A DNA stretch of 64,000 nt from a virus. The stretch lies in the IMG/VR virus record IMGVR_UViG_3300012949_000001. The stretch is one strand, 5' to 3'. Below are positions 1 to 64,000 of the stretch, in pieces (positions within the stretch are counted from its first letter, which is position 1; each line of letters begins with the position of its first letter). The position numbers were made by a program, and so were the translations under genes. A model generated the notes under the pieces. It was not told the origin of the DNA and did no database searches. It was given only the letters and a program-made list of their open reading frames with translations.

Positions 1-3000
1 CTATATCATAATAATTGCTAAGCACTTCTTTTGTATTAGCACTTTGTAAACTGGCATATATCTTATCATCAACAAGTATAGAGCTCTTAGCCACCTCTGC
101 AAATTTGCCAGACTTAATTGACATCTCTAGTTCATCACCAAGAGTTCTTTGAGCTTCGCTTTCATAGTATCTGTTTTCAGAAACAGCTCTTGAAAGCATG
201 TATAATCTTGTTCTGCTATGAACGTCATCATATGTTCCTCCCTTTCTTATTGCAGAAAGGTAAGTATCTTTATTCTTATTCATTATTGCATGGGCCATAA
301 TTGTGTCGCCATCGAAGTCCAGGTTAAATGCTTTCTGAGAAGCAGAAAGTGCAATTGCTGCATTACCTGTAAGCTGGTTATCAAGAATACCCCATACAGG
401 AACTGCAGAACCTTCCCTAATCATAGGGAAACGGCCTGATAATAGTATGTCACCTTGCTCTGACAGAAGCTTAACCATTTCATCTTTTGAGCTTACACCA
501 TATCTCTTTAATGATTCTTCTGCAAAGTAGCCCATCTTTTCAAATGCTTCTTCTGACAGTAACAGTGCATCTATATATCTTCCTTCGGCATAATGCTCAA
601 GATATGATTTGCCTTCGAACTTGGCTTCAGCAAGTGCCCTAATGCCATTAAGCCTCTTTAATTCTGCAAGTTTTTTGTCTGTTGGTAACTTAAGATACTC
701 TGATTCTGATAATCCAGCATATTCTCCACGGTGGATTGTAAAACCTGCACCTTTCAGATTTATAGACCGGTCAAGTCTGGTCTTAATCATTTCTCTTTGA
801 GTAGAATCAAGATATAACTTCTGCGAATCAACAAGTTCGTCAATAGCATCAACAACATTCTGCATATTCTCTGGAGTCTGATCATCCATCCAAGTCTGAT
901 ATCTGGATCTTAAAGCACCAAGCTTTTCAAAATAATCAGGAAGTATCAGAGAATCGCCTGTTGTTGCAAAAGGAGAACGAGGTACTGCCAAGTATCTTCT
1001 TGAACCGAACTTCTCTCCTAAGTCAAACACTGTATTATTCAAATATGGACTTGTTTCATCATACAGCTGAGCATCAAGTGTACCGCTGCCGCCTGGTGCA
1101 AAATCTGCAAAGTCCATTCGATTAAATTTAAACTTTTCACCAAGCTCATCAAGAGTTACACTTGTTCCTGCTTGGATCCTTTCATTGAATCTTAATGCTT
1201 CTGCAGTGCTTGCAGCTGTGTATGCTCTTTCTGCCCACTCTGCAGAAATGTCATCTCCTAATGTAAGTTTGCCATTCTGAGTGAAGAACTCTTTTATGTG
1301 TTTATATCTTGTATCTCTATCACTCACTGATGCCAGTTTCTTTTCTCCTGGCCTTGTAAATACCATGTTTTTATATAAGTCAGTGAAAGAGCTTAATACT
1401 GGTTGGTTAATAAATTCATCACGAAGAACTCCATTATCAGTGAACTCATTAAGAGCCTTATTGACTATTTCATCGTTTTTATCTCTTAAGTTGACTACAA
1501 ACTCATCATTTAGTACTTTTGCCCCAAGAAGGTTATGCATACGGTCTGAATATACAAAACCTCTATCCAAGAAGCCTTTTGTGGCCATTTCGTCTCTGAG
1601 TTCCTGAAGTTCTTTCCTTCTTGCTGTTAATTCCTGTTCTATATCTAGGAAATCTGCATCTGTTCTTTTTGCTTGTGCTCTTCTTTTTTCAAGTCTACGT
1701 ATTTCTTTTTGAAGAGAACTCATTGCGTTTTCTGCTTCTTCTGCATTGGTTATGCCTTTATAAGAACCACCGGTCCAGTCTATCTGTTCAGACATTTCTC
1801 CAAAGCCTGTATATACATCTATGGTCTTGTCGCCAAAACGTAACTGTGTCTTATCATATACAAGGCCTTCTTCTCCAAATAGTTCTTTTACTCCTTTTAG
1901 GCTTATATAGAAGTCCTTAAATTTGTTGCTTCCATTAATATATACAGTGCCATCACGTACCTCTGCCAAAGGCATAAGCTTCTTTACGTTTTCATCAGTA
2001 AGCATGCCCCTGTCTTTCAGTAATCCAATTGCAGAAGTAAATGCAACAGATACGTTCTCGTGCTTTGCTACATTCTGGTTTGTTATAGCAATTGCCTTAG
2101 TAGGCCCGAGAATTTGATTGAATATAAGATCGCCGACAGCATTCCATTCTCTCTCTGTCAAAGTCCTGATGTCTTCTATACCGGCTCTCTCCATTTCGTC
2201 AACAAGAGCTTCTGTATAATGCTTGCCAATATATTTTTCAAACCTTGTGCCTTTAAGCTTTCTTTCTATCTCCTTATTGAGTTCACCAAGTCTTACAGGA
2301 GAAGTATATGCTACCGACTTTTCGAGCTCACTGATTGTAATCTTGATGCCGTCTTTGTACTCATAAGGATCAACGTAATATTTATAGTCAAGATCGTACA
2401 TCTTTTTTAAGTAGCTTTTAACACTTTCAAGGTCTCTTCCTATGTTAAGAGGTAATGCTTTTTGGATTTCATCTTCTGATAATATATTGCCATATTTATC
2501 AAAGAAGCCTGCTCTTAACATACCAGAATATTTACTTGCAAACGGCTTCCTTGAATCAGAATATCCTTTTTGAGCGAATAAGATATCTCTGGCGTCTACT
2601 TCAACTCCAGAACCATATCTAAATTTACCATCCTGGAAGGAGAACACAACTTTGCTAAGCCTTTCTATTTCGCTTGCAAAATTGGCCTCTATTGCTCTGT
2701 TATCATTGATAACCTGTATCTGAGACTTGTTGAATATGTTTCTTGCTACTCTTGAATATAAGAGTGTTTGCTGCTCATATGTGCTTGTATGCAAAGCTTT
2801 TTCTTTTAACTCATTTGCTACTCTATCTATTTCTCTTTTTAAATCTTCAGAGCACAAATCATATTGCTGCTGTATTCCGAGAACAATCTTAGCCTGGATA
2901 ACGAACGGGTTTCTGTCACCTATAGGTTCTCCTGCGGCTAGATTAATAACTTCTTTTAATGTGTTAGAATCCATTGATACATATCTACCTGTAATCATAC

Positions 3001-6000
3001 CGGTCATTTTTACCTCAACATCTTTATTGTCGATGTTGTCTTTAAGCTTATATCCGGCACCATATATTACAGCATTCTTTCTTGCGTCAGAAACAAGAGG
3101 CTTAATATCTACACCCTTATCTCTTAGATATGCATCATGATTAATGGCTTTCTGTATCGCATCTACTCTATGATAGTACATGTTTGAGTACTGTGTAGGA
3201 TTATCACGAGACTGAGAGCCAAACGATGACATGTAACTTGGTGCAACCCTGCCGATTGATAATGTACCGCTATCATTTAAGTGAGTAGATTTGCCTGCCA
3301 CCATTGTGTTCACAAGTATCCAGTCGCTATCAGATCTTACCTCTTCAGGATACGTAGAACTTAACAATGGCATTAATAGCTTATTTATAAATATGCTTTC
3401 TTCTGATCTTGTAAGATTGCTCAACTTTACTTTCGACCTGTCACGATCATACTGTTTAATCTTATCGAATATACCCTTGATTTGTTTCTGCTCACTTGCA
3501 GTAAGCTGTGAAAAACCAGGAAGTCCCTCAGCAACACCACCTGCAGCTAATTTGTCAAGATAACCTGTAATGTCTTCGAAATAGGTTTCAAATTGCATCA
3601 TTGCTGCACCAGGGTTAAATATTTGTGCAGCTGGCAATCCTTCTCTAATCTGCTGATTCATTAAATTAAGAGCAGACTGGAAAGCCCTTGATTCATTTGA
3701 ACCTTTTCTCTTTGCTGCCTTAACAAAAGCAGTGAAGCCTCCATAACTATCAGCTATATCTCCAAGCTTTGAAGTGAACTCTATTTTTCCGTCTGCAAGA
3801 GCCTTCTTGCTGATAGCAGGACGAACAATATGGTTGGTTGTTCCAAGGTCAAAGTATAATGTGTTATTCTTTAATTTCAAAACAGGAAGCAGAAGAGATT
3901 CAGGATCCTGTCCCTTATTGCTTATGAATACTTCGCCAACAGCATTCTCCATTTCGTTAAATGAAAGCCATATATCTGATTCAGTTACTGCTGTCAGCAT
4001 ATCTCTTGCTACTTTTTCAACATCAGCTCTAGCAAGATTATAGTTAGCCATTAATGTTCGTTTATCAAAATCACTAAGATTCAACTTCTGAATATCTTCA
4101 GGAGTTACTTGTATCATTCGTTTAACAAGCTCGTTTACAGAATGCTGATCAACCTTGCTGTTTCGATCTAATGTTATTCTATTCTGAACGCTATTAATGG
4201 CGTTTTGTATGGTTTCTTTCATCCTGTCGTCAATGACTTCGTTAGCAAATCTGCTCGGTACATTTGCAACCTGAGTATTGATATTTCTGTTGATAATACC
4301 GAAGAGATTATCTTTTTCGCTTCTCTTTGTATATACAAAGTCATTGAGTTTTGTCATGATCTCTGCATACAACTCTTTTGGAGTTATCTTTTGCATCTTA
4401 TCCCTATTGTTTAATATATCGTTGAATACTCCTCGATAATCACTATCAGCATTAAGCCTTCTCATGAAGTCTATTAATGCTTGCTTACCTTGAGGCCCAT
4501 CTATATCTGCAGTGAGGCTTCCGTCATATTGATAATTGAACAGCTTTCTTAATATATTATCATCAAGTCTATGTTCACCAATATTGATTCTGTACAAATC
4601 ATCGTCCTTGATATTTCCGAACAGCTGTTTACCAGTAAGTTCTATATAATCAAGGTCTGAATCAAGAAGTAAGGTAGGTACAGAATCAAATGTAGTAGAT
4701 TGAGCTTTTCTGATTTCATTTACTGTATTCAACATTCTGTCTTTTGTGGTTGTTTGAAGAACATCACGAACAGCTAGCCTGAAAGCATCATTTCTCTTTA
4801 CTTTAGAAGCATAATCAGTACCAGGAATCTGCTCATCTATTATATTAGCTATTGTATCGAATAAAGGCATAAGGCCTTCAACATTATTTGAAGCCCATAA
4901 TAATCTGTTAACAGAGTTTGATAAAAGCTCTCTCTGACGGGTTATTGTAGAGTAGAACGTAAGACCGTCAAATGCACCTGCTATTTCGTCAAAACCACCG
5001 ACTGACTGACCTCTTGAAATTGCTTCAGACAAGAGTCTTGACATAGAAGCATTCGGATCTTCACCCTTATATTGCTCTCTTAAATCATTGAATACTTTGA
5101 CAAGTCTCTTATATCTGTCATAATCCATATCTCTGATGTAATTTGCTGCATATTCATTAGTTAATCTTTGAGTACTAAGATCAACATATTTTCTTAACAG
5201 CTCATCATCAGTAGACACTTTTTCTATTTGCTTAACTCCATCCTGAACAGTAGATAAAGCAAGAGCTTTTTCATTTCTGATTCCAGCTTTAGCTTTATAG
5301 TTTCTGAAGTCATGCAGATCTATATTTTCTCCTCTAGCAACAAGTTCGCCGACTTCAGTTAAATTATTAAGCTGTGCTTCTATTGGTGCCATGTTGCCGG
5401 AAACAAAATAGTAGTCCTGTCTTGCACCATAGGCATGAGGAACTTCTGTATCAAAAACAGGAGTTGCTTTTAATACATACAACATGCCGGTATTATATTC
5501 AGAGATCATGTTATCAATATTATCGCCGAACTCTTTTCTGAAATCTTCTGTTGTCTCAAATGTCTTCAAGTCAAAGCTATACAGAGCCCCTCTTTTGAGA
5601 CCTTGTGGTGATACATGAGACTTTCTTACGCTATCTCCGCTAATTTCATAGCCAGATAAGGTCTTATATGTATTAGTGAATTCGTCATAAACAAATCCAA
5701 GTACACCAGACTTATCAAAGCTTGAAAGAGATGACTGATCAACTCTATACAATTGCTTATGGCCACCAACAAATGTAGAAGGTGACTTATGGCGAATTGT
5801 ATCGAGCTTTGATATCATGTCTTGCAGCAATGTTGTGTTTGTGCTCGGTTCTACAATAGCAGAGAAGAGCTTACCTGATGTTTCAGCATCTTTAAATGCT
5901 GTATGAGCAACAAGGTCGCTAATATCTTCTCCATCGGCAAGATATGCTGACCTCAAATATTCCAGTGTCATCAAACCTGAATCTCTTGCTGCCTTATCTA

Positions 6001-7168
6001 AAACGCCATAATAGTTTCCGCCATACTTTGCATATATATGCTTTAATGTATCGAATGTATCAAATATGGCGGCCTGTGTTTCATCAATGTAAGCATTTGA
6101 ACCATATATTTGTGCAGCACGATTTAACATAGGGATATCAAACGTCCTTATGTTATGACCGGTTGTTGCCTTTATTTGAAATTGCTTTCCATTAACAGTA
6201 ACATTGCCTTTTGTTATACCTGTTGCTATTTGTTGCAGGTCAGCTTGTAATACTTTTCTCTGTTCATCTGTAAGCGTACCAAGCTTTTTAAGACCTTCAA
6301 TAGCATTCTCTATTGTAAGATCTATATCCTTAACCTCAACAGACTTTGTGATACGTCTTCTTGCTTCTCCAGGGATGTCTTCTATAGTTGCTTTGTTATA
6401 GAAGTTCAATCTGCGAATAATGATCTTATCTAAGTCAGACCATTCCTTATTACTCTTACCTTTAAGAGTCTCTAAGCGTTTCATTATCCGTTCGTATCTG
6501 TCTTTTTCAAGACCGACAACGTTAGAAATTGTTCCGGCGAATTCATTACCAGCACCATATATATTGTAAGCATACTCAGTTATACCAAGTAAATCATTAT
6601 ATCCATATTTATTCTTGCCACCAAGAGATTCTATGTCGAGAGTAGCAAAAAAGCCACTTGCACCATTAATTATATTATTAATAGCGACAGCATTCTCATA
6701 TAACTTTTCTGCACTTGATACTCCTCTCAGCTTTGTAAACTGAGTGTTGATTTGGAATGTTTTATCAATGAGCTTTAAGCCAGATTGTTGATTAGAGGCA
6801 ACAACCTTCTTAAAGGAATCCATGTCATTTATGATTTGATCAAAGAACTTATTATTTCTTGCAAGCCTCTCATAAAGCTTAATAAGCTGCTTTGTATCGT
6901 CTTCATAAATAGGATCCCTCTTAGCGTCTCCTATGCCCATGAATGTAGTTATATTTCCATATCTCTTATTCAGGAGGCTAAGTTCTTCATTATATAAAGG
7001 AGCTACATGTGCAAACATTTCTTCTGTTAACTTCTCAGTGTTGCCAACTAGCTCCTCTTCATGTCTACGCTGAATATATTCAGAGTATAATTCTCCTCTT
7101 CTCTTTTCTAAGTTCTTTATTCCGATCATCAAATCGGTTTGCATGTCATTATATTTGAATTTCGGCAT
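1..7168 (-). CDS. Giant putative virion RNA polymerase (two-barrel type) with N-terminal DEDDh 3'-5' exonuclease; 3'-partial, at least 2389 aa
   Basis: ATG at 7168 after RBS AGGTAGGTGA (MPKFKYNDMQ...). The track lists no minus-strand ORF here, consistent with no stop before the window edge, and the segments I translated were open. Exonuclease motifs: TLDIESLGG (D178,E180), GHNIRTFD (D344), AHTAFKD (H422,D427). RNAP motifs: GRFPMIREGS (R2246) and AFNLDFDGD (aa 2284-2288, nt 305-319). Confidence 0.85.
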   Translation of the reverse strand, partial: MPKFKYNDMQTDLMIGIKNLEKRRGELYSEYIQRRHEEELVGNTEKLTEEMFAHVAPLYNEELSLLNKRYGNITTFMGIGDAKRDPIYEDDTKQLIKLYERLARNNKFFDQIINDMDSFKKVVASNQQSGLKLIDKTFQINTQFTKLRGVSSAEKLYENAVAINNIINGASGFFATLDIESLGGKNKYGYNDLLGITEYAYNIYGAGNEFAGTISNVVGLEKDRYERIMKRLETLKGKSNKEWSDLDKIIIRRLNFYNKATIEDIPGEARRRITKSVEVKDIDLTIENAIEGLKKLGTLTDEQRKVLQADLQQIATGITKGNVTVNGKQFQIKATTGHNIRTFDIPMLNRAAQIYGSNAYIDETQAAIFDTFDTLKHIYAKYGGNYYGVLDKAARDSGLMTLEYLRSAYLADGEDISDLVAHTAFKDAETSGKLFSAIVEPSTNTTLLQDMISKLDTIRHKSPSTFVGGHKQLYRVDQSSLSSFDKSGVLGFVYDEFTNTYKTLSGYEISGDSVRKSHVSPQGLKRGALYSFDLKTFETTEDFRKEFGDNIDNMISEYNTGMLYVLKATPVFDTEVPHAYGARQDYYFVSGNMAPIEAQLNNLTEVGELVARGENIDLHDFRNYKAKAGIRNEKALALSTVQDGVKQIEKVSTDDELLRKYVDLSTQRLTNEYAANYIRDMDYDRYKRLVKVFNDLREQYKGEDPNASMSRLLSEAISRGQSVGGFDEIAGAFDGLTFYSTITRQRELLSNSVNRLLWASNNVEGLMPLFDTIANIIDEQIPGTDYASKVKRNDAFRLAVRDVLQTTTKDRMLNTVNEIRKAQSTTFDSVPTLLLDSDLDYIELTGKQLFGNIKDDDLYRINIGEHRLDDNILRKLFNYQYDGSLTADIDGPQGKQALIDFMRRLNADSDYRGVFNDILNNRDKMQKITPKELYAEIMTKLNDFVYTKRSEKDNLFGIINRNINTQVANVPSRFANEVIDDRMKETIQNAINSVQNRITLDRNSKVDQHSVNELVKRMIQVTPEDIQKLNLSDFDKRTLMANYNLARADVEKVARDMLTAVTESDIWLSFNEMENAVGEVFISNKGQDPESLLLPVLKLKNNTLYFDLGTTNHIVRPAISKKALADGKIEFTSKLGDIADSYGGFTAFVKAAKRKGSNESRAFQSALNLMNQQIREGLPAAQIFNPGAAMMQFETYFEDITGYLDKLAAGGVAEGLPGFSQLTASEQKQIKGIFDKIKQYDRDRSKVKLSNLTRSEESIFINKLLMPLLSSTYPEEVRSDSDWILVNTMVAGKSTHLNDSGTLSIGRVAPSYMSSFGSQSRDNPTQYSNMYYHRVDAIQKAINHDAYLRDKGVDIKPLVSDARKNAVIYGAGYKLKDNIDNKDVEVKMTGMITGRYVSMDSNTLKEVINLAAGEPIGDRNPFVIQAKIVLGIQQQYDLCSEDLKREIDRVANELKEKALHTSTYEQQTLLYSRVARNIFNKSQIQVINDNRAIEANFASEIERLSKVVFSFQDGKFRYGSGVEVDARDILFAQKGYSDSRKPFASKYSGMLRAGFFDKYGNILSEDEIQKALPLNIGRDLESVKSYLKKMYDLDYKYYVDPYEYKDGIKITISELEKSVAYTSPVRLGELNKEIERKLKGTRFEKYIGKHYTEALVDEMERAGIEDIRTLTEREWNAVGDLIFNQILGPTKAIAITNQNVAKHENVSVAFTSAIGLLKDRGMLTDENVKKLMPLAEVRDGTVYINGSNKFKDFYISLKGVKELFGEEGLVYDKTQLRFGDKTIDVYTGFGEMSEQIDWTGGSYKGITNAEEAENAMSSLQKEIRRLEKRRAQAKRTDADFLDIEQELTARRKELQELRDEMATKGFLDRGFVYSDRMHNLLGAKVLNDEFVVNLRDKNDEIVNKALNEFTDNGVLRDEFINQPVLSSFTDLYKNMVFTRPGEKKLASVSDRDTRYKHIKEFFTQNGKLTLGDDISAEWAERAYTAASTAEALRFNERIQAGTSVTLDELGEKFKFNRMDFADFAPGGSGTLDAQLYDETSPYLNNTVFDLGEKFGSRRYLAVPRSPFATTGDSLILPDYFEKLGALRSRYQTWMDDQTPENMQNVVDAIDELVDSQKLYLDSTQREMIKTRLDRSINLKGAGFTIHRGEYAGLSESEYLKLPTDKKLAELKRLNGIRALAEAKFEGKSYLEHYAEGRYIDALLLSEEAFEKMGYFAEESLKRYGVSSKDEMVKLLSEQGDILLSGRFPMIREGSAVPVWGILDNQLTGNAAIALSASQKAFNLDFDGDTIMAHAIMNKNKDTYLSAIRKGGTYDDVHSRTRLYMLSRAVSENRYYESEAQRTLGDELEMSIKSGKFAEVAKSSILVDDKIYASLQSANTKEVLSNYYDI

Positions 7169-7230
7169 TGAGTTCACCTACCTATTTATTCTCTATTATC
7201 ATAATACTTATTCTGTTGTGTTATATAATA

Positions 7231-7260
7231 AAAACCCATTGCGATTGTGCAATGGGTTTT
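7231..7260. terminator. Intrinsic terminator-like hairpin
   Basis: Perfect 12-bp stem AAAACCCATTGC/GCAATGGGTTTT with a 6-nt loop, just after the stop of 7268..7528. Confidence 0.7.
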
Positions 7261-7267
7261 ATATGTA

Positions 7268-7528
7268 TTATTCTTCTACTTCTTGTTCGACAATATTGCC
7301 GTCTTCATCTATCAGTCCTTGTTCTTGGCCTAGCTCTATGAGCAACCGGTACTCTCCTTGACATTTTGCCATTTCTGTTAGGATTTGTGAAATCTCGTCT
7401 TCCAGTCTGTTGATCTTATTCAGTGCATCTTCCTTGATTTCATTAATCTTATTTTCTCTTGCGGCTATTTCTGTCTTAAGCTCTTCAAATCTGGCTGTCG
7501 TTTCCTTCATTCTTAACAAGATATCCAT
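7268..7528 (-). CDS. Small coiled-coil protein, 86 aa
   Basis: ORF track; heptad-like E/K/L-rich sequence; RBS AGGGG upstream. Confidence 0.7.
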   Translation of the reverse strand: MDILLRMKETTARFEELKTEIAARENKINEIKEDALNKINRLEDEISQILTEMAKCQGEYRLLIELGQEQGLIDEDGNIVEQEVEE

Positions 7529-7562
7529 TTTATAATCCCCCTATTATATTGTGGTTAATTAT

Positions 7563-7592
7563 AGTATAACACATGAAAATTATGGTAGTCAA
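7563..7592 (-). promoter_or_regulatory. SigA-like promoter
   Basis: Minus strand TTGACT-18 nt-TATACT upstream of the 86-aa gene. Confidence 0.5.
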
Positions 7593-7599
7593 TATGATT

Positions 7600-9549
7600 T
7601 TATCCAATTACATTAATTTTTACAATTGGATTATCAATAAGAGAAGTTATTTCTATTCTATGTGTATACATATCAATATCATATTCGTTGGGTTTCATAA
7701 GTTTCATATGTCCATTAGCATCAAACTTCCATTCTAGCTGATCTGTTTCTGCTTTGTCTTGGTAAGTAGGCTTACTTAATACATAAGCAAATCGTAATTT
7801 CTCAGAATTCAGAGTATTAAAATCGATTGTTTCAATCAGTGAAGCAGGAATGCCATTAACACTAATTATCTCTTTTGCGTTATTAAGTTGTGCTTTTTCC
7901 TGCTCTGTCATAAGATTAAACTGTTTTATGGGAATAACACAATCTAATACAGCCCACGATGATGTATCTGTATTATAAGTAAGCCAAGTGTTTCCAGAGT
8001 CAATAGATACAGCTATTTTTATATCTCCGTCACCTGTTATATTTGACAGTACCTTAAAATAATCAATATTTTCTGCAATCGAAGTGATAATGTCATCATT
8101 GGCAATTATTAATTCTTTATTTGATTTCAAACCAGATATAGTAATTTTATTCACCAAATCTCTATTGTACACAATTTTTACATTAGAATTTTTAAATTTA
8201 TCAATAGGTTTAAATGCTGTTTCACCTATAGTAATTTCTTCTAATAACTCTTTTGGATTAAATGCGTAATCATCAAACAACTCTGGATTAAAATCTAATA
8301 TTGGATTATATATTTGGGCTTCTGTATCATAATATTCTTCTTTAATTGAGTAATATAAACCATTTTGTTTTAACAATATGGCGTTTTTAATAAGTGATAT
8401 AGTGACCGCAGTTAATATAGGAGATTCTGTAGTTCCTATACCAAGTTGACCATAAGTATTTAAACCCCATCCTTTTAATTTGTTATTATTTAATAAAACA
8501 ATAACAGGTGCAGTATTAAGAATTTCTTTAACGTCAGCAATAGGAAATTCAACTATATTAATACTCTGTGTGCCTGAATATCCCAATAATGGTCTTAAAT
8601 TAATATTATTGTTTCCGCAACCTTTTATTTTCCCATCGTTTAATAAAAATAATGTAAAAACACCGTCACTTTTGATGTCTTTTATATTGTCTATAGGAAT
8701 AGTAACTATAGAAGTTTGGTTTTTAGTATTTCCGATACCTAATTGCCCCTGAGTATTGCTTCCACAACCTTTTACTGTTCCATCATTTAATAAAAAGAAA
8801 GTATTAGTAGGAGAGCCATAAATCCATTTTACATTAGATATTGGTATAGTAGTTATTTCTAATTTACTGCTAGTGACGCCTACACCTAATTGTCCAGCAT
8901 TATTACTACCACAACCTTTTACTGTTCCGTCTGCAAGAAGAAAAAATGTATTAGCTGCTATTGAGAACACTTTTTTAACATTAGTAACAGAAATGTTGAC
9001 AGGGCTTTGTTGCCAGCCAGTTGTACCTATTCCTAATTCTCCATTAGTATTACTACCACAACCCTTTACTGTACCATCATTTAATAGAAAAAACGTATTA
9101 CTCCCATTATAATAGACAGAAACATCTATTACATTTGAAATTGGTATATCAACAATATTATATTGATTATTTTTATTGCCTATACCTAATTGACCGCTTC
9201 TATTATTACCACAGCCTTTAACCGTACCATCGTTTAATAAGAATATAGTATAGCTAGTGGTACAAAAAATCTCTTTTACATTAGATATAGGTATATCAAT
9301 TATATCGTATTGTGGATTAGTATTTCCGATACCTAATTCTCCATTAGTGTTTTGACCACAACCCTTTACAGTTCCATCGTGCAATAAGAAAAAAGTATTG
9401 TAGCTTGTTTCAATTATTTTCTTTACGTTTGATATTGGTAACTCAACAGGTGTTAATTGAACTTGTATATCATTACCAAGACCTAATTGACCATAGGAAT
9501 TATCTCCCCATACTTTAACTTTTCCATCTTGAGTTAAATATAATGCCAT
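7600..9549 (-). CDS. RCC1/BLIP-II repeat beta-propeller protein, probable receptor-binding protein
   Basis: Eight ~50-aa repeats of type FFLLNDGTVKGCGxNxxGQLGIG; lies next to the fibre gene. Confidence 0.8.
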   Translation of the reverse strand: MALYLTQDGKVKVWGDNSYGQLGLGNDIQVQLTPVELPISNVKKIIETSYNTFFLLHDGTVKGCGQNTNGELGIGNTNPQYDIIDIPISNVKEIFCTTSYTIFLLNDGTVKGCGNNRSGQLGIGNKNNQYNIVDIPISNVIDVSVYYNGSNTFFLLNDGTVKGCGSNTNGELGIGTTGWQQSPVNISVTNVKKVFSIAANTFFLLADGTVKGCGSNNAGQLGVGVTSSKLEITTIPISNVKWIYGSPTNTFFLLNDGTVKGCGSNTQGQLGIGNTKNQTSIVTIPIDNIKDIKSDGVFTLFLLNDGKIKGCGNNNINLRPLLGYSGTQSINIVEFPIADVKEILNTAPVIVLLNNNKLKGWGLNTYGQLGIGTTESPILTAVTISLIKNAILLKQNGLYYSIKEEYYDTEAQIYNPILDFNPELFDDYAFNPKELLEEITIGETAFKPIDKFKNSNVKIVYNRDLVNKITISGLKSNKELIIANDDIITSIAENIDYFKVLSNITGDGDIKIAVSIDSGNTWLTYNTDTSSWAVLDCVIPIKQFNLMTEQEKAQLNNAKEIISVNGIPASLIETIDFNTLNSEKLRFAYVLSKPTYQDKAETDQLEWKFDANGHMKLMKPNEYDIDMYTHRIEITSLIDNPIVKINVIG

Positions 9550-9551
9550 AA

Positions 9552-11024
9552 TTATATCACCTCTATATCGTTTATATTAACAAAACTGCTTACATCTATA
9601 TCTTCACTCTCGTATAATCCGTCAGAATTAAGTGTTATGTTGTATTCATAAGCATCTTTAATTTTCATAACGCCATTGAACACCACATTTTCAGAATCGT
9701 AATAGAAATTCTCTGAATCGGCATTGTCAAATGTCTTTAAAATCTCGATAATATCTTTTTCCCCTTCAATAAACTTAAATACTTGTATCAGAGTCTTATC
9801 TAAAATAAAGTCATTATCAGTAGCATTTATTTTAATAATGTTATTTTCTTGCACATTAAGACTTGTTTTTTGCCATACCTTTGTTGAACCACCGCCGCCT
9901 GTATTAGATATGGTTTTGTATGTACCATCATCAGATAAATACTTTGTACCGTCACCAGAGCCTGTAATGGTATCTAATAGATTTTTATTGACATGGCTGT
10001 GCAAATCATCATGTGTATGATTGACATGTGCTTTCACATCCAATTCACTTACGATTTTACTTGAACTGTAAGTTGTTGATGTTGAAACATTATTATCATC
10101 AATGTTTGCAGAACCATTACCTGATTCTATTTCTTTATAGGTACCATCATCGGCAAGAAACTTGTTGCCTGTACCATTCTGATCTATTAAAGAGGTTTTC
10201 TCTTCCCATTTATCAATTTGTTCTGTTGTTATGCTATCTAATACTTCTTTATTAGTATGTGTATGCAATTCAGTATGAGTATGTTCTATATTTGCTTTAG
10301 TGTTTAATTTCTGCTCTATTTTGCTTGAGCTATATGTTGTATTTGAAGAAACATTATCGTCATCAATATTTGCTCCATTATTACCTCCAGACACAATGGT
10401 TTTATATGTACCGTCATCAGCAAGATACTTTGTACCATCTCCATTGGTCTTTATTTTTGAAACCTTAAGTGCATCTGTGTTTGTGTAATCATTAGTAGAT
10501 AGACCTTTACCTTCTACCTTATCAACTTTGGTCCCTATAAGATTAAGGACTGTAGTTGAGAAGTTTGCGTCTTCACCTAAAGCCTTTGCAAGTTCATTAA
10601 GAGTGTTTAATGCTTCAGGAGCAGAATCTACTATTTCTGCTATCTTATCATCTACATATTCTTTAGAAGCAAAATCTTTAATAGCGTCGTTTACGGCTTC
10701 AATAATCTGATTAACATCTTGACTTATTTCAAGCTCTCTCCAGGTCAAGTTATTATTTTTCTTGTATAAAATAAAGAGTTGTGTTCTATCATCATCAAAG
10801 CATATTGCCATGTTACCTTCAGCAAGAAACTGCTTATAGTTTGTGCTTATATTTTCTAGTTCTTCTGAATTATGTATAATAAATATGCGTGTTGGATTAT
10901 CAAGTTTATCAATCACTTCATCCTTTTGTACAGGCACTATGGTTTCATTTAGTCTTTTGGCACGAATAAAATACTCAAAGCGATTACGCTCATCAAGCTT
11001 GATAAGTTCATATTGTGTAGACAT
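9552..11024 (-). CDS. Tail fibre protein
   Basis: IVDSAPEALNTLNELAKALGEDANF, a typical fibre motif; internal repeats GxGxKYLxDDGTYK (x3), NIDDxNVSxxTTYSSSKI (x2) and His-rich HTH segments (x2). Confidence 0.75.
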   Translation of the reverse strand: MSTQYELIKLDERNRFEYFIRAKRLNETIVPVQKDEVIDKLDNPTRIFIIHNSEELENISTNYKQFLAEGNMAICFDDDRTQLFILYKKNNNLTWRELEISQDVNQIIEAVNDAIKDFASKEYVDDKIAEIVDSAPEALNTLNELAKALGEDANFSTTVLNLIGTKVDKVEGKGLSTNDYTNTDALKVSKIKTNGDGTKYLADDGTYKTIVSGGNNGANIDDDNVSSNTTYSSSKIEQKLNTKANIEHTHTELHTHTNKEVLDSITTEQIDKWEEKTSLIDQNGTGNKFLADDGTYKEIESGNGSANIDDNNVSTSTTYSSSKIVSELDVKAHVNHTHDDLHSHVNKNLLDTITGSGDGTKYLSDDGTYKTISNTGGGGSTKVWQKTSLNVQENNIIKINATDNDFILDKTLIQVFKFIEGEKDIIEILKTFDNADSENFYYDSENVVFNGVMKIKDAYEYNITLNSDGLYESEDIDVSSFVNINDIEVI

Positions 11025-11076
11025 TATTTTGTTATCTCCTTTCTTATTGATATATTAAGAAGTAGACATAAAATAC

Positions 11077-11481
11077 CTACTTCTTAATGTTTAGCTCAAC
11101 TAATGTTATTTTCTTTTTCTTGGTTTTATTGTTTTTCTTTTTTGTGTCTTCATCGTCATCATCGTCGTCGTCATCACCGATTAATTTATCTATAACCTTT
11201 GTGGCTATTTTAAGAGATTTCTTATAACCGGCATATCCTGCAATTCCTGAGCCTCCTAAGACTACGTAATGATTATCTTTACCAACGGTGCCCTGCAAGA
11301 TTAGCCCAATCATTACTCCGCCGAATCCTGATCCCATCCATGTGATCACAAATCTTGAAAGTTGTAATGCCTCTTCATCATCAATTTCTTTTTTCATTTC
11401 TCCCAGTAAGGCTCCAATATAGGCGACTAAAATTATTTGTACTACTTGATACTGAATAATTTCAAGAAGAAAATTATACAC
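11077..11481 (-). CDS. Probable holin
   Basis: 134 aa, 2-3 hydrophobic helices, highly charged C-terminal tail; adjacent to tail genes. Confidence 0.55.
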   Translation of the reverse strand: MYNFLLEIIQYQVVQIILVAYIGALLGEMKKEIDDEEALQLSRFVITWMGSGFGGVMIGLILQGTVGKDNHYVVLGGSGIAGYAGYKKSLKIATKVIDKLIGDDDDDDDDEDTKKKNNKTKKKKITLVELNIKK

Positions 11482-11502
11482 AACTTCACCACCCTTGGAG
11501 TT

Positions 11503-12609
11503 TTATGTCTTCAAATCACTGTCCTTCATGTATGTTTTGCACTGATAGGCATTAATTCTTAACACGAATATAGCGAGCAATATTACTATTAGTGAGATGA
11601 TAACACTTATAAATGGGAACAGAATTTCATATTCCACAGTATCAGAAAACTTCTGCTGAGTTTTCAGGAATTCCTCCTTTACTTTCTTAAAAGCTGCACT
11701 TATTTCTGATTCTTGTGCTCCAAGGACAACTGTAATTTGCATAGATTGGCCTTCTACACCAACAGCTTCATATGGTAGAATAATCTTCTCTTGAAATTCT
11801 CTGTGATAGTCTCCAAGAGGATATTTGGCAAAGTTCTCTGCTTCATCTCCCATATCAATAGGCTCAGAAAAATAATATACTATTTTACTATTGCGATCAG
11901 TGTCTTTTCTTAATGTGATTTCATTCTCTATGACACGTTTACAAGCTTCAGGATTTTTGTTGGCCGGATGTAAATAATCTAACTGTATGTACCGTTTTTC
12001 ATCTGGTCCTAAGACTTCAACCGTGTCTTTATTATCAGAGTTATCTATTATAATTTCCCCAGTAAAAGAATCAAAAGCTAAGATAGTGCCAGTGCTGCCA
12101 AATGCTTTTATTGGAGTAGCTATAATGTCAAGAATAGCCTTTACTTGTTCTTTGTTCCATTGCTGTCTGCAGTTACTTAATAAAATTTCCCCTGTCTTTT
12201 TATCTTTTATGTTGAAGTAATTAAGATACTTCTCTACAGTCATTGTCTTGCTGTCATATGCGATTGTATTACCATCGGCATCGGCATATATATACCTTCC
12301 ATAACGGTCTTTTAATATAAGCTCTGTGTTTTTGTTCGTGATAAGATACTGCACCCATGACTGTCTTATTGATGATAATACGAGCCTAAGTTGTGGTCTG
12401 ATAATATCATCCACAAATGCTTGCTGCGTATCAACATACACTTCAGAGTATCCATTGTTGATATCATCAAAATCTTCTCCGAGATTTGATATCTCATAAA
12501 ATAGAAATAGCTGTACAGTCAATAGGAAAATAAACACCTTAGATATCGCTTTCTTTTGCTTTTCTAATTTTTCAGGGGTTGCCTTTGAAGTCTTTTTCAC
12601 ATTTACCAA
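11503..12609 (-). CDS. Two-TM membrane protein with ~290-aa extracytoplasmic domain (sensor/Cache-like topology)
   Basis: TM1 VFIFLLTVQLFLFY near the N-terminus; TM2 ILFPFISVIISLIVILLAIFVL near the C-terminus; short basic cytoplasmic ends. Confidence 0.55.
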   Translation of the reverse strand: MVNVKKTSKATPEKLEKQKKAISKVFIFLLTVQLFLFYEISNLGEDFDDINNGYSEVYVDTQQAFVDDIIRPQLRLVLSSIRQSWVQYLITNKNTELILKDRYGRYIYADADGNTIAYDSKTMTVEKYLNYFNIKDKKTGEILLSNCRQQWNKEQVKAILDIIATPIKAFGSTGTILAFDSFTGEIIIDNSDNKDTVEVLGPDEKRYIQLDYLHPANKNPEACKRVIENEITLRKDTDRNSKIVYYFSEPIDMGDEAENFAKYPLGDYHREFQEKIILPYEAVGVEGQSMQITVVLGAQESEISAAFKKVKEEFLKTQQKFSDTVEYEILFPFISVIISLIVILLAIFVLRINAYQCKTYMKDSDLKT

Positions 12610-12623
12610 TCTCCTTTCAGTTA

Positions 12624-15600
12624 CTAATAGAAGATCCTCCCAGTAATTGAGTTTACTTTTTGTTTTATTTTATATTCATTTATCCTTATAATGTTTGCAA
12701 CCATCTGAATTCCAGGTTGTGATGAAGGCTCTATGCTTACATCAACTCCTATCAATCCGGCTCCATTTAATGCAGCAAGAAGATTTTTACGTAATTCCAA
12801 TGGACTTGTTTGTCTGTCATAATCTACTTCTGGGGCCATTATTGTTTCTATATCTTCTGCTTCTGATTCATAGAATCCGAAATCTGATAAGAGCATCCCC
12901 TCATTTTTGATTGTCTTAACAGCAACCTTATCTAAATCAATGTCAGGTTGCCAGCCGGCCCAGAATACTCCTGGCAGCTGATGATTAGCAAAGAATTCTC
13001 TATTAGTTTTGACCTTAGTTGGCTCTTCACCCCAGAGGATTTGAAGAACCTTTCTTCTATAAGGGGAAATGTATTTAAGAATTTCTTTTCTACGTTTAGG
13101 ATCTGTTTCTTGTCCAAATTCAAGAATATAATCTCGTTCATATTTCGGAACTGCTCTTAGTACTTGAGACCATGTAGCGTTTTTCTTAAGACCATATACT
13201 GTAGATTCTGCAGCTTGCTTATATGCTATGGCCGCTTTGGTGTATTTTCCTGCTTTTAAGATTTGCTCTGGATAAGATAATGCTTCGAGTTTCGCATCTA
13301 TATCTGCGAGCATTGCCTCGCGACGTTCATCGCCTTCCAGATATGTATTACTTATCAATTGCTTGTTTGCTAACAACTGTTGTCTGATTTTTTCTCTTTT
13401 TTCTGAGTCGTATTCATACTTATTGATAAGTCTTTTGATATCTACATTTTCTTTTCTTTTAGCCAGTTTTGCAGCTTTTTCGTAAAGACCCATGTACTTA
13501 ATATATTTGAGTCTGTCGAAGTATTCTTCAATTTCCCATCTCTTCTTGACCTTTTCAGGAATCCATGGGCCAAACATATTATCCAAATCAAGAGAAGGAT
13601 TCTTTAATGCAGAAAGTGCAAGCCCTGCTGCCGCACCTATTGCCGCACCACGTTTACCTGTGCCTTTCCAGAATTGTTCTGCTATTTCTCTACCGATTAT
13701 TGCTCCTGCACCAGTTGAGAATATAGGATTATTTGAATTTGTATAAGCATATCCTGCTAATCCTATAGCAGCTCCAATTCTTGCTCCCGCATTTACGTAT
13801 TTACCATCAAGTCGTGTAATGAATCCTCCTACCGCACCTGCAAAAGCTCCAGGGTTAGAAAGAAGGAATGCTACTTTTGATACACCCTTTGCTATTGCTC
13901 CGGCCGATTCTGTTTTAGCTATCTTTTCTGCTATTACCCATGAAGTCATTCCAATAGCAGCATGTGTATGGCTTACGCTAAATGCTCTATTTATTGCAGG
14001 GATGACGAATCCTTGAATAGGATGGCTCCATGTAGCATATGGTACTCCATAGATATGTTCATCTTTTAATGATTCGAGAGGAGTATTAATCCTTAAGAAC
14101 TTTCTATGGATTAACGGAATAGGAGCATGAGCTATTAATTCATTTATCTTTGCTCTATCTATCTGAGACTGTGAGTATCTTGCATGTAGTGCAATAGGAC
14201 TATCATCTTTTGACTTCTCTGCCCTGCCGCTGTTCAGAAGTCGTCTGTTTAGATTCTCACCTTCAGCTATAACTATTGCACTGATTGATTTTTGATTTGC
14301 ATCGTTACGATCGAATCTTAATCTTACATTAGTACCTGGAGCCAGAAAATCCTTGAGAGAACCTTCTGTAAATTTAACTCCTGCTACTTTATATCTGACG
14401 TCATTTCCTACGAGTGTAAATCCATGATTATCTACCGATTCTACAACACCAGAAGTCTCATCAAGTTTTACTCCCAGGAACTTATAAGGATAGAAATCGT
14501 GTTGCTTAGATTGCTGATTAACACGCTCTCTTATTTCCTCCATCTCTTTTCTGAGATTAGGATCCTGTACTGTCTTATTTGCGATATCTCTCCATAATCT
14601 ATATTCACTTGACCATGGAGCTATATCTGCAAGAATCTTCATTCTATCAAAAGCACCATATCTGCCGTACTGATCTGGATGTAGTTGATTTATTGATTCA
14701 TATGCTTTGCCAGGGAGCCTCATTTCGCCTTTTGGCAACTTCTCATAAGGATCTCCAAGCTTAAATCTTTCAGGCATCCAATCAGGCATTGTGTTTCTGA
14801 TAGGATTGATCCTATTAATATTATGGTCTTCATGTGGAATGAAACGTCTTACTATTTCCATGAATTCTCCACCAAGACCGCCAAGAGATTCATCCCAGAA
14901 TCGTCTTGTAAATGAAGCCATTCTATCAGCACTCTGTAATCTTGCTGATTTCCTTGTAGGCAACAATTCATCAATTAAGAAACCATACATACCAGATAAT
15001 TCTTTTGCTGAATATCCAGCGTCTTCTAAGAACTGTCTGGTTGAGGTTACATTTCTAAGATCTGCAGCAAAGTTAGGATCTACAATTAAGCTCTTATCGC
15101 GAGCAGATGTCTTAAATATTGCGTCAGGAGAAATAATTCCTTCATTCCTATCCGGTGCATTAGATATTGCTTTGGCTTTTATACTTTCGTTTACAGAGGA
15201 TATAATATCTATAGGGATCATGTTTCTTACGACCCCTGCAATTATATTTCCTCTGTCTGCTGCCAATTGAACCCTTTGTGTAACTGGAAGGTTAGGATTG
15301 ATATTATTTACGTCAATCCTTTCTCCAGTTGCTATAGCTATTGCTCTTGCTTGCAACATATCATGAGTCGGTTCATATTCAGACACAGACATTGCTTGAT
15401 ATTCTGAGCCTGTTACGTAATAATTCGATACTTTACCTCCTGATATATCTAAAGAAAGAACAGTTTCAGAACCAGTAGGAGCTCCTAATGGTGTATAAGA
15501 AACAGGAGTAAATGTTCCGGTTCCGTCTAACTTAACAAGACTATTATTAGCATCGGCCTTTTCCCTTATCTCCTGGTTTCTTTGTGCTATTAATGTTCTT

Positions 15601-18600
15601 ACATCTACAAGGGTATTTCCCAACTCTGCCTGATGCATTCTCCTTTGAGGCTTTATTATTTGTCCTATAGTAGGATTTAAAATAGCACCCCAAGGAGTTC
15701 CTTCCTCAAACAGCTTACCTGTTACTGGATAAGGCCGATCCCAATAATGCTTTCTCTCTAACCAATATGGATCGAGTAATGCTCTGATAGGAGAGAATGG
15801 ATGACGTGGAGTAGGTATCCATGAATGTTGCCATTTCTCTTTAGAGCTTCCATATACACCTATATCTCTCCAGTCACTATGAGCTCTTCTTAAATAGTTA
15901 GGCTGGAAATAATCTATCTTACTGCCACGGTATTCAGAGTCTGAACCGAAGCTCCACCATCTGCTCTTACGAACAGGAGTATAGCCTCTTTCATACCACT
16001 CTTTACGCTCTTCATAACTATGATATGGCTGGCCATTATTCAAATACTGTCTAATTGGATTAAGTTCATATGCACTCTTCCTGAATGAAGTAAGACCTAT
16101 TGCGTCTGAAATTCTTCTACCGAACAAGTCTAAGTTGGCAAGAGAATTAGCTGCAGCTCCTCTTAAACTTGTACCGGTAAAGTTCTTGGCCTCATAATCA
16201 AGATAACTGAGAGTAGTTAATGCACCTGCTATAGGAAGCACTCTCTTAAGCATAATATTCTTAGCCAGATCTATAGTGCTTCCTGTTGATTTTGCAGTAA
16301 AGCCAAGACCTATATCAGATACACCCTCAACCAGACGATGGAGCATAAAGTAAGGGAACATTGTGGCAGATGTTACGTCTTCAAGATTATCTCTGCCCGC
16401 AACGAATTGCTTAAAGAATGCTTTTACTTTAGTCTGGTCATTAATATTCTGCAGCATATCTAATACGCCAACAGATTTCTGCATTGTTGTATATCTTCCA
16501 AGTCTGTGACCAGGAATTATATTCTGATCTCTTTGGAAACCTCGCTGTATAACAGAAGCATGTTCTTTAACCATTGTTTCAATATTTTCTCTGAATGCTT
16601 CTGCGAACTCTTGATCTTCCATTCCAAGGCCGGAGAATAAAGATTGTACATTAAGAGCTCTCTTTGCTATATCATTTATATCCTGGACTCCAGAGCCTGT
16701 GTAGTTTTTCATTGTGTCTTTCAGTATAGCCCAGTTTGCCAGGTATTTTGCCTCTTTAAGTCTTGTACTTTCTAATCCGGCCGATTCAAGAAGTTTAATG
16801 ACTGACAGATTAGAACCTTCTATATCTCTATAAGACAAAAAGGCCTCCTTAGCGATTTCTTTACGAATCATTTCAGTAAAGCTAACCGCTCTGGTGGTAC
16901 CTATTATTGCTTTATTATCAGAAACAATAGACATTGCTCTTCTTGCAGAGTCAGAGTCCTTCAGATATCTTTTTACTAAGGACTGCAGCTCTTTATTCTT
17001 AAACGTAGAGAAGTTATGCTGCATCAATTCATTAATCATATCTTCATCTTTCATATTGAGCAGCTTTAACATGTCTTTTGCATTACTTATATGATTGTCA
17101 GGTATTACTTCTAATAATTTGTTTACAGTTGTTCTGTCAAGCTTTCTTGTGGTCTGATTCAAGAAACTATCAAGTTTCTTTGCCTTATCAAAATATTGTC
17201 CTATGTATTGTTCTATGGCTTTCTTTTCTTGAGAGTCAGTAGCATCTTGTAGACGCTGTATAGCGAACATTAATTCATTTTCGTCCATTGTTAAAAATGA
17301 ATTTACAAGATTTCTACTCCAACGAGGATCATTAAACTTAGTAAATATAGATGTAAATCTCTTAAGCTTGCTTGGTTCTGCATTATATCCAAGCTCAAGA
17401 GCATTTCTTATTCTGCTATTCCCAAGTGGCTTTCTATCTACGTCTCCTACTATGCTTTTAAGCAATCTGTTTGCTGTGCCATGTTCTCCTGATATAAGAT
17501 AAGTATTATCCAGATCAGATAAGTATTCTAATGTATTATCTTTAAGATTAATCCTGTAAGTCTTATCGAGTATTCTTACATATGGATTATTAAGCAGAAC
17601 AGAATCATGGCCTTCAGCAAGTTTAGCAAGTATAGGATCTGCAGAACCAGGACCTATATAACGATATATAGGAGCCTTCTTTATTTCAAGATAGTCTCTG
17701 GTCTTAAACAACTTGCCAGGCAATGTCTGAGCAAACTCTTCAAGAAATCTATTCTTAAGAGAAGCTGCTTCTACAAATGAATATAATTCTCCAGCTTCGT
17801 TTATTCTTAATGCATATGGATCAACAAATATGTCTCCATATCTTGCATCTTTCTCTACAAGCTTAGCTAGAACATCCATTGCATTCTCTTGAGCTAATCT
17901 GTCTGTCCTACCCTTTTCATCACTTAAGCCAAATATTTTAAATTCGCCAAGCTTATCTCTATTTTCAAGCAAATCGCTTACGGTAGCTGCTCTGTCACCA
18001 GTTATTTTATCAAATAACTTTTGTTTTGATGTTTCTTCGCCTCTTCTACCGTAATAACTTGCAAGGTTTTCAAAATCAAATTTTGAAAGCATCTCGTCTG
18101 CAAGAGCCTTATGCTCTTCAACGAATTGAGCTGCCTCTTCTTTTCTCCTTTCAAGAGCATCTGTAAGCATATCGAGCATTTGTGCTTGTTGCTCTTCATT
18201 GAAGATATTGTTCTTGAAATGTCTTTCTAAGAAATCAGAACTGAATTCATAAGCATCATTATTATAAGAAATGGCACTGTTTATGTGGTCAACAAAATCA
18301 TCTATAACATACTCTGCTCTTCTGGTAAAGTCAGGATTATCTGTTCCAAACAGATCCTGGAATTGGTGCTTAAGAGCTGAACGAATATTTGCATCATCAT
18401 AGATAGGATAAAGACGAGAAGATTTATTTTGAGCCATTTGATACATTTCTGTAATGGCATTGAAAAGGCTCTCCGGACGATCTGAACGGAGAGTAATCTT
18501 ATCATCTACTTCAGAGAATGCTTTTTTAAACCCTGATATTGCATTAGATACAAACTTTGCATCCATGTCTTTCAGGGCTGTTTTAGACACAGTATCCATT

Positions 18601-18752
18601 GTTTCGTCAAGTGCATTGCTTAAACGTCTCAATCCTGAAGATAGTGCTTTATAACCACCACTTCTATATAACAGTGCTGCACCTGCACCAACAGCTAAAG
18701 CTTTATAGGCTATGTCTGATAATCTATTTTCATTTCTGTTCTTGTTATCCAT
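12624..18752 (-). CDS. Tape-measure-like or large internal virion protein, 2042 aa
   Basis: Size; position directly after tail chaperone genes; mostly helical sequence; glycine-zipper hydrophobic segment; degenerate SNase-like segment. Confidence 0.65.
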   Translation of the reverse strand: MDNKNRNENRLSDIAYKALAVGAGAALLYRSGGYKALSSGLRRLSNALDETMDTVSKTALKDMDAKFVSNAISGFKKAFSEVDDKITLRSDRPESLFNAITEMYQMAQNKSSRLYPIYDDANIRSALKHQFQDLFGTDNPDFTRRAEYVIDDFVDHINSAISYNNDAYEFSSDFLERHFKNNIFNEEQQAQMLDMLTDALERRKEEAAQFVEEHKALADEMLSKFDFENLASYYGRRGEETSKQKLFDKITGDRAATVSDLLENRDKLGEFKIFGLSDEKGRTDRLAQENAMDVLAKLVEKDARYGDIFVDPYALRINEAGELYSFVEAASLKNRFLEEFAQTLPGKLFKTRDYLEIKKAPIYRYIGPGSADPILAKLAEGHDSVLLNNPYVRILDKTYRINLKDNTLEYLSDLDNTYLISGEHGTANRLLKSIVGDVDRKPLGNSRIRNALELGYNAEPSKLKRFTSIFTKFNDPRWSRNLVNSFLTMDENELMFAIQRLQDATDSQEKKAIEQYIGQYFDKAKKLDSFLNQTTRKLDRTTVNKLLEVIPDNHISNAKDMLKLLNMKDEDMINELMQHNFSTFKNKELQSLVKRYLKDSDSARRAMSIVSDNKAIIGTTRAVSFTEMIRKEIAKEAFLSYRDIEGSNLSVIKLLESAGLESTRLKEAKYLANWAILKDTMKNYTGSGVQDINDIAKRALNVQSLFSGLGMEDQEFAEAFRENIETMVKEHASVIQRGFQRDQNIIPGHRLGRYTTMQKSVGVLDMLQNINDQTKVKAFFKQFVAGRDNLEDVTSATMFPYFMLHRLVEGVSDIGLGFTAKSTGSTIDLAKNIMLKRVLPIAGALTTLSYLDYEAKNFTGTSLRGAAANSLANLDLFGRRISDAIGLTSFRKSAYELNPIRQYLNNGQPYHSYEERKEWYERGYTPVRKSRWWSFGSDSEYRGSKIDYFQPNYLRRAHSDWRDIGVYGSSKEKWQHSWIPTPRHPFSPIRALLDPYWLERKHYWDRPYPVTGKLFEEGTPWGAILNPTIGQIIKPQRRMHQAELGNTLVDVRTLIAQRNQEIREKADANNSLVKLDGTGTFTPVSYTPLGAPTGSETVLSLDISGGKVSNYYVTGSEYQAMSVSEYEPTHDMLQARAIAIATGERIDVNNINPNLPVTQRVQLAADRGNIIAGVVRNMIPIDIISSVNESIKAKAISNAPDRNEGIISPDAIFKTSARDKSLIVDPNFAADLRNVTSTRQFLEDAGYSAKELSGMYGFLIDELLPTRKSARLQSADRMASFTRRFWDESLGGLGGEFMEIVRRFIPHEDHNINRINPIRNTMPDWMPERFKLGDPYEKLPKGEMRLPGKAYESINQLHPDQYGRYGAFDRMKILADIAPWSSEYRLWRDIANKTVQDPNLRKEMEEIRERVNQQSKQHDFYPYKFLGVKLDETSGVVESVDNHGFTLVGNDVRYKVAGVKFTEGSLKDFLAPGTNVRLRFDRNDANQKSISAIVIAEGENLNRRLLNSGRAEKSKDDSPIALHARYSQSQIDRAKINELIAHAPIPLIHRKFLRINTPLESLKDEHIYGVPYATWSHPIQGFVIPAINRAFSVSHTHAAIGMTSWVIAEKIAKTESAGAIAKGVSKVAFLLSNPGAFAGAVGGFITRLDGKYVNAGARIGAAIGLAGYAYTNSNNPIFSTGAGAIIGREIAEQFWKGTGKRGAAIGAAAGLALSALKNPSLDLDNMFGPWIPEKVKKRWEIEEYFDRLKYIKYMGLYEKAAKLAKRKENVDIKRLINKYEYDSEKREKIRQQLLANKQLISNTYLEGDERREAMLADIDAKLEALSYPEQILKAGKYTKAAIAYKQAAESTVYGLKKNATWSQVLRAVPKYERDYILEFGQETDPKRRKEILKYISPYRRKVLQILWGEEPTKVKTNREFFANHQLPGVFWAGWQPDIDLDKVAVKTIKNEGMLLSDFGFYESEAEDIETIMAPEVDYDRQTSPLELRKNLLAALNGAGLIGVDVSIEPSSQPGIQMVANIIRINEYKIKQKVNSITGRIFY

Positions 18753-18797
18753 TCGTCATCACCATTATAAATGATTTTAATGATGCTTTTAAAACTA

Positions 18798-18824
18798 AAG
18801 GTAGAGAAGCGTATTCTCTACCTT
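18798..18824. terminator. Terminator-like hairpin
   Basis: 11-bp stem AAGGTAGAGAA/TTCTCTACCTT with a 5-nt loop and flanking A/T runs. Confidence 0.65.
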
Positions 18825-18864
18825 CGTTTTTTATATAAAAATATGAGGGAGTTAATTCAGTTGT

Positions 18865-19707
18865 TTACCAACCAGGCCTTAGTGCAGGTGAAGTAACATC
18901 TACTGAGTCTTTAAAACTTTCTATTGTTGTTTCTTCTAATACGTTATTGCCCCATTTCATTTCGGGATATTTTCTTCTTAGCTCTTCCAGTTCTTCAGGT
19001 GTAAGCTTTTTCTTTACTCCACCCTTTTTGTTTAACCTGGCCATTCTTTCTTCAATAGTCTCAATCTTGCCTTGTTTAATAGGAGATTCATCTTCTATCT
19101 CTTCTGTATAAACCTGATTGTCCTGCTGATTTTCTTCAGACTGTTGCTTCTGTATCATTTGTTCTGCAGCTTTTTCTATGGGGTCATAATACGCCTCCAT
19201 ATTTAAGCCTCTGAGATTTTGAAGTTTCCATTCAGCTCTTGAGAGATACTTGGCTGTTTTGATTAAATCCCATTGCTCAATCTCTTCTATATCATACTGA
19301 GGGAAAGCCTCGTTAATTATACAGGTTATCTGATTATCAAAGTCGAACATCTCTTGCCTGTGATATTTTATGATATTAACTTGAGATTGCAAATCACCCA
19401 GGAAAGAATTCTTAATAATTGCTGCTGCAAGAGTTGTTGGAATACCTGCTTCGCAATTCTCATAGTCATAGTCTTCAGGCCAAAGAACACATGCCTGGCA
19501 AACAATTTCTTCTTTCTCAAGATCACTGAAATTATCATCTCTTACAAGCTGTTTGAATTCAGCTCTACCAAGTGGACGATATATGAATATTTGATCCTCA
19601 ATCTGATGAATATATATGTTCTTATATTGTTTTTTGAGGGTTAAGAATACTTCAGTCAAATCTTGCATTTGCTGTTTTTTCTGCTGATTGTCATTATTGA
19701 GTTTCAT
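18865..19707 (-). CDS. Tail assembly chaperone-like protein
   Basis: N-terminal half resembles the upstream 120-aa gene (YxxIY...IYRPLGRAEF...VLWP...AGIPTTLA); lies before the tape-measure-like gene. Confidence 0.55.
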   Translation of the reverse strand: MKLNNDNQQKKQQMQDLTEVFLTLKKQYKNIYIHQIEDQIFIYRPLGRAEFKQLVRDDNFSDLEKEEIVCQACVLWPEDYDYENCEAGIPTTLAAAIIKNSFLGDLQSQVNIIKYHRQEMFDFDNQITCIINEAFPQYDIEEIEQWDLIKTAKYLSRAEWKLQNLRGLNMEAYYDPIEKAAEQMIQKQQSEENQQDNQVYTEEIEDESPIKQGKIETIEERMARLNKKGGVKKKLTPEELEELRRKYPEMKWGNNVLEETTIESFKDSVDVTSPALRPGW

Positions 19708-19726
19708 AGGAGATTGGCACCTCCTT

Positions 19727-20089
19727 TTACAGTTCTTCTGTGTCTACTATTTCAAATCCAGACTTCAAAATAACTTCATCAGCAATTGTAGTGGCCAGAC
19801 CGGCATTTGCCTCAATCAATTCATCAATGTTTGCCGGATACAAAACAACCATTCTTGTGATTGCTTCTTGCCTTTCATATACCTTGCCGGTGACTTGATC
19901 ATCATCAGCCTTATCGGCCATTAATTCAACATATTCTTTTCTTCTTAATTTTCTCCATATGTATTCTTCCCCACCGACTTTGGTCTTATATAATTTGCCA
20001 TACTGGGCTTTCCATTCGCTAATCATTTGCTCTAATGATTTTTCAGCGTTTGGCATTGCCTTTGAAACCTTTACGTTTTCTGTATTCAT
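19727..20089 (-). CDS. Tail assembly chaperone-like protein
   Basis: WKAQYGKLY...YIWRKLRRKEY...VLYP...AGLATTIA; position between tube genes and tape measure. Confidence 0.55.
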   Translation of the reverse strand: MNTENVKVSKAMPNAEKSLEQMISEWKAQYGKLYKTKVGGEEYIWRKLRRKEYVELMADKADDDQVTGKVYERQEAITRMVVLYPANIDELIEANAGLATTIADEVILKSGFEIVDTEEL

Positions 20090-20165
20090 TGTTCCATCCT
20101 CCCTAATAATAAAAATTATTTCCTTCGAAATTATATTACTTATATAATTTCTTATTTTAACAACA

Positions 20166-21257
20166 TTATTTTTTATCAGTGTAGACAGTTCCTATTTTGA
20201 GCTTGCTGCTGACTATCTTTGTGCTTAGGTTTTGATAAGCAAACATTACATCAGCATTAACATTTAATGAATTTGGTGTATATAAGATTTTATCGTTGCA
20301 ATATTTCCTAATCTTCTCTCTCCATTCAGGAGAAACACGATAAGAAACATTACTGGAAAGAGGGCCTACTCTTTCTCCTTGTGTAGCTATTGCTATCATT
20401 TCTGTCTTGATGTCAACAGAATTTAACTGCAGCTTGATTTCATATATTGGAGCCATTGATCTATATGACATAGTTATAACACCATAAGGCCTATTTGTAG
20501 CTGCATCTATTTCTTCAGTATAAGTAAGGCTATTAATAGCAATATCACTATGTTTATCTGTAGTGCTTTCAGAAATTGTTTCTTTAGGCTTTGTGGTCGT
20601 ATTGTTAGATGGTATATTCGAAACCATATCTCTTGCAATGAAACTATATGTTTCATATACAGGCTCACCATTGATTCCTAATACCTGTGAACATCCTGTA
20701 AGCACTACTCCAGTTAATGTTAGCATTGTTGAAGAGTTAGCAAAATTGCTTTGCCTTGCGTCTCCATATGATAAGACTATTTCAAAAGTCTTATTCAATA
20801 TTGGCCCGTCAGGCTGCCCCATGTACAAAGTCTTGTTTTCTGTTTTTGCAGTGCTTTTATCAAACTCATCAATCGTATTTTCTGGATCCTTAATGATCAT
20901 CTTTTCTGAAGAAGTGATAGAATTAGATAGAGTGTTCAACACGTCGTATAGATAATTTGCCTTTGTGAAATTTATTGTGAAGCTTCCATTTATGATCCTG
21001 GAACCTCGTGCAACTTGGTCGTACACATAAGAATTGTATCCAAACAAAGGCAAAGTATTTTGTTGCATTTGAAACTGTATTTGTACTACTTCATCAATGT
21101 ATATTTCATCAAAATATATTTCTGCATCTGTACCGGAAAAATATCTTGTTTGTGAAATCCCGTTATCTATAATATTTGTAAAGAGGGTTTTGTTTCCTAG
21201 CCGTTGTTTTGTAGGAACAACGCCATATACTCTGTTATTTGGCCATTTATTACTCAT
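20166..21257 (-). CDS. Tail-tube-like baseplate/tube initiator protein
   Basis: YFSGTDAEIYF...RGSRIINGSFTINF...GEPVYETYSFIARD aligns by eye with the tube protein at 24119. Confidence 0.55.
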   Translation of the reverse strand: MSNKWPNNRVYGVVPTKQRLGNKTLFTNIIDNGISQTRYFSGTDAEIYFDEIYIDEVVQIQFQMQQNTLPLFGYNSYVYDQVARGSRIINGSFTINFTKANYLYDVLNTLSNSITSSEKMIIKDPENTIDEFDKSTAKTENKTLYMGQPDGPILNKTFEIVLSYGDARQSNFANSSTMLTLTGVVLTGCSQVLGINGEPVYETYSFIARDMVSNIPSNNTTTKPKETISESTTDKHSDIAINSLTYTEEIDAATNRPYGVITMSYRSMAPIYEIKLQLNSVDIKTEMIAIATQGERVGPLSSNVSYRVSPEWREKIRKYCNDKILYTPNSLNVNADVMFAYQNLSTKIVSSKLKIGTVYTDKK

Positions 21258-21260
21258 TGC

Positions 21261-24035
21261 TTACCCTCCTATCGAAACCTTATATGTCTTTATACTATCT
21301 GTTAATGTGTCAATGAATATCATTCCTGACTTAGTATATAAATCAGGCGATGTAGCAAAGATTACAACGTACCTGTACTCCTTATCGTATGTTACACTCT
21401 TTGCTTCTGACGCATTTACTTTAATTGCAGTATTTAATACATTATAATGATTTATCTTATAAACGCTGAGTATATAGCCATGTGCTTTTGCATCAAATGA
21501 TATTGTATTGTTATCGACTGTAATATTTCTGAAGAATGTAGTATCAACATGATATAAGATATCTATTTGGCTCTCATAGATAGCCTTAATCACTTTGTCT
21601 ACATTGGCTATCTTTGGAATATATGATAACATATTTAATGTTAATTTATCAAATACATTTTTGTATGTAACAGTTTCGTCTATTTCAAGATTCTCAATTG
21701 CAGATGATATATCATTTGTAATATTAATCTTGTTACCAAGTGTTTGCTTAACCTGATTAATAATCTTTTTAACTCTATAGAGAGTAATTCTTTCTTCTTC
21801 ACCAAGAAGCTCTGCCGTTGCTGCTGAATATACAGGAACAGTAATACAAGGAGATACTTGTTTTCCTTCAGCATTTTCTATCCAGATAGCATATATCTTA
21901 TCAGCTTTTATGCCGCCATATGCAGGTGTAAACTCAACTGTATCTGATGTTATTAGCTTCTTGTATCTTACTTTATCATACATTGCCTCATTAACATCAG
22001 AAATAACTGCATAAAACTCTGAATTAAATAAACCAATTGATTTATTGTTTGATACATCTACTGTTATTCTCGATACATTACTTTCAATAACAGTAGGAGC
22101 AGGGAAGATATTTATCTCCATTTCTTTTGCTTTCTCTACAAGAAGACGATTATAATTATCTTCGTTTATATTGAGCTTCTGTAGCTCTTTACCTATAGCT
22201 CTTTCTGCTTCAAGAAGCAAAGTATTAACAGCTCTTGTTTCTGCATTATAATCGCCTATTGCCTTTGTTCTTTCTTTATCTGTTAATACATAGAATTGTA
22301 ATCCAGGAGATCTTTCTCCTCTTGGCCCAAATGCATATACAGTATAATAATATCCTTGTTTGCCTAAGAATCTGAATGCCTTCTTGCCGTTACCGTAATC
22401 ATAGAAGGATATTTTATCTACATCCGCAGCAAATTGAGTTATCTTGCCAACATGTCTGTAGAACTCAAGCTTCTTAACATTTTCATCAAGAAGGAATATA
22501 CAATTAACTGCATCGGCCATTTCAGGAACAGGAGGCCTTATTGGCATATACTGATTAAGAGCATAATAACCATCATTATGAATCATATTATTCATCATTA
22601 TGAGATGATAGCAGATATTATATTTCTTATAGAGCTCTGCATATACTATTTCATATTCACCGTAACTAGGGAAGTTGCTTGGATTCAAAGATAAAATTGC
22701 CTTAAGAATCCTTTCTCTGTATTCAAGAATAGCTTGGGCCGCAGATAATCCTTCTTCAAATCCAACATCTTTTATCTCATTTATAACGTTAATATAATCT
22801 GCCAATGTTCCTTCTTTTAATGAAGCCTGATTGCACAGAACGAGCTCTATTAATGCATTATATGGTTCATAATTAAATTCCTTCGTTGTAGCATATACTC
22901 GTACAGATTCTGTTGTTTGCCCTGCAGTATAAATTATGTAAGTCGTTTCAGGATCCAACTCCTTCAATCTTGCACGTCTTGCTGATATATTTGCATAACT
23001 CCATTCAAGAACACCAGAACCATCTATCTTGGCATATAGAACAACATTATGATCTTTATTATTAGAATACACCACTATTTCTCTGTCAGTGCAGTATTCT
23101 ATAATAGGAGCTGCTTGAAGTAGTTCATTATTAACGCTTAATGCTCCAACAGAAAAATTAGTTTCATGCGAATATATCTTATCTGTCTCGCCTTCAAACT
23201 TAGCAGTATAATTACCGGCATCAAGTTCAATATATATATCAGCGTTTTTGTAATCACTGACATCTATATTGATATTTGCTGATAAGGATTCTCCTCTTAT
23301 AATTAATGTTCCGGCCTGCTGCCAGGGAACCAATTGTATTTTAACTACACCCTTTTTATTTTCGGATGCAGCACTTACATTAGTAATTCTAAGACTAATG
23401 ATTATATCCTTCTCATCATCATCTTTCTGATTTTTTATTTTTTCAGAAATCTCCTTGCCTATTGTTTCTGTATTGCTTATAGGAGAAGAACTTTCTATCT
23501 TAGGTTTATCTTGAATTATCTGATAGCTTGAGTATCCATTTTCATCTGTTAAATATTCAATATCAGTAGCAACAAACTGATACGTGTTTTCTGTATATAT
23601 ATCATTTACAGACATTACTTGGCCTTCATTAACGAGTCTTATGCCGTATATAACCATTTTAGCTTTGGCACCATATTCGTTTGCAAATGATACAGTAACA
23701 TCAAATGGAGGCAGCTCATCTGCTAAGAAGGCATGGTTAGTTTTAAGACCGTATGATTTCTTTATGTTTTTCATTATCTCATATGCAAAATGCTTATTAA
23801 AGACAGCAAAAATCAAAGACCCAGCTATAGTTCTCGGCCCTAACACATAGTCCTTTGCATTTACATCACCAATAGCACGGATAGGAGCTCTTTGCATATG
23901 GATTGAATATGATAATGTCTGTAAGGAACCTAATGTATAAGTCTCTTTAATTCCATTGATAGTCATCTGGACTGTTGCAACCATGTCAACACCAGAAAAA
24001 CTTTTATTCTGCGTTATAATATCATAAGTGTTCAT
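21261..24035 (-). CDS. Tube-like N-terminal domain fused to long C-terminal extension (FN3-like segment)
   Basis: SFSGVDMVAT...LQTLSYS...GPRTIAGSLIFAVF...ELPPFDVTVSFANEYG closely resembles the tube protein; LDPETTYIIY is FN3-like. Confidence 0.6.
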   Translation of the reverse strand: MNTYDIITQNKSFSGVDMVATVQMTINGIKETYTLGSLQTLSYSIHMQRAPIRAIGDVNAKDYVLGPRTIAGSLIFAVFNKHFAYEIMKNIKKSYGLKTNHAFLADELPPFDVTVSFANEYGAKAKMVIYGIRLVNEGQVMSVNDIYTENTYQFVATDIEYLTDENGYSSYQIIQDKPKIESSSPISNTETIGKEISEKIKNQKDDDEKDIIISLRITNVSAASENKKGVVKIQLVPWQQAGTLIIRGESLSANINIDVSDYKNADIYIELDAGNYTAKFEGETDKIYSHETNFSVGALSVNNELLQAAPIIEYCTDREIVVYSNNKDHNVVLYAKIDGSGVLEWSYANISARRARLKELDPETTYIIYTAGQTTESVRVYATTKEFNYEPYNALIELVLCNQASLKEGTLADYINVINEIKDVGFEEGLSAAQAILEYRERILKAILSLNPSNFPSYGEYEIVYAELYKKYNICYHLIMMNNMIHNDGYYALNQYMPIRPPVPEMADAVNCIFLLDENVKKLEFYRHVGKITQFAADVDKISFYDYGNGKKAFRFLGKQGYYYTVYAFGPRGERSPGLQFYVLTDKERTKAIGDYNAETRAVNTLLLEAERAIGKELQKLNINEDNYNRLLVEKAKEMEINIFPAPTVIESNVSRITVDVSNNKSIGLFNSEFYAVISDVNEAMYDKVRYKKLITSDTVEFTPAYGGIKADKIYAIWIENAEGKQVSPCITVPVYSAATAELLGEEERITLYRVKKIINQVKQTLGNKINITNDISSAIENLEIDETVTYKNVFDKLTLNMLSYIPKIANVDKVIKAIYESQIDILYHVDTTFFRNITVDNNTISFDAKAHGYILSVYKINHYNVLNTAIKVNASEAKSVTYDKEYRYVVIFATSPDLYTKSGMIFIDTLTDSIKTYKVSIGG

Positions 24036-24056
24036 TTTCTGTCCTCCCTATAACAA

Positions 24057-24092
24057 AAATGAGAGAAAAACCAAATTGCTTTTCTCTCATTT
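24057..24092. terminator. Terminator-like hairpin after tube gene
   Basis: 13-bp stem AAATGAGAGAAAA/TTTTCTCTCATTT. Confidence 0.55.
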
Positions 24093-24118
24093 ATTACCTT
24101 ATTTATTTTACTTTTTAC

Positions 24119-24787
24119 TTAGAAGGTTGATGAGAATCCAACTGTATTTGCATCATCAAGAGCCTTCATAGGATCGATTCTCCTTGCAACGAAGGTATAA
24201 GCCTTTTCAGTTGTTACAGAATCGATTGAGTAGCCGGATCCCTCGTTGAGCAATTCAACGCCGTAGATTACGAGAACTGCTTTCTGGCCATATTCGTTAG
24301 CAAAGGTGATTGTGATGTCGAACGGAAGAATTTCGTCTGCATACTTAGGGCTAGCCTGTCTTAACAGATTTGATACTGTTCCGGTACCTGTGCCACCGCC
24401 ACCACCAGCTGCCAGGTTACTCATCTGAGCATCCCAGTCCTCAATTGATACATAGCCGGAGCCACCAACGTAGTCGGGATCATTCATAGCAAACTTCTGG
24501 ATCTTTCCTCTTTCACTCTCATTCTGAGTCTTGAACTCTTCGATGAGAGCATCTCTATTGAACACTGTGAATACCAATGTTCCCGCAATACCTCTCTTAC
24601 CTCTTGAGAAAGATCTTGGCTCTGCAGAACCCATAGTGTATACTGGTGCCTTTTCACGACTTACACTGTATGTAATGGCTTGCAGCTCTCCGATTACTTT
24701 ACCGTTAAAGGTAGCAACGATATCGCATCCAGCAAATGAGGTATAGGTTTTAGTGTAATCTTCAATCAATGCCATGATCGTATTCAC
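24119..24787 (-). CDS. Major tail tube protein
   Basis: 222 aa directly after the sheath; SFAGCDIVATF...FSRGKRGIAGTLVFTVF...ILPFDITITFANEYG. Confidence 0.75.
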   Translation of the reverse strand: MNTIMALIEDYTKTYTSFAGCDIVATFNGKVIGELQAITYSVSREKAPVYTMGSAEPRSFSRGKRGIAGTLVFTVFNRDALIEEFKTQNESERGKIQKFAMNDPDYVGGSGYVSIEDWDAQMSNLAAGGGGGTGTGTVSNLLRQASPKYADEILPFDITITFANEYGQKAVLVIYGVELLNEGSGYSIDSVTTEKAYTFVARRIDPMKALDDANTVGFSSTF

Positions 24788-24814
24788 TCCTTATTTTTGA
24801 TGATTATTAGTAAG

Positions 24815-24842
24815 TTTAGGGGAGATGTGAGTCTCCCCTAAA
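24815..24842. promoter_or_regulatory. Intergenic hairpin between sheath and tube genes
   Basis: 11-bp stem TTTAGGGGAGA/TCTCCCCTAAA. Confidence 0.5.
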
Positions 24843-24844
24843 CA

Positions 24845-27760
24845 TTAAGCAGACTCCTTAACAGTAATCCTGTTGCGAACTTCTCTTATTTCGTAAATCG
24901 GTATAATTGTGTAGTCGATGTCAACTATACCAAGCTTTGTATTTGCAGGGTCTACGGTTATCTTGAAGTCGAACTCTTCAATCAATCTGCCCTTCAGAGT
25001 ATCCAGAGCTGACTTAATAGCTGTCTGCATTGAGTTTCTGTTGGTCAGATGATTCTGCTTACCAATGAACGGCTCAGTTGCAGAACGGATAAGCTCTTCG
25101 ATTGCATTGGTGATCCTTGCAACATTAAGTCTTCTGAATACTGATGTGCTAGGAGCCATTGTAATACCGTCTGTTACTACATAACCCTTGGTGTAGCTCT
25201 GCTTGAATGTTACAAAGCCTTTCTGGTTAAGCTTCTCAAGCTGATAATTTGTGAGGTCATATTGAGGAGTCGGTATATCAATTGCCTGACTGGTAGATGA
25301 CTGATCAAGAGGCAGCACTGAAACCATACCAGCATAACCGGAAGCACCATTTGAAATGTAGCTATAACCGTTATCCATGTTGATTATATACTGGCCTACT
25401 ACAACAGAGATGTTTCTTCCTATCGGATAAGGAAGGTTATTTCTGTCGAGCATGTCTCTACCATTTGCCTTCTTAGCGTACAGGTTGAGGTCGAGACCGC
25501 TAAGAGCTTCAACCTTATTAGCTACGCTGGTGAGATTTACATCCATCAGCTTAGAGCAGCCAATGATACCATGAGTAGGAGCAGTCTTCAATGATGTGTA
25601 GGTACAATGCTGAGCAAGATGTCTTGCAAAGTTATCAGTTGTCTTATATGGAATATACAGGTTAAGGTCATATGTGAAGTCCTTTTCCTTATCATTTATA
25701 ACAGGACCGAAGCCTGAAGAGATAGCAGGATCAAGCTCAAGAACGTATTCGTCCTTATCTGCTGCGTGATCGTTGTTTATAGAGAACTCGAAATACTTCT
25801 TCAGGTTAGAATCAGAATTCAGAACCTCTATAAACTCCTCCAGGGTTGTGTAGTCAAGAGCTGATGACTTAACTACTACATCGTTTACAACGCCGTATTC
25901 TGACTGAACTGTTACCAGTGTCTTATCGTCATTGTCATTGAATATTTCATCAAGTCCGCCAACCGGATCGAAGGTTACAGGATCTTCTCCGTCCAGACCA
26001 GGAATTATTTCGTAAACTGCTACAGAATCACCGCTCTGGATCAGAACGTATTTGTCTGTGCCGAACTCTGCCTGAAGCACTTCAGTGTATGTAAGAGCGT
26101 TACCTGCACCGACACCAACCTTGTAAGCATGCTCTCCTATTAAGAAGATCTCTCCTACAAGATCAGCATGAATTGTTGCATCTTGAATAGCAACCATTTC
26201 GCTGCCTTCTGCTCTGTACAGTGTAAATGCACCAGCAGTACCAACCATGAACAGAGTTCCTTCAGGATACTTTCTGAAAGCTGACATAGAATCTGCAGAA
26301 TTCTCTCTGAGGGCGTCAAGAGTTTCAACGTTAGCAACTCTCTTGATTACCTTATTGGTGTACAGCTTGCTCTGGATGATAGAAGCGTCACCATAAGAGC
26401 CATCTACAGAAACCAGCTTAAATCTATACTGCTTCAAAGCGTACAGATCTGAACGGGTAATCTTTGACTTAGCTGTGATATAGCCACCAAAGATATTGGA
26501 TGTTGCAGGCACTGCAATCTTAAAGTCATCCTTCTTCGGAATCTTGCCAGTAATCTTTACATCAGCAACACCGTTAGCAAGAACTCTGTAGTCTGACTTA
26601 TGATTCTCAAGCATTGAATAAATACCGTCGGTGATAGGCTGAATTCTGTTTTCATCAGAAACAGGGGTTTCCTTAATCTTAATGTCAGGACCTTCACCCT
26701 TAAGCTCAGCCTTTGCAGTGATAGCGAAACCGGAACCAAGTTTCTTGTACAGCTCCATATCGGAAAGCTCTACTTCTTCATAGTCGATAGCATCCTTACC
26801 GAATACGAGATCAACCTTGCCAGGAACTGCGAGGAAGTCCCACATCTCGTTCATCTGCACGAACCTGAACTTAGTGTTCAGAGTGCTCATATCACCATAG
26901 ATAGGAAGATCCTGATTTATATCGGTGTTCAGAACCAGCTTCTTATAAACCCTATCTTCAAATGTATCATAAGGCTTATTAGAACCGTCTGTACCAACGA
27001 ACTCATAGGTAACGTTTGTAGTTGCGATACCCTTATTGACGTTTCTACCTATGAAGTATGCACCAGGGAACATAGCTCCTAATGAAAGGGCCTGTGCTTC
27101 TTTAGAGGAGATTGTTACGTCGTTGCCGTTTTCGTCAACGATTGACAGCTTAATAACGTTGTTATAGCTGTGCTCATTTACGATCTTGATTAAATCGTAA
27201 AGTCTGCTGTCCTTTGTCAGGCCATAGCTGTTTGTTAAATCGAGAGTTGTAACCAGGATTGCTTCGTCATTCTCTACAAGACCGAGCATCTTCTCTTCGA
27301 TAGTTGCTCTCTTTGCAGGCTTGTAGAAATACAGCTTTGAATTGCCAACGGTATCATCGTACACCATGTATACGTTCTTGTTATCGTTGGACGGGAACAT
27401 GCCGGACACTCTCAGCTTCAGATTTGTTTCAGGAGCCAATCTGAAGTCCTTTGCGATATCTTTACCGGATACGCGAACTGCATATATTGTGCGGCAGCCT
27501 CTATCCCAAGCATCCTGAATTTCTGCAACAAGTGTAGCCTCTCTTCTTGTAGTGCTGTCATAAGTTTCTCCGAAGATATACCTTGCATGTTCTGGGCTAT
27601 AAATTGCTACAGGTTTTCCAACAGGTCCGTTAAACGCTGTACCGATTATAGTCACGGAATCAGTTGTTCCGAACTGGCTGGTATCATAACCATAACTATA
27701 ATCTGACATGATTTCGGTTATTGTACCTGGCAGAATTAATTCATTATCAAATACTCCCAT
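24845..27760 (-). CDS. Contractile tail sheath protein, 971 aa
   Basis: N-terminal LPGTITE...IIGTAFNGPVGKPV; C-terminal RRLNVARI...EPFIGKQN...IDYTIIPIYEIREV, typical of sheath proteins. Confidence 0.85.
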   Translation of the reverse strand: MGVFDNELILPGTITEIMSDYSYGYDTSQFGTTDSVTIIGTAFNGPVGKPVAIYSPEHARYIFGETYDSTTRREATLVAEIQDAWDRGCRTIYAVRVSGKDIAKDFRLAPETNLKLRVSGMFPSNDNKNVYMVYDDTVGNSKLYFYKPAKRATIEEKMLGLVENDEAILVTTLDLTNSYGLTKDSRLYDLIKIVNEHSYNNVIKLSIVDENGNDVTISSKEAQALSLGAMFPGAYFIGRNVNKGIATTNVTYEFVGTDGSNKPYDTFEDRVYKKLVLNTDINQDLPIYGDMSTLNTKFRFVQMNEMWDFLAVPGKVDLVFGKDAIDYEEVELSDMELYKKLGSGFAITAKAELKGEGPDIKIKETPVSDENRIQPITDGIYSMLENHKSDYRVLANGVADVKITGKIPKKDDFKIAVPATSNIFGGYITAKSKITRSDLYALKQYRFKLVSVDGSYGDASIIQSKLYTNKVIKRVANVETLDALRENSADSMSAFRKYPEGTLFMVGTAGAFTLYRAEGSEMVAIQDATIHADLVGEIFLIGEHAYKVGVGAGNALTYTEVLQAEFGTDKYVLIQSGDSVAVYEIIPGLDGEDPVTFDPVGGLDEIFNDNDDKTLVTVQSEYGVVNDVVVKSSALDYTTLEEFIEVLNSDSNLKKYFEFSINNDHAADKDEYVLELDPAISSGFGPVINDKEKDFTYDLNLYIPYKTTDNFARHLAQHCTYTSLKTAPTHGIIGCSKLMDVNLTSVANKVEALSGLDLNLYAKKANGRDMLDRNNLPYPIGRNISVVVGQYIINMDNGYSYISNGASGYAGMVSVLPLDQSSTSQAIDIPTPQYDLTNYQLEKLNQKGFVTFKQSYTKGYVVTDGITMAPSTSVFRRLNVARITNAIEELIRSATEPFIGKQNHLTNRNSMQTAIKSALDTLKGRLIEEFDFKITVDPANTKLGIVDIDYTIIPIYEIREVRNRITVKESA

Positions 27761-27777
27761 GTGAAAATTCCTCCTTC

Positions 27778-28428
27778 TTATTCAAGAACATATGTCTCAA
27801 TTTCTTTGATTTTTTCTTGGAAGAGCACTGTAAGTTTTTCAACCTCTACATAATATCTGAGGTTTCTGACTGAAACTGTTTGACGGAACATGTCATAATT
27901 TTCATCTGTTAATTGTTTCTGAAAGACTATTTCAGCTACGCCATTTTTCTTTAGATAACCTGTATATGTAAAAATCATCTCCTCGAACTTTTCCATTACC
28001 TGTTCTGCAATGTCATATACACTTGCAAATATATTAAATTGTATAATACATTGAAATTTTTGTCCGTAAATTTCACCGATTCTTGCATCTTCCAAAACAT
28101 CAGTTCGTTCTCTGATTGTCTGTCTCTGTCTCGGCTTTATTTCTCCTTTTGGTTCTCGTGTTATTACTTTGTATGTGATAATTGGATGTTCCAATTGCAA
28201 TTCTGGACTTGTTGCAAAATGTCTATTTTCATCAGGAATAAACTCGACTTTCAGATCCTTCAATACAAGCGATGTTAATTTTCGAACCATCTTGATAAAG
28301 TCAAACAGCGAAGCACTTTTTTCTGCCGTTTGAATTCCTGGATTGTCATACGAAGTAATTGCTGTTTTGACTGTATATGTTCTTTGTTCTCGTTTTTGTA
28401 ACAGTTCTTCTAAGCTTTCCCCTGCCAT
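27778..28428 (-). CDS. Putative tail completion/terminator protein
   Basis: 216 aa; position before the sheath; function inferred from synteny. Confidence 0.45.
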   Translation of the reverse strand: MAGESLEELLQKREQRTYTVKTAITSYDNPGIQTAEKSASLFDFIKMVRKLTSLVLKDLKVEFIPDENRHFATSPELQLEHPIITYKVITREPKGEIKPRQRQTIRERTDVLEDARIGEIYGQKFQCIIQFNIFASVYDIAEQVMEKFEEMIFTYTGYLKKNGVAEIVFQKQLTDENYDMFRQTVSVRNLRYYVEVEKLTVLFQEKIKEIETYVLE

Positions 28429-28431
28429 ACC

Positions 28432-29472
28432 TTACACCTCTATTGTTATATCGAATTCTTCAATTGAATTAATAGGAAGGATACTGAATGTATTTAATAT
28501 AGAGCCAGCTCCTGGAGATGTGACTACAAACTCGACTGATTTGATTTCGTAATCAAGGATTGCTACTCCAACGATAGATTTCAGAAATTCATTTAGCTTG
28601 TTATATATTTTCAGTTTTATATAATCAGTGAATATTTTGCCTCTGAATTCCGAAAAATCCAGCTCACGCTCTATAAATTTTATTACCCTGTCGATATTGA
28701 TTAATTTAGCCTGATCGCTTTCTGTTCGAAAATTTTTTAAATTCTCAACAGTTGTATCTGTTAATACATTATTCTTGAAATATACCAACTCAAGATTTTC
28801 AACATCAAAGTCATCTATGTCAAATATGGCCGGACCAAAATCTGCTTCTGGATACTTTGAATATTCTGCAGTACACAAAGCACAAGCAAGAACAAGATTT
28901 GCATATTCATAATTCTGAAGGTTATTGGCCACCATACATAGATTTCTTCCATTCAGCAATGCTTTCTGGGCAACATGTTTAAATCTATCTATTTTTTCTG
29001 ACATGTCGCCAAGAAAAGCGTCAATATTTTCATATAATGAAGCATGATTATCTGTCATTAATATTAATGCATTATTTATGTTACCGATGTTCTCAAGATA
29101 AAACTCTGCATATGTCATTAATCTGTTTAATACAGGATTAAAGAATGAGTCAGAGAATTTTATACCGAGAGGAACGATGTATGTAAAATCATATTGCTTT
29201 ATAACATCTATAAGCTCAATATAATCTGTTTGCGTTTGAATGTTTGCCAGGAAGATATCAGGGACACCCATAGATTTTGCCAGAACAAAAGCATCTGTTA
29301 ATTGAGAAGCTCCATATAAGCTTTTAACAGCACTTTCTGAGCTCTGGTAAGAAATCTGGTTCAGCTTATAATCTGTGGCAGCCTTTCCTATGATTAAGAT
29401 GTTCTTGTGACGATTAACGTTTGTATATAAAGAATTACTTGCATTATGAGTTAATGTAATCACCAATATCAC
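28432..29472 (-). CDS. Short sheath-like paralogue
   Basis: ILIIGKA...AVKSLYG resembles the sheath N-terminus; INIDRVIKFIE...EFRGK...ILDYEI...ILPINSIEEF resembles its C-terminus. Confidence 0.5.
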   Translation of the reverse strand: MILVITLTHNASNSLYTNVNRHKNILIIGKAATDYKLNQISYQSSESAVKSLYGASQLTDAFVLAKSMGVPDIFLANIQTQTDYIELIDVIKQYDFTYIVPLGIKFSDSFFNPVLNRLMTYAEFYLENIGNINNALILMTDNHASLYENIDAFLGDMSEKIDRFKHVAQKALLNGRNLCMVANNLQNYEYANLVLACALCTAEYSKYPEADFGPAIFDIDDFDVENLELVYFKNNVLTDTTVENLKNFRTESDQAKLINIDRVIKFIERELDFSEFRGKIFTDYIKLKIYNKLNEFLKSIVGVAILDYEIKSVEFVVTSPGAGSILNTFSILPINSIEEFDITIEV

Positions 29473-29930
29473 CTGCCAACGATCTCATTGAAATTCTTCA
29501 AAAAGATACTTTTATCACTTTTCTTGGGGACAGTGGCATATTTTCTATACACCTGATTTCCATGAAAACTTGTTTTGTCATTCAATTGGTATACAGACCA
29601 AACACTATCCCCATCAACAATAATATCATCAAGACCAAGCTCTACTTCACTGCTTTTAATATAATAGTTTCTTGCAGTGATGAATCCAGAAGTCGGCCTA
29701 ACTGTTTCAGGGACATTGGAATCCTGTGAAGCCCCTTCAACCTCTTTTATCTTTATTTTATATCCTGTTCCAAGACATTTCTTACATTTAGGATCAGCCT
29801 GATTTGTACCATGGTTGAGACAGGTACATTTTACATCTTCATTCTTTATTACAACGAAGAACTTATATGAAAACCTTTCGATTATTCTTAGGACGCTTCT
29901 GTCAAAGCTATTCATTACATACCACTCCAA
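29469..29930 (-). CDS. Putative neck/head-closure protein with Zn-finger
   Basis: CTC...CKKCLGTG motif; neck-region position. Confidence 0.5.
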   Translation of the reverse strand: MEWYVMNSFDRSVLRIIERFSYKFFVVIKNEDVKCTCLNHGTNQADPKCKKCLGTGYKIKIKEVEGASQDSNVPETVRPTSGFITARNYYIKSSEVELGLDDIIVDGDSVWSVYQLNDKTSFHGNQVYRKYATVPKKSDKSIFLKNFNEIVGR

Positions 29931-30544
29931 TCTGTACGTCTAGGAGGATATTCGTTTGTAGGTCTTGTATTGACAATATAGCTGCCTTTAACTGCAGACA
30001 GTGGCTTAGCTCTTCCTTCAAATTTATATCCTCTCAGTCTGTCCATCCATGTGTTTGATTCTGCTCTTAATGTTTTGAGCAATTCAGAAATGTCTTCATG
30101 CTTAGTCGCATTATCAAAATGAACATCTCCAAGTTGACCTTTTTCACCACTTAATGATGCCTTATCGATCTGGAATCTAAGAATGCATTCATAAGCTGCT
30201 TTATATTTAACGAATTGTTCTACCTCAAATGGAACTTCTTTATATGATTGGCCAGTAACATATTCAACAAATCTCGAAGCTTCTCTTATATGATAAAGAA
30301 TAGTATCATCCGGAATATTGCAGCTCTCTATAAGAGAATTAACAGCTTGAATATTGGCATATGCAGGAGTGATTGCTGTACAAACCTTAATATTTGCAGA
30401 TTCAAGAAACTTCTTACCACTCAGCTGCTTAAGGTTTTTCAGTTTAATTTCATATACGGAATTATCCTTGACTCCGCCTTTTGGAGTAATCTCTATGAAG
30501 TTGTCAAAAACTTTGAAGGTAAAATCAACTTTTTCAACAGCCAT
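29915..30544 (-). CDS. Putative head-tail adaptor
   Basis: Short Ig-like N-terminus followed by a helical adaptor-like part; synteny. Confidence 0.45.
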   Translation of the reverse strand: MAVEKVDFTFKVFDNFIEITPKGGVKDNSVYEIKLKNLKQLSGKKFLESANIKVCTAITPAYANIQAVNSLIESCNIPDDTILYHIREASRFVEYVTGQSYKEVPFEVEQFVKYKAAYECILRFQIDKASLSGEKGQLGDVHFDNATKHEDISELLKTLRAESNTWMDRLRGYKFEGRAKPLSAVKGSYIVNTRPTNEYPPRRTDWSGM

Positions 30545-31338
30545 TAGATTGACCTCCTTATAACCAAAATGTCTTCAACGGAGTCAGGATCAATTTCGCA
30601 ATCAAATTCTATAAGAATTGATTCTGGAGTTTCTCCATTTTGAGGAGTGGCAATTATGTTTATTGTAGGGACATAGATATCATCTTCTTCATCTTCTCCA
30701 GAATCAAAAATAGGCTCTGGTTTTGCAGCCTTATCACTAATAATGAAAGTAATTACTTCGCTCCAAGCTCCATACTCGTTATCTTTTTGAACTCTGCCTC
30801 GAACATAATATTGACCATTAGGTAGCTCAGAAAGATCTACTTCATTTCGATCAACCACAAGAACCTTTTTAAGGATATTATGAAATGCATTTTCAGAAGA
30901 TATTTCTATATAATACGAACTAACATATTCATGTGCTTCAGATGCCAAGACTTCTTTCCAAGCTACCTTAAGGTCAGTTATGACTTCAGTATAAGCAGGA
31001 TATGTTATCTCCAGCTTAGAGCATATAGAACTTTCAAATATGACTTTTCTGCGTATACCAGAGACTAAATCATCTCCAATCACAGATTTCAGTTGTTGAA
31101 TAATAAGAACATATTCAGAGTTCGGTTCGGGCCAATCAATGAGTTCCAAGGTAAGAATCTTTCCGTCCAACTTAGAAACGTATTCAACATCGTTTCTTGA
31201 TGCCTTGCTATATACCCTAATATTTGCATCGTTAATGGTAAGTGGATCGATATCCATTGTGAATGCAACTATTATGGATTTGTTCTGCATTTCGACATCA
31301 ATTGCGGAAATCTTGAATTCTCGAACCATGGTACTCAA
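30544..31338 (-). CDS. Ig-like/FN3 virion protein
   Basis: IIVAFTMDIDPLTIND (Big_5-like) and LPNGQYYVRGRV...YGAWSEV (FN3-like). Confidence 0.6.
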   Translation of the reverse strand: MSTMVREFKISAIDVEMQNKSIIVAFTMDIDPLTINDANIRVYSKASRNDVEYVSKLDGKILTLELIDWPEPNSEYVLIIQQLKSVIGDDLVSGIRRKVIFESSICSKLEITYPAYTEVITDLKVAWKEVLASEAHEYVSSYYIEISSENAFHNILKKVLVVDRNEVDLSELPNGQYYVRGRVQKDNEYGAWSEVITFIISDKAAKPEPIFDSGEDEEDDIYVPTINIIATPQNGETPESILIEFDCEIDPDSVEDILVIRRSI

Positions 31339-31349
31339 CCCCTATTTAG

Positions 31350-31517
31350 TTATACTTGCTTGCCATGAACCGGCCTTTCGCTGAATAATGGCTTAGCAGA
31401 ACCATTACCTTTCTTACCAATGTTACCGATTGGAGCTCCGGTTGTTGGCTTCAACGGAATCCTGAAATTTGTTACGCCCTTATAATTTCCAGTCCTCTCG
31501 ATTTCCTTATTTGTCAT
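31350..31517 (-). CDS. Small basic protein, 55 aa (not in track)
   Basis: RBS AAGGAG 8 nt before ATG; MTNKEIERTGNYKGVTNFRIPLKPTTGAPIGNIGKKGNGSAKPLFSERPVHGKQV. Confidence 0.6.
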   Translation of the reverse strand: MTNKEIERTGNYKGVTNFRIPLKPTTGAPIGNIGKKGNGSAKPLFSERPVHGKQV

Positions 31518-31552
31518 TTATACCATCTCCTTATTATATGGTTGTTGCACGA

Positions 31553-31609
31553 CTACTTCTTCATTGTTTTGCAGCCGCCCTTAGACTTCTTGCCCTTTTT
31601 CTTATTCAT
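31553..31609 (-). CDS. Lys-rich micropeptide, 18 aa (not in track)
   Basis: TAATG stop/start overlap with the upstream gene plus AAGGTGA RBS; MNKKKGKKSKGGCKTMKK. Confidence 0.45.
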   Translation of the reverse strand: MNKKKGKKSKGGCKTMKK

Positions 31610-32124
31610 TACTGTTCACCTTCTTCCTGCTTCTTCTTGGAACCGCCTCTTTTGGTTGTTTTTTTAGGAGTCTCTTTTTCTTCTGCAACTTCTTCAGCTG
31701 CAGCTTCTACAGGATTAAGCTCCTCAACATTAGGCTCTTCAACAACCTCTTCAGCAGCTATAGCCTCTGTTGCTTCAGCTTCGACTGGAGCTTCTTCAAC
31801 AGCAACTTCATCAACAGCAGCAACCTCGTGAACCTCTTCCTTAACTTCCGGCTCTGCTACAACAGGCTCTTCCTGAACTACTTGTGCAGGAGTTTCTACC
31901 TTTGCTTGAGGTTTTTCAACAGGAGCCTGTGTCTTAACAGCTTCATCAAGAACACCAGAAACGAGCAGTATTCTACCAGATCTTACTGCTCTCTTAAGAT
32001 TTGTTGTGTTCATGCCAGCGATGACTGGCTTTTCAGGACTAGCAATAGTTAAATGAATTCTTGTTAATTCATCGAAATAACCAACTTGCCCTGGTGCTAA
32101 TCTAACAACACCTATTACTGACAT
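31609..32124 (-). CDS. Head-associated protein with acidic E/A/V/P low-complexity tail
   Basis: ~60-aa globular N-terminus, long acidic linker, basic end; directly after the capsid gene. Confidence 0.6.
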   Translation of the reverse strand: MSVIGVVRLAPGQVGYFDELTRIHLTIASPEKPVIAGMNTTNLKRAVRSGRILLVSGVLDEAVKTQAPVEKPQAKVETPAQVVQEEPVVAEPEVKEEVHEVAAVDEVAVEEAPVEAEATEAIAAEEVVEEPNVEELNPVEAAAEEVAEEKETPKKTTKRGGSKKKQEEGEQ

Positions 32125-32151
32125 TAATCATATCCTCCTTTTTTGGTAATG

Positions 32152-32177
32152 GAGGCTACACTGTTACATGTAGCCTC
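32152..32177. terminator. Hairpin after major capsid gene
   Basis: 9-bp stem GAGGCTACA/TGTAGCCTC. Confidence 0.45.
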
Positions 32178-32195
32178 GCAGTCTAATGATTAAGA

Positions 32196-33410
32196 TTAAA
32201 CTTCTTCAGTCTGAACACGTACTGTAGGCGGCACAGGATAGGAAGGAGCAACTGCGATGTTCCTGCAAACAGTGATTGCTCTACCGTTATTCAGAACGCC
32301 AACACCGTATCTTTCCTTAGCCTTAAGAGCTCTGATGTCTCTCTCAGGATCTGTCCAGTTCTCGGTGCTCAGACCTTCCTTCTGAACGATAACACCAACT
32401 TCGTTTCTGTCTATGCAATACATATCAAAACGCTTGTTGATCTTGTCGAAGTGAACGAACGGGCTGAAGTTTACAGTCAACGGAACAGGCAGTCTGTTCT
32501 GAACCTGATCAGGTCTCATGATAAGCTTCTGACCAGCACCGTTGTTAGCCATACCGAATGCAGCAGGTGTACCTTGAACAGCTCCGTTAGGATGAACATT
32601 CATGCCACCCAATGCACCGAATGTCAGACCGTTACCGATCATGCTGTTTCTTGCAAAGATAACCCATGTCAGAGGATGCATAATAACATCTGTAGGAACG
32701 AAACCGTTACCCATCAGAGCAAGAACGAGATCCAGGAAGTCCTCAACTGACAAAGTATCGTTGAAGCTACCATCTTCTGCTCTACCAGTTGTTCCGGCTT
32801 CAGGGAACTGTGCACGAAGATTGTTATCAAATACTACATGGCCGTGATTGGAGAATGTATTGAAGATCCACTCTTCCTTATAACGAGCCATTGCTTTACC
32901 CATCTTACGAATGTTGATTCCGAGAATGTCCCAGCTGGAATCTGTGATAGCTTCCTCAGTGATAGCAACCTTAACACCGATCTTCTTCACACGAATTTCC
33001 AGAGCGGAATTCTCGATGGTATTGAAGTCTACATAATCTTCGTTGTATCTTGTACCTTCGCCAACCTCGCTGGCTACCAGTTCACCTACAACGGGGATTA
33101 CGTATACTGTTGAATTGCCGCCTTCTACATGAACAGTGTTCATAAAGCGGGTACCAAGATATTCAGGCTCAGCAGCTTCTCTAAGCTGTCCTTCGATAAC
33201 CTTAGGAATCATCTTAACAGTATCAGTAGAAGTCAATGCTTCCTGGATACTTGCACGGCCCATTGAATAATCGCCTGAAATATTACGAGCCATCTTCTCC
33301 ATGAGATCAAAAGTCTTTGAGGAAACCTTGGGAGTCTCTCCTCTGCCCTCTTGAGCCTTAGCTTCCTCTCTCAACTGATTTATAGTATATAATGCTTCTG
33401 CAAGATTCAT
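32196..33410 (-). CDS. Major capsid protein, 404 aa
   Basis: Position after protease; KKIGVKVAITEEAITDS...MGKAMARYKE and KAKERYGVGVL fit an HK97-fold capsid. Confidence 0.8.
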   Translation of the reverse strand: MNLAEALYTINQLREEAKAQEGRGETPKVSSKTFDLMEKMARNISGDYSMGRASIQEALTSTDTVKMIPKVIEGQLREAAEPEYLGTRFMNTVHVEGGNSTVYVIPVVGELVASEVGEGTRYNEDYVDFNTIENSALEIRVKKIGVKVAITEEAITDSSWDILGINIRKMGKAMARYKEEWIFNTFSNHGHVVFDNNLRAQFPEAGTTGRAEDGSFNDTLSVEDFLDLVLALMGNGFVPTDVIMHPLTWVIFARNSMIGNGLTFGALGGMNVHPNGAVQGTPAAFGMANNGAGQKLIMRPDQVQNRLPVPLTVNFSPFVHFDKINKRFDMYCIDRNEVGVIVQKEGLSTENWTDPERDIRALKAKERYGVGVLNNGRAITVCRNIAVAPSYPVPPTVRVQTEEV

Positions 33411-33450
33411 TGAGTAACTCCTCCTTTATTGGAATTCAATTATTATTGTC

Positions 33451-33472
33451 CGGAGGAGCATAAGCTCCTCCG
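33451..33472. promoter_or_regulatory. Intergenic hairpin upstream of capsid gene
   Basis: 9-bp stem CGGAGGAGC/GCTCCTCCG with ATAA loop. Confidence 0.5.
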
Positions 33473-33485
33473 ATTATTCAGTTGA

Positions 33486-35132
33486 TTATTTTGTTAACAG
33501 GATCTTTACGCTACCTACGCAGCCATCCCAGTCAAGGAAAGTAGGAACGCCAGCAAGGCCTCTCTTGCGATACTTAACCTTAACTTCCAAACCTTGAGGT
33601 GCATTGGCCTGTAAGAAGCTGTCTGCAGCTGACTTATTAGTAACCTCAAGAACGATGATACCCTGAAGTTCGTCTGCATATGAAACCTTAACGAAAGTAG
33701 CAGTGTTGCTACCAACCTTGGCTGTTAAAGCAGCACCTTCAGTAGCGGGAGCGAATGCGGCCTCACCAAGAGCGATTTCAAGGCTGCCCTTCTCAAGATT
33801 AACTTCTGCAGTCCTGAAGAACATCTGTACATAATCCTGACCGCCTGCATAATTGATTCGACCAACTTTTTCAGGAGCATACTGTCTTGATACAGCATTA
33901 ACACCGTCGGTCAATCCAGGAATACCAAGGTTCTCATACTGATACTCAGGATTCATGCGGTTGCTGAATGAACGTGCTGTTGAAGCAAGCATATGTAAAT
34001 CATGAGTACCGATTGTCCTATCATAAGGATATCCAGGATATTTGCCTTCACTGTTATAAGGAGAATGATCAACTGCGTCTTCTCCCTTTCTATTATTCTG
34101 ACGATATACATCAGGATTGAACTCATTGAAGTTCATTCTGTCGTTGAGAGCCCAAGTAGCCCACTTAGCAGCACCTTCAGGTAACAGATCGTTGCTTACA
34201 GCGTAAACCTGACCAACAACCTGCTGTCTCTCAAGCTCATACTCAAGTATGCTCATTGTAGAAACTTCTGTCTCAGGGAATGACAGAGGAGATACAACGA
34301 AGCGGCCGTTTTCGTCTGACTTAACGAGTGCACCAGGGAATAATCCGCCGTATGCAGAACCCCAAGGATTCTGTTCAGCCTTATCCTTGTATGCGAACCA
34401 AGGAAGCTCTACCATTGCGTCTGTCAATACAGCACCAGGCATGATGCCGTTGAACGCATCGTCATCCCTAGTGTATTCATTTCTGGACATGATACCTATC
34501 GGTATATTGCCAGGTCTTACAACATCGTCTGCAGGTGAACCGTCTGTCTTAACAACCTTACCGGTGTTAGGATCAATCTTCAGACCTGCATCTGTCAACT
34601 GCTCCAGAGGACCGCCATTGTCTTCCTGGAAAGGTCTGAATGACAGCTTAGTATAAGCGTTATCCATACCAATGAGCGGGATCCATTCCTTGCCTTCCAT
34701 AAGGACCTGTGCACCCTGACGCTCTGTTGATACAAGAGCTGTAGCGTCGCCGCTGTCATCTCTGTACTCGTCAGTTGACTTTCTCAGTCTTACAGGAACA
34801 CCACCGTTTGCAAGAGTAATTGTGTTATGCTGCTTTCTCATATCAAAGTCAACAAGATCCATATAAGGATCAACAGCAACAAGACGCCCCTTCGGGATTA
34901 CGATCTGGTTGTATCCATATGCGAATCCGTATTTGAAGAGAACAGGGAGTCTCCTGTCGAACTCATATTTAATATTCGGCACATCATGAGCGTTCGTGTT
35001 GAGCTTATTGTTTGTTCTGTTGATGCGGTCCGCTCCATCTCTGTAGCCTGGCATGTCGACCTGAAAAATTTCACCTCTAGCACCTGGCTGAAGCTTATCC
35101 TGTCCGTTAAATTTTGATGGATATAATGCCAT
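33486..35132 (-). CDS. Head structural/decoration protein, 548 aa
   Basis: Between protease and capsid genes; function inferred from synteny. Confidence 0.55.
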   Translation of the reverse strand: MALYPSKFNGQDKLQPGARGEIFQVDMPGYRDGADRINRTNNKLNTNAHDVPNIKYEFDRRLPVLFKYGFAYGYNQIVIPKGRLVAVDPYMDLVDFDMRKQHNTITLANGGVPVRLRKSTDEYRDDSGDATALVSTERQGAQVLMEGKEWIPLIGMDNAYTKLSFRPFQEDNGGPLEQLTDAGLKIDPNTGKVVKTDGSPADDVVRPGNIPIGIMSRNEYTRDDDAFNGIMPGAVLTDAMVELPWFAYKDKAEQNPWGSAYGGLFPGALVKSDENGRFVVSPLSFPETEVSTMSILEYELERQQVVGQVYAVSNDLLPEGAAKWATWALNDRMNFNEFNPDVYRQNNRKGEDAVDHSPYNSEGKYPGYPYDRTIGTHDLHMLASTARSFSNRMNPEYQYENLGIPGLTDGVNAVSRQYAPEKVGRINYAGGQDYVQMFFRTAEVNLEKGSLEIALGEAAFAPATEGAALTAKVGSNTATFVKVSYADELQGIIVLEVTNKSAADSFLQANAPQGLEVKVKYRKRGLAGVPTFLDWDGCVGSVKILLTK

Positions 35133-35169
35133 TGTAAATTCACTCTCCTTTAATTTTTAAAGAATTTGG

Positions 35170-36519
35170 TTATTTATTAAGATGCGTTGATAAAAGTTGA
35201 GAGAAAACTTGTTCTAAGCCCTCCGCTAAATCAATATTACCAGTGTTTTTTGGTTCTTTCACAGAAGTGCCCTGATTATTGTCGTCATTTTCTACAAGGG
35301 CAGGGCTTCCTACCTGTGTAATCTGTGTTACATTACCTATCTTTTCAAATTCTTCTTTGAGGTCATTAATTGCATCGTTAAGTGAATCGTCGCTTCTCTT
35401 TTCAAGCTCTTCTTTAGTTATTACAGGCTTACCAAGGAATCCTCTTAACATGATTATCTTATCAATAGCGTTCTCTCTTACTTGAGTATTGAGTTGAACA
35501 ATCTGATCTTCAAGAGATTCTCTTAGTTTAATTTCATTGTTGAGCTCTGACTCTTTAGCTTCAAGAGCTTGCTGAGCTTCATCGATAGATTTCTGAGCCT
35601 TATTTAGAAGAACCTTGGTGTCTTCAAGCTCTTTCTGGGCAGCTTCGCTTGCCTTAGTGAGCTTTTCATTCTCTTCCACAAGACCATTTACTTTGTCTTC
35701 GAGCTCTTTAACCTTTTGCTTAAGATTTTCATTTTCCTTTTCAAGCTCGGTTGTATTATCTACAGTCTGGGTCTCAGTTCCCTCTACAGGCTTTTCACCA
35801 TTCTCGTCAATGATAGTTTCTTCAACTATACCAGTTAGCTTATTGGCTTCTGACACGTTAAGCACCCCTTTATTTTCAAAATTTGCTGCCATATTCATAT
35901 TGGCTTTTGATGGTTTATATACCCTAATGTTATGAGCATATATATCTGATGGTACTATTACATATGACAGTTCTTTAGCTTCCATTGAGTGAATAACCCA
36001 ATAACAAACCTTGCCGTCATACTTCTGTCCTCTTTCGTGTTCACATGGGCCATCTTCTGCAATGTTTTGACCGCATATTGAACATCTGCAATCATGAACA
36101 ATTACGCCAATAGATACAGTCTTCAATCTACCATCCTGAATCTGTTCTTTTCCTTCCGGATCTGGTACATTAGCTGTAAATATTAAAGCACCTGTTCCTG
36201 ACCGCGTATTTTTGTCAGTGTATGTAACAAATCTGATTCGACCTATAATCTTGCCGTCCTTTTCATTGTGATGCATGATTAATGGTCTTAAATATGGTTT
36301 GGTCCATGTTGGTATGCTACCTTGAAGAGCTCCATCTGTATACCATGTATAGTTTCTAGTAGGGCCAACATGAATACCTTCTATGTCAACCATAATAGAT
36401 TGTGGTGATATATCATCAAAAGTTGATTCTGTAACATCGAGTCCAGTCTCAACTTCTTGATGATCCCATTGCACTTCAAGGCCTTCACTGCCCAGATATT
36501 CTCTGATCATTATAGCCAT
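35170..36519 (-). CDS. Prohead protease fused to coiled-coil scaffold
   Basis: LIMHH...IIGRI...LKTVSIG...CSICG...C.H...KELSYVIVPSD, followed by a long coiled coil. Confidence 0.8.
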   Translation of the reverse strand: MAIMIREYLGSEGLEVQWDHQEVETGLDVTESTFDDISPQSIMVDIEGIHVGPTRNYTWYTDGALQGSIPTWTKPYLRPLIMHHNEKDGKIIGRIRFVTYTDKNTRSGTGALIFTANVPDPEGKEQIQDGRLKTVSIGVIVHDCRCSICGQNIAEDGPCEHERGQKYDGKVCYWVIHSMEAKELSYVIVPSDIYAHNIRVYKPSKANMNMAANFENKGVLNVSEANKLTGIVEETIIDENGEKPVEGTETQTVDNTTELEKENENLKQKVKELEDKVNGLVEENEKLTKASEAAQKELEDTKVLLNKAQKSIDEAQQALEAKESELNNEIKLRESLEDQIVQLNTQVRENAIDKIIMLRGFLGKPVITKEELEKRSDDSLNDAINDLKEEFEKIGNVTQITQVGSPALVENDDNNQGTSVKEPKNTGNIDLAEGLEQVFSQLLSTHLNK

Positions 36520-38669
36520 TAGTCCTTATCACCTGCCTTAAAACTGACTTTACAATCACAGAATGAATGATATGCTGGAATATCATCTATACTGAATGCT
36601 TTTGTATCAATTTCAGCAGGATGTGTTTCTGCATCACTACTTCCATTGAATACTATATAAGCTTTCTCGATGCCGTAGAATGCACCAGCTTTAATATAAG
36701 AATACCAATATACTTTTGGCATGATGAACTCAAGTAAGAATCTTAATCTGTATTCAAGAGAATTGACTACAGCATTTACTGCTGTAGTATCTCTATTTGT
36801 TTTTACTCTCTTCTTAATGTCATTCAATATGCCTTTTAATGTTTTTTCTGCTTCTTCATAGAACTGTTCAAGTGACATATTCATATTAGGAAGCAGATAA
36901 TGATTTTTATCTTTCTCTACATTCAGATCTGATATTGCCTTAGACATACCATCATAAGCTTTTAACTGAATATGAGTTTTGATTTCTGCCATGATGCTGT
37001 CCTTTGCTACAGGGAACAGCATATCAAGATCAACATTGGTATCTGTTATATCATTACGCAGATTCTCATATCTTTTATATATTGAAGAGAATAATTTTTT
37101 ATGTTTTTTTATTTTATTTACACTTTTTTCAGTCAATTCAGTAGATTCTGACATTTCTAAGCTTTGTGTCTCATCGTCGTAATCTTCTTTTATCTTTACT
37201 GATGTTGTTCCATATTGATTAGTAGGACGATTGTTTGTTACTACAGCATCAGATGGTTTTGCTGATTTTGTCTGACCATTTCCTGAAGGGCTTACTGCTT
37301 TTGATGCTGCAGCATTTGCAGCATTAAGCTTTGCAATTTCTAATGAGCCCTCTGTCTTTGCTTTTATCTGTTCGATGACAGACTTAGTTTCAATCATATT
37401 GACATACAACTTATCTTCATCAATGTTAGACTTCTTACCAATAGCATGTCTTGCTTCATCAAATGAGATAAGGTTAGACTGGAACTTAAGCAATTCATGA
37501 TTTTCAATCTTAACTTTTGTATCAAGTGAAATTTCATTGAATTCATAAGTCACTATATCATCTTCGTTAAGTATAGGATTGAAACCACCTTCTAAAAGAA
37601 GCTCGTTTATTATGTAGTTCTCAGTAAATACAGCAATGACTCTCTGAATGTATTTTACTGTATCATGTACTTGAGCTTCCATTGAATCTGCGTCTTGTTT
37701 TGAGCCTCCTCTACCCATTTGTGCTTCAGAAACACCAAGGGCAGTGAAGACACGTTTTTCAAAGTACTCGAGATATTTTGAAGCATCAAGTGCTTCTCCT
37801 TCAGCTCCTACAGCCTTAATTACTGTTTTTTCATTTGTGACGATTACGCCATCAAGTGGCATATTCTCAATTTCTTTTTGAACCTCTTTAATCTCTTGAT
37901 CTGTAGCCTGAAATCCTGGTTGTGCAAGACCAACTATCCATTGATAGATAGGCATTGCAAATCTATATATCAGACTTACAATATTACCTTCAATTCTTCT
38001 TAACAGCTTAACATCTTCAAGAGCTGCTACGATTCTTGGCGTACCATAAGCATTGTTTGCTTCTCTATCCATATAGAAGTGAATTACTTCTGATGGATTG
38101 AATTGCTTTTCTTCACCGTCAACAACTTGGACGTATTTTAATACGGTACCATTCTTATCACGCTTGATTTTCATTGTTGAAGGATCTATTCTGAAATAAC
38201 CTCCAATTGGCTTATCATTGAATATGCCCCTTGCATGTATTCCAGGCATTAATCTATCAACACGTGCTTTAACCAAGAATGCATTAGCGTATGTAACGAT
38301 GTCATCTGCTATCTCCTGAAACAGGATATCCATTGGTTTGCCTGTAGCAAAACTCATTATACGAAAACGTTTCTTGATGTATTCTGCTGCGGCTTCATTA
38401 TTGCTTTTAAGTTGATATCCTGCTTTATACACGAGATATCGATATCGCATTAATGCCATCTTAATATAAGAATCGGTTTCTGCAGCAGCTCTTATCTCTT
38501 CAAGATTATATTCAGGTTCAATTAACTGTTCCCTTGAAAAACCTTGTTTTGCTATCATGCCAACAGCTTTAACTATAAAGTTCTTATAGTTAAGATTACG
38601 CTGTGCATTATTAACAGGTGCTTCAACAGCAACTATTTCTTTCTTCCTCCAAGGGATGCGAATCTTCAT
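36519..38669 (-). CDS. Portal protein, 716 aa
   Basis: Y.NAFLVK...F.PSEVIHF...YGTPRIVAALED...KRVFTALGV...FDEARHAIG; position between terminase and protease. Confidence 0.8.
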   Translation of the reverse strand: MKIRIPWRKKEIVAVEAPVNNAQRNLNYKNFIVKAVGMIAKQGFSREQLIEPEYNLEEIRAAAETDSYIKMALMRYRYLVYKAGYQLKSNNEAAAEYIKKRFRIMSFATGKPMDILFQEIADDIVTYANAFLVKARVDRLMPGIHARGIFNDKPIGGYFRIDPSTMKIKRDKNGTVLKYVQVVDGEEKQFNPSEVIHFYMDREANNAYGTPRIVAALEDVKLLRRIEGNIVSLIYRFAMPIYQWIVGLAQPGFQATDQEIKEVQKEIENMPLDGVIVTNEKTVIKAVGAEGEALDASKYLEYFEKRVFTALGVSEAQMGRGGSKQDADSMEAQVHDTVKYIQRVIAVFTENYIINELLLEGGFNPILNEDDIVTYEFNEISLDTKVKIENHELLKFQSNLISFDEARHAIGKKSNIDEDKLYVNMIETKSVIEQIKAKTEGSLEIAKLNAANAAASKAVSPSGNGQTKSAKPSDAVVTNNRPTNQYGTTSVKIKEDYDDETQSLEMSESTELTEKSVNKIKKHKKLFSSIYKRYENLRNDITDTNVDLDMLFPVAKDSIMAEIKTHIQLKAYDGMSKAISDLNVEKDKNHYLLPNMNMSLEQFYEEAEKTLKGILNDIKKRVKTNRDTTAVNAVVNSLEYRLRFLLEFIMPKVYWYSYIKAGAFYGIEKAYIVFNGSSDAETHPAEIDTKAFSIDDIPAYHSFCDCKVSFKAGDKD

Positions 38670-38679
38670 ATCATCACCA

Positions 38680-38979
38680 CTATTCTCTAATGATAGCTAG
38701 AATGTCATTCTCTTTGATAATCAAATACAGATCGTCTCCAGATTCTATTTCTGTTCCAGAGAACTTGTTAAATATAACAGTATCGCCTTCTGCTACGCAC
38801 ATAGGAATATGTTTGCCATCGTTCAGGATTCTCCCAGATCCTACTGCAACGACTTTTCCTGTGTCTTGCTTCTCTGGATTCTTTGCCTTTGGAATAATAA
38901 TACCTGAAGCAGTTGTTTCATTGGTTGCCTGCTTCTCAATCTTTATTATTACATTGTCATGAACTGGTGTTATAATCAT
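38680..38979 (-). CDS. groES: Co-chaperonin GroES (Cpn10)
   Basis: PVHDNVII...TTASGIIIP...GKVVAVGSG...VAEGDTVIFNKFSGTEI...YLIIKENDILAI. Confidence 0.95.
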   Translation of the reverse strand: MIITPVHDNVIIKIEKQATNETTASGIIIPKAKNPEKQDTGKVVAVGSGRILNDGKHIPMCVAEGDTVIFNKFSGTEIESGDDLYLIIKENDILAIIRE

Positions 38980-39965
38980 AATTTAATCCCCTCTTCTTTC
39001 ATTAATATCATTTTTGCCTGTGCCTCCTGAACAAACATCATAAGGCACTCATCAATTAATATTACTGATGAATTTAGGTATTTATATAAGTTCCTCAAAT
39101 TTTCTTTGTATTTTTTATCGTAGATTTTTCTTGAGTCTGTCAACATTACATTGCTCACAAGATCAAGATACTCATCGTTTGAAACTTTCTTTTCTTCATA
39201 GTATCTAATCTTTAATTCTTTTGCTACTTTACAGGCACGAACATGAGATATCGTCTCATTAAGATTAAAGAGCTTTCTGAATAATCTTAACTTCTGATCT
39301 CTCACTATCTGGCTCCGTATAATCATATCTGATGCATGGTGTAAATTCTTATTCTGAATATCTGTTGTCTTTATCTCATATGTTGAATTAATAGCTGCTA
39401 AGTTAGAAGTATCTATCTCTGCAGCACTTGCAATTATATTTGAGAAATACTTATTAAAGCTTACCTGGATTTTATCAAGATAGTCTTTTAAGATAGATGC
39501 AAGAGTATTATCATATTCTTCTTGGATTGCCTGAACCGGATCCTTTCTATTTATTTCGACATTCATAAGAGGAATTGTGTCAGAGAAAATACCATCAGGG
39601 CCTTCATCATCTGCATTATCAGTATTTTCATCTGAGCTTGGTGCTTGTGTTTTCTCATCTTCAGACGGAGTTATCACAGTCTTTACATCTGAATTAACAT
39701 AATCGGGATCATAGTTATTTGGATCGATTTGTTCATATATGTATTCTGCACATCTGATTACGTTTGATAAAGCTTTTGCAATATCATATGGTAACGCAGA
39801 CAAAACAGACTCTACCTGTATAAGCTTATCAAGAATATCTCCCAATCCGTCCTGAGGAGACGTTTCTTGAGTGTCAGTAGTTATTGCTTCTGCTTGTTCA
39901 AACGTTCCCTTAGTGCTATAGCTTTTTTCATAATCTAAATTTGGTCTATATAAAATATCTGACAT
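38976..39965 (-). CDS. Hypothetical protein, 329 aa
   Basis: ORF track; RBS AGAGGTG; overlaps the groES start. Confidence 0.7.
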   Translation of the reverse strand: MSDILYRPNLDYEKSYSTKGTFEQAEAITTDTQETSPQDGLGDILDKLIQVESVLSALPYDIAKALSNVIRCAEYIYEQIDPNNYDPDYVNSDVKTVITPSEDEKTQAPSSDENTDNADDEGPDGIFSDTIPLMNVEINRKDPVQAIQEEYDNTLASILKDYLDKIQVSFNKYFSNIIASAAEIDTSNLAAINSTYEIKTTDIQNKNLHHASDMIIRSQIVRDQKLRLFRKLFNLNETISHVRACKVAKELKIRYYEEKKVSNDEYLDLVSNVMLTDSRKIYDKKYKENLRNLYKYLNSSVILIDECLMMFVQEAQAKMILMKEEGIKL

Positions 39966-39989
39966 ATAAACACCTCTTCTTATAAAATC

Positions 39990-40019
39990 AAGACGCTAGA
40001 GAGGGGGATCTAGCGTCTT
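39990..40019. terminator. Hairpin after terminase gene
   Basis: 11-bp stem AAGACGCTAGA/TCTAGCGTCTT. Confidence 0.5.
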
Positions 40020-40059
40020 AAATGGGAGGATATATAGTATAGCGGGGCAAAACCGCTTA

Positions 40060-41829
40060 CTACCACATTCTACGACCGCCATAATTGCTTCGTTTAAGAC
40101 CAGCGGCTCTAGATCCCCATGTACCACCACTGGCGGGGCTCCTGTACCCTAATGGTACTTTTACCATTGTAGGTCTGTCACCAGGTAATTCTGTAGGATC
40201 ATATTCTAATACCTTCTTAAAATCAGAAGAAAGATTTGTTTGAATAGAGTTAAACATTTTGGTCAGACCTGCACCGCCAAGTTGTACTCCAGTAAACTCT
40301 ATTATTGTGCTAGACTCTGGCATCTTTATTGTCTTCGTAAGCTCTGGGAATTCTAATACGAATGCCAGATAAGCTAAACCAAGAGCATCTACAAAGTGTT
40401 CGTTTTCCTTAGAGAATACAGGGTCTCCAGATGCATTTATTCTTTCTACTTCATAATCGATAAGCTGTTTATGTAATACTTCATCGAATGGCGAAAGTAT
40501 TATCTTTTCTCTTTCAAATGCTATCTGTAATTGAGTAACCATAAACGGCTTAAGAGGCTCTTTGGTCTTTTCGAATGTTATAGGGTCTGTAACTTCAATT
40601 GAGTTTTTAAACTGCCAACCTTTAACCTTATTCTTCAGATTGGTTGCCGGTCTTTCATCTCCGATAATATGGAGACGCTCTATTTGATATTCTCCAGAAC
40701 CTCTGTCACAATAAATCCAGGAAGGATTATATTGTTCATTAAGCTCAACGATTGTATTAACAGCATTATCGTATGAGTACTCGCCTCTTGGTACTTCTAC
40801 TCTCTTTATTACCTTGAATTTGTTTTTATTTATATCAAAATCCAAAATAATGATTGAAGAAGATGCTCCATATTTATCCCAGTCAACTCCCATAGTTCTG
40901 AAAGGGTTCATTGGAGCAAGTTGTCCAGAAGGATAAATGTACATCTTTGGATGCAGATTATTTTGTTTACATTTTTCAAGCTGATAATAATCAAGCTCAT
41001 TATATGCATATAACTCATGTGTTGTCGCTAAGTCTACTTTTGCTTTATTGAATACACCAGTGTCCTGTGTACCGAACTCTGCAAGAATTTCATGTACATA
41101 ACCTTGTTCTGATAACTGAGCTCTAAACTCTGCTTCCATTTCAGGTCCCCAGTTAGGGTTATGAGTAGAAGGATGATAATGCTCAGTATAGCCCATTGCT
41201 TTATTTGTACATGCTTCATAGAACTTAGAACGTCTACCTGTAGGGGTTGATGACATGAAGATACCGATATCGCTACGCTCTGCAGCAATAGTTGTAACAG
41301 TATCAAAGTCGGCATCACTCATATAGTCAACCTCGTCCATGTAAATATAGTCAGCTTTCTGACCGCGGATTGAGGCACCGCCAGAACCAGATGCGGCACC
41401 AGTAGTAAAGCCTAAGATAGCAGATCCATTTTTGAATACAATCTGATATGGATTACTAGTCATCTTTACTACTTCTCTCTTGATAAGAGGAGAAGCATCT
41501 ATAAGTTCTCTTAATCTCATGAATATGAGACGAACCTGGTTCTCATATGGTGTAACTACAAGACAACGATAGTTTGGATGTGTATTTGTTCTATGTAGAG
41601 CATCGATACACATGGTCTCTGTTTTACCAGTACGTCTTCCGCATCGTGCAACTTTCTTTAATGATTTGTCACGAAGCATTTCTTTCTGATACCATCTGGC
41701 AATCCATGGGCCATATGCTTTCTTTACACTATCGTATGTAACAACAAATAATTGAGCCCACTTGACGGGATCTTCCATTATCTCTTTTACTTTTTTAGCT
41801 TCAATCGGAGAAAGTTTCTTCGCACTCAT
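40060..41829 (-). CDS. terL: Terminase large subunit
   Basis: Walker A GRRTGKT, Walker B YIYMDEVD, coupling motif STPTG, nuclease GVDWD and HFVDALGLA. Confidence 0.92.
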   Translation of the reverse strand: MSAKKLSPIEAKKVKEIMEDPVKWAQLFVVTYDSVKKAYGPWIARWYQKEMLRDKSLKKVARCGRRTGKTETMCIDALHRTNTHPNYRCLVVTPYENQVRLIFMRLRELIDASPLIKREVVKMTSNPYQIVFKNGSAILGFTTGAASGSGGASIRGQKADYIYMDEVDYMSDADFDTVTTIAAERSDIGIFMSSTPTGRRSKFYEACTNKAMGYTEHYHPSTHNPNWGPEMEAEFRAQLSEQGYVHEILAEFGTQDTGVFNKAKVDLATTHELYAYNELDYYQLEKCKQNNLHPKMYIYPSGQLAPMNPFRTMGVDWDKYGASSSIIILDFDINKNKFKVIKRVEVPRGEYSYDNAVNTIVELNEQYNPSWIYCDRGSGEYQIERLHIIGDERPATNLKNKVKGWQFKNSIEVTDPITFEKTKEPLKPFMVTQLQIAFEREKIILSPFDEVLHKQLIDYEVERINASGDPVFSKENEHFVDALGLAYLAFVLEFPELTKTIKMPESSTIIEFTGVQLGGAGLTKMFNSIQTNLSSDFKKVLEYDPTELPGDRPTMVKVPLGYRSPASGGTWGSRAAGLKRSNYGGRRMW

Positions 41830-41886
41830 TAACTTATCAGTCCTCCTTGTTGATAGAGGCCGGTTTTGAAGCCGACCTCTAAAGAA

Positions 41887-42243
41887 TTAATAATTAATGC
41901 TGACAATACCTTCTCCTACTTTGAAATCTGTATCACTAGCTTTATCGGCCAGAATATACATTTCTTCAGCAAGTCGATCCTGTATCTCTTCGAAGAAAAG
42001 ATTAGCTGCTTCAGCTGCTGCCTGCAGGTTTTCAGTTCCATCGAATTTCACTTTTACTTTAAATCCGGTTCTTATCTTCTTCTCAAATTGAACAGCGAAG
42101 TTTGGAGGATATACCTTTTCAAAAGAGATAACAGGTTCGCCAAGTTCATCGAGTAATTTATTTTCCTGAGGAGTAAAGTTGATTGTCTCCAGCTCCACAA
42201 CGATTACTTTTTTCTGAATAGATTTCTTATATTTTAATTGCAT
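41887..42243 (-). CDS. Hypothetical protein, paralogue of 42276..42749
   Basis: FTPQENKLLDELGEPVISF vs ITPQEEQELVENFGNPIISI. Confidence 0.7.
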   Translation of the reverse strand: MQLKYKKSIQKKVIVVELETINFTPQENKLLDELGEPVISFEKVYPPNFAVQFEKKIRTGFKVKVKFDGTENLQAAAEAANLFFEEIQDRLAEEMYILADKASDTDFKVGEGIVSINY

Positions 42244-42275
42244 TATATGAATCTCCTTTCAGTCAAATGATTAAT

Positions 42276-42749
42276 TTATATAACAAAAAATTCTGGAGTA
42301 TCTTTGTCAAAGTAACTGATATTCACTCTTAATTTGTTAATAGCTTGAGTTAATATTTCTTTTATCTTTGTCTCAAACAATAAGCATTTGGCTTCTGCTA
42401 CTAAAGCCGCAGTTGTTAAGTAGGTATTGTTTTCATATTCAGTCTTAGGCAGCTTCTTTGCATCAATTGTATATGTTATTTCAAATTTTTCATCGAGAAT
42501 CATTTTGGTGCTATTAAGAACAAATCTTACTTCATCGCCGTCTTCATCTTCGATAAACTCTTTTGTATCTGTATCGTATTTATATTTACCAACATATTGT
42601 TCTCCGCCAATACTTATGATTGGATTACCAAAGTTCTCAACCAATTCTTGTTCTTCTTGAGGTGTAATATATTCGCCACCGTAAGAAACAAATTTGATTT
42701 TGGTTGTGAACACAAGATTAGAAAGATCTCTTTCATTCTTAAAGTTCAT
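42276..42749 (-). CDS. Hypothetical protein, paralogue of 41887..42243
   Basis: Shared TPQE..L..GxPxIS and AExxxxxFE motifs. Confidence 0.7.
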   Translation of the reverse strand: MNFKNERDLSNLVFTTKIKFVSYGGEYITPQEEQELVENFGNPIISIGGEQYVGKYKYDTDTKEFIEDEDGDEVRFVLNSTKMILDEKFEITYTIDAKKLPKTEYENNTYLTTAALVAEAKCLLFETKIKEILTQAINKLRVNISYFDKDTPEFFVI

Positions 42750-42796
42750 ATTGATTCTCCTTTTATGAAAATTTACACCGTTCTATTATTCATACA

Positions 42797-43852
42797 TTAA
42801 AATGGTTGCTGTCCATATAATTGAGAATTTGACATCTGGCCTTTAGATTCGCTTAGTTTATTTACAAGCCATGCTGTCATACCGACACCTGCAGCAGTCT
42901 GAGGGATCTTATAATAGTTTATATAATCAAACGCATTAGCATTTGAAGCACGATTATGTAGGCCAGCACTCAAAGCAGATCTTATGTCGGCTTCAGATTG
43001 TAATCTGTCTGCAGGAGTATTTGTAAGTTGTGACACATAATTACGGAATTCATCCATGTCTGAATATCCTTTTCTTATTGTGTCATAATCATATTTTGAA
43101 GCTTCCCTTTTCATTATGTAATCGTACACACTTTGATTTTTAGCGGCTTTTCTAATGCTTGCAGAAGTAACATCATTACCTGTGCTTACAGAATCCGTTA
43201 CTGCTTCTGCAGTAGCTGCAGCTCGATTGTTTATTCTTTGCTGATATGAATATGAATTGTCTATTATATTCCTGATTTCGTTTTTCTGTGCACTATAAAT
43301 ATTAAGACTTTCTGCAGATAATGACCCTTGACTTCTTAGTTCTCTAATTGCTCCGGCTAACTCGTCGTCTGTATATCTGTTTGCAAAATCAGGAGTAAAT
43401 TTCTTAAGGTTTTCAACCTGTTCATCGACAGAGAATAAGCTTCTGTCCCAATTCATATTTTGATAGTCCTTAAGTCTTGCTTGATATTCTGGAGTAGAAA
43501 ATCTACGTTGTGCTTCTAATTTTCTACGAAGATCATCTTTACCCGTAATTTTACTTATCTCTGCTGCTTTCTCGTCGAGATCAATAGCCGCTTCTATATC
43601 ATTGATACGTTTTCGTACTCTTAAGTCTGTAGTATATATATCATCAATATATTTTCTTGCAACATCATCAGCTTTCCCATTTCCAGCCTTCCTAAGATAA
43701 TCAGAAAATCTTTTACTTAGTAACTCAACTTCTTCTTCAGCTAAATCATCTAATTTTGTAGCTCCTTCTTTTACAGTTTTAAAAAGTGCTTTCGATTTAT
43801 ATTTTGGTACTTCTTCCAGGACTTCTTTAAGAGCCTTATGTATTGATGCCAC
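42797..43852 (-). CDS. Hypothetical helical protein with C-terminal hydrophobic segment
   Basis: ORF track; ends IPQTAAGVGMTAWLV... Confidence 0.65.
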   Translation of the reverse strand: MASIHKALKEVLEEVPKYKSKALFKTVKEGATKLDDLAEEEVELLSKRFSDYLRKAGNGKADDVARKYIDDIYTTDLRVRKRINDIEAAIDLDEKAAEISKITGKDDLRRKLEAQRRFSTPEYQARLKDYQNMNWDRSLFSVDEQVENLKKFTPDFANRYTDDELAGAIRELRSQGSLSAESLNIYSAQKNEIRNIIDNSYSYQQRINNRAAATAEAVTDSVSTGNDVTSASIRKAAKNQSVYDYIMKREASKYDYDTIRKGYSDMDEFRNYVSQLTNTPADRLQSEADIRSALSAGLHNRASNANAFDYINYYKIPQTAAGVGMTAWLVNKLSESKGQMSNSQLYGQQPF

Positions 43853-43867
43853 TTATATCACCTCACT

Positions 43868-44317
43868 TTACATATGTAGATATTGTGCTTCATTACCAAG
43901 CATTGTTTGTTGCAAGTTATACTTAGCTGCTTTTGCTAATTGCATTCCTGCCTGTCTCATTGTGTATGCTTGAGGTGTATCATTAAATCTTGCATTCTGG
44001 AATGGAATATTTCTGCTGTTATATGCCATAGATCTTGCTTGCTGATTTATTCCTTCCCAGGCCCTTACTCCTAATCTGGGCAATTGTATTGCTGCCTGTA
44101 CTCCTAAGTATCCGAAGCCTAACATTTCACTTACTACGGCTTCACCAACGGCTCTTGCTGTAGCTCCAAGTACAGTTGAACCTTCAGCTCTTGCTTCTCT
44201 ATATTCCTTAACACCAAAGTATACGTCCAGACCCACACCAAAAAGAGTTCCTACCCCTAATGATTTTAAGGCCTTACCGTCCATTATATCTCCAACAAGT
44301 TTTGTCCCAGCACCCAT
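43868..44317 (-). CDS. Gly/Ala-rich small protein (possible ejection protein)
   Basis: ORF track; amphipathic Gly-rich helices. Confidence 0.6.
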   Translation of the reverse strand: MGAGTKLVGDIMDGKALKSLGVGTLFGVGLDVYFGVKEYREARAEGSTVLGATARAVGEAVVSEMLGFGYLGVQAAIQLPRLGVRAWEGINQQARSMAYNSRNIPFQNARFNDTPQAYTMRQAGMQLAKAAKYNLQQTMLGNEAQYLHM

Positions 44318-44321
44318 TTAA

Positions 44322-45203
44322 TTACCCCCTTCTGTTAGCATTAAGAGCAAACACGAGATCTCCTGTTGCTCCTGCATTGTTAAGATATGAAGAAGCTCTT
44401 GGGGCCGGTCTTGTTATTTGACCGTCCATTTGTCCCATACGAATACGATTCATTTCGTTAAATGCTCCAGATAATCCTGCAGCTATCGCTCCACCAGCTA
44501 TTAATAATTTACCGTTAAATATTGAACCTGCTACAGTCTGAACTGGTTTACTTCCGGCAGCATATCTTCCTACAGCTCCAGCTTTCTCAAGAAAACCACT
44601 TGCATTTCTAATAGACTCTATTCCTTCTTTTAGAGACATTCCTGCTTTAAATCCTGCTTTTGCTCCGCTTATAGGCCCAGTTATCTTAACTGAACGTAAT
44701 AAGTCCATACCGGTTTTGGTTGTGTCCCAATCAACTAACATGGATGCAAACCCTGCAAAAGCTCCACTTGCATTTCTCATTAAAGGAGAGCCTACATTAT
44801 TGGCAAAGCTCATTCCAACTCTTGCAGTATTGAGTGCAGCAGAAGGAGCTTTCATTACAAGAGAACCTATACCTCTTGTAGCAGCAAGACCGGCATCTAT
44901 TCCTATTCTTGTGGCAAGTCCAAGAGTAGGTAATGCAACAGCACCTATAGCAGCACCAATAACTGCACCCTCTGCAATCATATCTCCTTCCATTTGTGAA
45001 CCTATGACTGCACCTGTTGCAGCACCTGCTGTCATAAGACCTCCTGCAGTCATAAGTCCACTAAAACTTAATCCCCTACCTGCCCCATGGAAAGTAGAGG
45101 TTAAGGCATCAAAAGGAGATTTGTCTATAAATGATTGAGGACTAAAACCTAATTTAAAAGCATTATATATATTTTTTGCCGCATCAGTGCCTGGAATCTT
45201 CAT
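44322..45203 (-). CDS. Glycine-zipper protein (possible ejection/membrane protein)
   Basis: GAATGAVIG...GAVIGAAIGAVA GxxxG repeats. Confidence 0.6.
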   Translation of the reverse strand: MKIPGTDAAKNIYNAFKLGFSPQSFIDKSPFDALTSTFHGAGRGLSFSGLMTAGGLMTAGAATGAVIGSQMEGDMIAEGAVIGAAIGAVALPTLGLATRIGIDAGLAATRGIGSLVMKAPSAALNTARVGMSFANNVGSPLMRNASGAFAGFASMLVDWDTTKTGMDLLRSVKITGPISGAKAGFKAGMSLKEGIESIRNASGFLEKAGAVGRYAAGSKPVQTVAGSIFNGKLLIAGGAIAAGLSGAFNEMNRIRMGQMDGQITRPAPRASSYLNNAGATGDLVFALNANRRG

Positions 45204-45409
45204 TCAATCACATCCACAAATTCAAAATCTATACTATCTCTGAACTCTTCTCGATTACATAATGCAATCATCCTTTTATAAAAAGTGCGTAGACAATTAT
45301 CTTTTTTAATACGTTTTATAGGAGCAAAGATTGCAATATCTTGATCAACACATATTGCTATATAATTTTTGTTATTAAACTGAATCTTATCTCCTTTTTG
45401 AAATATCAT
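45200..45409 (-). CDS. Hypothetical protein, 69 aa
   Basis: ORF track; RBS AGGAGG; 4-nt overlap with the next gene. Confidence 0.6.
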   Translation of the reverse strand: MIFQKGDKIQFNNKNYIAICVDQDIAIFAPIKRIKKDNCLRTFYKRMIALCNREEFRDSIDFEFVDVIE

Positions 45410-45421
45410 AACGTCCTCCTA

Positions 45422-45817
45422 TTATATGAATGGAATACCAATCAGATTTGTATTGCCATGCCTATCTTTATATATTCCGCCACCGGAAAGTACACGCCCT
45501 GCTGCTGATACGCCAATATATGAACCTGCTATCTTACCCCAGTCTAATTGTTTAGTAGCCTGTTTTGCAGCTTCCTGTGTTCCTTCAGCTACCATATCTG
45601 CAGCAACTTTCTTTCCAAATGTATCATAGAAAACATCAGATATACTTCCGCCCTTCTTTGTAATTAACTTGGCTGCAAATTCTCCGCCACCAAGTAAGCT
45701 ATTAGCTATTCTATTGATGGGCTCGTTAGCAGTATTAATAGCCTGACCTGTTGCAAGTTTCTCCATCATCTTTGAGAAAGCATCAGCTGCTTCATTAAAT
45801 ACCTTTCCCATATACAA
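45422..45817 (-). CDS. Gly/Ala-rich small protein
   Basis: ORF track; C-terminal GSYIGVSAAGRVLSGGGIY. Confidence 0.6.
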   Translation of the reverse strand: MYMGKVFNEAADAFSKMMEKLATGQAINTANEPINRIANSLLGGGEFAAKLITKKGGSISDVFYDTFGKKVAADMVAEGTQEAAKQATKQLDWGKIAGSYIGVSAAGRVLSGGGIYKDRHGNTNLIGIPFI

Positions 45818-45826
45818 CTCTCCTTT

Positions 45827-46522
45827 CTAAATGACACTTGCCAATATCTCTGTCATGAAATGTGTATCACTATATAATCCTCTTATGTTCTCTATCATAT
45901 TAACATCAACTATCTCACTCTTTGTTGAAGGAGCATGATGTATACTGAAAGCTCCATGACAATCTTCTCGTATAGTTGTCGACAAAGGAGTGCCAACAGC
46001 AATTATCTTTGTATCATTTGTCATTGCAGAGATATAACTTAATGCGTCTTGGTTTGACGATATTACATAGAAAACTTCATCTATGTATACATAGTCATAA
46101 CTCTTAAAATTTATTTCTCGATAATATGTCGTTATATAAATAGAAGAATCATTTGTGAAATATATCTCCCTACTGTTATTTCTTATCATGTATACTGTAT
46201 CCATTAGATTTGATGCGTTTAAACATGATTGCATCTTACGCGACACAAAAGATATGCTAGATTGAGTTGGCACGATTATTAAACACTTGGTTTTTGGTCT
46301 TCTTATTACATTAGCTATAGAATCCGCAATAACAAGACTTGTTTTCCCTATTGAACGGCCTCCTACAACCAATATTTTTTTAGAAGCATCGTTAAGTACT
46401 CTTCTTTGCTGTTCAGTAGGAATAAAATTAATCGGTTCTGTTAAACGCCAATCCGAGAAACGAATATTGTTTTCTATCCAATTTATATTATTTCTCGCTA
46501 AATATGCATTGGTTAAATTCAT
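45827..46522 (-). CDS. Stand-alone terminase-like ATPase domain (no nuclease domain)
   Basis: QQRRVL...VVGGRSIGKT (Walker A), YVYIDEVF (Walker B), GTP coupling-like motif, HHAPST and TEILA; parallels TerL residues 1-250. Confidence 0.7.
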   Translation of the reverse strand: MNLTNAYLARNNINWIENNIRFSDWRLTEPINFIPTEQQRRVLNDASKKILVVGGRSIGKTSLVIADSIANVIRRPKTKCLIIVPTQSSISFVSRKMQSCLNASNLMDTVYMIRNNSREIYFTNDSSIYITTYYREINFKSYDYVYIDEVFYVISSNQDALSYISAMTNDTKIIAVGTPLSTTIREDCHGAFSIHHAPSTKSEIVDVNMIENIRGLYSDTHFMTEILASVI

Positions 46523-47263
46523 TTATTTCCCCTCCTTAAATTGCTCAGGTGTTTCTTCAATAATAAAATCGTTCTCTGCTGCCTCAACAACTGTAGCAAT
46601 AATTTGATGAATACTTTGTGTATCATCAGCCTTATCCTTCTTCTTATCTCTTCTTGTTGCCATCATTAATTGATATATTTCATTACGACGCTTTTGTGCC
46701 CTTTCATATGCCTCCCAATACTTAGATACTTCTGGTCTATAAAATGGTTCACCTTCTTGTGATAATCCTGCTACCACATCTACAACAGGCACTCCTTCTT
46801 TAGCTATTAATGCTTTACATCTTTCAATCATAATATCAAGATTGATTATCTCAGCAACTAAATTACGATCTGTAAAGCTAGATTCGTCCAGGCCAAAATC
46901 TGTTGCATATCCCATATACCTACTCTCTATCTGTGCCGTCTCTATAGGACAATACTCTCCTACAGGAGCAAGATTATACGGTAGTAAATGACATGAATCC
47001 GAATAAGGACAATTATCTCCCTTACAAGATAACGGAACACGAGCATACATACCATGCTTAGTAGATAACATAGCCATAGCAGCTTTCTTTGCCTGTAACC
47101 CTAAGTCAGAATATCCCCATATGTTTTGATTCTTTATTGCATTCTCAAAATTAATTCTATTCTGTTCTGCCTCTGTTATTTCTGCAGACTTAACTGTATC
47201 ACATGGAAAATTTTCATCTCTTATCTCTTTCTCTTTTGCCATATTAATCTTCTTCACCTCCAT
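46523..47263 (-). CDS. Putative terminase small subunit-like protein
   Basis: 246 aa, Cys cluster CKGDNCPYSDSC...CP, helical body; position upstream of the packaging genes. Confidence 0.35.
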   Translation of the reverse strand: MEVKKINMAKEKEIRDENFPCDTVKSAEITEAEQNRINFENAIKNQNIWGYSDLGLQAKKAAMAMLSTKHGMYARVPLSCKGDNCPYSDSCHLLPYNLAPVGEYCPIETAQIESRYMGYATDFGLDESSFTDRNLVAEIINLDIMIERCKALIAKEGVPVVDVVAGLSQEGEPFYRPEVSKYWEAYERAQKRRNEIYQLMMATRRDKKKDKADDTQSIHQIIATVVEAAENDFIIEETPEQFKEGK

Positions 47264-47567
47264 ATATCTCTTTCTCTTTCTGTCTTATATACTCTTCATC
47301 GTATATAGTCTCTCCTCCATTAATATAGAAGCTACCTGCTACAAATGAGTACACTATGTTAAAATCTTCACTTCCAAAGGATTCTTGGTATACCGTAATA
47401 TCTCCAATATAATATCTTTCTGATTGAAGTGACTTTATCTCTTCAAAATAACGATGTGTTGCAAATTGCCCCACTATCGTAAGTATATTAGTTGTAATAT
47501 CAAGATGACGAGTAATACTCATCTTACCGTTTACAACTTTTTCGTTATTAACAACTATCTTTGCCAT
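47244..47567 (-). CDS. Hypothetical protein, 107 aa
   Basis: ORF track; RBS AAGGGGG. Confidence 0.65.
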   Translation of the reverse strand: MAKIVVNNEKVVNGKMSITRHLDITTNILTIVGQFATHRYFEEIKSLQSERYYIGDITVYQESFGSEDFNIVYSFVAGSFYINGGETIYDEEYIRQKEKEIYGGEED

Positions 47568-47708
47568 TATGTAATTCCCCCTTCTTATACTATCTCTCTA
47601 TAGTTATTACTACACGATTATCCATTATTTAATAAATTCATTATCATTTGCCAAAAATGGCAAACGAGCCATATATAGGATTGAAATCATATAAAAATAT
47701 ATAGCGGA

Positions 47709-47737
47709 TTTTCATTTATAAGACTTTTTCCTATAAT
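47709..47737 (+). promoter_or_regulatory. SigA-like promoter in divergent intergenic region
   Basis: TTTTCA-17 nt-TATAAT, upstream of the plus-strand gene cluster; strand switch at 47568-47903. Confidence 0.4.
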
Positions 47738-47903
47738 ACGATATTTTGCTATATAGAAATTTGCCGAATAGCGAAATCGAATTTGAGAAAAATTTTCTGG
47801 AGGGACCAGGTTGTATATTAAGAAGGTTGAACTCGGAATTTGAGCCCTGGGGGTGTCATTCCGAGCAACGTATTAAAAAGATAAATCAAAGGAGGAACAA
47901 AAG

Positions 47904-48221
47904 ATGGTAAGAATCAAAGAAATTATCAAAGAGTGTATCGAAGGGTGCACTGCACACAATGCAGATGAAAGGAGGATGCATTTCAACATCAATTATTATG
48001 TTAATGATGCAACAGGTAAAGGAACAAAACATTATTGCTTTGTTTACAAGGTTGTCGACCTTGAAGAAAACCTGTACAACATTATCAGGGACAATATCAG
48101 TAAAGACCACGATGTGGTCATTGCTGACATAACAATCAAATTGGACAATGACATCATCAGGGTAAACAAAAACAACTATCATTACTCTCTTAGTGGATTC
48201 ATGAAATGGTTAGTCTCATAA
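47904..48221 (+). CDS. Hypothetical protein, 105 aa
   Basis: RBS AAGGAGG. Confidence 0.7.
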   Translation: MVRIKEIIKECIEGCTAHNADERRMHFNINYYVNDATGKGTKHYCFVYKVVDLEENLYNIIRDNISKDHDVVIADITIKLDNDIIRVNKNNYHYSLSGFMKWLVS

Positions 48222-48242
48222 TAAAAAGAAGGAGGAATTTGC

Positions 48243-48788
48243 ATGTATGAATTTGTATTAGAAGAAAAGAAGCTTATAACTGACCCTTATATCAAGAAAA
48301 GAACAAAGGAGGAAGGCTTTGAACAGTTCTTGTACAGGTTTGTGTACGATGGCATTAAGGGTATCTTTGAGGATACTGGCTACAATGGTTTAAACCGTTA
48401 TCACTTAGCATGGGATGGATTACATGCTAACTATGATGAAATAACAGGAACAGAGAATTACTCTGACTTCTCTGAGAATGATCCTGCACATATTAAGCTA
48501 TTAGAAGAACTGTATAAAGTAAGTGGTATACGGGTACTGTCTGCAGAGTACTTTATGGAAAAGAAGAGAGAACCGTATAAAAAGATATTTGGTGATTTAG
48601 ACATTGATTTCACTATGCCTGTTAAGGGTGAAGTGATAATGCAACACATCGACATAATAGTAGCTTGCTTAACAAAAGCAGGTTATAAACCATGGATTAA
48701 AGAAAAGATTCTATTAAACCCTGATAATTTGTATACCCTATGGATTAGAGGCGAATTGTTTGGGTTCTATAAAACAAGAGAAAGGTAA
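48243..48788 (+). CDS. Hypothetical protein, 181 aa
   Basis: RBS AAGGAGG. Confidence 0.7.
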   Translation: MYEFVLEEKKLITDPYIKKRTKEEGFEQFLYRFVYDGIKGIFEDTGYNGLNRYHLAWDGLHANYDEITGTENYSDFSENDPAHIKLLEELYKVSGIRVLSAEYFMEKKREPYKKIFGDLDIDFTMPVKGEVIMQHIDIIVACLTKAGYKPWIKEKILLNPDNLYTLWIRGELFGFYKTRER

Positions 48789-48823
48789 TATAAAAACAAA
48801 TAATAACTTAGGAGGACAATATC

Positions 48824-49504
48824 ATGAAGAGCAAAATATTTTTATCACTAGTTGTATTGGGAACAGTTTTATATCTTACAATCTTTACAGCAATCGTTAC
48901 TAATATTGATACAGGTGTACAATCAGATCCTGTAGCATTGGCAGTTATATTGCCAGAAGAAGAACCAGAAGAGATTGCAGTGCAAGATATAGTTATTGAA
49001 GAAATTGTCATTGAAACAGTTGTTGAAGATAATCTTGTTTTTGTATCAGCAGAAGCACCAATAGCAGGCTTTGCCCTTGCAACACAGGACGCAATAGAAG
49101 CAGCCATTGAAGAGAAAGAAGAGGATGATCTTTATTGGCTTGCTAAAGTAATTCATTGTGAAGCTGGTGTTGACAACATGGCTGGAAAACTTGCTGTTGG
49201 CACTGTTGTGGTTAATAGAGCTGCACACTGGAACCGTAAGTTGTTTGGTGGACCTACTATCAAGGGAGTTGTTCTTCATAAACTTCCTGGTAGTAGTCTA
49301 CATCAATTCAGTTGTGTAGATGATGAGAACCTGTGGGCAGAAGAACCTTCTGAACAAGCTTATGAAGCTGCAAGGAAGGTTCTTAATGGTTATAGAACAT
49401 TCAATAAACATTACGTCTATTATTATAACCCTAAACTTAGTAGGGGAATAGACGGAATAGTTTGTAACTTAAAGATTGGTCAGCACCTGTTTGGTACTGA
49501 ATAG
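48824..49504 (+). CDS. Membrane-anchored SleB/CwlJ-like cell wall hydrolase (Hydrolase_2)
   Basis: N-terminal TM/signal, acidic linker, LAKVIHCEAG...KLAVGTVVVNR...HQFSCV...YYYNP...IGQHLFG. Confidence 0.85.
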   Translation: MKSKIFLSLVVLGTVLYLTIFTAIVTNIDTGVQSDPVALAVILPEEEPEEIAVQDIVIEEIVIETVVEDNLVFVSAEAPIAGFALATQDAIEAAIEEKEEDDLYWLAKVIHCEAGVDNMAGKLAVGTVVVNRAAHWNRKLFGGPTIKGVVLHKLPGSSLHQFSCVDDENLWAEEPSEQAYEAARKVLNGYRTFNKHYVYYYNPKLSRGIDGIVCNLKIGQHLFGTE

Positions 49505-49540
49505 TCTTTTAATATATATACAATCAAAGGAGGAAGTGAT

Positions 49541-49819
49541 ATGTTGGAAATAGTTCTTAACGACAACTTAAAAGAATTTGTTTTTGTTTGTGCTGAATGT
49601 GGTTACATAGTAGATTCATTTAAGGCATGTTCTTGTGGAAGTAAGCACTTAGTATTATGTGAGCTTATTGAAGAAAACCCTGTATGCATAAAAATAGCTG
49701 TTTCTAGTCCTGTCATGGCCAAGACATTATTGCATAAGAGAATAGTTCTTGGCATAACACATGTTGATAACAACTTGCCAGTGTTTACATTGCTCAAAGC
49801 AAGTGTGTTTAAGATTTAA
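49541..49819 (+). CDS. Zn-ribbon protein, 92 aa
   Basis: CAECG...CSCGS. Confidence 0.65.
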   Translation: MLEIVLNDNLKEFVFVCAECGYIVDSFKACSCGSKHLVLCELIEENPVCIKIAVSSPVMAKTLLHKRIVLGITHVDNNLPVFTLLKASVFKI

Positions 49820-49833
49820 AAGATAGTTAATAC

Positions 49834-49872
49834 AGAGGGCCATCTAAAACAGGTGGCCCTCTTAAAATTTGA
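49834..49872 (+). repeat. GAGGG/CCCTC hairpin element H1
   Basis: 12-bp stem AGAGGGCCATCT/AGGTGGCCCTCT, 5-nt loop, then TAAAATTTGA and RBS. Confidence 0.75.
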
Positions 49873-49889
49873 GAGGAGGTGAGAAAGAG

Positions 49890-50039
49890 ATGATAATCAT
49901 GGAAGTAACTATCCCAATCAAATCACAACCACAACAAGTACCACAGCAAAGTAAACCTAAGAAGAGACGCAAAGGAAAGAATGAAGAAGTTTTGACATTC
50001 AAGCAGTTACTGGACATGGCAATGAAAAAGTACGAATAA
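49890..50039 (+). CDS. Small basic protein, 49 aa (not in track)
   Basis: RBS GAGGAGGTG; MIIMEVTIPIKSQPQQVPQQSKPKKRRKGKNEEVLTFKQLLDMAMKKYE. Confidence 0.6.
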   Translation: MIIMEVTIPIKSQPQQVPQQSKPKKRRKGKNEEVLTFKQLLDMAMKKYE

Positions 50040-50069
50040 CATTTAAGAGAAGGAAAGGAGAAAACACGT

Positions 50070-50345
50070 ATGATTACAACAAGAACAACAAATGAACTCA
50101 AAGAGGTAGCAGCAAGAGCACTGGAGAATTACTTAGAGGAACTGTTTAATGAGGCTATGGAGACATATGACACCAACAGAGAACTGTTATTATTATCTTT
50201 CTATTTCGTAGGTTGTGAATCTATTAAGAAGGGAACTTTCATGATTGTCAACAATGAAGACCTTGCATACATAGTAGTTCCTGGCATTCCATTTGATGTG
50301 ACAAAAGATTGGAGCTTTAGAAACACAGAAAGGAGATGGTCATAA
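50070..50345 (+). CDS. Hypothetical protein, 91 aa
   Basis: RBS AAAGGAG. Confidence 0.65.
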   Translation: MITTRTTNELKEVAARALENYLEELFNEAMETYDTNRELLLLSFYFVGCESIKKGTFMIVNNEDLAYIVVPGIPFDVTKDWSFRNTERRWS

Positions 50346-50695
50346 TGTTAATAACACCGAAGGTAGAAGTAGGACGCTGCTATACATCAATAGCACTTGG
50401 CATCTTTATTGTAAAGCATATTTCAATGAATGGCATTCTTGTAACCATAATCAACAAGTATGGTGAAGAGAGAAAGCTGAGCTATCTTATGTTTGACGAG
50501 GAACAGGACAGATCATTTAAGTGCAGAGAGATTTCAAGAGATTTCTTCATCAAAGAGTATAAGAACAATAGCAAGGATTATACTCTTAGATTTCTGTATG
50601 AAGATAAACCAAGAGAAAGATTAAAGGGGGTGACTAAGTTCAGAAAGATAAGAGCTGTGTATCAAGTATGTCAGCAACAAGAATATTGCTATTAA
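50345..50695 (+). CDS. Hypothetical protein, ~116 aa
   Basis: TAATG coupling with the previous gene; track start is 50336. Confidence 0.65.
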   Translation: MLITPKVEVGRCYTSIALGIFIVKHISMNGILVTIINKYGEERKLSYLMFDEEQDRSFKCREISRDFFIKEYKNNSKDYTLRFLYEDKPRERLKGVTKFRKIRAVYQVCQQQEYCY

Positions 50696-50710
50696 TAGGA
50701 GGTGATTGTT

Positions 50711-50788
50711 GTGAAGAAGGGCGAAATTGTGACAGTGGCTGCATTGTTCGCAATTGCAGCAATTCTATTGATTCTGTCAACCAGATAA
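50711..50788 (+). CDS. Single-TM micropeptide, 25 aa (not in track)
   Basis: RBS AGGAGGTG, GTG start; MKKGEIVTVAALFAIAAILLILSTR. Confidence 0.55.
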   Translation: MKKGEIVTVAALFAIAAILLILSTR

Positions 50789-50805
50789 TACAAAGGAGAG
50801 TGCAT

Positions 50806-51009
50806 ATGAAAAAAGTACTAGCAGTTAAGAAGAGATTTGTTCAAGATGGAAAAGTGTACATACAGGATTGCATCTCTGGACAGATCGCAGTGGTTGGTAG
50901 GAGCTTTGTTGCTCCTACTATCACTGATACCACACCAAAGGGGCCATATGTTGAAATTCCAAAATTCATGATTGAAAGGAGAAAGAAAGAGTATGGACGG
51001 AATGATTGA
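50806..51009 (+). CDS. Hypothetical protein, 67 aa
   Basis: RBS AAAGGAG; 3' part of track ORF 50668..51009. Confidence 0.6.
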   Translation: MKKVLAVKKRFVQDGKVYIQDCISGQIAVVGRSFVAPTITDTTPKGPYVEIPKFMIERRKKEYGRND

Positions 51010-51433
51010 GCTCCCAAGATTCAGAACAGTAGCTCTTGGGTATAGCAAAGAAGACATTGCCAACTATCTTGATTTGATTGGCAATGAAATCTTGAGATCA
51101 AAAGAGATTATTAAGGAGAATGCATCTCTTAGAGATCAGATTGGGGTGCTGCAGCTGTATCGTGACAACTATGAAGAACAGAAAGATTTAATAGCTCAAG
51201 CACTTATTGATGCTCGTGAAGCAGCTACGAATATTATCAAAGAAGCAGAAGATATTGCTGCAAAGATAGTACGCGAAGCTGAATCGAGGGCAAAAGAAAT
51301 CCTCACAAAGGCAAAAGAAGAAGCTAATATTACAATCAACGCTGCCAATGCTGCAGTTGCAAGAAAGGAGGAAGAGTTCAATAAGATACAAGGCAAGATT
51401 GAAGAACTTAGAAACATGCTAAATAAAGCATAA
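50993..51433 (+). CDS. DivIVA/GpsB-like coiled-coil protein
   Basis: PRFRTVALGYSKEDIANYLD followed by a long coiled coil with AIIxEAExxA-type repeats. Confidence 0.75.
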   Translation: MDGMIELPRFRTVALGYSKEDIANYLDLIGNEILRSKEIIKENASLRDQIGVLQLYRDNYEEQKDLIAQALIDAREAATNIIKEAEDIAAKIVREAESRAKEILTKAKEEANITINAANAAVARKEEEFNKIQGKIEELRNMLNKA

Positions 51434-51442
51434 CACATAATA

Positions 51443-51479
51443 AGTCTAGGAGGGCTCATATGCTGGGCCCTCTTAGACT
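51443..51479 (+). repeat. Hairpin element H2
   Basis: 16-bp stem AGTCTAGGAGGGCTCA/TGGGCCCTCTTAGACT with 2 G-T pairs, 5-nt loop. Confidence 0.75.
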
Positions 51480-51625
51480 AAAAGGAGGAATTATTGATGA
51501 TGTTAAGAGGAGCTTAGAGAAATACAATGATGAATATTTTATTTGCGAAATAGGCTTGACAGAGGAAGGATACAAAAACCTGTTGAATGAGTTAACAAAT
51601 AAAAATAATGTCAAGGAGGAAGGCT

Positions 51626-52261
51626 ATGTCAACCATAAATGATGTACTAACAATACTTCGCAACTACAATGATGAACCTGAAGAAATGGAACGTATACTT
51701 ATGTGCCTATCAAAAGAAGAGCAAGCAAAACTTAAGGATTTAAGAATTACGCTCGTAGATCAGATTGATTGCCCTAATAAATGTGATATTTTAATTGATT
51801 TTTACGAGATGCTAAAAATCACATCCGAAACACCTGAAACAAAAATAGATAAACCCAAATTAAATGACTGGAAAATCTATCTCTGGGGCAAAGCATATAG
51901 AAATTGCAAACCTCTAGTTAAATGGTGCAGACAAGCTATTAAAGATGGCAAATTACCTAAAAGAGTTGATGAAAACGGGTGGCTATATCTATATGTCAAT
52001 GACTTGCTCCCATATAAAGGTCATGTATTAGATGGTATTAATGCGGGTAGCATAGATTTATTTACGGTTATTAACGATGATGTTATTTCTGGCATAGAAA
52101 TTAAAATGCTAATAAAACAGATAATAAATGATGGCATGCCAAATATTAACCCATCATATTTGCCAGAATTAAAAGCAGGTCGCCTGGGATATGTAGCAGC
52201 ATATAATAAAGGCACTGAAAAATATCTACAAGCTGTTGGTTTAGGCAAATGGCTTAATTAG
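51626..52261 (+). CDS. Hypothetical protein, ~211 aa
   Basis: RBS GGAGG before ATG 51626 (track start 51608). Confidence 0.65.
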   Translation: MSTINDVLTILRNYNDEPEEMERILMCLSKEEQAKLKDLRITLVDQIDCPNKCDILIDFYEMLKITSETPETKIDKPKLNDWKIYLWGKAYRNCKPLVKWCRQAIKDGKLPKRVDENGWLYLYVNDLLPYKGHVLDGINAGSIDLFTVINDDVISGIEIKMLIKQIINDGMPNINPSYLPELKAGRLGYVAAYNKGTEKYLQAVGLGKWLN

Positions 52262-52279
52262 CCAGATAAACAAAATTAA

Positions 52280-52558
52280 GCAGGGATTAGCAATAAACTG
52301 CTTGGCAGAAGAGTTCAGATGCATAGTAACTGGGATAACATAAGACTGCAAATCATGTATCATGTTTTAAAGGCTAAGTTTACTCAGCATCCTGACTTAT
52401 TAAAGAAACTAAAGCAAATCAATGAACCAATTATAGAGGAGAATCATTGGAACGATACTTACTGGGGAACATGCAATGGAGTAGGCCATAACTATTTAGG
52501 AAGGTTTTTAACGAGAATAAAGAACGAATTGGAGGTCAATGATGATAAGAATAGTTAA
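52280..52558 (+). pseudogene. C-terminal half of a NADAR (YbiA-like) protein, N-terminus missing
   Basis: LLGRRVQMHSNWDNIRL...AKFTQHPDL...IIEENHWNDTYWG...GHNYLGRFL; in-frame TAA at 52277; weak RBS. Confidence 0.65.
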
Positions 52559-52856
52559 TATGAGAAATCACACCTATAGGCTATATGAGGTGCTCATTCG
52601 AGTAGACAGAACCACAACAGTAGGTAATCCGTTTCGTATGTACACTGAAGAGCAACGTGATGAAGTATGCGATAAGTATGAGAGTTATTTTTATCGCAGG
52701 CTTCAAAAGGATAAGAAGTTTAGGGATTATGTTGAGTACATAGTCGACACGGCCAGGAAGCATGATGTGGCATTAGGATGTTGGTGTTATCCAAAACGTT
52801 GCCATGCAGAAACAATTAAACGATATGTTGAAGAACGACTAAGAGGGGACCATTAA
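52539..52856 (+). CDS. DUF4326-like protein
   Basis: VDRTTTVGNPF...R.EVCDKY...LGCWCYPKRCHAETI. Confidence 0.75.
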   Translation: MMIRIVNMRNHTYRLYEVLIRVDRTTTVGNPFRMYTEEQRDEVCDKYESYFYRRLQKDKKFRDYVEYIVDTARKHDVALGCWCYPKRCHAETIKRYVEERLRGDH

Positions 52857-52877
52857 GGTTCCCTCTTAAAATTTGAA
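52841..52877 (+). repeat. Hairpin element H3
   Basis: 11-bp stem AAGAGGGGACC/GGTTCCCTCTT, 5-nt loop, then AAAATTTGA and RBS. Confidence 0.75.
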
Positions 52878-52938
52878 AGGAGGTGATGCAACCATCTTGC
52901 TATTAGCAAATCAATCTATTAAGAAGGGAGGTGCTGAT

Positions 52939-53361
52939 ATGGGTAAGAAGCTTATTAAGTCATGTATGCTGTGCATACTGCTTGCTTTAATAGCTATCAT
53001 GGTGAACATTGTTTTACCATCGTTGACTATTAGAGTGGCAGACTTAGTAACCTTTGCTGCCATTGTTTTTGTGATAGTGATAGTCATAAGGATGATTCCT
53101 GTCATAAAGCAGATGTGGCAAGATTACTGCGACCGCACAGATAAGGCTACCATGCGAGCCATGTTAGGAGTAAAGATGGCTATGGATTATGGCATAGACA
53201 TCAATGCTCCTATCGAGCGTGGTAATCCTTTAAAGCTTCTTATTAATGACGTCAACTGGCCGAAGAAATTCAACCAGTACAAGTATCAATTTGGCGTCAT
53301 GCCCAAAGGCGAAGATGAGTCAGAGGTAGACATCTATGCTCTGATGCATCAAGAAGTATAA
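52939..53361 (+). CDS. Two-TM membrane protein, 140 aa
   Basis: RBS GGGAGGTG; two hydrophobic N-terminal helices. Confidence 0.65.
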   Translation: MGKKLIKSCMLCILLALIAIMVNIVLPSLTIRVADLVTFAAIVFVIVIVIRMIPVIKQMWQDYCDRTDKATMRAMLGVKMAMDYGIDINAPIERGNPLKLLINDVNWPKKFNQYKYQFGVMPKGEDESEVDIYALMHQEV

Positions 53362-53528
53362 CCATACATAGAAAGGAGGTGATTATCAAAAAACGGTGGT
53401 ATCACAATCAATACTGGAGGCTGGAGGGCGGAGGTGTCCACGACGTACTGCTGATGGACGTTGGAGGAGAGTAGGCAGTAGATCGGCTATTTTTACAATA
53501 TCACTAGTTGAAAAAGGAGGAGATTCCG

Positions 53529-53639
53529 ATGACATGCAGTGCTTTACTAGTTCTTGGGGTACACATGATGTACTCACACAATTTGCAAATGATGGGTTTT
53601 CGGCAATACTATCGAAAGGTGGTGTTGCTGGGGATCTAA
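53529..53639 (+). CDS. Possible 36-aa peptide
   Basis: RBS AAGGAGG; MTCSALLVLGVHMMYSHNLQMMGFRQYYRKVVLLGI. Confidence 0.35.
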   Translation: MTCSALLVLGVHMMYSHNLQMMGFRQYYRKVVLLGI

Positions 53640-53683
53640 CCGTCACAAAAGAAAGGGCAGCCTACCCTACCTATGATAAGGGT

Positions 53684-53830
53684 TTTCCCTGGGATCGAGA
53701 GGAGGTGATGCCAGGGGAAGCAGCGTAACCGTTGACCTCTCGCCGGAGACCTTCCAGGTGCAGAATCTGGAATTCGTCTGCCAATGAGTGATTGTCTCGG
53801 GATAATGACGGGGCGAGTGCCAGATTGATG
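53684..53830 (+). ncRNA. Candidate structured RNA/leader upstream of the polymerase gene
   Basis: GC-richer than flanks; helices 53684-92/53711-19, alternative 53696-702/53736-42, 53764-70/53820-26 and 53791-806. Confidence 0.35.
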
Positions 53831-53865
53831 AGAGAGGGGTGTCAAATCCCTCTTTTAAAATTTGA
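53831..53865 (+). repeat. Hairpin element H4
   Basis: AGAGAGGGGT/ATCCCTCTTT, 5-nt loop, then AAAATTTGA. Confidence 0.7.
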
Positions 53866-54003
53866 AACGTGTTAGCCTAGCATAGCACGTTAAATCAAAA
53901 GAAAGGAGGATTAATAAGTCAAGACAAAACCATGACTGATATATCCATCAGTCTGTCATGGTGCTAGGAACAAGGTGGATAAAAAATTTGAAAGGAGATA
54001 ATT

Positions 54004-56052
54004 ATGAAAATGCACATCTTCAACAAAATGGACAAGGAACAAGAGGTAAAGATAATATTCAGAGGTCATGAGTTTTCCATGGCTCTGAAGGATCTACTTG
54101 ACAGAGTAGATGCAAATGGTGTTGGTAATATTTTAGGAACCAATGCTTTGTATTTCATTGACAACATCAAGTCAATGAATCCGCTGACAATTGAAATCGT
54201 GTCAGCAGAAACAGAAATGAATACAATCACATCAGCTTCTATTGCAGACAGAATCATGCCTATAGTTCAGAAACGTGGTCGTGGTTTGTCTCACATCCAC
54301 ATTGAACTTGGTATAGTACAAGTAGATGATAAAACCTATTTGAACAACAGGGTAGGTTTTATGAAGGTCCCTGAGAATTTGGCTTCAAGATTAGGAGTGT
54401 TCGACATCGAAGATTCTGTTGTGTTCCGTCATGGCAAAGACTTTGTACGGATTAACTCGACAGATAAATACCCTGCAACATTACAGATTATATCTGTACA
54501 CTATGCAGGGGATGAAGAACAAGGCAAATATGCTATTGAGAATGGCATATTCATGAAGCCTGATAAGAATGGCAACTATAAGTTCTATATCAAACAAGGT
54601 GATAAGTTATACGACTTAGAATCTGGTGAAGTAGTATTTGAAGGGAATGGCTTAATAAAGTATGTGCCATTTCCGTCATCAGCATCCAGTGAGAGAAGGA
54701 AATCGCTCTATTTCATAGATGCTTCCACAGAGGAGAGAAAGAGAAGAGCAGATGAAATTCTGGATTTGGTGACAAGCGGGGCTTATAGCATCGACTATGG
54801 CAAAGAAATGCAGTATGCCAAGTTTGCTAAACTGGCTGGTAGATGGACTCAGTTCCAAGCTCCTTCTGTTAGCCTTGGCTCTGTAGGAAGATATGCCCTA
54901 TTTGATGGGGTAATAAATGAGAACCGCTTGGATGGAATGATGTATGGTTCTGCAACATTTGTTGCAGATGCCATATTAAAGATGAAAGGATACAGGATTC
55001 ATCCAGATGCATTAAACGGTATATTCATGCAGATAAGACCTACTTTGATTAAGGCAGGTATGATTATCACAAAGGATGAGTATATCGAAAATCTGATTTA
55101 CACCCTGGATCCTAATCCGATTGTATTCCGTTATGAAGATGTAACTGAAGAGATTATCAATAACATTCGTAACGGACAATATCGTAACAGGATCATCATC
55201 ATTGGTGATCCTGAAGAACCTATAGCATATGTTGCTGACAGGAATGCACTGAAGTCAGATTATGATTTCAGAATCGTTCCTGAGTTTACTGTACTCAGAT
55301 TCTTAAAGAGTACAGATTCTAATTTTAGCAGCACCATATTCCAGAAGTGCGTTGCTAAAGATGCCAATAAAGCTATTAATCTTGCAAAGAGACTGTTTGT
55401 AGAGTTCTCTGCAGAAAGACTTAATAGCATGTTGGAGCCTAAAGCAAGAGTACTGTCTCCTGATAAGTTTGAAGGAGCATTCTATATGGATGAAATCCTG
55501 GAGAATGTATTCCCGAAATACGTCATGATGGACAGTAATTTTGCAATCAACAAATTAGACAACGTTACTAAGTCAATCAATAAGGCACTGGATAGATTTA
55601 AGGTGCCGATGAATGGTAAGAATGCTGGTCTCACAGTAGGTCTTGAAGTAGCATTTGGACTTAAGAGCTTTCTTGGGGACCATGAAGTATATTGCCATTC
55701 TCTTGAAAGGATGCTTAAGAAAGAAGAACGTCCTGAGGAGAAATGGAAGGTATTCATGATTAAATATCCTTCAATGGATATTGATGAATATCAAGTTGCA
55801 AGACTTGTTTCTACTTCAGAGCTGAAGAAGAGAATCAAGGCATCTGGACTTAGTAAAGACATGCAAAACATGTTCATTGATTACTATTGCAGTCTGCATG
55901 ACTCAGTTATAGTAGTACCTGCTTGTGAAGTATTCAAGAACATGTTGGCTGGTTCTGATTTCGATACTGACCAGGTTTGCTGCAGTATTGATGAAGAACT
56001 TGTTGAGTTACTTGAAAATGAACCTGTTGCTATCGTTTGCAGAGAGGAGTAG
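54004..56052 (+). CDS. RdRP-family (YonO/QDE-1-like) two-barrel RNA polymerase, catalytic part
   Basis: Ordered motifs KLAGRWTQF, LDGMMYGS, FMQIRPTLIKAG, LGDHEVYC, IKYPSMDIDEY and LAGSDFDTDQV. Confidence 0.85.
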   Translation: MKMHIFNKMDKEQEVKIIFRGHEFSMALKDLLDRVDANGVGNILGTNALYFIDNIKSMNPLTIEIVSAETEMNTITSASIADRIMPIVQKRGRGLSHIHIELGIVQVDDKTYLNNRVGFMKVPENLASRLGVFDIEDSVVFRHGKDFVRINSTDKYPATLQIISVHYAGDEEQGKYAIENGIFMKPDKNGNYKFYIKQGDKLYDLESGEVVFEGNGLIKYVPFPSSASSERRKSLYFIDASTEERKRRADEILDLVTSGAYSIDYGKEMQYAKFAKLAGRWTQFQAPSVSLGSVGRYALFDGVINENRLDGMMYGSATFVADAILKMKGYRIHPDALNGIFMQIRPTLIKAGMIITKDEYIENLIYTLDPNPIVFRYEDVTEEIINNIRNGQYRNRIIIIGDPEEPIAYVADRNALKSDYDFRIVPEFTVLRFLKSTDSNFSSTIFQKCVAKDANKAINLAKRLFVEFSAERLNSMLEPKARVLSPDKFEGAFYMDEILENVFPKYVMMDSNFAINKLDNVTKSINKALDRFKVPMNGKNAGLTVGLEVAFGLKSFLGDHEVYCHSLERMLKKEERPEEKWKVFMIKYPSMDIDEYQVARLVSTSELKKRIKASGLSKDMQNMFIDYYCSLHDSVIVVPACEVFKNMLAGSDFDTDQVCCSIDEELVELLENEPVAIVCREE

Positions 56053-56058
56053 TCAATC

Positions 56059-57726
56059 ATGGCTACTTCTCTTTTTATATCATCAAAAAAAATAACAGAA
56101 AGGGAGATTAATGAAATGGTTACTTTAAAGGGCGTTAATGAGGAACTGTATAAGGTATCTTATGAGAGCATTGGTTTAATGACTCTTAAGAAGATGGAAG
56201 GCATCAAGTATAGCATAGGCCAGATTTCAAACTGGGTTACTAAGTGGATAATGGTTAGTCCAGAAGAAATCAGAAAGGCTTTACGTGCTGATGGTTACAG
56301 AGAAGGCCGCAACAAGCACTATATCGGTCTGGTTGGCAAGCACAGCAATGAGATTGAAGAGTTCAAAGATGAGATTACTAAAGCTATCATCTTTGAGGTG
56401 AACTTTGCTCTTGATAAAGCTTGTCACAAAGAAATACAAACTTGCATCTGGTCTGATGAGAACATTAACAAATTCAGACTAGATATGATTAAAATTGGTC
56501 GTCTTTATCAAGAAAAGACGATCGATTATGCTAAGAAACTCTGCAAGTTAGATATCATCAATTCTCCAATGAGACACATTCAACTGTTAAGCATTGCTCC
56601 TATGAATGTGGCATTAGGAGAGGACAGGATAATCATTACACCTCCAATTGAAGACGAGAACAAGATTGTAGTAAATGATATTATCAATCAGGTTCGTCTC
56701 GATTTGGTTAATGAGTATAAGGAGTTTGTTGATGAGAAGCTGCTTCCTGCTATTAAATCAGCAAGACTTCCTAAAGATATGGCTGCAGAATTAGAGAGAC
56801 GTCGTTATGGCGACGTTGAAGCATTCGTAGCCATGAAGGAATATTACAAAGATATCTCTGGAGGATACATCAGAGTTTCTGATGATGTTGAGAGCGGAGA
56901 AGATGAAGAGACTTCATTATCCGTTGTTAAAGAACAGTTCAAGGAAGACAAGGCTCGTATTGAGAACATGATTCGTCTTGCAACACAATATATGAGCCCT
57001 GAAGAAAGAGGAGCATATATGAAGTATATTGCTGGACGCACAAAGAACAATCAGAAAAGAACTGATGGTTCTGAGAATAGGTTCTATCAGGCTCTTTGCC
57101 GTGAAGAGTTCCTGAGGTGGCTTATCAGTCTTGGCCTGAACGAAATAGACTTTGCTGGATACAAACTCTTAAACAATAAGGGTTATGTAGACGGTGATAT
57201 GGTCTGGTTCGAGAATGGGCAGGCTGCAAAGGCAATCATTGATGGAACCTATACAGGTTGGCTTACTATCAGAGAATACAATAATAAACTGTATGCTACA
57301 GTTGATATTAAGGACCTGATAGTTGTGCCTGAACCTAACAACAAAATCATAATCAAAGTACAACAGGGCTTTGTTTCAAAGCATGGTGCTGATAAGATTA
57401 TAAGAGCTATTAATACAAGCCGCAATGTAGTTATCAAGTCTGGAGGCAAAGATGGTTTCGTAATGGACATCATCAATGCCGAAGGTAAGAAGTGCTCAAT
57501 ACCTTATGATCTTAGACCTGTATTCTTCAAGATGTTTAAGGATTTAACAGGTAAGATCGTTAAGGTATCAAAGAATACTGTAAGAACACAGGCAGGTATG
57601 CTTGTTGATTCAGTGTATATTAGCATTGATCTTGATACTGTACCTGAAGGTCCTGAAGTAACTCCTATTAAGTTGCCTGAGGCCTTGACACTTGACGATA
57701 TAGTTGAGACAGATGAAATCATGTAA
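56059..57726 (+). CDS. C-terminal part of split RdRP-family polymerase
   Basis: SIGQISNW and LYQEKTIDYAKK match the post-catalytic RdRP motifs (lG.isn; aVD.aK); own RBS AGAGGAG, 6 nt after the upstream stop. Confidence 0.7.
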   Translation: MATSLFISSKKITEREINEMVTLKGVNEELYKVSYESIGLMTLKKMEGIKYSIGQISNWVTKWIMVSPEEIRKALRADGYREGRNKHYIGLVGKHSNEIEEFKDEITKAIIFEVNFALDKACHKEIQTCIWSDENINKFRLDMIKIGRLYQEKTIDYAKKLCKLDIINSPMRHIQLLSIAPMNVALGEDRIIITPPIEDENKIVVNDIINQVRLDLVNEYKEFVDEKLLPAIKSARLPKDMAAELERRRYGDVEAFVAMKEYYKDISGGYIRVSDDVESGEDEETSLSVVKEQFKEDKARIENMIRLATQYMSPEERGAYMKYIAGRTKNNQKRTDGSENRFYQALCREEFLRWLISLGLNEIDFAGYKLLNNKGYVDGDMVWFENGQAAKAIIDGTYTGWLTIREYNNKLYATVDIKDLIVVPEPNNKIIIKVQQGFVSKHGADKIIRAINTSRNVVIKSGGKDGFVMDIINAEGKKCSIPYDLRPVFFKMFKDLTGKIVKVSKNTVRTQAGMLVDSVYISIDLDTVPEGPEVTPIKLPEALTLDDIVETDEIM

Positions 57727-57735
57727 CAAACAAAT

Positions 57736-57764
57736 AAGGGCTGCCTGGATAACAGGTGGCCCTT
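57736..57764 (+). repeat. Hairpin element H5
   Basis: 12-bp stem AAGGGCTGCCTG/CAGGTGGCCCTT, loop GATAA; shares CAGGTGGCCCT with H1. Confidence 0.75.
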
Positions 57765-57790
57765 TCTTTACAACAGAAAGGAGATAAAAA

Positions 57791-58099
57791 ATGAATAGTA
57801 CAAATAAAACAATGAGCTTGGTGCTTAACCAGTTTGTTCTAAACAGTCTGTTAGCAGACAAAGAAGTAAAAGAAATAGTATTCAAACACATTGATAAGGA
57901 CTTTTGCAGCGACTACTTTGCAAAAGTGACGTTTGCGTCAGATGAACAGGTTGTTCTGTTATTTGACTTTAAGAATAATGCCTGGATAGATGCTAATGAG
58001 ATATTCTTCCCTAAAGGTAAGACACATGAATGCCCATTCCATCCAGGTACTATCTGCAGACATACTTGTGATGAATGCTGGTTTAATAAAACACTATAG
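57791..58099 (+). CDS. Hypothetical protein with C-terminal Cys/His cluster
   Basis: CPFHPGTICRHTCDECW; RBS AAAGGAG. Confidence 0.7.
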   Translation: MNSTNKTMSLVLNQFVLNSLLADKEVKEIVFKHIDKDFCSDYFAKVTFASDEQVVLLFDFKNNAWIDANEIFFPKGKTHECPFHPGTICRHTCDECWFNKTL

Positions 58100-58110
58100 G
58101 AGGGATAAGT

Positions 58111-59289
58111 ATGCTAATAACAGTAAACGGCATCGAGAAAGAAGTTAATGTCATAAAGAAAGGTAATGTATGGGTCTGTAGAGTAGGCGAAGCGATAGCA
58201 TACTGGAATGCGAAGTATCAGATGCCATATGTAATATGTAAAGGTAAAACACTACAAGAGATTAATGAAATGAAACCAGTCATTGTTGCTTATCTGCGTG
58301 AATATAAGAGACTGGTTACATTAGAAAAGAAACCTTCTCCCTTATCATTTGAGGGAGAAGGAATAACTGACTCTGAATATAGAGAACAGAAGTCAGAGAA
58401 GAAAGAAGAGCATTATGTGTCTGGTGTTCCTCAATGGTTGCGTGAAGTAAAGATTAAACAGCTGTGCTCAGGACCCAAAAGAACATTTTATAGAGGCATC
58501 AGAATACCACAGGAATATAAAGACATGGCTAAAAAGTATATTCCATTTTGCTGCAACTGTGTTCACAGAGTTAATTGTGACACGCCTTGTTTATTACCAG
58601 AAGTAAAATCACAAGAAACATTATTAGAAGGTATTGAAAAGGAGGAAATGAATATGTCAAAGTTTTATGGAGTAAAGGTAGGAAGAACAGTAGGAGTTTA
58701 TACAACATGGGCAGATTGTGAGGCTCAGGTAAAAGGTTTTTCAGAAGCACAATACAAAGGCTTTAACACAAGAGAAGAAGCAGAAGAATATGTAGGAATC
58801 AAGAATCAAGCAACAACATCCAGTGAGACACAATCAAACACTAACAGCAAACTTGTTACTATCTATACTGATGGTGCATGCTCAGGAAACCCTGGCCCTG
58901 GAGGTTGGGGCTGCATTCTGATGTATAAGGAGCACTACAGAGAATACTCTGGTTATGTTCCTGATACAACCAATAACCAGATGGAATTATTAGCAGCTAT
59001 TAAGGCATTAGAACAACTCAAGTTCCCTTGCACCGTGGATTTGTATAGCGACAGCAAGTATCTTGTTAACGGTATGAATCAGTGGTTGACAAACTGGAAA
59101 CGTAACAACTGGAGAACAACATTGGGAGCAGTAAAGAATAAAGAATTATGGGAAAGACTTGATGAACTTAACAGCATTCATACTATCAGATGGCATTACG
59201 TTCAAGGTCATGCGTCTAATCAGTATAACAATCGCTGCGACCAATTAGCCACTGGTGCAATAAAGAACAAAGGACCTGTTGCACAATGA
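58111..59289 (+). CDS. rnhA: Ribonuclease HI with hybrid-binding domain and ~180-aa N-terminal extension
   Basis: FYGVKVGR..GVYTTWADC..QVKGF (HBD); IYTDGACSGNPGPGGWG, TNNQMELLA, LYSDSKY, VQGH and NNRCDQLA. Confidence 0.92.
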   Translation: MLITVNGIEKEVNVIKKGNVWVCRVGEAIAYWNAKYQMPYVICKGKTLQEINEMKPVIVAYLREYKRLVTLEKKPSPLSFEGEGITDSEYREQKSEKKEEHYVSGVPQWLREVKIKQLCSGPKRTFYRGIRIPQEYKDMAKKYIPFCCNCVHRVNCDTPCLLPEVKSQETLLEGIEKEEMNMSKFYGVKVGRTVGVYTTWADCEAQVKGFSEAQYKGFNTREEAEEYVGIKNQATTSSETQSNTNSKLVTIYTDGACSGNPGPGGWGCILMYKEHYREYSGYVPDTTNNQMELLAAIKALEQLKFPCTVDLYSDSKYLVNGMNQWLTNWKRNNWRTTLGAVKNKELWERLDELNSIHTIRWHYVQGHASNQYNNRCDQLATGAIKNKGPVAQ

Positions 59290-59293
59290 TTGT

Positions 59294-59329
59294 ATATGAG
59301 AGGGCTCTAATTATAGGGCCCTCTTATAT
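59294..59329 (+). repeat. Hairpin element H6
   Basis: 16-bp stem ATATGAGAGGGCTCTA/TAGGGCCCTCTTATAT with G-T pairs. Confidence 0.75.
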
Positions 59330-59394
59330 TTTGAGAAAGGAGCGTGATGTTATGTTTCATCTGTCTTTTTAATAATGCTCGTATGTATCCACGT

Positions 59395-59760
59395 AACGGT
59401 ACGGCCCCTTCGGGGCGTAGTGAAAAAGGTTCCTTCGGAACTACAGTCATGTTTTCCCTCACACGATATGTTTGAGGTTAAAAGTTCGTCAAAAGGCGAG
59501 CGAGCCCTTCGGGCTATCCCACACACCCTTTGGATAAAAACCAACCGTGAGGGAGACGGGTGCCAGCCTGCTCCCTCACACATCTCCCTTGCATACCCAC
59601 TCATATCATAATTTTACTCTTCCTCTATTATTAACTATTCAATAATAGGGGAAGAGGAAATAAATAGTGACGAGGGTGAACAATCTATAAGTTATTTAGA
59701 TTATGCCCTCACACGCTATTAATGAAGGCTGTCTAAGTTATTGTACGGCCTTATAAAATT
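59395..59760. ncRNA. Structured non-coding region (ncRNA or origin candidate)
   Basis: Three C-TTC-G hairpins, three CCCTCACAC copies, a 9-bp and a 16-bp helix; no convincing ORF. Confidence 0.4.
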
Positions 59761-59777
59761 TAAGCAAGGAGGATATT

Positions 59778-60182
59778 ATGGCCAGCAAACGTATCGCAAT
59801 AGTTTTTAATCATCCTGTCATAGTCAGAATAGATGATGTATTCGACAGAACCAAATCAATCAAGGTATATGACAGGGCGTATGATGACACATTAGACCCC
59901 ATAGGTTACTACAGCTACCATAAGGCGATAACAGAAGTATTGAAAGAAATCGTCAATGCCAATAAGGAAGACATGATATATGGCATCTATGTTGATTTTG
60001 ACACATTGAACAGGGGGTCATATACAGAAGAAATCGCTAAGAAAGAGTTAGAATGTATACTAACAATGCGTGAGTATGAGAGATATCGTAAGCTTACGCA
60101 CTTTAACACAGCGTTTCTTAGCATTAGTTCATGTAACAATTATGAACAGTTAAAGAATATAATACAGGCCCTCACACAATAA
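59778..60182 (+). CDS. Hypothetical protein, possibly degenerate RNase H fold
   Basis: RBS AAGGAGG; YHKAITEVLKEI...IYVDFDTLNRG weakly parallels the RNase H core. Confidence 0.55.
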   Translation: MASKRIAIVFNHPVIVRIDDVFDRTKSIKVYDRAYDDTLDPIGYYSYHKAITEVLKEIVNANKEDMIYGIYVDFDTLNRGSYTEEIAKKELECILTMREYERYRKLTHFNTAFLSISSCNNYEQLKNIIQALTQ

Positions 60183-60318
60183 CTTTGAGGAAGTAACACG
60201 CATATAGAGAGCACGATGTTGCGACCTGTAAGCGTGATACTTTTATAGAAAACAAATATTTCAGGAGGCGTCCGAAGAGAATACGCGACCCCGTTCTGGG
60301 GATAGGAAAGGAGCAAAA

Positions 60319-60855
60319 ATGGCTAGAAATGTAATTATTGTTGGACGTGGAAATTCTATTAGCAGACTGATTTATGATCCCGCTACACAGAAGGCATCCG
60401 CAACAGACTACACTGGACTGGTGAACACTGAAATTAAGGGTAGCACCAGAATCAACTGCTTGAGCGTACTGGTAAGGACTCTCCAGCAGTTGTCCGAGAA
60501 GGAAGGCTTCTTGGAGGAGACAACACCGACTGTTGTATATACTGTTGGCATGGTTGCAGACACAATCAATAACGGCACATTCAAGCATTGGTTGCTTGGA
60601 GAAGGCAAGAAGCTGAACGGTGAAGCAGTAAATGAAAGCGAACTGGAGCTTTGGCAGGAGTTCTCAAGACTTTATACAGAGCTGTTCTCTCACATCATCA
60701 TCAAGAACGTTGCCGACATACGTATTCCTAAGAACCCCAGATATGCTATTTCTATGGAACAGAGAATACTCAATGATTTTGTTGAGAAGGCCTGGGATAG
60801 AATCAAGGTTACGGCTCCAGAGATCGAAGAGAGCGACGACGAAGCGTTCAACTAA
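60319..60855 (+). CDS. Probable catalytically inactive RNase H-fold protein
   Basis: STRINCLSVLVRTLQQL...VVYTVG...INNG...HWLLGEGKKLNGEAVNESELELWQEF parallels RNase HI helices but lacks the acidic triad. Confidence 0.55.
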   Translation: MARNVIIVGRGNSISRLIYDPATQKASATDYTGLVNTEIKGSTRINCLSVLVRTLQQLSEKEGFLEETTPTVVYTVGMVADTINNGTFKHWLLGEGKKLNGEAVNESELELWQEFSRLYTELFSHIIIKNVADIRIPKNPRYAISMEQRILNDFVEKAWDRIKVTAPEIEESDDEAFN

Positions 60856-60865
60856 CAGGAAAAAT

Positions 60866-60888
60866 CGTTCCCCTATACTGGGGGAACG
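60866..60888 (+). terminator. GC-rich hairpin after 60319..60855
   Basis: CGTTCCCC/GGGGAACG stem; no long T-tract. Confidence 0.45.
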
Positions 60889-60949
60889 TTGGTCGCAGAA
60901 CGGTTGAAAAGTCGATACCGTGTCGTCATGCATACGATGTTGCGAATCG
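60889..60949 (+). repeat. Structured repeat motif, copy R1
   Basis: TTGGTCGCAGAACGGTTGAAAAGTCGATACCGTGTC...TGTTGCGAATCG. Confidence 0.85.
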
Positions 60950-61305
60950 CTTTACTCATATTTCACCAGACGAAGTATGAGGACATATCAGGTCTGGCGT
61001 TGGCATCCCTAACCAGCATAGGGTGTCGCGAAAATACAAAGCTGGTAGCCGTGTTTTTCATTTGTTTGGCGGCGGAAAATCAGAATAACAAGTGCAGGGT
61101 ACCCACTCTGAAAACTGGGTAGAGAATGGGTGCGGACATTCTCCCTACGTCCCGCACGATGTAGGAATATTCGGTATATATGCAAAGGTCCCGGCCGGAG
61201 CATGGTTGCCTCTTGTTCATAGGAACAACAGGTATATATATTGTCATGAGTATATGCGTAAAAAACCTGTTCCCAAATGACATTCCGGTCTTTGAGGGCA
61301 GGTTT

Positions 61306-61373
61306 TTGGCCACAGAACGGTTGAAAAATCGAAACCGTGTCATAGTATGTCCAGGCTATGATGTTGTGGATCG
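61306..61373 (+). repeat. Structured repeat motif, copy R2
   Basis: TTGGCCACAGAACGGTTGAAAAATCGAAACCGTGTC...TGTTGTGGATCG. Confidence 0.85.
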
Positions 61374-61641
61374 TCGTCTTATAGGCTGTCGTGTCCTGAC
61401 TACCAGACTATAAGAACAGAGACTTCCTTTCTTATAACGAAGTGTCAGGTAGGAGACCCATCCTATGCTATAGACATTATAGCAGAATGGTAGAGAGTAG
61501 GATGTGGCTACTCTCCCTGCAACCACATCAAGCGGGCATGTATTTGGAATATGTATTTGGAGAAAAGCTGAAAAGCCCACGCCGCTAGGAGAAAACTCGG
61601 CCTTGGGGAAAGAGAGAAATGAGGACCGAAGGCGACGTGGG

Positions 61642-61700
61642 TTGGTCTCAGAACGGTTGAAAAGTCCATACCGTGCTAATCAGATTAGTGTTGAGAATGG
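61642..61700 (+). repeat. Structured repeat motif, copy R3
   Basis: TTGGTCTCAGAACGGTTGAAAAGTCCATACCGTGCT...TGTTGAGAATGG. Confidence 0.85.
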
Positions 61701-61726
61701 CAAATACGCACAAGGAGGCATAACAT

Positions 61727-62002
61727 ATGAACACCAGTAACACAGTAAGGCTTTCAGGGACACATGATTTTGGCCCGTTATATAAGTTTAAGCCAGACAT
61801 AGGTTTACTTATAATACTGCCGCCAAACTGTATGAGGAAAGCCTGTACTAAAGGACGTATTAAAAAGAGTATAGTAGCAAAGTTGAGAGACCTGACTCTG
61901 GAGAACATGCTTGATCTCAATGAAAAGCATGGTGTAACTTTCGAGGCAGTGAACAAGACTTTGGTACTAGAGAAATTAAGAATGGGAGGAACACTGTCAT
62001 GA
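61727..62002 (+). CDS. Hypothetical protein, 91 aa
   Basis: RBS AAGGAGG. Confidence 0.65.
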   Translation: MNTSNTVRLSGTHDFGPLYKFKPDIGLLIILPPNCMRKACTKGRIKKSIVAKLRDLTLENMLDLNEKHGVTFEAVNKTLVLEKLRMGGTLS

Positions 62003-62280
62003 AGGTAAGAGGTAAAATAGTTCTGAAAGGTTCTAAGGTTATTCTATCAGACGTCGAATTAGACTGCCAGAATATCGAACTTGAATATGAAGCAAGTTAT
62101 TCAGTCAAAGAACTGGCTGATGTGTTTGATTTATTGCCAAAGGCAGTGGATAAAGTATGTGAAGCAGGAACGAAACTCATAACAGGACAAAACAATATTG
62201 TATCATTAGAAGATATTGTGAATGAATTGATAAAGTATGAGGCGGAGACAGCTTCAACAGAAGAAGACACAGAAGAGTAA
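61999..62280 (+). CDS. Hypothetical protein, 93 aa
   Basis: RBS GGGAGG; ATGA overlap with the previous gene. Confidence 0.65.
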   Translation: MKVRGKIVLKGSKVILSDVELDCQNIELEYEASYSVKELADVFDLLPKAVDKVCEAGTKLITGQNNIVSLEDIVNELIKYEAETASTEEDTEE

Positions 62281-62298
62281 CTGATAGGAGGCATACCT

Positions 62299-62796
62299 AT
62301 GGCACCAACAAAAGAGATAGACGTATTCGTAGACGGCAGCTGTACAGGCAATGGCCAGCCTGGTGCCGAAGGAGGTTGGGCATTCTTTGCGACACTGCCT
62401 AACTCAATAGATATAATAAATGGGTCAATCCATATAGGCAAACTCAGGATAGGCAAGCAAACAAATAACAGAGCCGAACTTGAATCAGTCTATCAAGGTT
62501 TACTATGGATAGACGCACAACCGAATGATGGAACAAGATATACTATATGGAGTGATTCAGAAGTAGCTGTTAATGGTATAAATGGTTCCTCTGGAAGAAA
62601 TGCGAATAGAGACATATGGGAAGACATCGAACCACTATGTAGAAAACTCGTAAGAGAAAAGAAACTTGCAGGAGTAAATTATATTGAAGGTCATAAGAAA
62701 AACAGCACAGAGCCCCGTCACATAAATAATTGTGCATGTGATAAATTGGCTAAGCAAGGAACCAATAGTTTATTATTAGAACCATATCAACCATAA
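62299..62796 (+). CDS. Second ribonuclease H (RNase HI family)
   Basis: VFVDGSCTGNG, TNNRAELESV, IWSDSEVAVNG, IEGH and NCACDKLAK; catalytic D/E/D/D present. Confidence 0.88.
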   Translation: MAPTKEIDVFVDGSCTGNGQPGAEGGWAFFATLPNSIDIINGSIHIGKLRIGKQTNNRAELESVYQGLLWIDAQPNDGTRYTIWSDSEVAVNGINGSSGRNANRDIWEDIEPLCRKLVREKKLAGVNYIEGHKKNSTEPRHINNCACDKLAKQGTNSLLLEPYQP

Positions 62797-62812
62797 GAAA
62801 GGAGTTACGTAA

Positions 62813-63631
62813 ATGGCTAAACCTACAGTAAATAATGACACTGTAATAGTATTCGGTGGCAAGACATATAATGTTGAACAATTTGCCAACGAATTTTCAG
62901 CTGGTAATACAGATATAGCTATTCTCACAATGGAGAAATTGTTGGAGACAGGTAGAGCTCATCTGTTTAACGAAGTCAAATCAAGACAAATTAAAGCACT
63001 GGAGAAGACATTTACAGAACAGCAAATCAAAGAAGCCGCAGCAGAACATGAATATTTCGAAGAAGCAGGAAAAGACTTCAGAGCCGAAGAGAAAAGAGAA
63101 GGAAGACTCACATATGAACTTGTTGAGTTTGATTTCCCTTATATGTTGAAGGCTCAGGAGTTTGAACGTTACGTTAAAGAAGACCTCAGGATAAAAGATA
63201 CAGAAATATCTGTACGTAACGGTCAATGTGTCCTGAAGGTTTATAATGTAACTGATTCAGAAATCAATGTAATGAGTAGAGCCTATAAGGCAGATAAGAT
63301 TACCCAGACTGCCGTAGGAGCTGTAGATAACACTGTCAAGAAAGCAACAGACGCTGTTCATTATGGAGCAACTAAGATTGTAGCTCCTATAGCAAAAGCA
63401 GGAGCAAAAGCAAGTGCAAGTATTCTGAAGACAGTGTTGACCACCGCAGCAAAGACAGCAGGTGGTTTTGTATCAGCGACCACTCAGGGAATCAAGAGTG
63501 CCGCAACCGAAATCAAAAATGATCCTGATGTATTAAAAGGAACAAGAGATGTCCTTGAAGCTGGTGACGCTATCAGACGTAAAATCAAGTTTGAGCATCC
63601 TGGCGGTAAAGGCATTCGTGTTTACCAGTAG
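62813..63631 (+). CDS. Hypothetical protein, 272 aa, Ala/Thr-rich C-terminus
   Basis: RBS AAAGGAG. Confidence 0.7.
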   Translation: MAKPTVNNDTVIVFGGKTYNVEQFANEFSAGNTDIAILTMEKLLETGRAHLFNEVKSRQIKALEKTFTEQQIKEAAAEHEYFEEAGKDFRAEEKREGRLTYELVEFDFPYMLKAQEFERYVKEDLRIKDTEISVRNGQCVLKVYNVTDSEINVMSRAYKADKITQTAVGAVDNTVKKATDAVHYGATKIVAPIAKAGAKASASILKTVLTTAAKTAGGFVSATTQGIKSAATEIKNDPDVLKGTRDVLEAGDAIRRKIKFEHPGGKGIRVYQ

Positions 63632-63633
63632 GT

Positions 63634-63678
63634 TAAGAATGTGATGAGGGGGAAGATAATTCTCCCTCACACTTCTTA
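63634..63678 (+). repeat. Hairpin element H7
   Basis: TGAGGGGGAA/TTCTCCCTCA core with GATAA loop, extended by a bulged outer stem. Confidence 0.65.
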
Positions 63679-63710
63679 TATATAGTGAAGCACTGCTCGT
63701 TGTGCTCTAA

Positions 63711-63810
63711 CATCTCCTTTCAATGAAATACTGGAAGGGAAGCATGTCAGTGTTATAAGATATTTAACGCTGACATGCGGCTCTCCAGGATATTATTGAA
63801 GAAGGGGATG
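63711..63810 (+). promoter_or_regulatory. Long rod-like hairpin covering the RBS of the next gene
   Basis: Nested helices CATCTCCTT/AAGGGGATG, TTCAAT/ATTGAA, CTGGA/TCCAG and GCATGTCAGTGTTA/TAACGCTGACATGC. Confidence 0.55.
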
Positions 63811-63817
63811 AATTTAT

Positions 63818-64000
63818 ATGAGCTATTTTTCTTTTATTAGAAAACAAATTTATAATAGCTCGGAAGTTTTTATAGCTAATGGCTATGTAAACCATGAAGC
63901 TATCGAGTGCCATAATATCTTTCTAGCGATAGATTACGAGTGCCATGAAATTATTGATGGCCGTGAAATTTCTTGGAACCAGAATTATTTTACCATGTAA
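63818..64000 (+). CDS. Hypothetical protein, 60 aa
   Basis: ORF track; stop at 63998-64000. Confidence 0.5.
   Translation: MSYFSFIRKQIYNSSEVFIANGYVNHEAIECHNIFLAIDYECHEIIDGREISWNQNYFTM

Follow-up and report, generated by a model that had tools for sequence, protein, structure and literature searches.

A giant tail-module protein of a 0305phi8-36-like phage with predicted DEDDh exonuclease and single-chain two-barrel RNA polymerase folds

Virion-delivered two-barrel RNA polymerases (RNAPs) are known experimentally from few phage groups: the multisubunit enzymes of phiKZ and AR9, gp66 of crAss-like phages, and gp96 of P23-45. P23-45 gp96 and the protein described here (the giant protein) are both huge tail-module proteins in the tape-measure slot, with a single-chain two-barrel RNAP (in our case predicted) and a DFDGD loop (PMC10770324), and in both the RNAP is invisible by sequence similarity to known RNAPs. 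No sequence similarity between the two was detected, and they differ in other respects. The tail of P23-45 is long and non-contractile, whereas our phage has a sheath; the RNAP of gp96 is N-terminal (DFDGD at residue 779 of 5002), whereas the giant protein carries it further back, in its second half (2284 of ~2850); and gp96 lacks an exonuclease, whereas the giant protein has a DEDDh exonuclease domain. The gp66 protein of phi14:2 is, like the giant protein, large, encoded among structural genes and built around a two-barrel core with a DFDxD/DxDGD motif (bioRxiv 10.1101/2020.03.07.982082). However, gp66 is packaged in the virion while packaging of the giant protein is merely inferred, gp66 has no exonuclease domain, and the crAss-like phage is unrelated to ours. 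The gp66 enzyme is nearer to QDE-1/RdRP-type enzymes. One weak structural match of the giant protein to the crAss protein cr130_1 was observed (E 2e-4), without a sequence match. Because no sequence homology to characterised virion RNAPs was found, the giant protein is treated as a separate family and is assigned to neither the gp96 nor the gp66 family.

Smaller phage enzymes are also available for comparison. The single-chain fused beta-beta' phage RNAPs of the ESM Atlas (PF00562 + PF00623, ~900-1000 aa), like the split multisubunit RNAPs of AR9 and phiKZ, are recognisable by Pfam, about one third the size of the giant protein, and without an exonuclease. In contrast, the giant family lies within a ~2850-aa tail-module protein and is unseen by Pfam and PHROGs, save for a weak exonuclease PHROG match.

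The giant protein is encoded in a 64,000-nt stretch of viral DNA (IMG/VR record IMGVR_UViG_3300012949_000001), here called the window. The ORF listing gives a single open frame at 2..7177 on the minus strand with an open 3' end, and translation from the ATG at 7168 yields at least 2389 aa, stop-free up to the left window edge. A Shine-Dalgarno sequence (AGGTAGGTGA) lies upstream of this ATG, which is also the start chosen by the JGI gene call on an independent contig. Window positions 3649-14872 recur in an independent JGI contig with 4 mismatches over 11,224 nt, and the protein encoded there is identical for residues 1-1173, where this contig, the only other one with the neighbouring gene, ends; the giant frame is therefore not an assembly artefact. 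Judged from homologs of 2800-3050 aa, ~450 C-terminal residues are expected outside the window, which stops 101 residues past DFDGD, so that equivalents of the bridge helix and trigger loop would fall outside it. An exact 46-mer search of viral and metagenome contigs did not find the missing C-terminus, an IMG/VR search confirmed no relative, and the giant gene was not found in RNA runs. A prior sequence-only reading had proposed this minus-strand ORF, running from ATG 7168 off the left edge for at least 2389 aa, and had cited individual residues within it. The ORF held, and all cited residues were exact on re-translation (D178/E180 in DIESLGG, D344 in FDIPM, H422/D427 in AHTAFKD, E1465 in STYEQQ, K1781 in GDK, K1804 in YKG, R2246 in GRFPMIREGS and D2284/2286/2288 in DFDGD), as was the 38-aa R-to-D spacing.

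Table 1 Features of the giant gene and its upstream region (residue numbers refer to the giant protein; folds are predicted).
Feature	Position	Strand	Basis or remark
Giant ORF, residues 1-2389, cut by window edge	2..7168	-	open frame + homolog lengths
N-terminal region, residues 1-164; largely helical, no fold assigned	6677..7168	-	low-confidence model
DEDDh (DnaQ-fold) 3'-5' exonuclease, residues ~165-460	5789..6676	-	family profile, PHROG, structure, motifs
Exo I, D178-I-E180	6629..6637	-	translation + alignment; invariant 49/49
Exo II aspartate D344 (GHNIRTFD)	6137..6139	-	alignment + profile search; invariant
Exo III, H422-x4-D427 (AHTAFKD), 'h' subtype	5888..5905	-	alignment + profile search; invariant
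Middle region, residues 461-1289; mixed alpha/beta, no fold assigned	3302..5788	-	confident model
RNAP beta/Rpb2-like module, residues 1290-1937 (R1321, STYEQ 1462-1466, K1609/K1617, E1674, H1703)	1358..3301	-	
Lysine pair K1609...E1616-K1617 on beta hairpin, motif G-H-K-x7-K-[ST]	2318..2344	-	alignment + model
RNAP beta-prime-like module, residues ~1938-2389, with catalytic double-psi beta-barrel; runs past window	2..1357	-	
R2246-F-P-M-I-R-E-G-S2254, beta-prime-type barrel strand 1 (cf. NRxPxLHxxS)	407..433	-	R, P, S invariant
Metal-binding loop D2284-F-D-G-D2288 (predicted catalytic)	305..319	-	D-x-D-G-D in 63/63
Intrinsic-terminator-like hairpin, 12-bp stem + T-run, 63 nt upstream of ATG	7231..7260	-	
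86-aa ORF between RCC1 tail gene and giant gene	7268..7528	-	coiled-coil-like, charged, by eye

The phage has a contractile tail and is related to Bacillus phage 0305phi8-36 and to Moorella phage MTATph1. Its terminase is nearest to those of MTATph1 and 0305phi8-36-like phages, and the sheath, tube, portal, major capsid, terminase and fibre genes all lie upstream of the giant gene on the same strand. A crAss-like identity was rejected, as the window codes for a tail sheath and its virion module resembles that of 0305phi8-36; the crAss-like example named in the sequence-only reading does not extend to the affiliation of the phage. The group of phages carrying the family is tied to Firmicute phages via the terminase.

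Within this genome the giant gene closes the tail module on its distal side. In all three relatives compared, a homolog of the baseplate hub gp147 follows directly downstream of the giant gene (E 1e-62, 4e-63 and 9e-20), and in these three relatives the position just upstream of the hub gene is the tape-measure slot. In 0305phi8-36 the same slot, after the gp145 homolog and before the gp147 hub homolog, is filled by gp146 (2537 aa, 'hypothetical tape measure protein'), a virion protein verified by mass spectrometry (PMC2147016). Although gp146 shares the slot, it is non-homologous to the giant protein, contains no DxDGD and does not match the family profile significantly, from which it follows that 0305phi8-36 lacks a giant-type polymerase. 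Homology of the giant protein to the other giant ORF of the window (12624-18752), to the second giant of the relatives, or to gp145/gp146 was rejected on comparison. Another candidate for the tape measure is the 2042-aa product of orfB, a homolog (E 2e-67) of the virion protein gp145.

Transcription of the region can be considered from its non-coding features. The hairpin upstream of the giant gene could possibly curb read-through into it. A sigma70-like promoter (7563-7592) precedes the 86-aa ORF, and given its proximity, host RNAP probably serves at least some genes. Small ORFs are also seen at the position of the 86-aa ORF in relatives L001 and L004. In a k-mer search of plus-arm intergenic regions, no convincing phage-polymerase promoter motif was found, only ribosome-binding sites and a hairpin arm.

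The RNAP half of the protein was assessed with a structure model of residues 1290-2389 (pLDDT 89.3, pTM 0.89). In this model a beta-prime-type barrel with the D-x-D-G-D loop and the preceding R-x-P...S strand is present, and a second, beta/Rpb2-type barrel sits N-terminal to it. Around DFDGD the modelled order is strand, strand, strand, helix, loop, strand, which agrees with that of the beta-prime barrel. A Foldseek search of the PDB returned 183 matches at E<=1e-3, and the top 50 listed are all beta-prime, with probability ~1. The best ESM Atlas matches are phage clusters with Rpb2_6 and Rpb1_2 in a single chain (598 residues aligned, model positions 38-1060), and in AFDB a 'DNA-directed RNA polymerase' matches model positions 174-1058 (E 8e-9), with beta-prime matches at 640-1040. 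All listed structural matches are canonical beta/beta-prime or fused Rpb2_6+Rpb1_2 proteins, unlike the case of gp96. QDE-1/RdRP is not among them, but this is weak evidence, since the lists are saturated with cellular RNAP entries. At the sequence level, a Pfam search of the giant protein found nothing (PF05183 included), phmmer and the family profile found no RNAP among PDB sequences, and member-wise Pfam searches of both barrel regions gave only single noise-level matches (Rpb1_2, LEF-9).

The family comprises ~66 metagenomic homolog clusters (50% identity), mostly of 2800-3050 aa, from bioreactor, manure, sludge and biogas metagenomes. Conservation was assessed in 47 full-length members at 17-27% identity, and in up to 63 members for the barrel motif; a homolog batch from a second database search was left out whole. 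R1321, K1609, E1616, K1617, G1628, E1674 and H1703 are invariant in 47/47 full-length members. R2246, P2248 and S2254 are likewise invariant (47-63 members), D-x-D-G-D (2284-2288) is present in 63/63, and the 38-residue R-to-D spacing is kept in 58/63. The exonuclease residues D178, E180, D344, H422 and D427 are invariant in all 49 aligned members. Over ~2400 aligned positions of the 47 members, the invariant columns are exactly the catalytic residues of both enzymes and no others. Such confinement of invariance to catalytic columns is what purifying selection on catalysis would leave and would be unexpected for a scaffold, and as both motif sets are invariant among homologs only ~20% identical, the observation is beyond chance.

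The individual motifs claimed in the sequence-only reading can now be judged. Its full DEDDh set held, as did its beta'-like barrel at R2246 and DFDGD, and the structure modelling it had suggested, for two barrels and a DnaQ fold, recovered both folds. Its beta-like element STYEQQ is largely conserved (E1465 in 41/47 members). In contrast, its beta-type lysines K1781 and K1804 failed: they are conserved in just 6/47 and 5/47 members and were rejected, the invariant pair being K1609/K1617. The latter are spaced 8 residues apart, as in beta GDKxxxRHGNKG. Both their equivalence to beta K1065/K1073 and their closeness to the aspartates are inferences that rest solely on motif shape and pTM.

The family has otherwise escaped annotation by Pfam, PHROGs and BLAST. 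A tblastn search of 50,697 GenBank phage records with three family members gave no match. No family member was found in GTDB species genomes with the one usable peptide pattern, the complete barrel alignment being too divergent to yield a search pattern. No paper describing the exonuclease-RNAP architecture was found in the literature searched. Beyond the equivalent of the window end, the homologs extend for ~450 residues, in which the motifs AKxxKxxIGExN and EExxISxK are conserved; close to their C-terminus they have a hydrophobic, Gly-rich stretch.

Residues ~165-460 adopt an RNase H-like DnaQ fold and fulfil the DEDDh criteria; exonuclease activity itself is inferred. The family profile matches ExoI among PDB sequences with the motifs aligned (E 0.003), the PHROG 'DNA polymerase exonuclease subunit' is a weak match (7.6e-5), and the closest structures are Pol III epsilon, DinG, ExoI and the exonuclease domains of B-family polymerases. 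A ~100-aa helical insertion separates Exo I from Exo II and is absent from the DEDDh exonucleases Pol III epsilon/DnaQ, ExoI, RNase T, TREX1 and the DinG N-terminal domain. Furthermore, the DEDDh domain of the giant protein is joined to an RNA polymerase and not to a DNA polymerase or a helicase.

One alternative is that the giant protein is a structural tail protein (a tape measure or internal protein) in which polymerase- and exonuclease-like domains have been exapted and are non-catalytic. In its favour, the giant gene occupies the slot of gp146, the assigned tape measure of 0305phi8-36 (PMC2147016); the Gly-rich C-terminal segment of the homologs is of a kind common among tape measures; and the closest viral structural neighbours include, as the nearest, one labelled 'minor tail protein' (1216 columns aligned). 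However, the catalytic residues of both enzymes are the sole invariant columns, the models (~2300 residues) are globular alpha/beta with no long helical ruler rod, and the similarity to gp146 is not significant. We consider this reading very unlikely.

A second alternative is a two-barrel DNA polymerase or primase with an epsilon-type proofreader, like archaeal PolD plus an exonuclease, serving genome repair, fill-in or priming. The nearest structures to the exonuclease are indeed DNA-polymerase proofreaders and DNA exonucleases, fusion of a polymerase to a DEDD exonuclease typifies DNA polymerases, and the site matching the ribose-sensing beta-prime N458 is variable (K in 26/63, N in 19/63). 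In contrast, the top PDB, AFDB and Atlas matches listed are all RNA polymerases, with PolD DP2 absent, and the arginine equivalent to beta-prime R425 is invariant. Beta-prime R425 contacts the NTP 2'-OH. In addition, relatives encode a conventional Pol III alpha. We consider this second alternative very unlikely as well.

A further question is whether the phage encodes another polymerase. The ORF at 54004-56052 has PF05183 RdRP/YonO phage clusters as its nearest neighbours in an ESM Atlas feature search (feature score 0.96). This putative assignment rests on that search alone; tblastn and a PDB sequence search with this ORF were both empty. A YonO-like ORF here parallels gp99 of 0305phi8-36 (PMC2147016), and its pairing with the giant protein resembles the two-RNAP scheme of P23-45 (PMC10770324), in which, as putatively in our phage, a second two-barrel RNAP is not a virion protein.

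It is also conceivable that the giant protein is an active exonuclease-RNAP fusion that is not packaged, namely a middle or late transcriptase whose gene merely happens to close the structural operon. Packaging data are absent, the terminator and an A/T-rich spacer mean that the giant gene could be a separate transcription unit, and in one relative, L003, the giant gene is immediately preceded by replication genes. Against this, the slot directly before the hub gene is kept in 3/3 relatives, the giant gene is co-oriented with every virion gene, and the phage apparently already has a YonO-like polymerase on its non-structural arm. Moreover, characterised giant RNAP fusions (P23-45 gp96, crAss gp66 and N4 gp50) are all virion proteins (PMC10770324). 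An unpackaged enzyme therefore appears unlikely, if less so than the structural and DNA-polymerase readings.

We favour, with moderate confidence, the interpretation that the ~2850-aa protein is a DEDDh exonuclease joined to a single-chain two-barrel RNAP that is delivered with the virion and acts as an early transcriptase. The analysis establishes the two folds, the strict conservation of the two catalytic sets and the tail-module position; packaging, injection and activity are inferred, packaging from the tail-module position, the tape-measure slot and analogy with P23-45 gp96 (PMC10770324). The sequence-only reading had likewise proposed a packaged, injected single-chain RNAP carrying a 3'-5' exonuclease; this is supported in that the architecture held, while the steps of packaging and injection, and the task of the exonuclease, are still inferential. 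In the favoured interpretation, the tail or virion would incorporate a few copies, which would reach the cell together with the DNA or ahead of it; the same has been proposed for P23-45 gp96. Both barrels would form one active site, with D2284/D2286/D2288 holding Mg ions and K1609/K1617 touching phosphates. The giant RNAP would then transcribe the first phage genes without host RNAP, and its early targets would probably include, on the opposite arm, the gene for the YonO/RdRP-like polymerase, which would take over afterwards. A folded enzyme of ~2850 aa is ill-suited to an ordinary tail lumen, which counts against this interpretation.

The exonuclease would act in cis on a 3' end, and the nature of that end is a matter of guesswork. 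A nascent or backtracked RNA 3' end, with proofreading or rescue replacing Gre/TFIIS, is the best guess, though at less than even odds; a 3' end of the incoming phage DNA is a somewhat less likely alternative. A bolder reading, which we regard as unlikely, is that exonuclease and polymerase share one 3' end, or that the protein is a virion-delivered, DNA-making two-barrel polymerase with epsilon-type proofreading. In coronaviruses, the nsp14 ExoN (a DEDDh 3'-5' exonuclease) proofreads for the RNA-synthesising nsp12. That pair differs from the giant protein in having an unrelated right-hand RdRp, separate polypeptides and an RNA virus context, and the comparison is one of function and does not imply homology. 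If a shared 3' end were true, the giant protein would be the first DNA-dependent two-barrel RNAP to carry a dedicated, covalently linked exonuclease for proofreading or backtrack rescue, and so the equivalent of nsp14-nsp12 in a DNA phage; the DNA-synthesising version would resemble a bacterial-virus PolD.

The giant family would widen the idea of a polymerase in the tape-measure slot from one Thermus siphovirus to diverse large contractile-tailed phages. Its strictly conserved DEDDh-exonuclease fusion has no described counterpart in DNA-dependent RNA polymerases, and raises the testable question of whether a cellular-type RNAP core uses a separate exonuclease domain for fidelity, backtrack rescue or template preparation. 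The compact single-chain beta-beta' core may in turn serve as a model for a minimal two-barrel enzyme and its evolution.

The giant ORF lies in a single open frame on the minus strand (2-7177 in the ORF listing) that continues past the left window edge. From the ATG at 7168 it can be translated for 2389 residues with no stop codon, a ribosome-binding site (AGGTAGGTGA) is located upstream of this ATG, and the same start appears in the JGI gene call of an independent contig, which differs from window 3649-14872 at 4 of 11,224 nt and encodes an identical giant protein over 1173 residues. Residues 1190-2389, used as the query of an exhaustive HMMER search, retrieved 66 representative homolog clusters, whose members are nearly all 2800-3050 aa and collinear with the giant ORF from the N-terminus. 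Since the query match stops ~450 residues short of their C-termini, ~450 residues of the giant protein are expected beyond the window; in the homologs, the C-terminus comprises a Gly-rich hydrophobic segment and then a conserved terminal domain. Family members are absent from 50,697 GenBank phage records, and a search of species-representative bacterial genomes with the one usable peptide pattern returned none.

Conservation was counted over 47 aligned full-length sequences, 17-27% identical to the query, in which the invariant columns form three groups only: N-terminal (D178, E180, G219, D344, D370, H422, D427), beta-like (R1321, K1609, E1616, K1617, G1628, E1674, H1703) and beta-prime-like (R2246, P2248, S2254, D2284, D2286, G2287, D2288). 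D-x-D-G-D is present in 63/63 members having the motif pair, with an R-to-D spacing of 38 in 58 of them. An earlier sequence-only reading had named a DEDDh exonuclease set (D178, E180, D344, H422, D427), E1465, K1781, K1804, R2246 and D2284/2286/2288, with an R-to-D spacing of 38. All positions and the spacing held, the five DEDDh residues are invariant, and E1465 (STYEQ) is kept in 41/47 members. Its beta lysines failed (K1781 in 6/47, K1804 in 5/47); the motif G-H-K-x7-K-[ST] holds the conserved lysines, K1609 and K1617. No full-length member departs from either catalytic set, an argument for a joint requirement for the two activities. This pattern contradicts a structural protein without catalysis, the most remote of three rival explanations.

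Sequence-level evidence for the exonuclease is modest. The PHROG 'DNA polymerase exonuclease subunit' matches the giant ORF (E 7.6e-5), and the family profile matches ExoI in the PDB (E 0.003), followed by RNase T and the exonuclease domains of T7 and B-family polymerases; the alignment covers Exo II and Exo III. For residues 461-1289, which are confidently modelled, structure searches matched nothing specific.

No RNA polymerase (RNAP) signal was detected in the polymerase half at the sequence level by Pfam, single-sequence and profile PDB searches, or member-wise Pfam. A model of residues 1290-2389, with a 61-sequence alignment as input, reached pLDDT 89.3 and pTM 0.89. Foldseek returned 183 PDB matches at E<=1e-3, and the best 50 listed are all RNAP beta-prime (probability ~1). 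The best ESM Atlas matches are single-chain clusters with PF00562 (Rpb2_6) and PF00623 (Rpb1_2), mostly from phages, over model 38-1060, and in AFDB, matches named 'DNA-directed RNA polymerase' span model 174-1058 (E 8e-9) and those to beta-prime span ~640-1040. In BFVD, uncharacterised giants are nearest, namely a 'minor tail protein' (1216 columns) and a protein of phage ME3; next come a crAss protein and RNAP subunits of jumbo phages and NCLDVs. Predicted secondary structure runs strand 2240-2245, strand 2255-2262, strand 2270-2274, helix 2275-2281, DFDGD loop, strand 2289-2294. The beta-prime double-psi barrel carries NRxPxLHxxS...NADFDGD, and the element order around the giant ORF's motif matches it. 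A model without a barrel around DFDGD would have refuted the sequence-only proposal of a single-chain two-barrel RNAP; the model supports both barrel and fold, predicting a beta-like and then a beta-prime-like module in one chain, and NTP polymerisation is inferred. A PolD-like DNA polymerase with a proofreader would fit the resemblance of the exonuclease neighbours to DNA-polymerase exonucleases. However, the listed core structural matches are exclusively RNAP and the arginine equivalent to beta-prime R425 is invariant, leaving this rival very improbable.

The giant ORF's strand also encodes large terminase, portal, protease/scaffold, major capsid protein, tail sheath, tube paralogs, tail fibre and an RCC1-repeat tail protein. 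The tail sheath in this virion module indicates a contractile-tailed phage, and a crAss-like podovirus was rejected. The nearest terminases are from Moorella phage MTATph1 (41%) and several 217-234-kb Bacillus phages including 0305phi8-36, with Acinetobacter phage ME3 more distant. Near-identical DNA occurs in metagenomes from bioreactor, manure, sludge and biogas fermenter, and is absent from RNA runs.

Coordinates of features in the window and in relative contigs
Feature	Position	Strand	Remark
Sigma70-like promoter, strong	7592-7563	-	TTGACT-18-TATACT with TG; upstream of 86-aa ORF and giant gene
86-aa ORF	7528-7268	-	Directly upstream of giant gene; charged coiled coil by eye
Intrinsic-terminator-like hairpin	7260-7231	-	After 86-aa ORF, upstream of giant gene
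RCC1/WD40-like beta-propeller tail protein, 649 aa	7600-9549	-	PHROG 7220, E 1e-111
Tail-fibre gene	9552-11024		Adjoins RCC1/WD40-like gene
orfB, second giant ORF, 2042 aa	12624-18752	-	Homolog of 0305phi8-36 virion protein gp145, E 2e-67
Two ORFs	20166-21257, 21261-24035	-	Match phrog_9206 'major head protein'
Putative second polymerase	54004-56052, 56059-57726	+	First ORF by Atlas feature search
gp147 homologs downstream of family members	L001 13447-22596; L004 18543-27662; L003 19127-23896

In two relative contigs (L001, L004), tail-fibre genes and a small ORF precede the family member (2823, 2836 aa), which is followed by a ~3040-aa giant and then a 123-aa gene; in a third (L003), a large gene likewise follows the family member. 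In 3/3 relatives the next gene downstream encodes a homolog of 0305phi8-36 gp147 (E 1e-62, 4e-63, 9e-20), and gp147 is a T4-gp27-like baseplate hub (PMC2147016). In 0305phi8-36, gp146 lies between gp145 and gp147, is assigned as tape measure and is a virion protein by mass spectrometry (PMC2147016). Thus, the family member, directly before the hub gene as gp146 is, occupies the tape-measure slot. An unpackaged transcriptase is unlikely, although less so than the PolD-like reading; packaging and injection, as earlier proposed, remain inferences by analogy with P23-45 gp96.

The ~3040-aa giant is ~1100 aa longer than gp147 and falls in PHROG 20474, labelled 'endolysin'. Homology of the giant ORF to gp146 was rejected in sequence comparison. 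gp146 (41624-49237 in the 0305phi8-36 record) has DIETTG, resembling Exo I, at residue 1223, and weakly matches the family profile (E 0.008) in the segment separating Exo I from Exo II; it may contain an exonuclease domain that is degenerate or distantly related. orfB, unrelated to the giant ORF, comes after the tube and chaperone region and has no Pfam or PHROG match; gp145 is a virion protein by mass spectrometry, and orfB is an alternative tape-measure candidate. Compared with the 0305phi8-36 order, the window has inserted fibre genes that separate the gp145 homolog from the giant gene. The counterparts of the two 'major head protein' ORFs, gp140 and gp141, carry that product name, yet their record notes read tail tube and tube paralog; the window's ORFs are likely tube paralogs, the PHROG label being apparently a propagated misannotation.

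Read-through of the terminator upstream of the giant gene would give low expression, as expected for a low-copy virion protein. ORFs of 72 aa (L001) and 94 aa (L004) lie at the position equivalent to that of the 86-aa ORF, which might be a chaperone or expression-control element.

The phage likely encodes a second, YonO/RdRP-type polymerase. The first plus-strand ORF adjoins PF05183 (RdRP/YonO-type) phage clusters in the ESM Atlas feature search (score 0.96), its activity being inferred; no match to the putative polymerase came from Pfam, PHROGs, tblastn or sequence searches of the PDB. The Atlas placement is consistent with 0305phi8-36 gp99, a YonO/RdRP-type polymerase (PMC2147016), and a 2021 jumbo-phage survey lists a YonO-like enzyme as the only entry for the 0305phi8-36 group. 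Among plus-strand intergenic regions of 49820-63817, the 9-mers GGCCCTCTT/GCCCTCTTA occur in three and (A)CAGGTGGCCCT in two, as hairpin arms; a simple k-mer count gave no further shared promoter-like motif there.

P23-45 gp96 is a virion RNAP fused to the tape measure; it transcribes pre-early genes, among them the gene for a second, non-virion RNAP (PMC10770324). By analogy, the tail would incorporate a few copies of the giant protein, which would reach the cell along with the DNA, and the composite active site (Asp triad and K1609/K1617) of the injected protein would transcribe the first genes. Proofreading, RNA trimming and DNA-end processing, suggested earlier for the exonuclease, are still inferences. 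We favour action on the RNA 3' end, where the inferred activity may serve fidelity or rescue of backtracked complexes; the main alternative is action on a 3' end of the incoming phage DNA. In the full-text literature searched, virion two-barrel RNAPs are already known (crAss gp66, P23-45 gp96, phiKZ/AR9), and neither the exonuclease-fused form nor this family is described. What is new is thus a separate family of virion-type (packaging being inferred) single-chain two-barrel RNAP with a strictly conserved exonuclease fusion.

Follow-up and report, generated by a model that had tools for sequence, protein, structure and literature searches.

The early (plus) arm of an uncultured phage carries stable hairpins in the gaps between its genes, and the question they raise is whether they start, end or process the early transcripts. 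It had been proposed in an earlier note on the same window (the whole 64,000-nt stretch of IMG/VR virus record IMGVR_UViG_3300012949_000001) that they form a single family and serve as promoters for a virion RNA polymerase or as processing or stabilising sites. We found that the eight hairpins are not one family. A strict subset, termed class A, is probably a stop signal for the phage's own transcription and perhaps a stop-and-restart signal.

Hairpin classes in the plus arm

The eight reported hairpins, beginning at 49834, 51443, 52841, 53831, 57736, 59294, 59725 and 63634, were all confirmed in place and fold stably as RNA (-11.6 to -28.1 kcal/mol; z -3.0 to -6.8 against shuffles). The pattern GAGGG-N5-30-CCCTC occurs eight times in the window, where 0.28 would be expected by chance, and 0 of 100 shuffles reached eight or more. 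These matches span 49835 to 63668 and lie on the plus arm only; no element was found when the 47.9-kb minus arm was searched for GAGGG..CCCTC and with two covariance models, R1 (class A) and R2 (hairpin only, built from elements of the window and of the related phages L016, L017 and L021). The proposed restriction to the plus arm therefore holds. The hairpins start 2-14 nt past a stop codon or overlap it, and 17-29 nt separate their ends from the next start codon. Stems are 10-16 bp long and continuous, without internal loops; loops are 3-7 nt and variable.

The single family did not survive the R1 search. With E-values that are rough for such short models, R1 matches the window at 52842, 59299, 49834 and 53833, with E between 6e-9 and 9e-3, and has a weak match at 51449 (E 0.3). 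The hairpins at 57736, 59725 and 63634 get no R1 match and fall in other classes. Class A comprises the hairpins at 49834, 52841, 53831 and 59294 and a degenerate copy at 51443; these copies occupy 49.8-59.3 kb, at distances of 2-11 kb from the strand switch (47.9 kb). In class A a basal helix that hardly varies, AGAGGG/CCCTCT, is followed by 4-6 inner pairs that covary and by an AT-rich loop of variable sequence (such as AAAAC, ATTAA, GTCAA or TAATT); the 3' flank, W-AAAATTTG, is fixed. In RNA the tail reads U/A-AAAAUUUG, so that a U-tract of about 5-8 residues is absent. The AAAATTTG flank described earlier directly follows the hairpins at 49834, 52841 and 53831, but it is degenerate or spaced at 59294 and 59725. 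The described lack of long U-tracts is also correct in general, except for a U-rich tail at 57736.

H1 (49834-49871, plus strand; arms AGAGGGCCATCT/AGGTGGCCCTCT; R1 E 1.5e-5; -21.7 kcal/mol, z -5.5) begins 14 nt past the stop of gene 49541-49819 and is followed by the flank T-AAAATTTG and the SD GAGGAGG. The degenerate copy H2 (51443-51479, plus strand; -28.1 kcal/mol) is located 3' of a DivIVA-like gene; its stem GGAGGGC/GCCCTCT is lengthened by AGTCTA/TAGACT, AAAAGGAGG stands in place of the flank, and it scores E 0.0016 with R2 and only 0.32 with R1. Flank alignment identifies it as the ortholog of the sole post-DivIVA element in L016 and L017. H3 (52841-52875, plus strand; R1 E 6e-9) overlaps the TAA stop of gene 52539-52856; AAAATTTG and the SD AAAGGAGGTG come next. 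H4 (53831-53864, plus strand; R1 E 0.009), with AAAATTTG directly after it, lies in a long leader about 150 nt 5' of a polymerase gene, and class A copies occupy equivalent leader positions in L019 and L021. In the same leader a hairpin-less AAAATTTG copy (53983-53990, plus strand) adjoins the SD of polymerase gene 54004-56052; the fold upstream of it reaches only -9.2 kcal/mol. H6 (59294-59333, plus strand; R1 E 1.3e-8) begins 4 nt past the stop of the RNase H gene and has the degenerate flank TATATTTTG; its orthologs in L016 and L017 carry the canonical flank and then a non-coding block.

The remaining three plus-strand hairpins are of other kinds. H5 (57736-57775; arms AAGGGCTGCCTG/CAGGTGGCCCTT) belongs to class B, without an R1 match and with the U-rich tail TCTTTAC; it begins 9 nt past the stop of the second polymerase gene and has orthologs in L016 and L017. 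The weaker, unrelated hairpin at 59725-59762 (AAGGCTGT../..ACGGCCTT; -11.6 kcal/mol, z -3.0) is followed by a 2-nt spacer AT, by AAAATTTA and by the SD of gene 59778-60182. H7 (63634-63678) represents a separate CCCTCACAC class, with the plus-strand motif CCCTCACAC within its 3' arm; it begins 2 nt past the stop of gene 62813-63631, and its ortholog is at 13806 of L017. A generic scan lists, among these hairpins, the one at 63645 alone.

Covariation and strand asymmetry of class A

Class A copies were found in five metagenomic phages whose polymerase is 28-62% identical to that of the window: five in L016, five in L017, one in L019, three in L021 and one in L022/L023. In a model-fitted alignment (A7) the pairing is kept in 98.6% of cells, compared with at most 64% in slid controls, and compensatory double changes occur at 7 of 10 pairs; 0 of 500 shuffles reached the pairing or the double-change value. 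Even the basal helix can change in this way: it reads GGGAGA/TCTCCT in L022, where compensatory changes preserve the pairing. In the relatives AAAATTTG occurs only after a class A hairpin, following 5 of 5 sense-strand copies in L016, 5 of 5 in L017, both of the readable L021 copies and the lone copies of L019 and L022. The spacing between stem and flank is fixed, and both observations fit a terminator unit made of a stem and a tract.

Class A is also strongly asymmetric between strands. Among 21 hairpins, 41 G-U pairs would form in the sense-strand RNA and 6 in the antisense RNA, and the sense RNA is the more stable in all 21. Base composition does not explain this bias, as the product G x T is 0.060 for sense and 0.056 for antisense. 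The hairpin therefore acts as sense-strand RNA. On the template strand each hairpin would carry about two A-C mismatches.

This asymmetry bears directly on the promoter analogy of the earlier note. In phage N4 the promoter hairpin forms in the template DNA strand, has a stem of 5-7 bp under a conserved 3-nt loop, and is the target of a T7-like single-subunit virion polymerase (PMC4496689). By analogy, the inverted repeat would extrude as a DNA hairpin and recruit the virion polymerase, and this phage does resemble N4 in having conserved early-region hairpins, with conserved bases 5' of genes, and in encoding a giant polymerase-like protein. However, strand, stem length, loop and enzyme class all differ: the G-U counts and the lower stability of all 21 hairpins on the template strand disfavour a template-strand element, as do the A-C mismatches; the stems, at 10-16 bp, are longer, and the loops vary and measure 3-7 nt; and the giant ORF has a beta-prime-type NLDFDGD motif and the second enzyme is of QDE-1/YonO type, so that neither is a T7-like reader. 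In addition, the R1 search and inspection of the divergent region revealed no canonical class A copy upstream of the first plus-arm gene. The analogy is thus not supported, and we regard hairpin promoters of the N4 kind as very improbable here.

The same data speak to the suggestion that the repeats act primarily at the DNA level and shuffle early genes, either as hot spots of recombination or as mobile cassettes of a PeSL-like or MITE-like kind. A block of 3-4 small plus-strand ORFs (51480-52840; 1.4 kb) lies between H2 and H3, and flank alignment shows that it is missing from L016 and L017, where one hairpin stands. PeSL cassettes of T4-type phages, each a strong sigma-70 promoter joined to a stem-loop, bound shuffled early genes (Arbiol et al., 2010, PMC2839356) and provide a precedent; as with PeSL, class A consists of repeated stem-loops between small early genes, and in one case, the H2-H3 block, copies bound a difference in gene content between relatives. 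Class A differs from PeSL in lacking a strong sigma-70 promoter and in belonging to a phage with its own polymerases. Promoter-like sites in the window number 61 against 58.4 expected, which leaves no accompanying sigma-A-type promoter, and the only site that touches an element (49869, at H1) is not kept in the other copies. Inner stems diverge among copies and also at orthologous sites, whereas outer pairs and flank are retained, which indicates purifying selection and not recent spread, and the strand asymmetry points to RNA. A primary function at the DNA level is thus extremely improbable, and gene shuffling is more probably a side effect of having repeats.

Phage polymerases and the comparison with P23-45

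The phage appears to encode two RNA polymerases of its own, a candidate virion enzyme and a QDE-1/YonO-type enzyme. The giant late-arm ORF (2-7177, minus strand; more than 2392 aa, running off the window) contains a beta-prime-type NLDFDGD at residue 2287 and is the candidate virion or injected RNA polymerase. Its putative polymerase domain gave no match in Pfam, PDB-sequence or phage tblastn searches, but a local BLASTP alignment of 70 residues matches residues 720-786 of P23-45 gp96 around DFDGD, in the catalytic loop (E 0.003); residues 340-475 of the ORF match a PHROG exonuclease. The second enzyme, a split two-barrel RNA polymerase, is encoded by two adjacent plus-strand genes (54004-57726; 682 and 555 aa) flanked by class A copies, with SDFDTD at residue 652 of the first product (54004-56052). 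It has 208 relatives, some of them fused, of about 1200 aa. Its AF2 model (pLDDT 90.5) matches QDE-1/RDR2 in Foldseek with E 1e-10, crAss-like gp66 with 2e-3 and P23-45-type gp64/gp62 with about 0.01. The enzyme is the candidate non-virion polymerase.

Seven RNA 3' ends have been mapped in the part of the Thermus phage P23-45 genome that its virion polymerase transcribes, and all carry a common 26-nt hairpin of the GAGAGGGC-GCTA-GCCCTCTC-TTTT type. These pre-early terminators are ascribed to gp96, a virion RNA polymerase fused to the tape measure (Chaban et al., 2024, PMC10770324). When R2 was run on the whole 84-kb P23-45 genome (L029), the best four matches (at 1610, 2932, 4022 and 4373; E 0.01-0.03) were pre-early intergenic AGAGGGC/GCCCTCT hairpins of the mapped terminator type, although the 7-bp stem common to P23-45 and class A is one coincidence counted four times. 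About 108 kb of unrelated viral contigs gave no R2 match above 12.7 bits. The two phages are alike in the stem core (G)AGAGGGC/GCCCTCT(C), in the location of the elements between small early genes on an arm divergent from that of the packaging and structural genes, in the presence of a second (non-virion) polymerase gene on that arm, and in encoding both a giant DFDGD protein and a QDE-1/gp64-like polymerase. They differ in host phylum, GC content and virion type, with a sheath gene in the window. In contrast to the conserved CTAG/TTAG-type loop and T-tract of P23-45, the window elements have variable AT-rich loops and the W-AAAATTTG tail, and their stems are longer with covarying upper pairs. 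The P23-45 3' ends have been mapped, whereas the window elements are known from their sequence.

What stands of the earlier proposal is a link to early mRNA ends and a phage polymerase, through the NLDFDGD giant ORF, its gp96 match, the QDE-1/YonO-type enzyme and the confinement to the plus arm; the N4-type promoter role does not.

Probable termination and possible re-initiation or processing at class A

Our preferred reading, at about even odds, is that class A elements are terminators specific to a phage polymerase. In the proposed mechanism the sense-strand RNA of class A would end transcripts between the genes of the early arm. The nascent RNA would fold as a hairpin whose basal six pairs, AGAGGG/CCCUCU, may be recognised by sequence and shape, while the upper 4-6 pairs would require pairing alone; the fixed A5U3G tract 3' of the stem would replace the U-tract as a weak hybrid or release site. 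We infer that RNA 3' ends form at class A and that this terminator or attenuator is read by one of the phage's own two-barrel RNA polymerases and is not a standard host terminator. Ordinary RNA 3' ends are expected at the hairpins. In two more distant relatives, intergenic AGAGG-type stems are followed by ordinary U-tracts (L024 14105 and L020 12165). Four observations count against a terminator: an A-rich tract with only three U should serve a bacterial polymerase poorly as an intrinsic terminator; the flank with its final G is stricter than any known U-tract and would suit recognition or initiation no less well; H4 and its counterparts, being in the leader of the polymerase gene, do not directly follow a gene; and the CTAG-type loop and T-tract of P23-45 are missing.

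In a variant of this reading the hairpin ends the upstream transcript and the abutting AT-rich W-AAAATTTG would serve the phage polymerase as a short promoter or initiator, +1 being the invariant G or the base after it. Genes or small blocks would then be transcribed as separate units, like the pre-early genes of P23-45. There, a conserved hairpin terminator and an 11-nt AT-rich promoter with +1 at its end accompany every gene; terminator and promoter are 6-49 nt apart, with only 6 nt between TTS1 and TSS2 (PMC10770324). Consistent with such a cassette, the flank ends in a conserved purine and stays invariant where the stem has changed (L021, L022); AAAATTTR lies directly 5' of an SD in the absence of a class A stem at 53983 and 59755 of the window and at 491 of L027; A5T4-type tracts occur in the divergent region, which must contain a promoter for the plus arm; and one L016/L017 element precedes a non-coding block and no gene. 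Yet the stem-flank spacing is constant, unlike the 6-49 nt range in P23-45, no flank stands apart from a hairpin in the relatives, and the first plus-arm gene has no canonical copy upstream. We regard restart at the flank as unlikely, though not negligible.

The processing role that had also been proposed would have a host or phage endoribonuclease recognise the basal helix and cut the single-stranded A5U3G tract, so that the upstream mRNA keeps a protective 3' hairpin and the downstream mRNA begins just 5' of the SD. T7-type RNase III sites are duplexes that extend over some two helical turns and mostly have an internal loop where they are cut. Such a duplex was looked for in the class A stems and is absent, which weakens the RNase III form of this proposal; another endonuclease may act there. 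Processing would agree with the sense-strand RNA, with the sequence specificity of the basal pairs and with an AU-rich flank that is conserved and single-stranded, and many plus-arm proteins are of unknown function, any of which may be a nuclease; no nuclease candidate was identified. Early mRNA of Bacillus phage SP82 carries sites for Bs-RNase III, an enzyme of narrow specificity (PMC4838370), and this is a precedent. Like the T7 and SP82 sites, class A elements are RNA hairpins that have conserved bases and lie between the cistrons of early polycistronic regions, but their continuous 10-16 bp stems are shorter than classical RNase III substrates and their conservation extends into the single-stranded 3' flank. 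The mapped 3' ends of P23-45 and the U-tracts of L020 and L024, all with similar stems, point instead to termination, and processing appears rather improbable.

Compared with bacterial intrinsic (Rho-independent) terminators, the class A elements likewise present a stable GC-rich RNA hairpin just past a stop codon, but they differ in the absence of a U-tract and in the sequence invariance of both basal pairs and flank.

Ordinary U-tract terminators are also found in the window, in the late arm at 7273, 24099 and 18833 and, as the class B hairpin at 57736, after the polymerase genes.

Class A hairpins of the plus arm

The window switches coding strand at ~47.9 kb, with minus-strand genes before this point and plus-strand genes after it, and the GC skew flips at the same place. 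Terminase, tail sheath and tail-fibre-like genes lie on the minus arm. The plus arm opens with small genes, including those for a SleB-type cell-wall hydrolase and a DivIVA-like protein, and its ribosome sites are strong AGGAGG; this combination suggests a Bacillota host. When the plus arm was compared by megablast with 50,697 phage records, no close relative emerged among deposited phages, and Rfam and tRNA scans gave no matches. All hairpins listed in the earlier note are present. Folded as RNA they reach -11.6 to -28.1 kcal/mol, 3.0 to 6.8 SD better than dinucleotide shuffles. The pattern GAGGG-N5-30-CCCTC occurs eight times in the window (0.28 expected; 0/100 shuffles reach eight), always within 49835-63668, and the 47.9-kb minus arm has 0 copies. 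The minus arm has intergenic hairpins of its own, unrelated in sequence to those of the plus arm; several have ordinary U-tracts, such as those at 7273, 18833, and 24099.

The single family proposed in the earlier note was not borne out, since the set is heterogeneous. Strict class A, defined by an AGAGGG/CCCTCT basal helix and a fixed 3' flank, comprises H1 (49834), H3 (52841), H4 (53831), and H6 (59294, with the flank variant TATATTTTG). H2 (51443) keeps the stem and has lost the flank. H5 (57736) is a distinct hairpin with a U-rich tail (class B), sequence-conserved after the second polymerase gene in the related metagenomic contigs L016 and L017. The 3' arm of H7 (63634) carries a separate motif, CCCTCACAC. 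At 59725 the stem is unrelated, and AAAATTTA comes after it. Hairpins start 2-14 nt past a stop codon (H3 overlaps its own stop) and end 17-29 nt ahead of the next start. The exception is H4, which is located in a long leader ~150 nt ahead of the polymerase gene, as are the class A copies in the related contigs L019 and L021.

Relatives were found by protein searches with the 682-aa protein encoded at 54004-56052, followed by contig look-ups; direct searches with this protein or its alignment against viral and metagenome contigs gave no related loci. L016 and L017 are syntenic with the window, with a polymerase ~60% identical and five class A copies each, laid out as (TTT)AGAGGG - variable stem and loop - CCCTCT - A - AAAATTTG. 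In an unaligned tabulation that numbers the pairs starting at the CCCTCT block, the six basal pairs proved near-invariant and the next 4-6 pairs vary freely yet stay paired (CG, UA, GU, AU, and others); the loops are 3-7 nt long and AT-rich. MAFFT placed hairpin length differences at the 5' end, which left the 5' arms out of register and alignments A2-A4 and A8 unusable for structure; the models were therefore built from equal-geometry subsets and realigned with cmsearch. The class A covariance model R1, built from six equal-geometry copies and searched over 190 kb, recovered every non-seed copy, all on the sense strand: 49834 and 53833 in the window, 891, 1639, 2656, and 4346 in L016, 1239, 3275, 4008, and 10067 in L017, 2816 and one copy cut by the contig end in L021, and 84 in L019. 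R1 had no match on the minus arm of the window. In a 15-sequence alignment, which was fitted to the model and so favours structure somewhat, 98.6% of the cells pair and 7/10 pairs show changes on both sides; 0/500 shuffles reach the observed pairing and covariation values, and partner sliding cuts the pairing to <=64%. The unaligned tabulation gives the same pattern. An exact CCCTCTTAAAATTTGA scan of IMG/VR was discarded: 0 of its 15 loci had the hairpin, so these were chance matches.

Strand preference and the 3' flank

The sense RNA is more stable than the antisense RNA in 21/21 hairpins (classes A, B, and C; three genomes), and the sense folds contain 41 G-U pairs versus 6 in the antisense folds. 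Base composition cannot explain this asymmetry, as the G x T composition is 0.060 for sense and 0.056 for antisense. Selection for the hairpin structure therefore acts on the transcript or, at a minimum, on the non-template strand. We concluded that the observation in the earlier note is real, with a stronger case than it made, and that the elements are signals of the sense-strand RNA, conserved and covarying, that belong to the early arm specifically. The same asymmetry is the main evidence against the N4-type hairpin promoters that had been suggested: the active N4 promoter is a hairpin of the template strand, in which the stem has 5-7 bp and the 3-nt loop is fixed, and it is used by a T7-like enzyme (PMC4496689), whereas here the sense strand is favoured. 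In addition, the divergent region before the first plus-arm gene has no class A copy. We consider N4-type promoters very unlikely. RNA processing or stabilisation, the other function suggested at the time, has a low probability in our estimate.

The most conserved part of the class A element is the flank, W-AAAATTTG, which sits at a fixed distance from the stem. It is unchanged in the related contigs L021 and L022 despite an altered stem, and L022 keeps the basal helix through a compensatory GGGAGA/TCTCCT. A sense-strand flank occurs in the relatives only after a class A hairpin (5/5 in L016 and 5/5 in L017, both readable copies in L021, and the one copy of L019 and of L022). Fixed spacing and obligatory stem-flank association would be expected of a terminator, in which stem and tract make up one unit. 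The most likely function is to terminate or attenuate transcription by one of the two-barrel polymerases that the phage itself encodes, a reading with about an even chance of being correct. Coupled re-initiation, in which the flank would act as an initiator after a hairpin terminator, has a low probability in our estimate. Several features do point to an initiator or recognition sequence: the tract is invariant with a purine at its end, it often lies directly ahead of the SD, it also occurs in the window without a class A stem at 53983 (before the SD of the polymerase gene) and 59755, and Thermus phage P23-45 offers a direct precedent in its terminators with a short AT-rich promoter after them. 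However, the terminator-to-promoter spacing in P23-45 varies from 6 to 49 nt (PMC10770324) whereas the stem-flank spacing here is fixed, and the sense-strand flank in the relatives is tied to the hairpin. TTTGAAA/TTTGAGA was also considered as a -35 box with an upstream A-tract and rejected; a -10-like hexamer is correctly spaced in H1 alone, and the spacer would have to include the SD.

H2 and H3 flank a 1.4-kb block of 3-4 small ORFs (51480-52840) that is absent in L016 and L017. These two relatives have a single post-DivIVA hairpin, whose two sides align with the sequence upstream of H2 and downstream of H3; judged by this alignment, the hairpin copies thus mark at least one gene-content difference. 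PeSL cassettes of T4-type phages likewise mark such differences with their copies (PMC2839356). The window elements differ in having no sigma-A-type promoter, promoter-like sites being no commoner there than in shuffles. A purely DNA-level role in recombination, to which such gene-content differences might point, is the least probable of the readings and highly unlikely. An integron attC-like arrangement (conserved outer repeats with a variable centre between cassettes) was dismissed on the RNA-strand asymmetry and the lack of an integrase signal among the scanned proteins.

Thermus phage P23-45 and the candidate polymerases

To our knowledge, the termination and promoter signals of two-barrel phage polymerases (P23-45 gp96/gp64, crAss-like gp66, YonO types) are almost unknown, and P23-45 is the sole case with a conserved terminator motif. 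The transcript ends of P23-45 were mapped by Chaban et al. (PMC10770324), and the mapped 3' ends are hairpins such as GAGAGGGC-GCTA-GCCCTCTC-TTTT and AGAGGGC-GCTTA-GCCCTCT-CTTTT (PMC10770324). We confirmed these terminator hairpins in the genome record, on the arm diverging from the packaging genes; the window is laid out in this way too. The stem core AGAGGGC/GCCCTCT is also the same; the P23-45 loop and T-tract are not shared by the window elements. The hairpin-only model R2, built from five elements of the window phage group, was searched against the complete P23-45 genome. Its four best matches (E 0.01-0.03 each, rough values as for any R1 or R2 search with such short models) are intergenic AGAGGGC/GCCCTCT hairpins of the mapped-terminator type in the pre-early region; being copies of one motif, they count as a single coincidence, that of a 7-bp stem. 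R2 found nothing comparable in the remaining 80 kb of P23-45 and no match >12.7 bits in ~108 kb of unrelated viral contigs. More distant relatives of the window phage (polymerase 30-35% identical, HMMER) are without the AAAATTTG flank and have intergenic AGAGG-type stems followed by ordinary U-tracts: GCGGAGAGGGC...GCCCTCTCCGC with a U-rich tail at 14105 in L024, and AGAGGCTCT-TAT-AGAGTCTCT with U7 at 12165 in L020, between the two polymerase genes. The P23-45 pre-early promoters TATTCCTTTA (36000-42100 of its record, minus strand) are AT-rich and abut TG, so that the A mapped as +1 is also the first base of the start codon; these pre-early mRNAs thus seem to be leaderless.

Pfam and PHROGs scans and PDB sequence searches gave no polymerase matches. 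The giant minus-arm ORF at 2-7177, which runs past the edge of the window, has NLDFDGD at residue 2287 and locally aligns with the catalytic segment of P23-45 gp96 (FPMIREGSAV...NLDFDGDTIM versus FRNPVMGHGGAL...GVDFDGDTLV, E 0.003 for the pair); it had no Pfam, PDB-sequence, or phage tblastn match (50,697 phage records). From this motif and alignment it is a candidate injected or virion polymerase. The 682-aa protein, with SDFDTD at its end, has 208 relatives, among them fused forms of ~1200 aa. Its structure model from 36 sequences (pLDDT 90.5) matches the RNAi polymerases QDE-1 and RDR2 (E ~1e-10), the crAss-like virion polymerase gp66 (E 2e-3), and the P23-45-type non-virion polymerases P32 gp64 and P74 gp62 (E ~0.01). 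This QDE-1/YonO-type polymerase (window 54004-57726; proteins P0011, P0013, and others) is encoded by two genes (~680 and ~550 aa) in the window phage and close relatives, and elsewhere is one protein of ~1200 aa, in some cases longer, up to ~2000 aa.

In the literature, elements of this kind are known from P23-45 only, and class A is a new form of them. It adds a covariation-supported element from at least six uncultured phages whose host phylum, probably Bacillota, differs from that of P23-45, with the same stem core. It is tempting, if doubtful, to see the AGAGGGC/GCCCTCT hairpin as an ancient cis-signal that has been passed down along with giant, injected two-barrel RNA polymerases in phages as different as Thermus siphoviruses and the sheath-tailed phages of Bacillota; in the lineage studied here, an AT-rich initiator would have become joined to it at constant spacing. 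This would allow a polymerase that stays anchored where the DNA enters to let go of one RNA and begin the next in place, so that the incoming DNA is transcribed one gene at a time. Class A positions divide clearly into those read by sequence and those that need only to pair, and the natural variants (compensatory basal-helix changes, flank loss, and U-tract versions in relatives) provide a ready mutational design for in vitro study of stopping and possible restart by clamp-less or flap-less enzymes. The element may also serve as an annotation marker for early regions of such phages in metagenomes.

Other conserved elements of the two arms

The H7 motif CCCTCACAC is on the plus strand in 20/21 copies (window, L016, L017, and L022). 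Five copies are found in the window (59457, 59574, 59707, 60170, and 63665) and 4-6 in each of these relatives (L016 11160-11406; L017 10266-10547 and 13838; L022 14299-14545 and 17945), mostly 50-130 nt apart within the non-coding block after the RNase H gene. It forms the 3' arm of a GAGGG..CCCTC hairpin in some copies only, and has CCCTC in common with the class A 3' arm. It could act as another signal for a polymerase, or its copies could be the repeat units of an ncRNA array. The non-coding block itself (59340-59770), directly after H6, contains several C-UUC-G capped hairpins and has no Rfam match; its L016 and L017 equivalent opens with a conserved CGGATAATCTCACG immediately after AAAATTTG. 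The RNase H1-like protein (58111-59289, just past the polymerase genes) has an N-terminal hybrid-binding domain (Cauli_VI + RNase_H), and further RNase H genes are present in relatives. We speculate that RNase H may clear RNA-DNA hybrids left by polymerases without lid or rudder elements.

On the minus-strand gene arm, inspection by eye revealed no late-promoter motif common to the upstream regions of the genes. A hairpin TAGAGGTCGG...CCGGCCTCTA at 41855-41889, upstream of the terminase gene and before its SD, is class A-like without the third G-C pair and without the flank; R1 gave it only a rough E of 0.5, on the plus strand. The divergent region contains repeated boxes of the type TATAGGGATTTCAAA (window 47640-47900; L017 560-900; L022 7900-8110; L020 4600-4700). 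After the boxes come a AAAAATTTT-CTGGRGGNACCAGG segment and a leader hairpin, GGAATTTGAGCCCTGGGGGTGTCATTCC (window 47836-47870), both conserved. The boxes, segment, and leader hairpin are common even to relatives without class A elements, and together they form a candidate start region for plus-arm transcription.

Follow-up and report, generated by a model that had tools for sequence, protein, structure and literature searches.

A putative polymerase-linked RNase H operon with structured non-coding RNA in uncultivated tailed phages and its possible role in handling RNA:DNA hybrids

In ColE1, the RNA II primer is made by RNase H. A second precedent comes from phage T7, where replication starts at the tandem promoters phi1.1A/phi1.1B, which lie with an AT-rich region in the primary origin, and where every origin needs a promoter for T7 RNAP (PMC8373140). 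The T7 origin needs no RNase H; in plasmids it is blocked by host RNase HI, such that T7-ori plasmids replicated in E. coli only once rnhA was lost (PMC8373140). A third system is Rhc (RNase H-clamp) of the nucleus-forming Chimalliviridae. Rhc is a single protein fused to a clamp-derived domain, a DNA polymerase subunit; it is reported to act in DNA replication and also, as a separate role, in transcription, where it probably resolves R-loops (PMC13648698).

How does the present locus compare? The window, meaning the whole 64-kb stretch of viral DNA that was analysed, carries a split polymerase directly 5' of a region of RNase H genes and non-coding DNA (58111-62796); the genes and RNA elements described below for 54004-63672 lie on the plus strand. 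As with Rhc, a phage-encoded RNase H is found in a phage with its own non-canonical RNA polymerase; unlike Rhc, the window encodes its three RNase H folds in separate genes, one of which is dead, beside an RNA polymerase gene and structured RNAs, and homology to Rhc is considered at the RNase H domain only (PMC13648698). The region resembles ColE1 in that RNase H genes adjoin a long structured RNA, and the T7 primary origin in that tandem candidate promoters for a phage polymerase are followed by a lower-GC tract. On the window's side, both are likenesses of sequence.

The region is deeply conserved and is best read as an early/middle operon of an uncultivated lineage of tailed phages that live in anaerobic digesters, manure and comparable habitats. 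Across lineages, the gene order begins with a two-barrel polymerase, fused or split, usually followed by an RNase H1 with a hybrid-binding domain (HBD-RNase H1) and then a non-coding gap; it ends with a dead RNase HI fold and small ORFs, after which come an active RNase H and a protein of 224-275 aa. In the window's clade, a structured RNA bounded by a motif that we call M lies 3' of the dead fold gene. Synteny holds on contigs of 14-242 kb from relatives whose pseudo-RNase H shows 23-68% identity, and in every divergent lineage examined the dead fold stands next to the polymerase, with an active RNase H downstream of it. An earlier note on this DNA had proposed a dedicated module of polymerase, structured RNA and RNase H, to be judged by a survey of related phages. 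The idea gains support from deep synteny, because wherever a relative offers enough sequence its RNase H genes are found linked to both the polymerase and structured non-coding blocks. For such a module the note suggested RNA-primed replication or R-loop control, with dead folds as adaptors, and these are putative roles. Some components vary. The slot 3' of the polymerase holds HBD-RNase H1 in six places (the window, L002, L003, L005, L007 and one further contig), and this gene is missing from L001, L004, L091 and L093. In L001, the same slot holds a PIF1 helicase. Helicases of the PIF1 type are known to unwind RNA:DNA hybrids, and the presence of one in this slot favours hybrid handling. The second RNase H is missing from L002; its slot is filled by an RNase_H gene in L001, L003, L005, L091, L093 and L095.

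The polymerase (54004-57726) is split into proteins of 682 aa and 555 aa, with the split point ~30 aa past a GSDFDTD metal loop. Its match to the Pfam RdRP family PF05183 is weak (E 0.024, 13.8 bits, under the cut-off of 23.8), and a PDB sequence search gave no useful match. Homologs, whether fused or split (hmmsearch E 1e-47 to 1e-102), conserve a GxDxDxD loop, for example as GLDTDWD, GMDHDFD, GADFDYD, GLDYDFD, GADHDFD or GLDFDTD. The placement of the RNase H genes just downstream of a split polymerase holds, and the loop is found in all relatives. The Pfam match and the DxDxD loop point weakly to a two-barrel (YonO/RdRP-like) RNA polymerase. It resembles the two-barrel single-chain RNA polymerases, YonO of prophage SPbeta among them, in being a large phage protein that has a DxDxD metal loop and matches the eukaryotic RdRP family weakly; unlike YonO, the window-type polymerase is split just after the metal loop in many lineages, and it is weakly similar to any profile (E 0.024). 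Between the polymerase and the HBD-RNase H1 is a 102-aa ORF (57791-58099) with no significant Pfam or PHROG match; L005 has a 117-aa ORF at this position.

Two genes match RNase_H (PF00075) with all catalytic residues, as in E. coli RNase HI and as had been claimed for them. The protein encoded at 58111-59289 is an RNase H1-type enzyme (PF00075, 8.6e-47, 159.3 bits, cut-off 25.8; phrog_531, 5.8e-59). Its hybrid-binding domain (residues 184-227; Cauli_VI/HBD, PF01693, 2.9e-20, 72.7 bits, cut-off 21) is N-terminal of the catalytic domain (248-383), as in RNase H1 enzymes with an N-terminal HBD, and the protein differs from those in having an added Cys-rich N-terminal part of ~180 aa (~1-180). 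The DEDD(H) set is complete (D254, E292, D314, H367, D377). The second RNase H (62299-62796, 165 aa; PF00075, 7e-16, 59.1 bits, cut-off 25.8; phrog_531, 2.6e-20) is active-looking by its residues, with D12, E60, D86, H132 and D148 in place. It is preceded by two small ORFs of 91 and 93 aa (61727-62280), with similar small ORFs at the same position in relatives, and followed by a conserved 272-aa protein (62813-63631) with homologs in L091, L093 and L095 (E 1e-25 to 1e-46).

The third RNase H fold, encoded at 60319-60855, is catalytically dead by its residues, and had been described earlier as apparently inactive. Its AF2 model (pLDDT 89, pTM 0.84) matches type-1 RNases H only. Against RNase H from E. 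coli, human and retroviral sources, VIA gives Z 12-13.4 (13.4 for 7o0g, 12.0 for 1goa, 11.9 for 8swc), with RNase H filling each of the top 15 rows. Foldseek gives E 3e-6, and the AFDB clusters matched are named RNase HI. The protein shares with type-1 RNases H both this fold and the sequence pattern of the handle region (W..GKK..G..VN..ELELW), and differs from them in lacking the DEDD(H) residues and in adding an acidic C-terminal tail. By sequence alignment anchored on secondary structure, not by residue-level structural superposition, the catalytic positions read R10, N46, G77/M78, P137 and N152, so every catalytic carboxylate is lost; of 46 family members aligned in this way, 31 carry K/R at the first catalytic position and 32 carry N at the second. 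The gene has no Pfam or PHROG match, and hhalign against the window's own RNase H was not significant. The family comprises at least 100 clusters, likewise without Pfam or PHROG annotation, in which handle residues and tail are conserved.

The earlier note also listed an ORF at 59778-60182 as a weak fourth RNase H candidate, and tied its proposal to this ORF and the one at 60319 having RNase H folds. The latter has one, and the linkage in relatives holds, so the proposal withstands the refutation that the note set for it; the former finds no such support. This 134-aa ORF, between the fourth and fifth motif positions described below, is an orphan with no homologs in 5.8 billion proteins. Its models are of low confidence (single-sequence AF2 pLDDT 50.6; ESM Atlas pLDDT 0.42), and no RNase H is among its structure matches (Foldseek best E 0.9; VIA best Z 5.3, to vasohibin). 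The order of its secondary-structure elements is compatible with an RNase H-like fold, though unreliable at that pLDDT. Hence, three RNase H folds are supported, not four. The closer relatives L003 and L005 have no ORF at this site, and the motif copies that flank it are 463 nt apart in the window versus 38 nt in L003 and 35 nt in L005.

The non-coding DNA 3' of the HBD-RNase H1 gene opens with a hairpin at 59298-59340 (GAGGGCTC..GGGCCCTC, then TTATATTTTGA). It belongs to a sequence-conserved family with further copies near 49834, 51449, 52845 and 53836, and hairpins of this type are present with TTAAAATTTG in L001-L004. The GAGGG..CCCTCTTAAAATTTG hairpin is identical in all loci read (L001-L004), unlike the tandem motif, which is lineage-specific. 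A micro-ORF follows (MFHLSF*, 59352-59372) with a strong RBS upstream, and ORFs of 6-13 codons occupy this site in L002, L003 and L004. Non-coding block 1 (59385-59760) then contains an ACGTAAC-loop hairpin, three C(UUCG)G hairpins, three copies of the motif CCCTCACAC (59456, 59573, 59706) and an AT-rich hairpin tract (59610-59689), the last a modest dip in GC (0.30 versus 0.35-0.59 in neighbouring 80-nt windows). The tandem copies number four, and the one in the fifth position (60169-60177) overlaps the end of the orphan ORF and begins a stretch running to 60318 that includes the conserved ~140-nt 5' leader of the dead fold gene. A further copy (63664-63672) lies in the 3' arm of a hairpin at 63645-63672, and copies are similarly placed in L003, L005 and L001. 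The motif is oriented, intergenic and far above chance, with 5 copies in 64 kb versus 0.15 expected, and none on the structural arm of the window. The architecture of block 1 recurs in L001-L007, and across lineages the gap of 260-1150 nt holds a lineage-specific motif of 9-18 nt, set in 2-5 direct copies between tetraloop hairpins, with a different motif in other lineages at the place of the CCCTCACAC array. Co-variation of motif and polymerase is loose, because L004 carries the window's motif despite a polymerase that is only 27% identical. Sigma-70-like promoters show no excess in the window (14 found versus 16.9 expected). The claim of structured non-coding blocks is borne out by folding against shuffles (z -7.7 for 59395-59760, -2.6 for 60183-60318, -4.8 for 60866-61726) and by motifs above chance, including a 27-mer in 3 copies versus 0 expected.

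The block 3' of the dead fold gene is organised by motif M, a ~65-nt pseudoknotted three-way junction that bounds ncRNA units. A hairpin (60866-60888) closes the pseudo-RNase H gene directly 5' of the first M copy (60888-60949); unit A (60950-61304, kissing-hairpin domain 61118-61168), a second copy with its pseudoknot weakened to 3 pairs (61305-61373), unit B (61374-61640, kissing-hairpin domain 61489-61540) and a third copy (61641-61700) that ends ~13 nt 5' of the next gene's RBS complete the series. Every M copy is preceded by an equivalent hairpin of variable sequence, and M always stands after hairpin and UUGG and before ncRNA or RBS. It has invariant unpaired nucleotides, 99.1% of cells are paired, and 11 of the 18 pairs show compensatory change; no shuffle in 500 was as good, and slid controls reached 22-44%. 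The ncRNA consists of one or two units of ~350-400 nt with covarying kissing hairpins, seen in four compensatory versions. Rfam 15 gave no match to 59290-61726 at gathering scores, and its rows at E up to 10 were at chance level. With their covarying helices and kissing hairpins, pseudoknot and invariant unpaired nucleotides, motif M and the ncRNA units resemble Rfam 15 structured RNAs (self-cleaving ribozymes, riboswitches and large phage-associated RNAs); they differ in that no family matches either, even at this relaxed threshold. The ncRNA with motif M is seen in the window's clade only: the gap 3' of the dead fold gene is different and shorter in L091 and almost absent (~75 nt) in L093 and L095. 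Motif M is also found 5' of ordinary genes in unrelated contigs.

What might this region do? The reading that we prefer, tentatively and at slightly less than an even chance, is a polymerase-linked operon for handling RNA:DNA hybrids, driven by a tandem promoter array. The motif copies would be candidate promoters for the phage's own polymerase, from which the pseudo-RNase H, the ncRNA and the second RNase H would be transcribed together and very heavily, with motif M marking boundaries of RNA processing or stabilisation. The two active RNases H (PIF1 in one lineage) would remove or trim hybrids left by the polymerase, and the dead fold, which keeps the substrate handle without the metal site, may bind hybrids or partners via its acidic tail and not cut; we infer such hybrid binding from its sequence. 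Three RNase H folds, two with catalytic residues, and polymerase-linked synteny speak for this reading, as do HBD-RNase H1 or PIF1 in the slot 3' of the polymerase, the oriented tandem motif, the lack of a sigma-70-like excess and the covariation of motif M and the kissing hairpins. A further point is the phage RNase H of Chimalliviridae, reported to act in replication and in R-loop resolution for a phage RNAP (PMC13648698). Against it, L002 lacks the second RNase H, L004 and others lack HBD-RNase H1, motif and polymerase co-vary loosely and the polymerase assignment is weak; the five motif copies in 64 kb, none of them on the structural arm, weigh against a promoter role.

The same features could arise without any special coupling. 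The RNases H would then be replication accessories for Okazaki primer removal that arose by duplication, with one copy decayed to a structural or regulatory protein, and the blocks would be promoters, leaders and unrelated phage ncRNA of one early operon. RNase H genes are common in phages (phrog_531), phage operons retain gene order through descent, the two active RNases H come and go between lineages, and motif M is not confined to the module. We nevertheless consider this somewhat unlikely, because the dead fold is not decaying but forms a family of at least 102 clusters with conserved handle and tail, it keeps its place beside the polymerase in every divergent lineage examined, and PIF1 brings a second class of R-loop enzyme into the RNase H1 slot of L001. 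An origin primed by transcription is unlikely. Here, transcripts of the array or the ncRNA would form a persistent hybrid that RNase H trims to a primer, with the dead fold shielding it from early cleavage; a shield of this kind is plausible given that T7-ori plasmids need the loss of rnhA, and T7 also supplies the precedent of tandem promoters (PMC8373140). The array is followed by the 30% GC tract and adjoined by HBD-RNase H1 or PIF1, and the larger ORFs scanned in the window include no recognisable DNA polymerase, primase or replicative helicase. However, the window is part of a genome, so genes for replication may lie beyond it, and its giant ORFs are unannotated. No feature singles the region out as an origin, the dip in GC is modest, motif spacing in relatives (35-181 nt) has no helical phasing, motif M also precedes ordinary genes elsewhere, and the GC-skew turn at 47-48 kb matches a switch of gene strand, not this region.

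Dead fold and ncRNA might instead form a ribonucleoprotein with its own role, for example as a decoy against a host nuclease or defence, released by processing at motif M. The dead fold gene adjoins the ncRNA and is apparently co-transcribed with it, the tertiary pairing of the ncRNA is elaborate and conserved, and nucleic acid binding is common among RNase H-like folds. An anti-defence-type gene (Tad8) also lies nearby in L095 and L096. Restriction of the ncRNA with motif M to the window's clade, with the reduced gap in L091, L093 and L095, means that the dead fold protein is far more widespread than the RNA, and we consider this proposal very unlikely. A joint reading is improbable, if less so: the two-barrel polymerase at tandem promoters would make hybrids that start replication, the HBD enzyme would trim them, the dead paralog-like fold would shield or mark them and the second RNase H would clear them, with the same transcript yielding a processed, highly structured ncRNA. 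Its boundaries would be set by a new class of pseudoknotted RNA that may cleave itself or block nucleases.

What are the implications for these phages? A sizeable family of RNase HI-fold proteins that are catalytically dead and sited beside a polymerase emerges from the analysis, as do two strongly covarying RNA structures that lack an Rfam counterpart. For the class of phage RNA polymerase concerned, each lineage yields its own candidate promoters, which are open to direct testing in vitro. Should the region prove to be an origin, it would be the phage-encoded counterpart to transcript priming in ColE1 or mitochondria. If the preferred reading of coupled hybrid handling is correct, this would add, independently of Chimalliviridae Rhc, a second phage system that ties RNase H activity to a non-canonical phage polymerase, and the dead hybrid-binder would be a new element.

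Downstream of the split two-barrel-type polymerase gene (54004-57726) lie three genes with RNase H folds. The earlier note had counted up to four; those at 58111, 62299 and 60319 stand, while the fourth, at 59778, has no homolog and no RNase H match. Two of the three are type-1 RNases H. The gene at 58111-59289 combines a Pfam RNase_H match (8.6e-47) with one to the hybrid-binding domain Cauli_VI (2.9e-20), and has the catalytic residues D254, E292, D314, H367 and D377; its N-terminal ~180 residues gave no match. The gene at 62299-62796 matches RNase_H at 7e-16 and carries D12, E60, D86, H132 and D148.

The third gene (60319-60855) encodes an RNase H fold that has lost its active site, as had been suspected. 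It has no Pfam or PHROG match; AF2, run on an alignment of its 13 close homologs, modelled it with pLDDT 89 and pTM 0.84. All of the top 15 VIA-align rows for this model are RNases H, specifically type 1, with Z scores of 13.4 for the foamy-virus RT RNase H domain, 12.0 for E. coli RNase HI and 11.9 for human RNase H1. Foldseek matched the model to E. coli RNase HI at E 3e-6, and the matching AFDB clusters are named RNase HI. The catalytic carboxylates are gone: in alignment with the window's two active RNases H, the corresponding positions are R10, N46, G77/M78, P137 and N152. Its handle region retains the pattern W..GKK..G..VN..ELELW..F..LY, and its C terminus is an acidic tail, PEIEESDDEAFN. 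When 1.84 billion representatives were searched with a profile, 102 clusters scored E 1e-3 or better and 63 E 1e-10 or better; no family member has a Pfam family. Of 46 aligned members, 31 have K or R where the first carboxylate would be, and 32 have N at the second such position. The members are inactive RNase HI-fold proteins of a stable family, rather than decaying RNase H copies. Because the fold is present but the catalytic residues and profile matches are missing, we regard them as a pseudo-enzyme family of their own. No relative was found in GTDB genomes, and hhalign comparisons of the family with the window's RNase H, the orphan ORF (59778-60182) and a 178-aa protein of L004 were not significant (L numbers denote contigs or loci compared with the window).

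How tightly are these genes linked to the polymerase? Polymerase homologs (hmmsearch E 1e-47 to 1e-102) retain the GxDxDxD loop. The gene is fused in L001, L002, L004 and L093, and split just 3' of the loop in the window (56052-56059), L003, L091 and L095; it is also split in L005, where only part of it is present. An extra 191-aa ORF lies between the halves in L095 (6649-7224) and L096. The gene order is conserved: wherever the sequence extends far enough, the polymerase is followed by the gap, the dead RNase H fold, one to four small ORFs, a Pfam RNase_H gene and a homolog (E 1e-25 to 1e-46) of the window's 272-aa protein (62813-63631), the exception being L002, which lacks the second RNase H. 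For the 272-aa protein itself, the ESM Atlas gave no usable match. This order is kept on contigs of 14-242 kb, with pseudo-RNase H identity down to 23%. The slot between the polymerase and the gap holds the hybrid-binding RNase H1 in the window, L002, L003, L005, L007 and one other contig; L001 has a PIF1 helicase there, while the occupants in L004, L091 and a further contig are uncharacterised proteins. PIF1 helicases are known to unwind RNA:DNA hybrids, and the substitution of PIF1 for RNase H1 is the best comparative hint at the role of the slot.

The non-coding DNA between these genes is indeed structured, as the earlier note had proposed. Block 1 (59290-60318) is much more stably folded than shuffled sequence, with z = -7.7 over 59395-59760 and -2.6 over the leader (60183-60318), and its parts occur in identical order in relatives. 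Its first element is a hairpin, GAGGGCTC..GGGCCCTC, with T/A-rich sequence behind it (59298-59340, plus strand). The hairpin recurs with TTAAAATTTG at four more plus-arm sites (49834-49875, 51449-51490, 52845-52885 and 53836-53875) and in relatives (L001 8955-8990, L002 9290-9325, L003 9380-9415 and L004 9255-9290). The family reads GAGGGnn-loop-nnCCCTC and then TTAAAATTTG(A); it occurs on the plus arm only, usually just 5' of an RBS, and is unchanged in L001-L004 although their polymerases are only 20-27% identical to that of the window. It may serve as a terminator, or as a structured promoter recognised by a conserved factor. Directly after the hairpin 3' of the RNase H1 gene is a micro-ORF with a strong RBS (59352-59372, MFHLSF*), one of a class of 6-13 codons found at the same spot in L003 (MLSSMVF*), L002 (MSVLNF*) and L004 (13 codons). 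Then come hairpins with an ACGTAAC loop, C(UUCG)G hairpins with differing stems, direct copies of CCCTCACAC that often have AAAACC before them, a hairpin tract of 30% GC and a conserved leader.

The direct copies form a tandem motif that differs by lineage. CCCTCACAC occurs five times in the window (0.15 expected), always on the plus strand, with four copies in block 1 and one after the 272-aa gene; the same motif is found in L003-L007. Other loci have their own: five copies of CCCCACACAAAAyTATAG in L002, four of GCCCCAyTTATAC in L001 with one more after its 272-aa homolog, TTCCTACGGAGTT in L091, four copies of CCTCTGCTTATTTTTTAG in L093, each followed by a GCAA-loop hairpin, and two of CCACTCACAC in L095. 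The simplest reading of a short, oriented, lineage-variable motif beside an invariant hairpin is that the motif serves as promoter to a phage polymerase that evolves fast. This reading is weakened because L004 has the window's motif, yet its polymerase is only 27% identical. Iterons were rejected, since the spacing lacks helical phase and the tetraloop hairpins point to RNA; sigma-70-like promoters showed no enrichment, and neither they nor ordinary intrinsic terminators were accepted as an explanation of the blocks. The orphan ORF (59778-60182) sits between copies 4 and 5, which are 463 nt apart in the window versus 38 nt in L003 and 35 nt in L005. This spacing, and the lack of any homolog in our search, mark it as a lineage-specific insert; the equivalent slot in L001 holds an unrelated 113-aa ORF. 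Its models are poor (ESM Atlas pLDDT 0.42; single-sequence AF2 50.6), and no RNase H was among its matches (Foldseek best E 0.9; VIA-align best Z 5.3, to a vasohibin).

Block 2 (60866-61726; z = -4.8 versus shuffles) contains three copies of motif M, an RNA motif of ~65 nt, each preceded by a variable-sequence hairpin and UUGG. The 17 instances collected describe a three-way junction with a 5-bp P1, a P2 that is usually ACGGU/ACCGU (GCCU/AGGC or GUCA/UGAC in short forms), the loop L2 UGAAAAGUCGAU, and a variable, sometimes absent, P3 hairpin. The last four loop bases form a pseudoknot with the four bases following P1, and these change as a pair, from CGAU/AUCG in some copies to CCAU/AUGG in others. 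Among 12 aligned copies, 99.1% of cells pair versus 79.2% in shuffles (0 of 500 shuffles as high) and 22-44% in slid controls, and 11 of 18 pairs change on both sides. Motif M lies at the 5' end of an ncRNA unit or ~10-25 nt upstream of an RBS, for example those of the window's 91-aa gene and of an HNH endonuclease gene in L002 and L006. That free-standing gene (phrog_3377, E 1e-47 and 1e-43; L002 11163-11615, L006 1539-1994) has been inserted downstream of the pseudo-RNase H gene, ahead of the ncRNA, and has its own short motif M without P3 and with P2 as GCCU/AGGC or GUCA/UGAC.

The stretches that separate M copies are ncRNA units of 270-400 nt; the window has two of them, and L003, L005 and L006 have one each. 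Every unit has a domain GGUAG-h1-h2-h1'-CCCUGC-h2'-GCAGG in which two hairpin loops pair together, and h1 and h2 exist in four fully compensatory versions. G-U pairs on the plus strand indicate that it is the plus-sense RNA that folds. Rfam gave no match for the block RNAs. A group I intron was rejected (no split host gene, no Rfam match). A type III toxin-antitoxin repeat array was also rejected, as no toxin fold matched.

Motif M extends beyond the phage module, since it also follows a hairpin and precedes genes in apparently unrelated contigs (L062 687-746, L064 1696-1755 and L071 428-502, minus strand) that show no sign of the module. One of these is binned as a Lachnospiraceae MAG, the source of the one true instance in GTDB genomes, which hints at a clostridial host range. 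A JGI metagenome pattern scan gave two true instances among 22 matches; in IMG/VR, a loose pattern gave 40 matches, all of them chance and all lacking P2 pairing.

The window covers the greater part of a large tailed-phage contig. Its minus strand carries major head, portal, large terminase (40060-41829), sheath and fibre genes, and a plus-strand arm begins near 47.9 kb. On this arm, genes for a cell-wall hydrolase, a DivIVA-like protein and DUF4326 precede the module genes. A DUF4326/DUF488-like gene (52539-52856) lies upstream of the polymerase; distant relatives have Tad8-family and DUF488-N3a genes downstream of the module (L095 17756-18438). A 231-aa ATPase (45827-46522, minus), which is distinct from the large terminase, has matches to profiles of DEAD helicases and of the terminase N-terminal region (E 4e-6 and 2e-4). 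Two giant minus-strand ORFs (2-7177, >2392 aa; 12624-18752, 2042 aa) have no Pfam match at E up to 1e-3. A scan of the larger ORFs in the window recognised no DNA polymerase, primase or replicative helicase, and a tRNA scan found none. Near-identity DNA and polymerase tblastn searches of 50,697 phage records gave no match, and an IMG/VR scan with the polymerase gave no relative. Sequencing-run searches found the phage DNA in bioreactor, manure, biogas, sludge and aquatic metagenomes, the matching runs listed being all DNA.

What might the module do? We tentatively favor, a little short of calling it probable, a polymerase-linked operon that handles RNA:DNA hybrids. The tandem motifs would be promoters of the adjacent polymerase, driving one long transcript, and motif M may mark processing or stabilisation boundaries that free the ncRNA and set mRNA 5' ends. 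The active RNases H, with PIF1 where present, would handle hybrids left by the polymerase, and the dead fold may bind hybrids or partners without cleavage. It is possible, if doubtful, that nothing is coupled here, and that ordinary replication RNases H simply neighbor an unrelated regulatory RNA. A transcription-primed origin of replication is unlikely. T7 offers a parallel: its replication initiates at two tandem promoters, phi1.1A/1.1B, and plasmids with the T7 ori can replicate in E. coli only if RNase HI is absent (PMC8373140), which makes a hybrid-shielding dead RNase H attractive; however, the GC-skew turn falls at the gene strand switch. An RNP formed by the dead fold and the ncRNA is less credible still, because the protein has a far wider distribution than the RNA.

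The closest functional parallel is Rhc of Chimalliviridae, an RNase H reported to serve replication and, probably, R-loop resolution for a phage RNA polymerase (PMC13648698). Rhc is a single clamp-fused protein, whereas the window has separate RNase H-fold genes. The RNA elements of the blocks fit no described family. Overall, the module is built from parts of known kinds in an arrangement that is, as far as could be found, undescribed.

Follow-up and report, generated by a model that had tools for sequence, protein, structure and literature searches.

What are the three similar sequences that lie one after another in a long intergenic region of a tailed phage, and what do they do there? The DNA analysed was one stretch of 64,000 nucleotides from the IMG/VR virus record IMGVR_UViG_3300012949_000001, hereafter the window. 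The original prediction was that the three sequences are copies of a conserved three-way-junction RNA, which could not be assigned to a known family. To investigate this, we examined the repeats themselves, searched for the same element in other phages, and analysed its fold, strand and surroundings. The repeats are copies of an RNA domain of about 90–130 nt that is not catalogued in Rfam 15. Its fold is well supported, whereas its function can be proposed only tentatively.

Three repeats in one intergenic region

The region 60856-61726 is an 870-nt gap without convincing genes, located between a 178-aa ORF and a 91-aa ORF on the + strand arm of the phage. A repeat search of the window returned three 35-nt copies at 60888, 61305 and 61641 with 86–100% identity, and the 35-36-nt core was placed at 60888/9-60922, 61305/6-61339 and 61641/2-61675 on the + strand. 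A degenerate 27-nt pattern matched exactly these three sites in 64 kb, against 0.00 expected from 100 shuffles. The helices of the original prediction were all present. P1 is TCGCA/TGCGA, CCACA/TGTGG and TCTCA/TGAGA in the three copies, P2 is ACGGT/ACCGT, and the three P3 hairpins read exactly as described. The features of the locus, including those identified in the analyses below, are as follows, where M denotes the RNA domain and S a noncoding unit between two copies of M.

60319..60855 (+): upstream gene (178 aa), with a predicted RNase HI fold and no conserved acidic residue.
60860..60949 (+): motif copy 1 (M1). A-tract 60860-60865; P0 60866-60888; UUGG 60889-60892; P1 60893-60897 with 60941-60945; P2 60900-60904 with 60917-60921; 12-nt loop L2 60905-60916; P3 60922-60938; pseudoknot 60913-60916 (CGAU) with 60946-60949 (AUCG).
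60950..61259 (+): noncoding unit S1 between M1 and M2, which appears to be a chain of H-type pseudoknots, including module PK-B at 61122-61157.
61260..61373 (+): motif copy 2 (M2). A-tract 61260-61265; P0 61266-61302, extended by A-U pairs; UUGG 61306-61309; P1 61310-61314 with 61365-61369; P2 61317-61321 with 61334-61338; P3 61339-61362; pseudoknot 61330-61333 (CGAA, 3 of 4 pairs) with 61370-61373 (AUCG).
61374..61570 (+): noncoding unit S2 between M2 and M3, with PK-B at 61493-61529.
61571..61700 (+): motif copy 3 (M3). A-tract 61571-61575; long-range P0 61576-61641; UUGG 61642-61645; P1 61646-61650 with 61692-61696; P2 61653-61657 with 61670-61674; P3 61675-61689; pseudoknot 61666-61669 (CCAU) with 61697-61700 (AUGG).
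61701..61729 (+): A/U-rich 12-nt linker, Shine-Dalgarno (SD) sequence AGGAGG (61713-61718) and the ATG (61727) of the downstream ORF.
61727..62002 (+): small ORF (91 aa), whose ribosome-binding site follows the last motif copy.

Thermodynamics alone would not have found the motif. The MFE z-scores of the isolated copies were +0.6, -1.6 and -0.3, and the MFE fold recovered the junction only for copy 2. A lack of unusual stability by MFE is usual for small pseudoknotted motifs.

Occurrence in other phages and folding of the element

To obtain related sequences, DNA and protein searches were performed. Distant blastn of 60300-62300 against the phage GenBank collection gave no match, and protein-anchored searches of IMG/VR with the 178-aa and 392-aa neighbours found nothing. 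The 555-aa protein encoded 3 kb upstream, on the other hand, has a small set of homologues in JGI, ENA and Logan assemblies, and a second set was obtained with the 178-aa protein. The contigs carrying them (designated by L numbers) are syntenic, in the order RdRP-like polymerase, RNase H1, 176-184-aa protein, gap, small ORF, RNase H and a protein of about 272 aa. A covariance model built from the three window copies, which scored 90.9, 80.0 and 80.2 bits for copies 1, 2 and 3, found the motif in every related contig that covers the gap. One to three copies were present, always on the gene strand, at 36–81 bits. L017 ends 136 nt after the 184-aa gene and shows none. A more distant relative, L013, a 9.7-kb contig binned into a Lachnospiraceae MAG, has one copy further downstream in the same gene cluster. 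By the run records, the habitat is bioreactor, anaerobic digester, manure and sludge.

Pattern scans of IMG/VR DNA found only one further copy, in L019, an unrelated and more G+C-rich 37-kb phage contig, plus a chance hairpin in L020. L019 shares no BLASTP-detectable protein with the window in the 11 kb compared. A metagenome pattern scan, which was too strict, returned only a chance hit inside a flavoprotein gene (L001), and a pattern scan of 185,579 GTDB representative genomes gave only L013 and one chance hit inside an ORF (L014). None of 150 other Lachnospiraceae genomes has the motif. In total, 18 full copies were obtained from 12 contig lineages: the window, ten related lineages, nine of them with the motif at the same syntenic spot, and L019. 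Nothing else in the 64-kb window or in these contigs matched. The related copies are not phylogenetically independent, and near-duplicate contigs (L004/L005/L006 and L007/L008) were counted once for each set. DNA contigs from four sequencing runs showed no structural variants and no SNPs inside the motif copies, although their assemblies break at the repeats.

On the 18-copy alignment, 99.4% of pair cells form standard pairs, and 12 of 18 pairs show double-sided changes. All five P1 pairs and all four P3 pairs change on both sides, with up to five pair types at a single position, and two P2 pairs also covary. None of 500 shuffles reached the observed covariation score or percentage of cells paired (3 of the 5 summary measures were at 0/500 on every alignment), and sliding the partners by 1–3 columns decreased the pairing to 27–43%. 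This alignment was fitted to the model, which favours the structure. However, RNAalifold predicted the same junction on its own. These results support the original prediction of a conserved three-way junction. The alternative GAAA-type hairpin, which had also been suggested for the P2 loop, is not what the covariation supports, because a compensatory U-A to G-C change in L002 (position 13970) keeps P2 and spoils that hairpin.

The three-way junction was correct but incomplete. The conserved trailing ATSG is not a loose tail, because the last four bases of the P2 loop pair with the four bases that immediately follow the 3′ strand of P1. This pseudoknot is of the CCAU:AUGG type in 12 copies and of the CGAU:AUCG type in 6. 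Its middle pair is never mismatched, and the G-C form occurs in at least three separate lineages, including L018 and L019. In addition, the G after P2 and the first T of TGT form a conserved G·U pair at the base of P3, which was detected in 16 of 17 copies. Each copy also begins about 30–70 nt further upstream than had been described. A helix of 6–16 or more bp with no conserved sequence, designated P0, ends 0–3 nt before the invariant UUGG in every copy. In copy 1, P0 is a 10-bp stem, which was matched by 0 of 300 shuffles. Three to six A residues plus one further base stand directly 5′ of P0 in 16 of 18 copies. AAAN therefore faces UUGG across the base of P0, which we read as A·G, A·G, A-U and N·U. 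In copy 2, the A-tract is longer and pairs with extra U residues. P1 and P2 are exactly 5 bp in all copies, while P0 and P3 vary from 2 bp to more than 70 nt. P1′ runs into the pseudoknot strand, and the other pseudoknot strand into P2′, with no linker. The simplest geometry is therefore two side-by-side coaxial stacks, P0/P1 and pseudoknot/P2, tied at one end by the P3 junction, although this arrangement is an inference.

The RNA is read on the + strand. The + strand folded better than its complement in 13 of 13 copies, and the P0 helices hold 41 G·U pairs on the + strand against 17 on the minus strand. P0 itself folded better on the + strand in 10 of 13 copies. The conserved G·U pair at the base of P3 would be a C·A mismatch on the other strand.

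Genomic context and layout

The layouts of the syntenic contigs, in which X stands as an unlabelled segment, are as follows.

Window: gene-M-S-M-S-M-ORF.
L004 and L015: gene-M-S-M-ORF.
L009: gene-M-S-M, then 265 nt (the small gene is lost).
L002: gene-X-M-S-M-ORF.
L011: gene-X-M-S-(A-tract + hairpin)-ORF.
L007 and L010: gene-M-ORF.
L018: gene-M, then 107 nt, then ORF.
L016: gene-M-S-(P3-less M)-HNH ORF-(truncated M)-ORF.

The layout is M-S-M(-S-M)-ORF in six lineages and M-ORF in two. Where an ORF follows directly, as in the window, the pseudoknot ends 10–14 nt before the SD sequence. The same spacing was seen in L004, L015, L007, L010 and L002, and before an unrelated HNH ORF in L016. In L011, L013, L018 and L009, however, the last copy lies 100–420 nt from the next ORF.

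The S units are noncoding. Gene callers placed no gene in the corresponding gaps of the related contigs, apart from one minus-strand call in L009 (5230-5628) that overlaps both motif copies. The S units share architecture rather than sequence. Module PK-B begins with UAG, followed by a 5-9-bp stem whose whole 6-7-nt loop pairs with a segment 6–11 nt downstream, and it recurs with unrelated helix sequences in seven S units of six lineages, two of these units being in the window. S units also hold more pseudoknot-like arrangements than shuffles do (5 in S1, against a shuffle mean of 1.8), although this is a modest test.

The 178-aa neighbour is predicted to have an RNase HI fold (AlphaFold pLDDT 85.8; Foldseek hits to RNase HI at probability 1.0, TM 0.45–0.55), and its 8-sequence alignment has no invariant D or E. 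It is probably not the partner of the motif. Two bona fide RNase H genes flank the locus, and the Atlas places the 682-aa protein among phage RdRP/YonO-like polymerases at a score of 0.96. The 91-aa ORF belongs to a conserved family of unknown function, with no Pfam, PHROG or Atlas assignment. In L019, no RNase H, 178-aa family member, small-ORF family member or RdRP-like gene was detected in the whole contig, which is about 80% complete. The absence of the RdRP-like gene is weak evidence, because the Pfam control gave no signal in any control genome.

Possible functions and comparison with known RNAs

To gain information on the identity of M, it was compared with known RNAs. None of the 4227 covariance models of Rfam 15 matched in the whole window or in ten related loci totalling 116 kb, among which L019 was not included. 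At E<=10 on 60700-61900, the only hit was a chance 16-bit ATPC match on the minus strand, inside S2. ARAGORN found no tRNA or tmRNA in the window. M resembles the small self-cleaving ribozymes of phages and bacteria (hammerhead, twister, twister-sister, pistol, hatchet and HDV-like) in its size, in a multi-helix junction locked by a pseudoknot, in highly conserved junction and loop nucleotides with free-sequence peripheral helices, and in the intergenic position of several nearby copies. However, its junction strands (GA, none and GU) lack the hammerhead CUGANGA/GAAA/UH core, and its helix order (P1, P2 with the pseudoknot strand in its loop, P3, P1′, pseudoknot strand) is not that of the HDV nested double pseudoknot. 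With pseudoknotted riboswitch aptamers, such as the SAM-II/preQ1-II type or the THF type, it shares a compact invariant core and a loop that pairs with the 3′ tail next to a ribosome-binding site, but there is no coherent downstream gene function and no SD sequestration. The 5′ stabilisers of Firmicute and phage mRNAs, of which the phage SP82 element is probably an example, likewise stand close to the SD at the 5′ edge of a cistron in polycistronic transcripts, but appear to be simple hairpins or SD-like tracts, whereas M is a knotted multi-helix fold. The phi29 pRNA is also built on a three-way junction and encoded at a single locus, but its Rfam model did not match, and M is multi-copy with ORFs directly downstream. 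ToxI-like type III antitoxin repeats and CRISPR-like arrays are also direct repeats with variable copy number. The repeats here are 417 and 336 nt apart and separated by conserved structured RNA, not tight tandems of 34–45 nt, and no ToxN-type hit or Cas gene was found among the neighbours with Pfam and PHROGs, without a PADLOC analysis. Literature searches found no description of the motif, although a direct comparison with a large catalogue of candidate viral structured RNAs built from IMG/VR (PMC10690425) was not possible; our pattern scans found M only once in IMG/VR, so a comparative screen of that collection could hardly have found it.

The reading that fits best, which we hold only tentatively, is that M is a cis-acting punctuation or leader module inside a polycistronic early/middle transcript. 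One copy stands at the 5′ boundary of each downstream unit, which is either a pseudoknot-rich noncoding RNA or an ORF. Because the cargo can be noncoding, the primary role is unlikely to be purely translational. Because S is bracketed by M on both sides, and S-less genomes keep exactly one M between two genes, a punctuation role fits best. We propose that the transcript is cut at or just upstream of M, either by M itself or by a conserved host RNase that recognises the fold, although without RNA data neither transcription nor cleavage has been observed. The upstream product would end in hairpin P0, and the downstream product would start with a compact knot that shields its 5′ end and sits at the 5′ edge of the ribosome footprint. 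The layout fits a 3′-terminal element of the upstream unit equally well, and a plain hairpin would be enough for 5′ protection, so the elaborate conserved core suggests something more specific. Within this proposal, M as a new class of self-cleaving ribozyme, which would release the S RNAs and give the downstream mRNA a protected 5′ end, is possible but unlikely. The junction nucleotides match no known ribozyme core, and most newly found conserved motifs tested in the past were probably not ribozymes.

Other explanations appear less likely than the punctuation or leader role. A sensor-type regulator, that is, a riboswitch-like aptamer or the operator for a conserved host protein, in which binding would stabilise or dissolve the pseudoknot and so tune translation or read-through, is the strongest of them, though still improbable. 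It is supported by the compact core of about 60 nt with about 30 invariant nucleotides, by the spacing from the SD, and by a competing hairpin (GGUU-GAAAA-AUCC) that can be drawn in most copies. However, this hairpin is weak in the six CGAU-type copies and is broken by the compensatory change in L002, and no expression platform is evident. No conserved segment can pair with the SD, because P1 covaries freely, and no terminator follows. Internal copies precede noncoding RNA, and the downstream units (a small unknown ORF, an HNH ORF, S RNAs and an unrelated 165-aa ORF) differ, with no metabolic assignment. A replication element, in which M plus S would act as pre-primers or R-loop formers processed by the adjacent RNases H, as with the ColE1 RNA II primer, is doubtful. 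Within 4.7 kb of the locus lie two RNase H genes, one of them carrying a hybrid-binding domain, and the predicted RNase H-fold protein. In addition, the relative L007 has a PIF1 helicase fused to a hybrid-binding domain, and the element occurs at only one locus per genome. Conversely, L019 carries M with no detectable RNase H, M also precedes ORFs at ribosome-binding distance, the number of S units ranges from 0 to 2 among close relatives, so S is dispensable, and the GC skew, profiled only inside the window, shows no switch at the locus.

It is still less likely that M and/or S are trans-acting decoys against a host defence, such as a pseudo-antitoxin or another mimic that soaks up a host nuclease. 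The copy number varies among relatives, the element occurs in unrelated phages, A-rich tracts flank the fold, and phages may expand RNA antitoxin mimics, but the scans of GTDB representative and Lachnospiraceae genomes found no host-encoded counterpart, and the repeats are not tight tandems. Mimicry of a conserved host RNA is unlikely because the pattern is essentially absent from the representative genomes. A recognition element or template for the RdRP-like (YonO-family) polymerase, by analogy with the pseudoknot domain plus tRNA-like structure at plant-virus 3′ ends, is improbable as well. Such a polymerase is encoded 3 kb upstream and in all relatives of the clade, and S is a chain of pseudoknots followed by a compact junction domain. 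However, M is confined to one locus, whereas a polymerase needs signals genome-wide, and L019 has M without a detected RdRP-like gene, with the weakness noted above and in the absence of data on the template preference of the enzyme. A signal at the DNA level (iterons, recombination sites, or the A-tract plus P0 as minus-strand intrinsic terminators) is the least likely. P0 plus the A-tract of copy 1, read on the minus strand, is the best terminator-like site in the 17-kb arm scanned, but the G·U pairs are conserved and enriched on the + strand, and covarying helices and a pseudoknot are not expected of protein-bound iterons.

The fold and the family are new, with no relative among the Rfam 15 families. 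About 30 core nucleotides stay invariant even in L019, which has the full element but in which the neighbouring proteins were not found, as far as its roughly 80%-complete contig shows. This weakens roles that need the RNase H or RdRP-like proteins, and the partner is probably the RNA itself, a small molecule or a universal host machine. Candidates of this quality have in the past turned out to be new ribozyme or riboswitch classes. The element also flags a second new RNA, the pseudoknot chain S, and both sit in a barely sampled phage clade that carries a eukaryotic-type RdRP-like polymerase and three RNase H-fold genes, one of them by prediction. Even in the plainest outcome, a portable module that defines and protects RNA ends in phages of anaerobic Firmicutes would give a compact RNA part for engineering, and would explain how these phages express noncoding RNAs from polycistronic transcripts.

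Noncoding RNA units and hairpins around the motif locus

The spacers between the motif copies were compared between the window and the related phage contigs (designated L with a number), and they are themselves a conserved noncoding RNA, designated S. The units are located as follows.

Window 60950-61259, S unit
Window 61374-61570, S unit
L004 6515-6765, S unit
L015 5659-5950, S unit
L009 5343-5560, S unit
L002 14095-14560, S unit
L011 10495-10880, S unit

An H-type pseudoknot module, consisting of UAG, a 5-9-bp stem and a loop fully paired with a segment 6-11 nt downstream, was shared in 7 units of 6 lineages, with unrelated helix sequences. A second module (CCCUA..CCAGC..UAGGG...GCUGG) is shared by the window, L004 and L015. 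Further large noncoding blocks lie upstream of the 176-178-aa gene in this phage and its relatives, at window 59290-59777 and 60183-60318, L007 13587-14356 and L010 6725-8095. In L013, a contig of a distant relative, an 830-nt gap upstream of the motif (505-1335, minus strand) is strongly structured (MFE z = -5.1), and it may contain a small ORF on the opposite strand.

The original prediction also noted G-rich-first hairpins (GAGGG...CCCTC) followed by TAAAATTTGA and an SD in the + strand intergenic regions of the window (49834-63678). These hairpins are oriented opposite to P0, the helix preceding the motif core, which is C-rich first and preceded by an A-tract, and they are a separate element class.

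A repeated 9-mer on the + strand

The 9-mer CCCTCACAC occurs 5 times against 0.15 expected, at window 59456, 59573, 59706, 60169 and 63664. All copies are on the + strand, within 4.2 kb around the locus, and often at or after intergenic hairpins. The 9-mer also occurs in L017 after the 184-aa gene. It appears to resemble the core of the T3-type promoter, and it may be a promoter or terminator signal of this phage.

Proteins encoded near the motif

The RdRP/YonO-like polymerase is split into two adjacent genes in the window (54004-57726) and in most of the other related contigs (L002, L004, L007, L010, L011 and L015). On the other hand, it is a single gene of 1187-1304 aa in L016 (1-3121), L017 (73-3636) and L018 (1-2447). 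In L007 (12118-13587; = L008 12347-13816), a PIF1-family helicase carries an N-terminal RNase H1-type hybrid-binding domain (Cauli_VI), and it occupies the position held in the window by the RNase H1 gene.

In L016, an HNH-type endonuclease ORF (6163-6615) sits within the region 6089-6685, between a P3-less motif variant, which ends 23 nt before its start codon, and a 5'-truncated motif copy that follows its stop codon. This arrangement looks like a mobile-gene insertion into the motif locus.

The 178-aa protein encoded upstream of the motif (window 60319-60855) was subjected to structure prediction and a Foldseek search, and the predicted structure has an RNase HI fold (pLDDT 85.8, Foldseek probability 1.0). 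However, no invariant acidic residue was found across 8 homologues, and the protein is probably a catalytically dead RNase H-like nucleic-acid binder.
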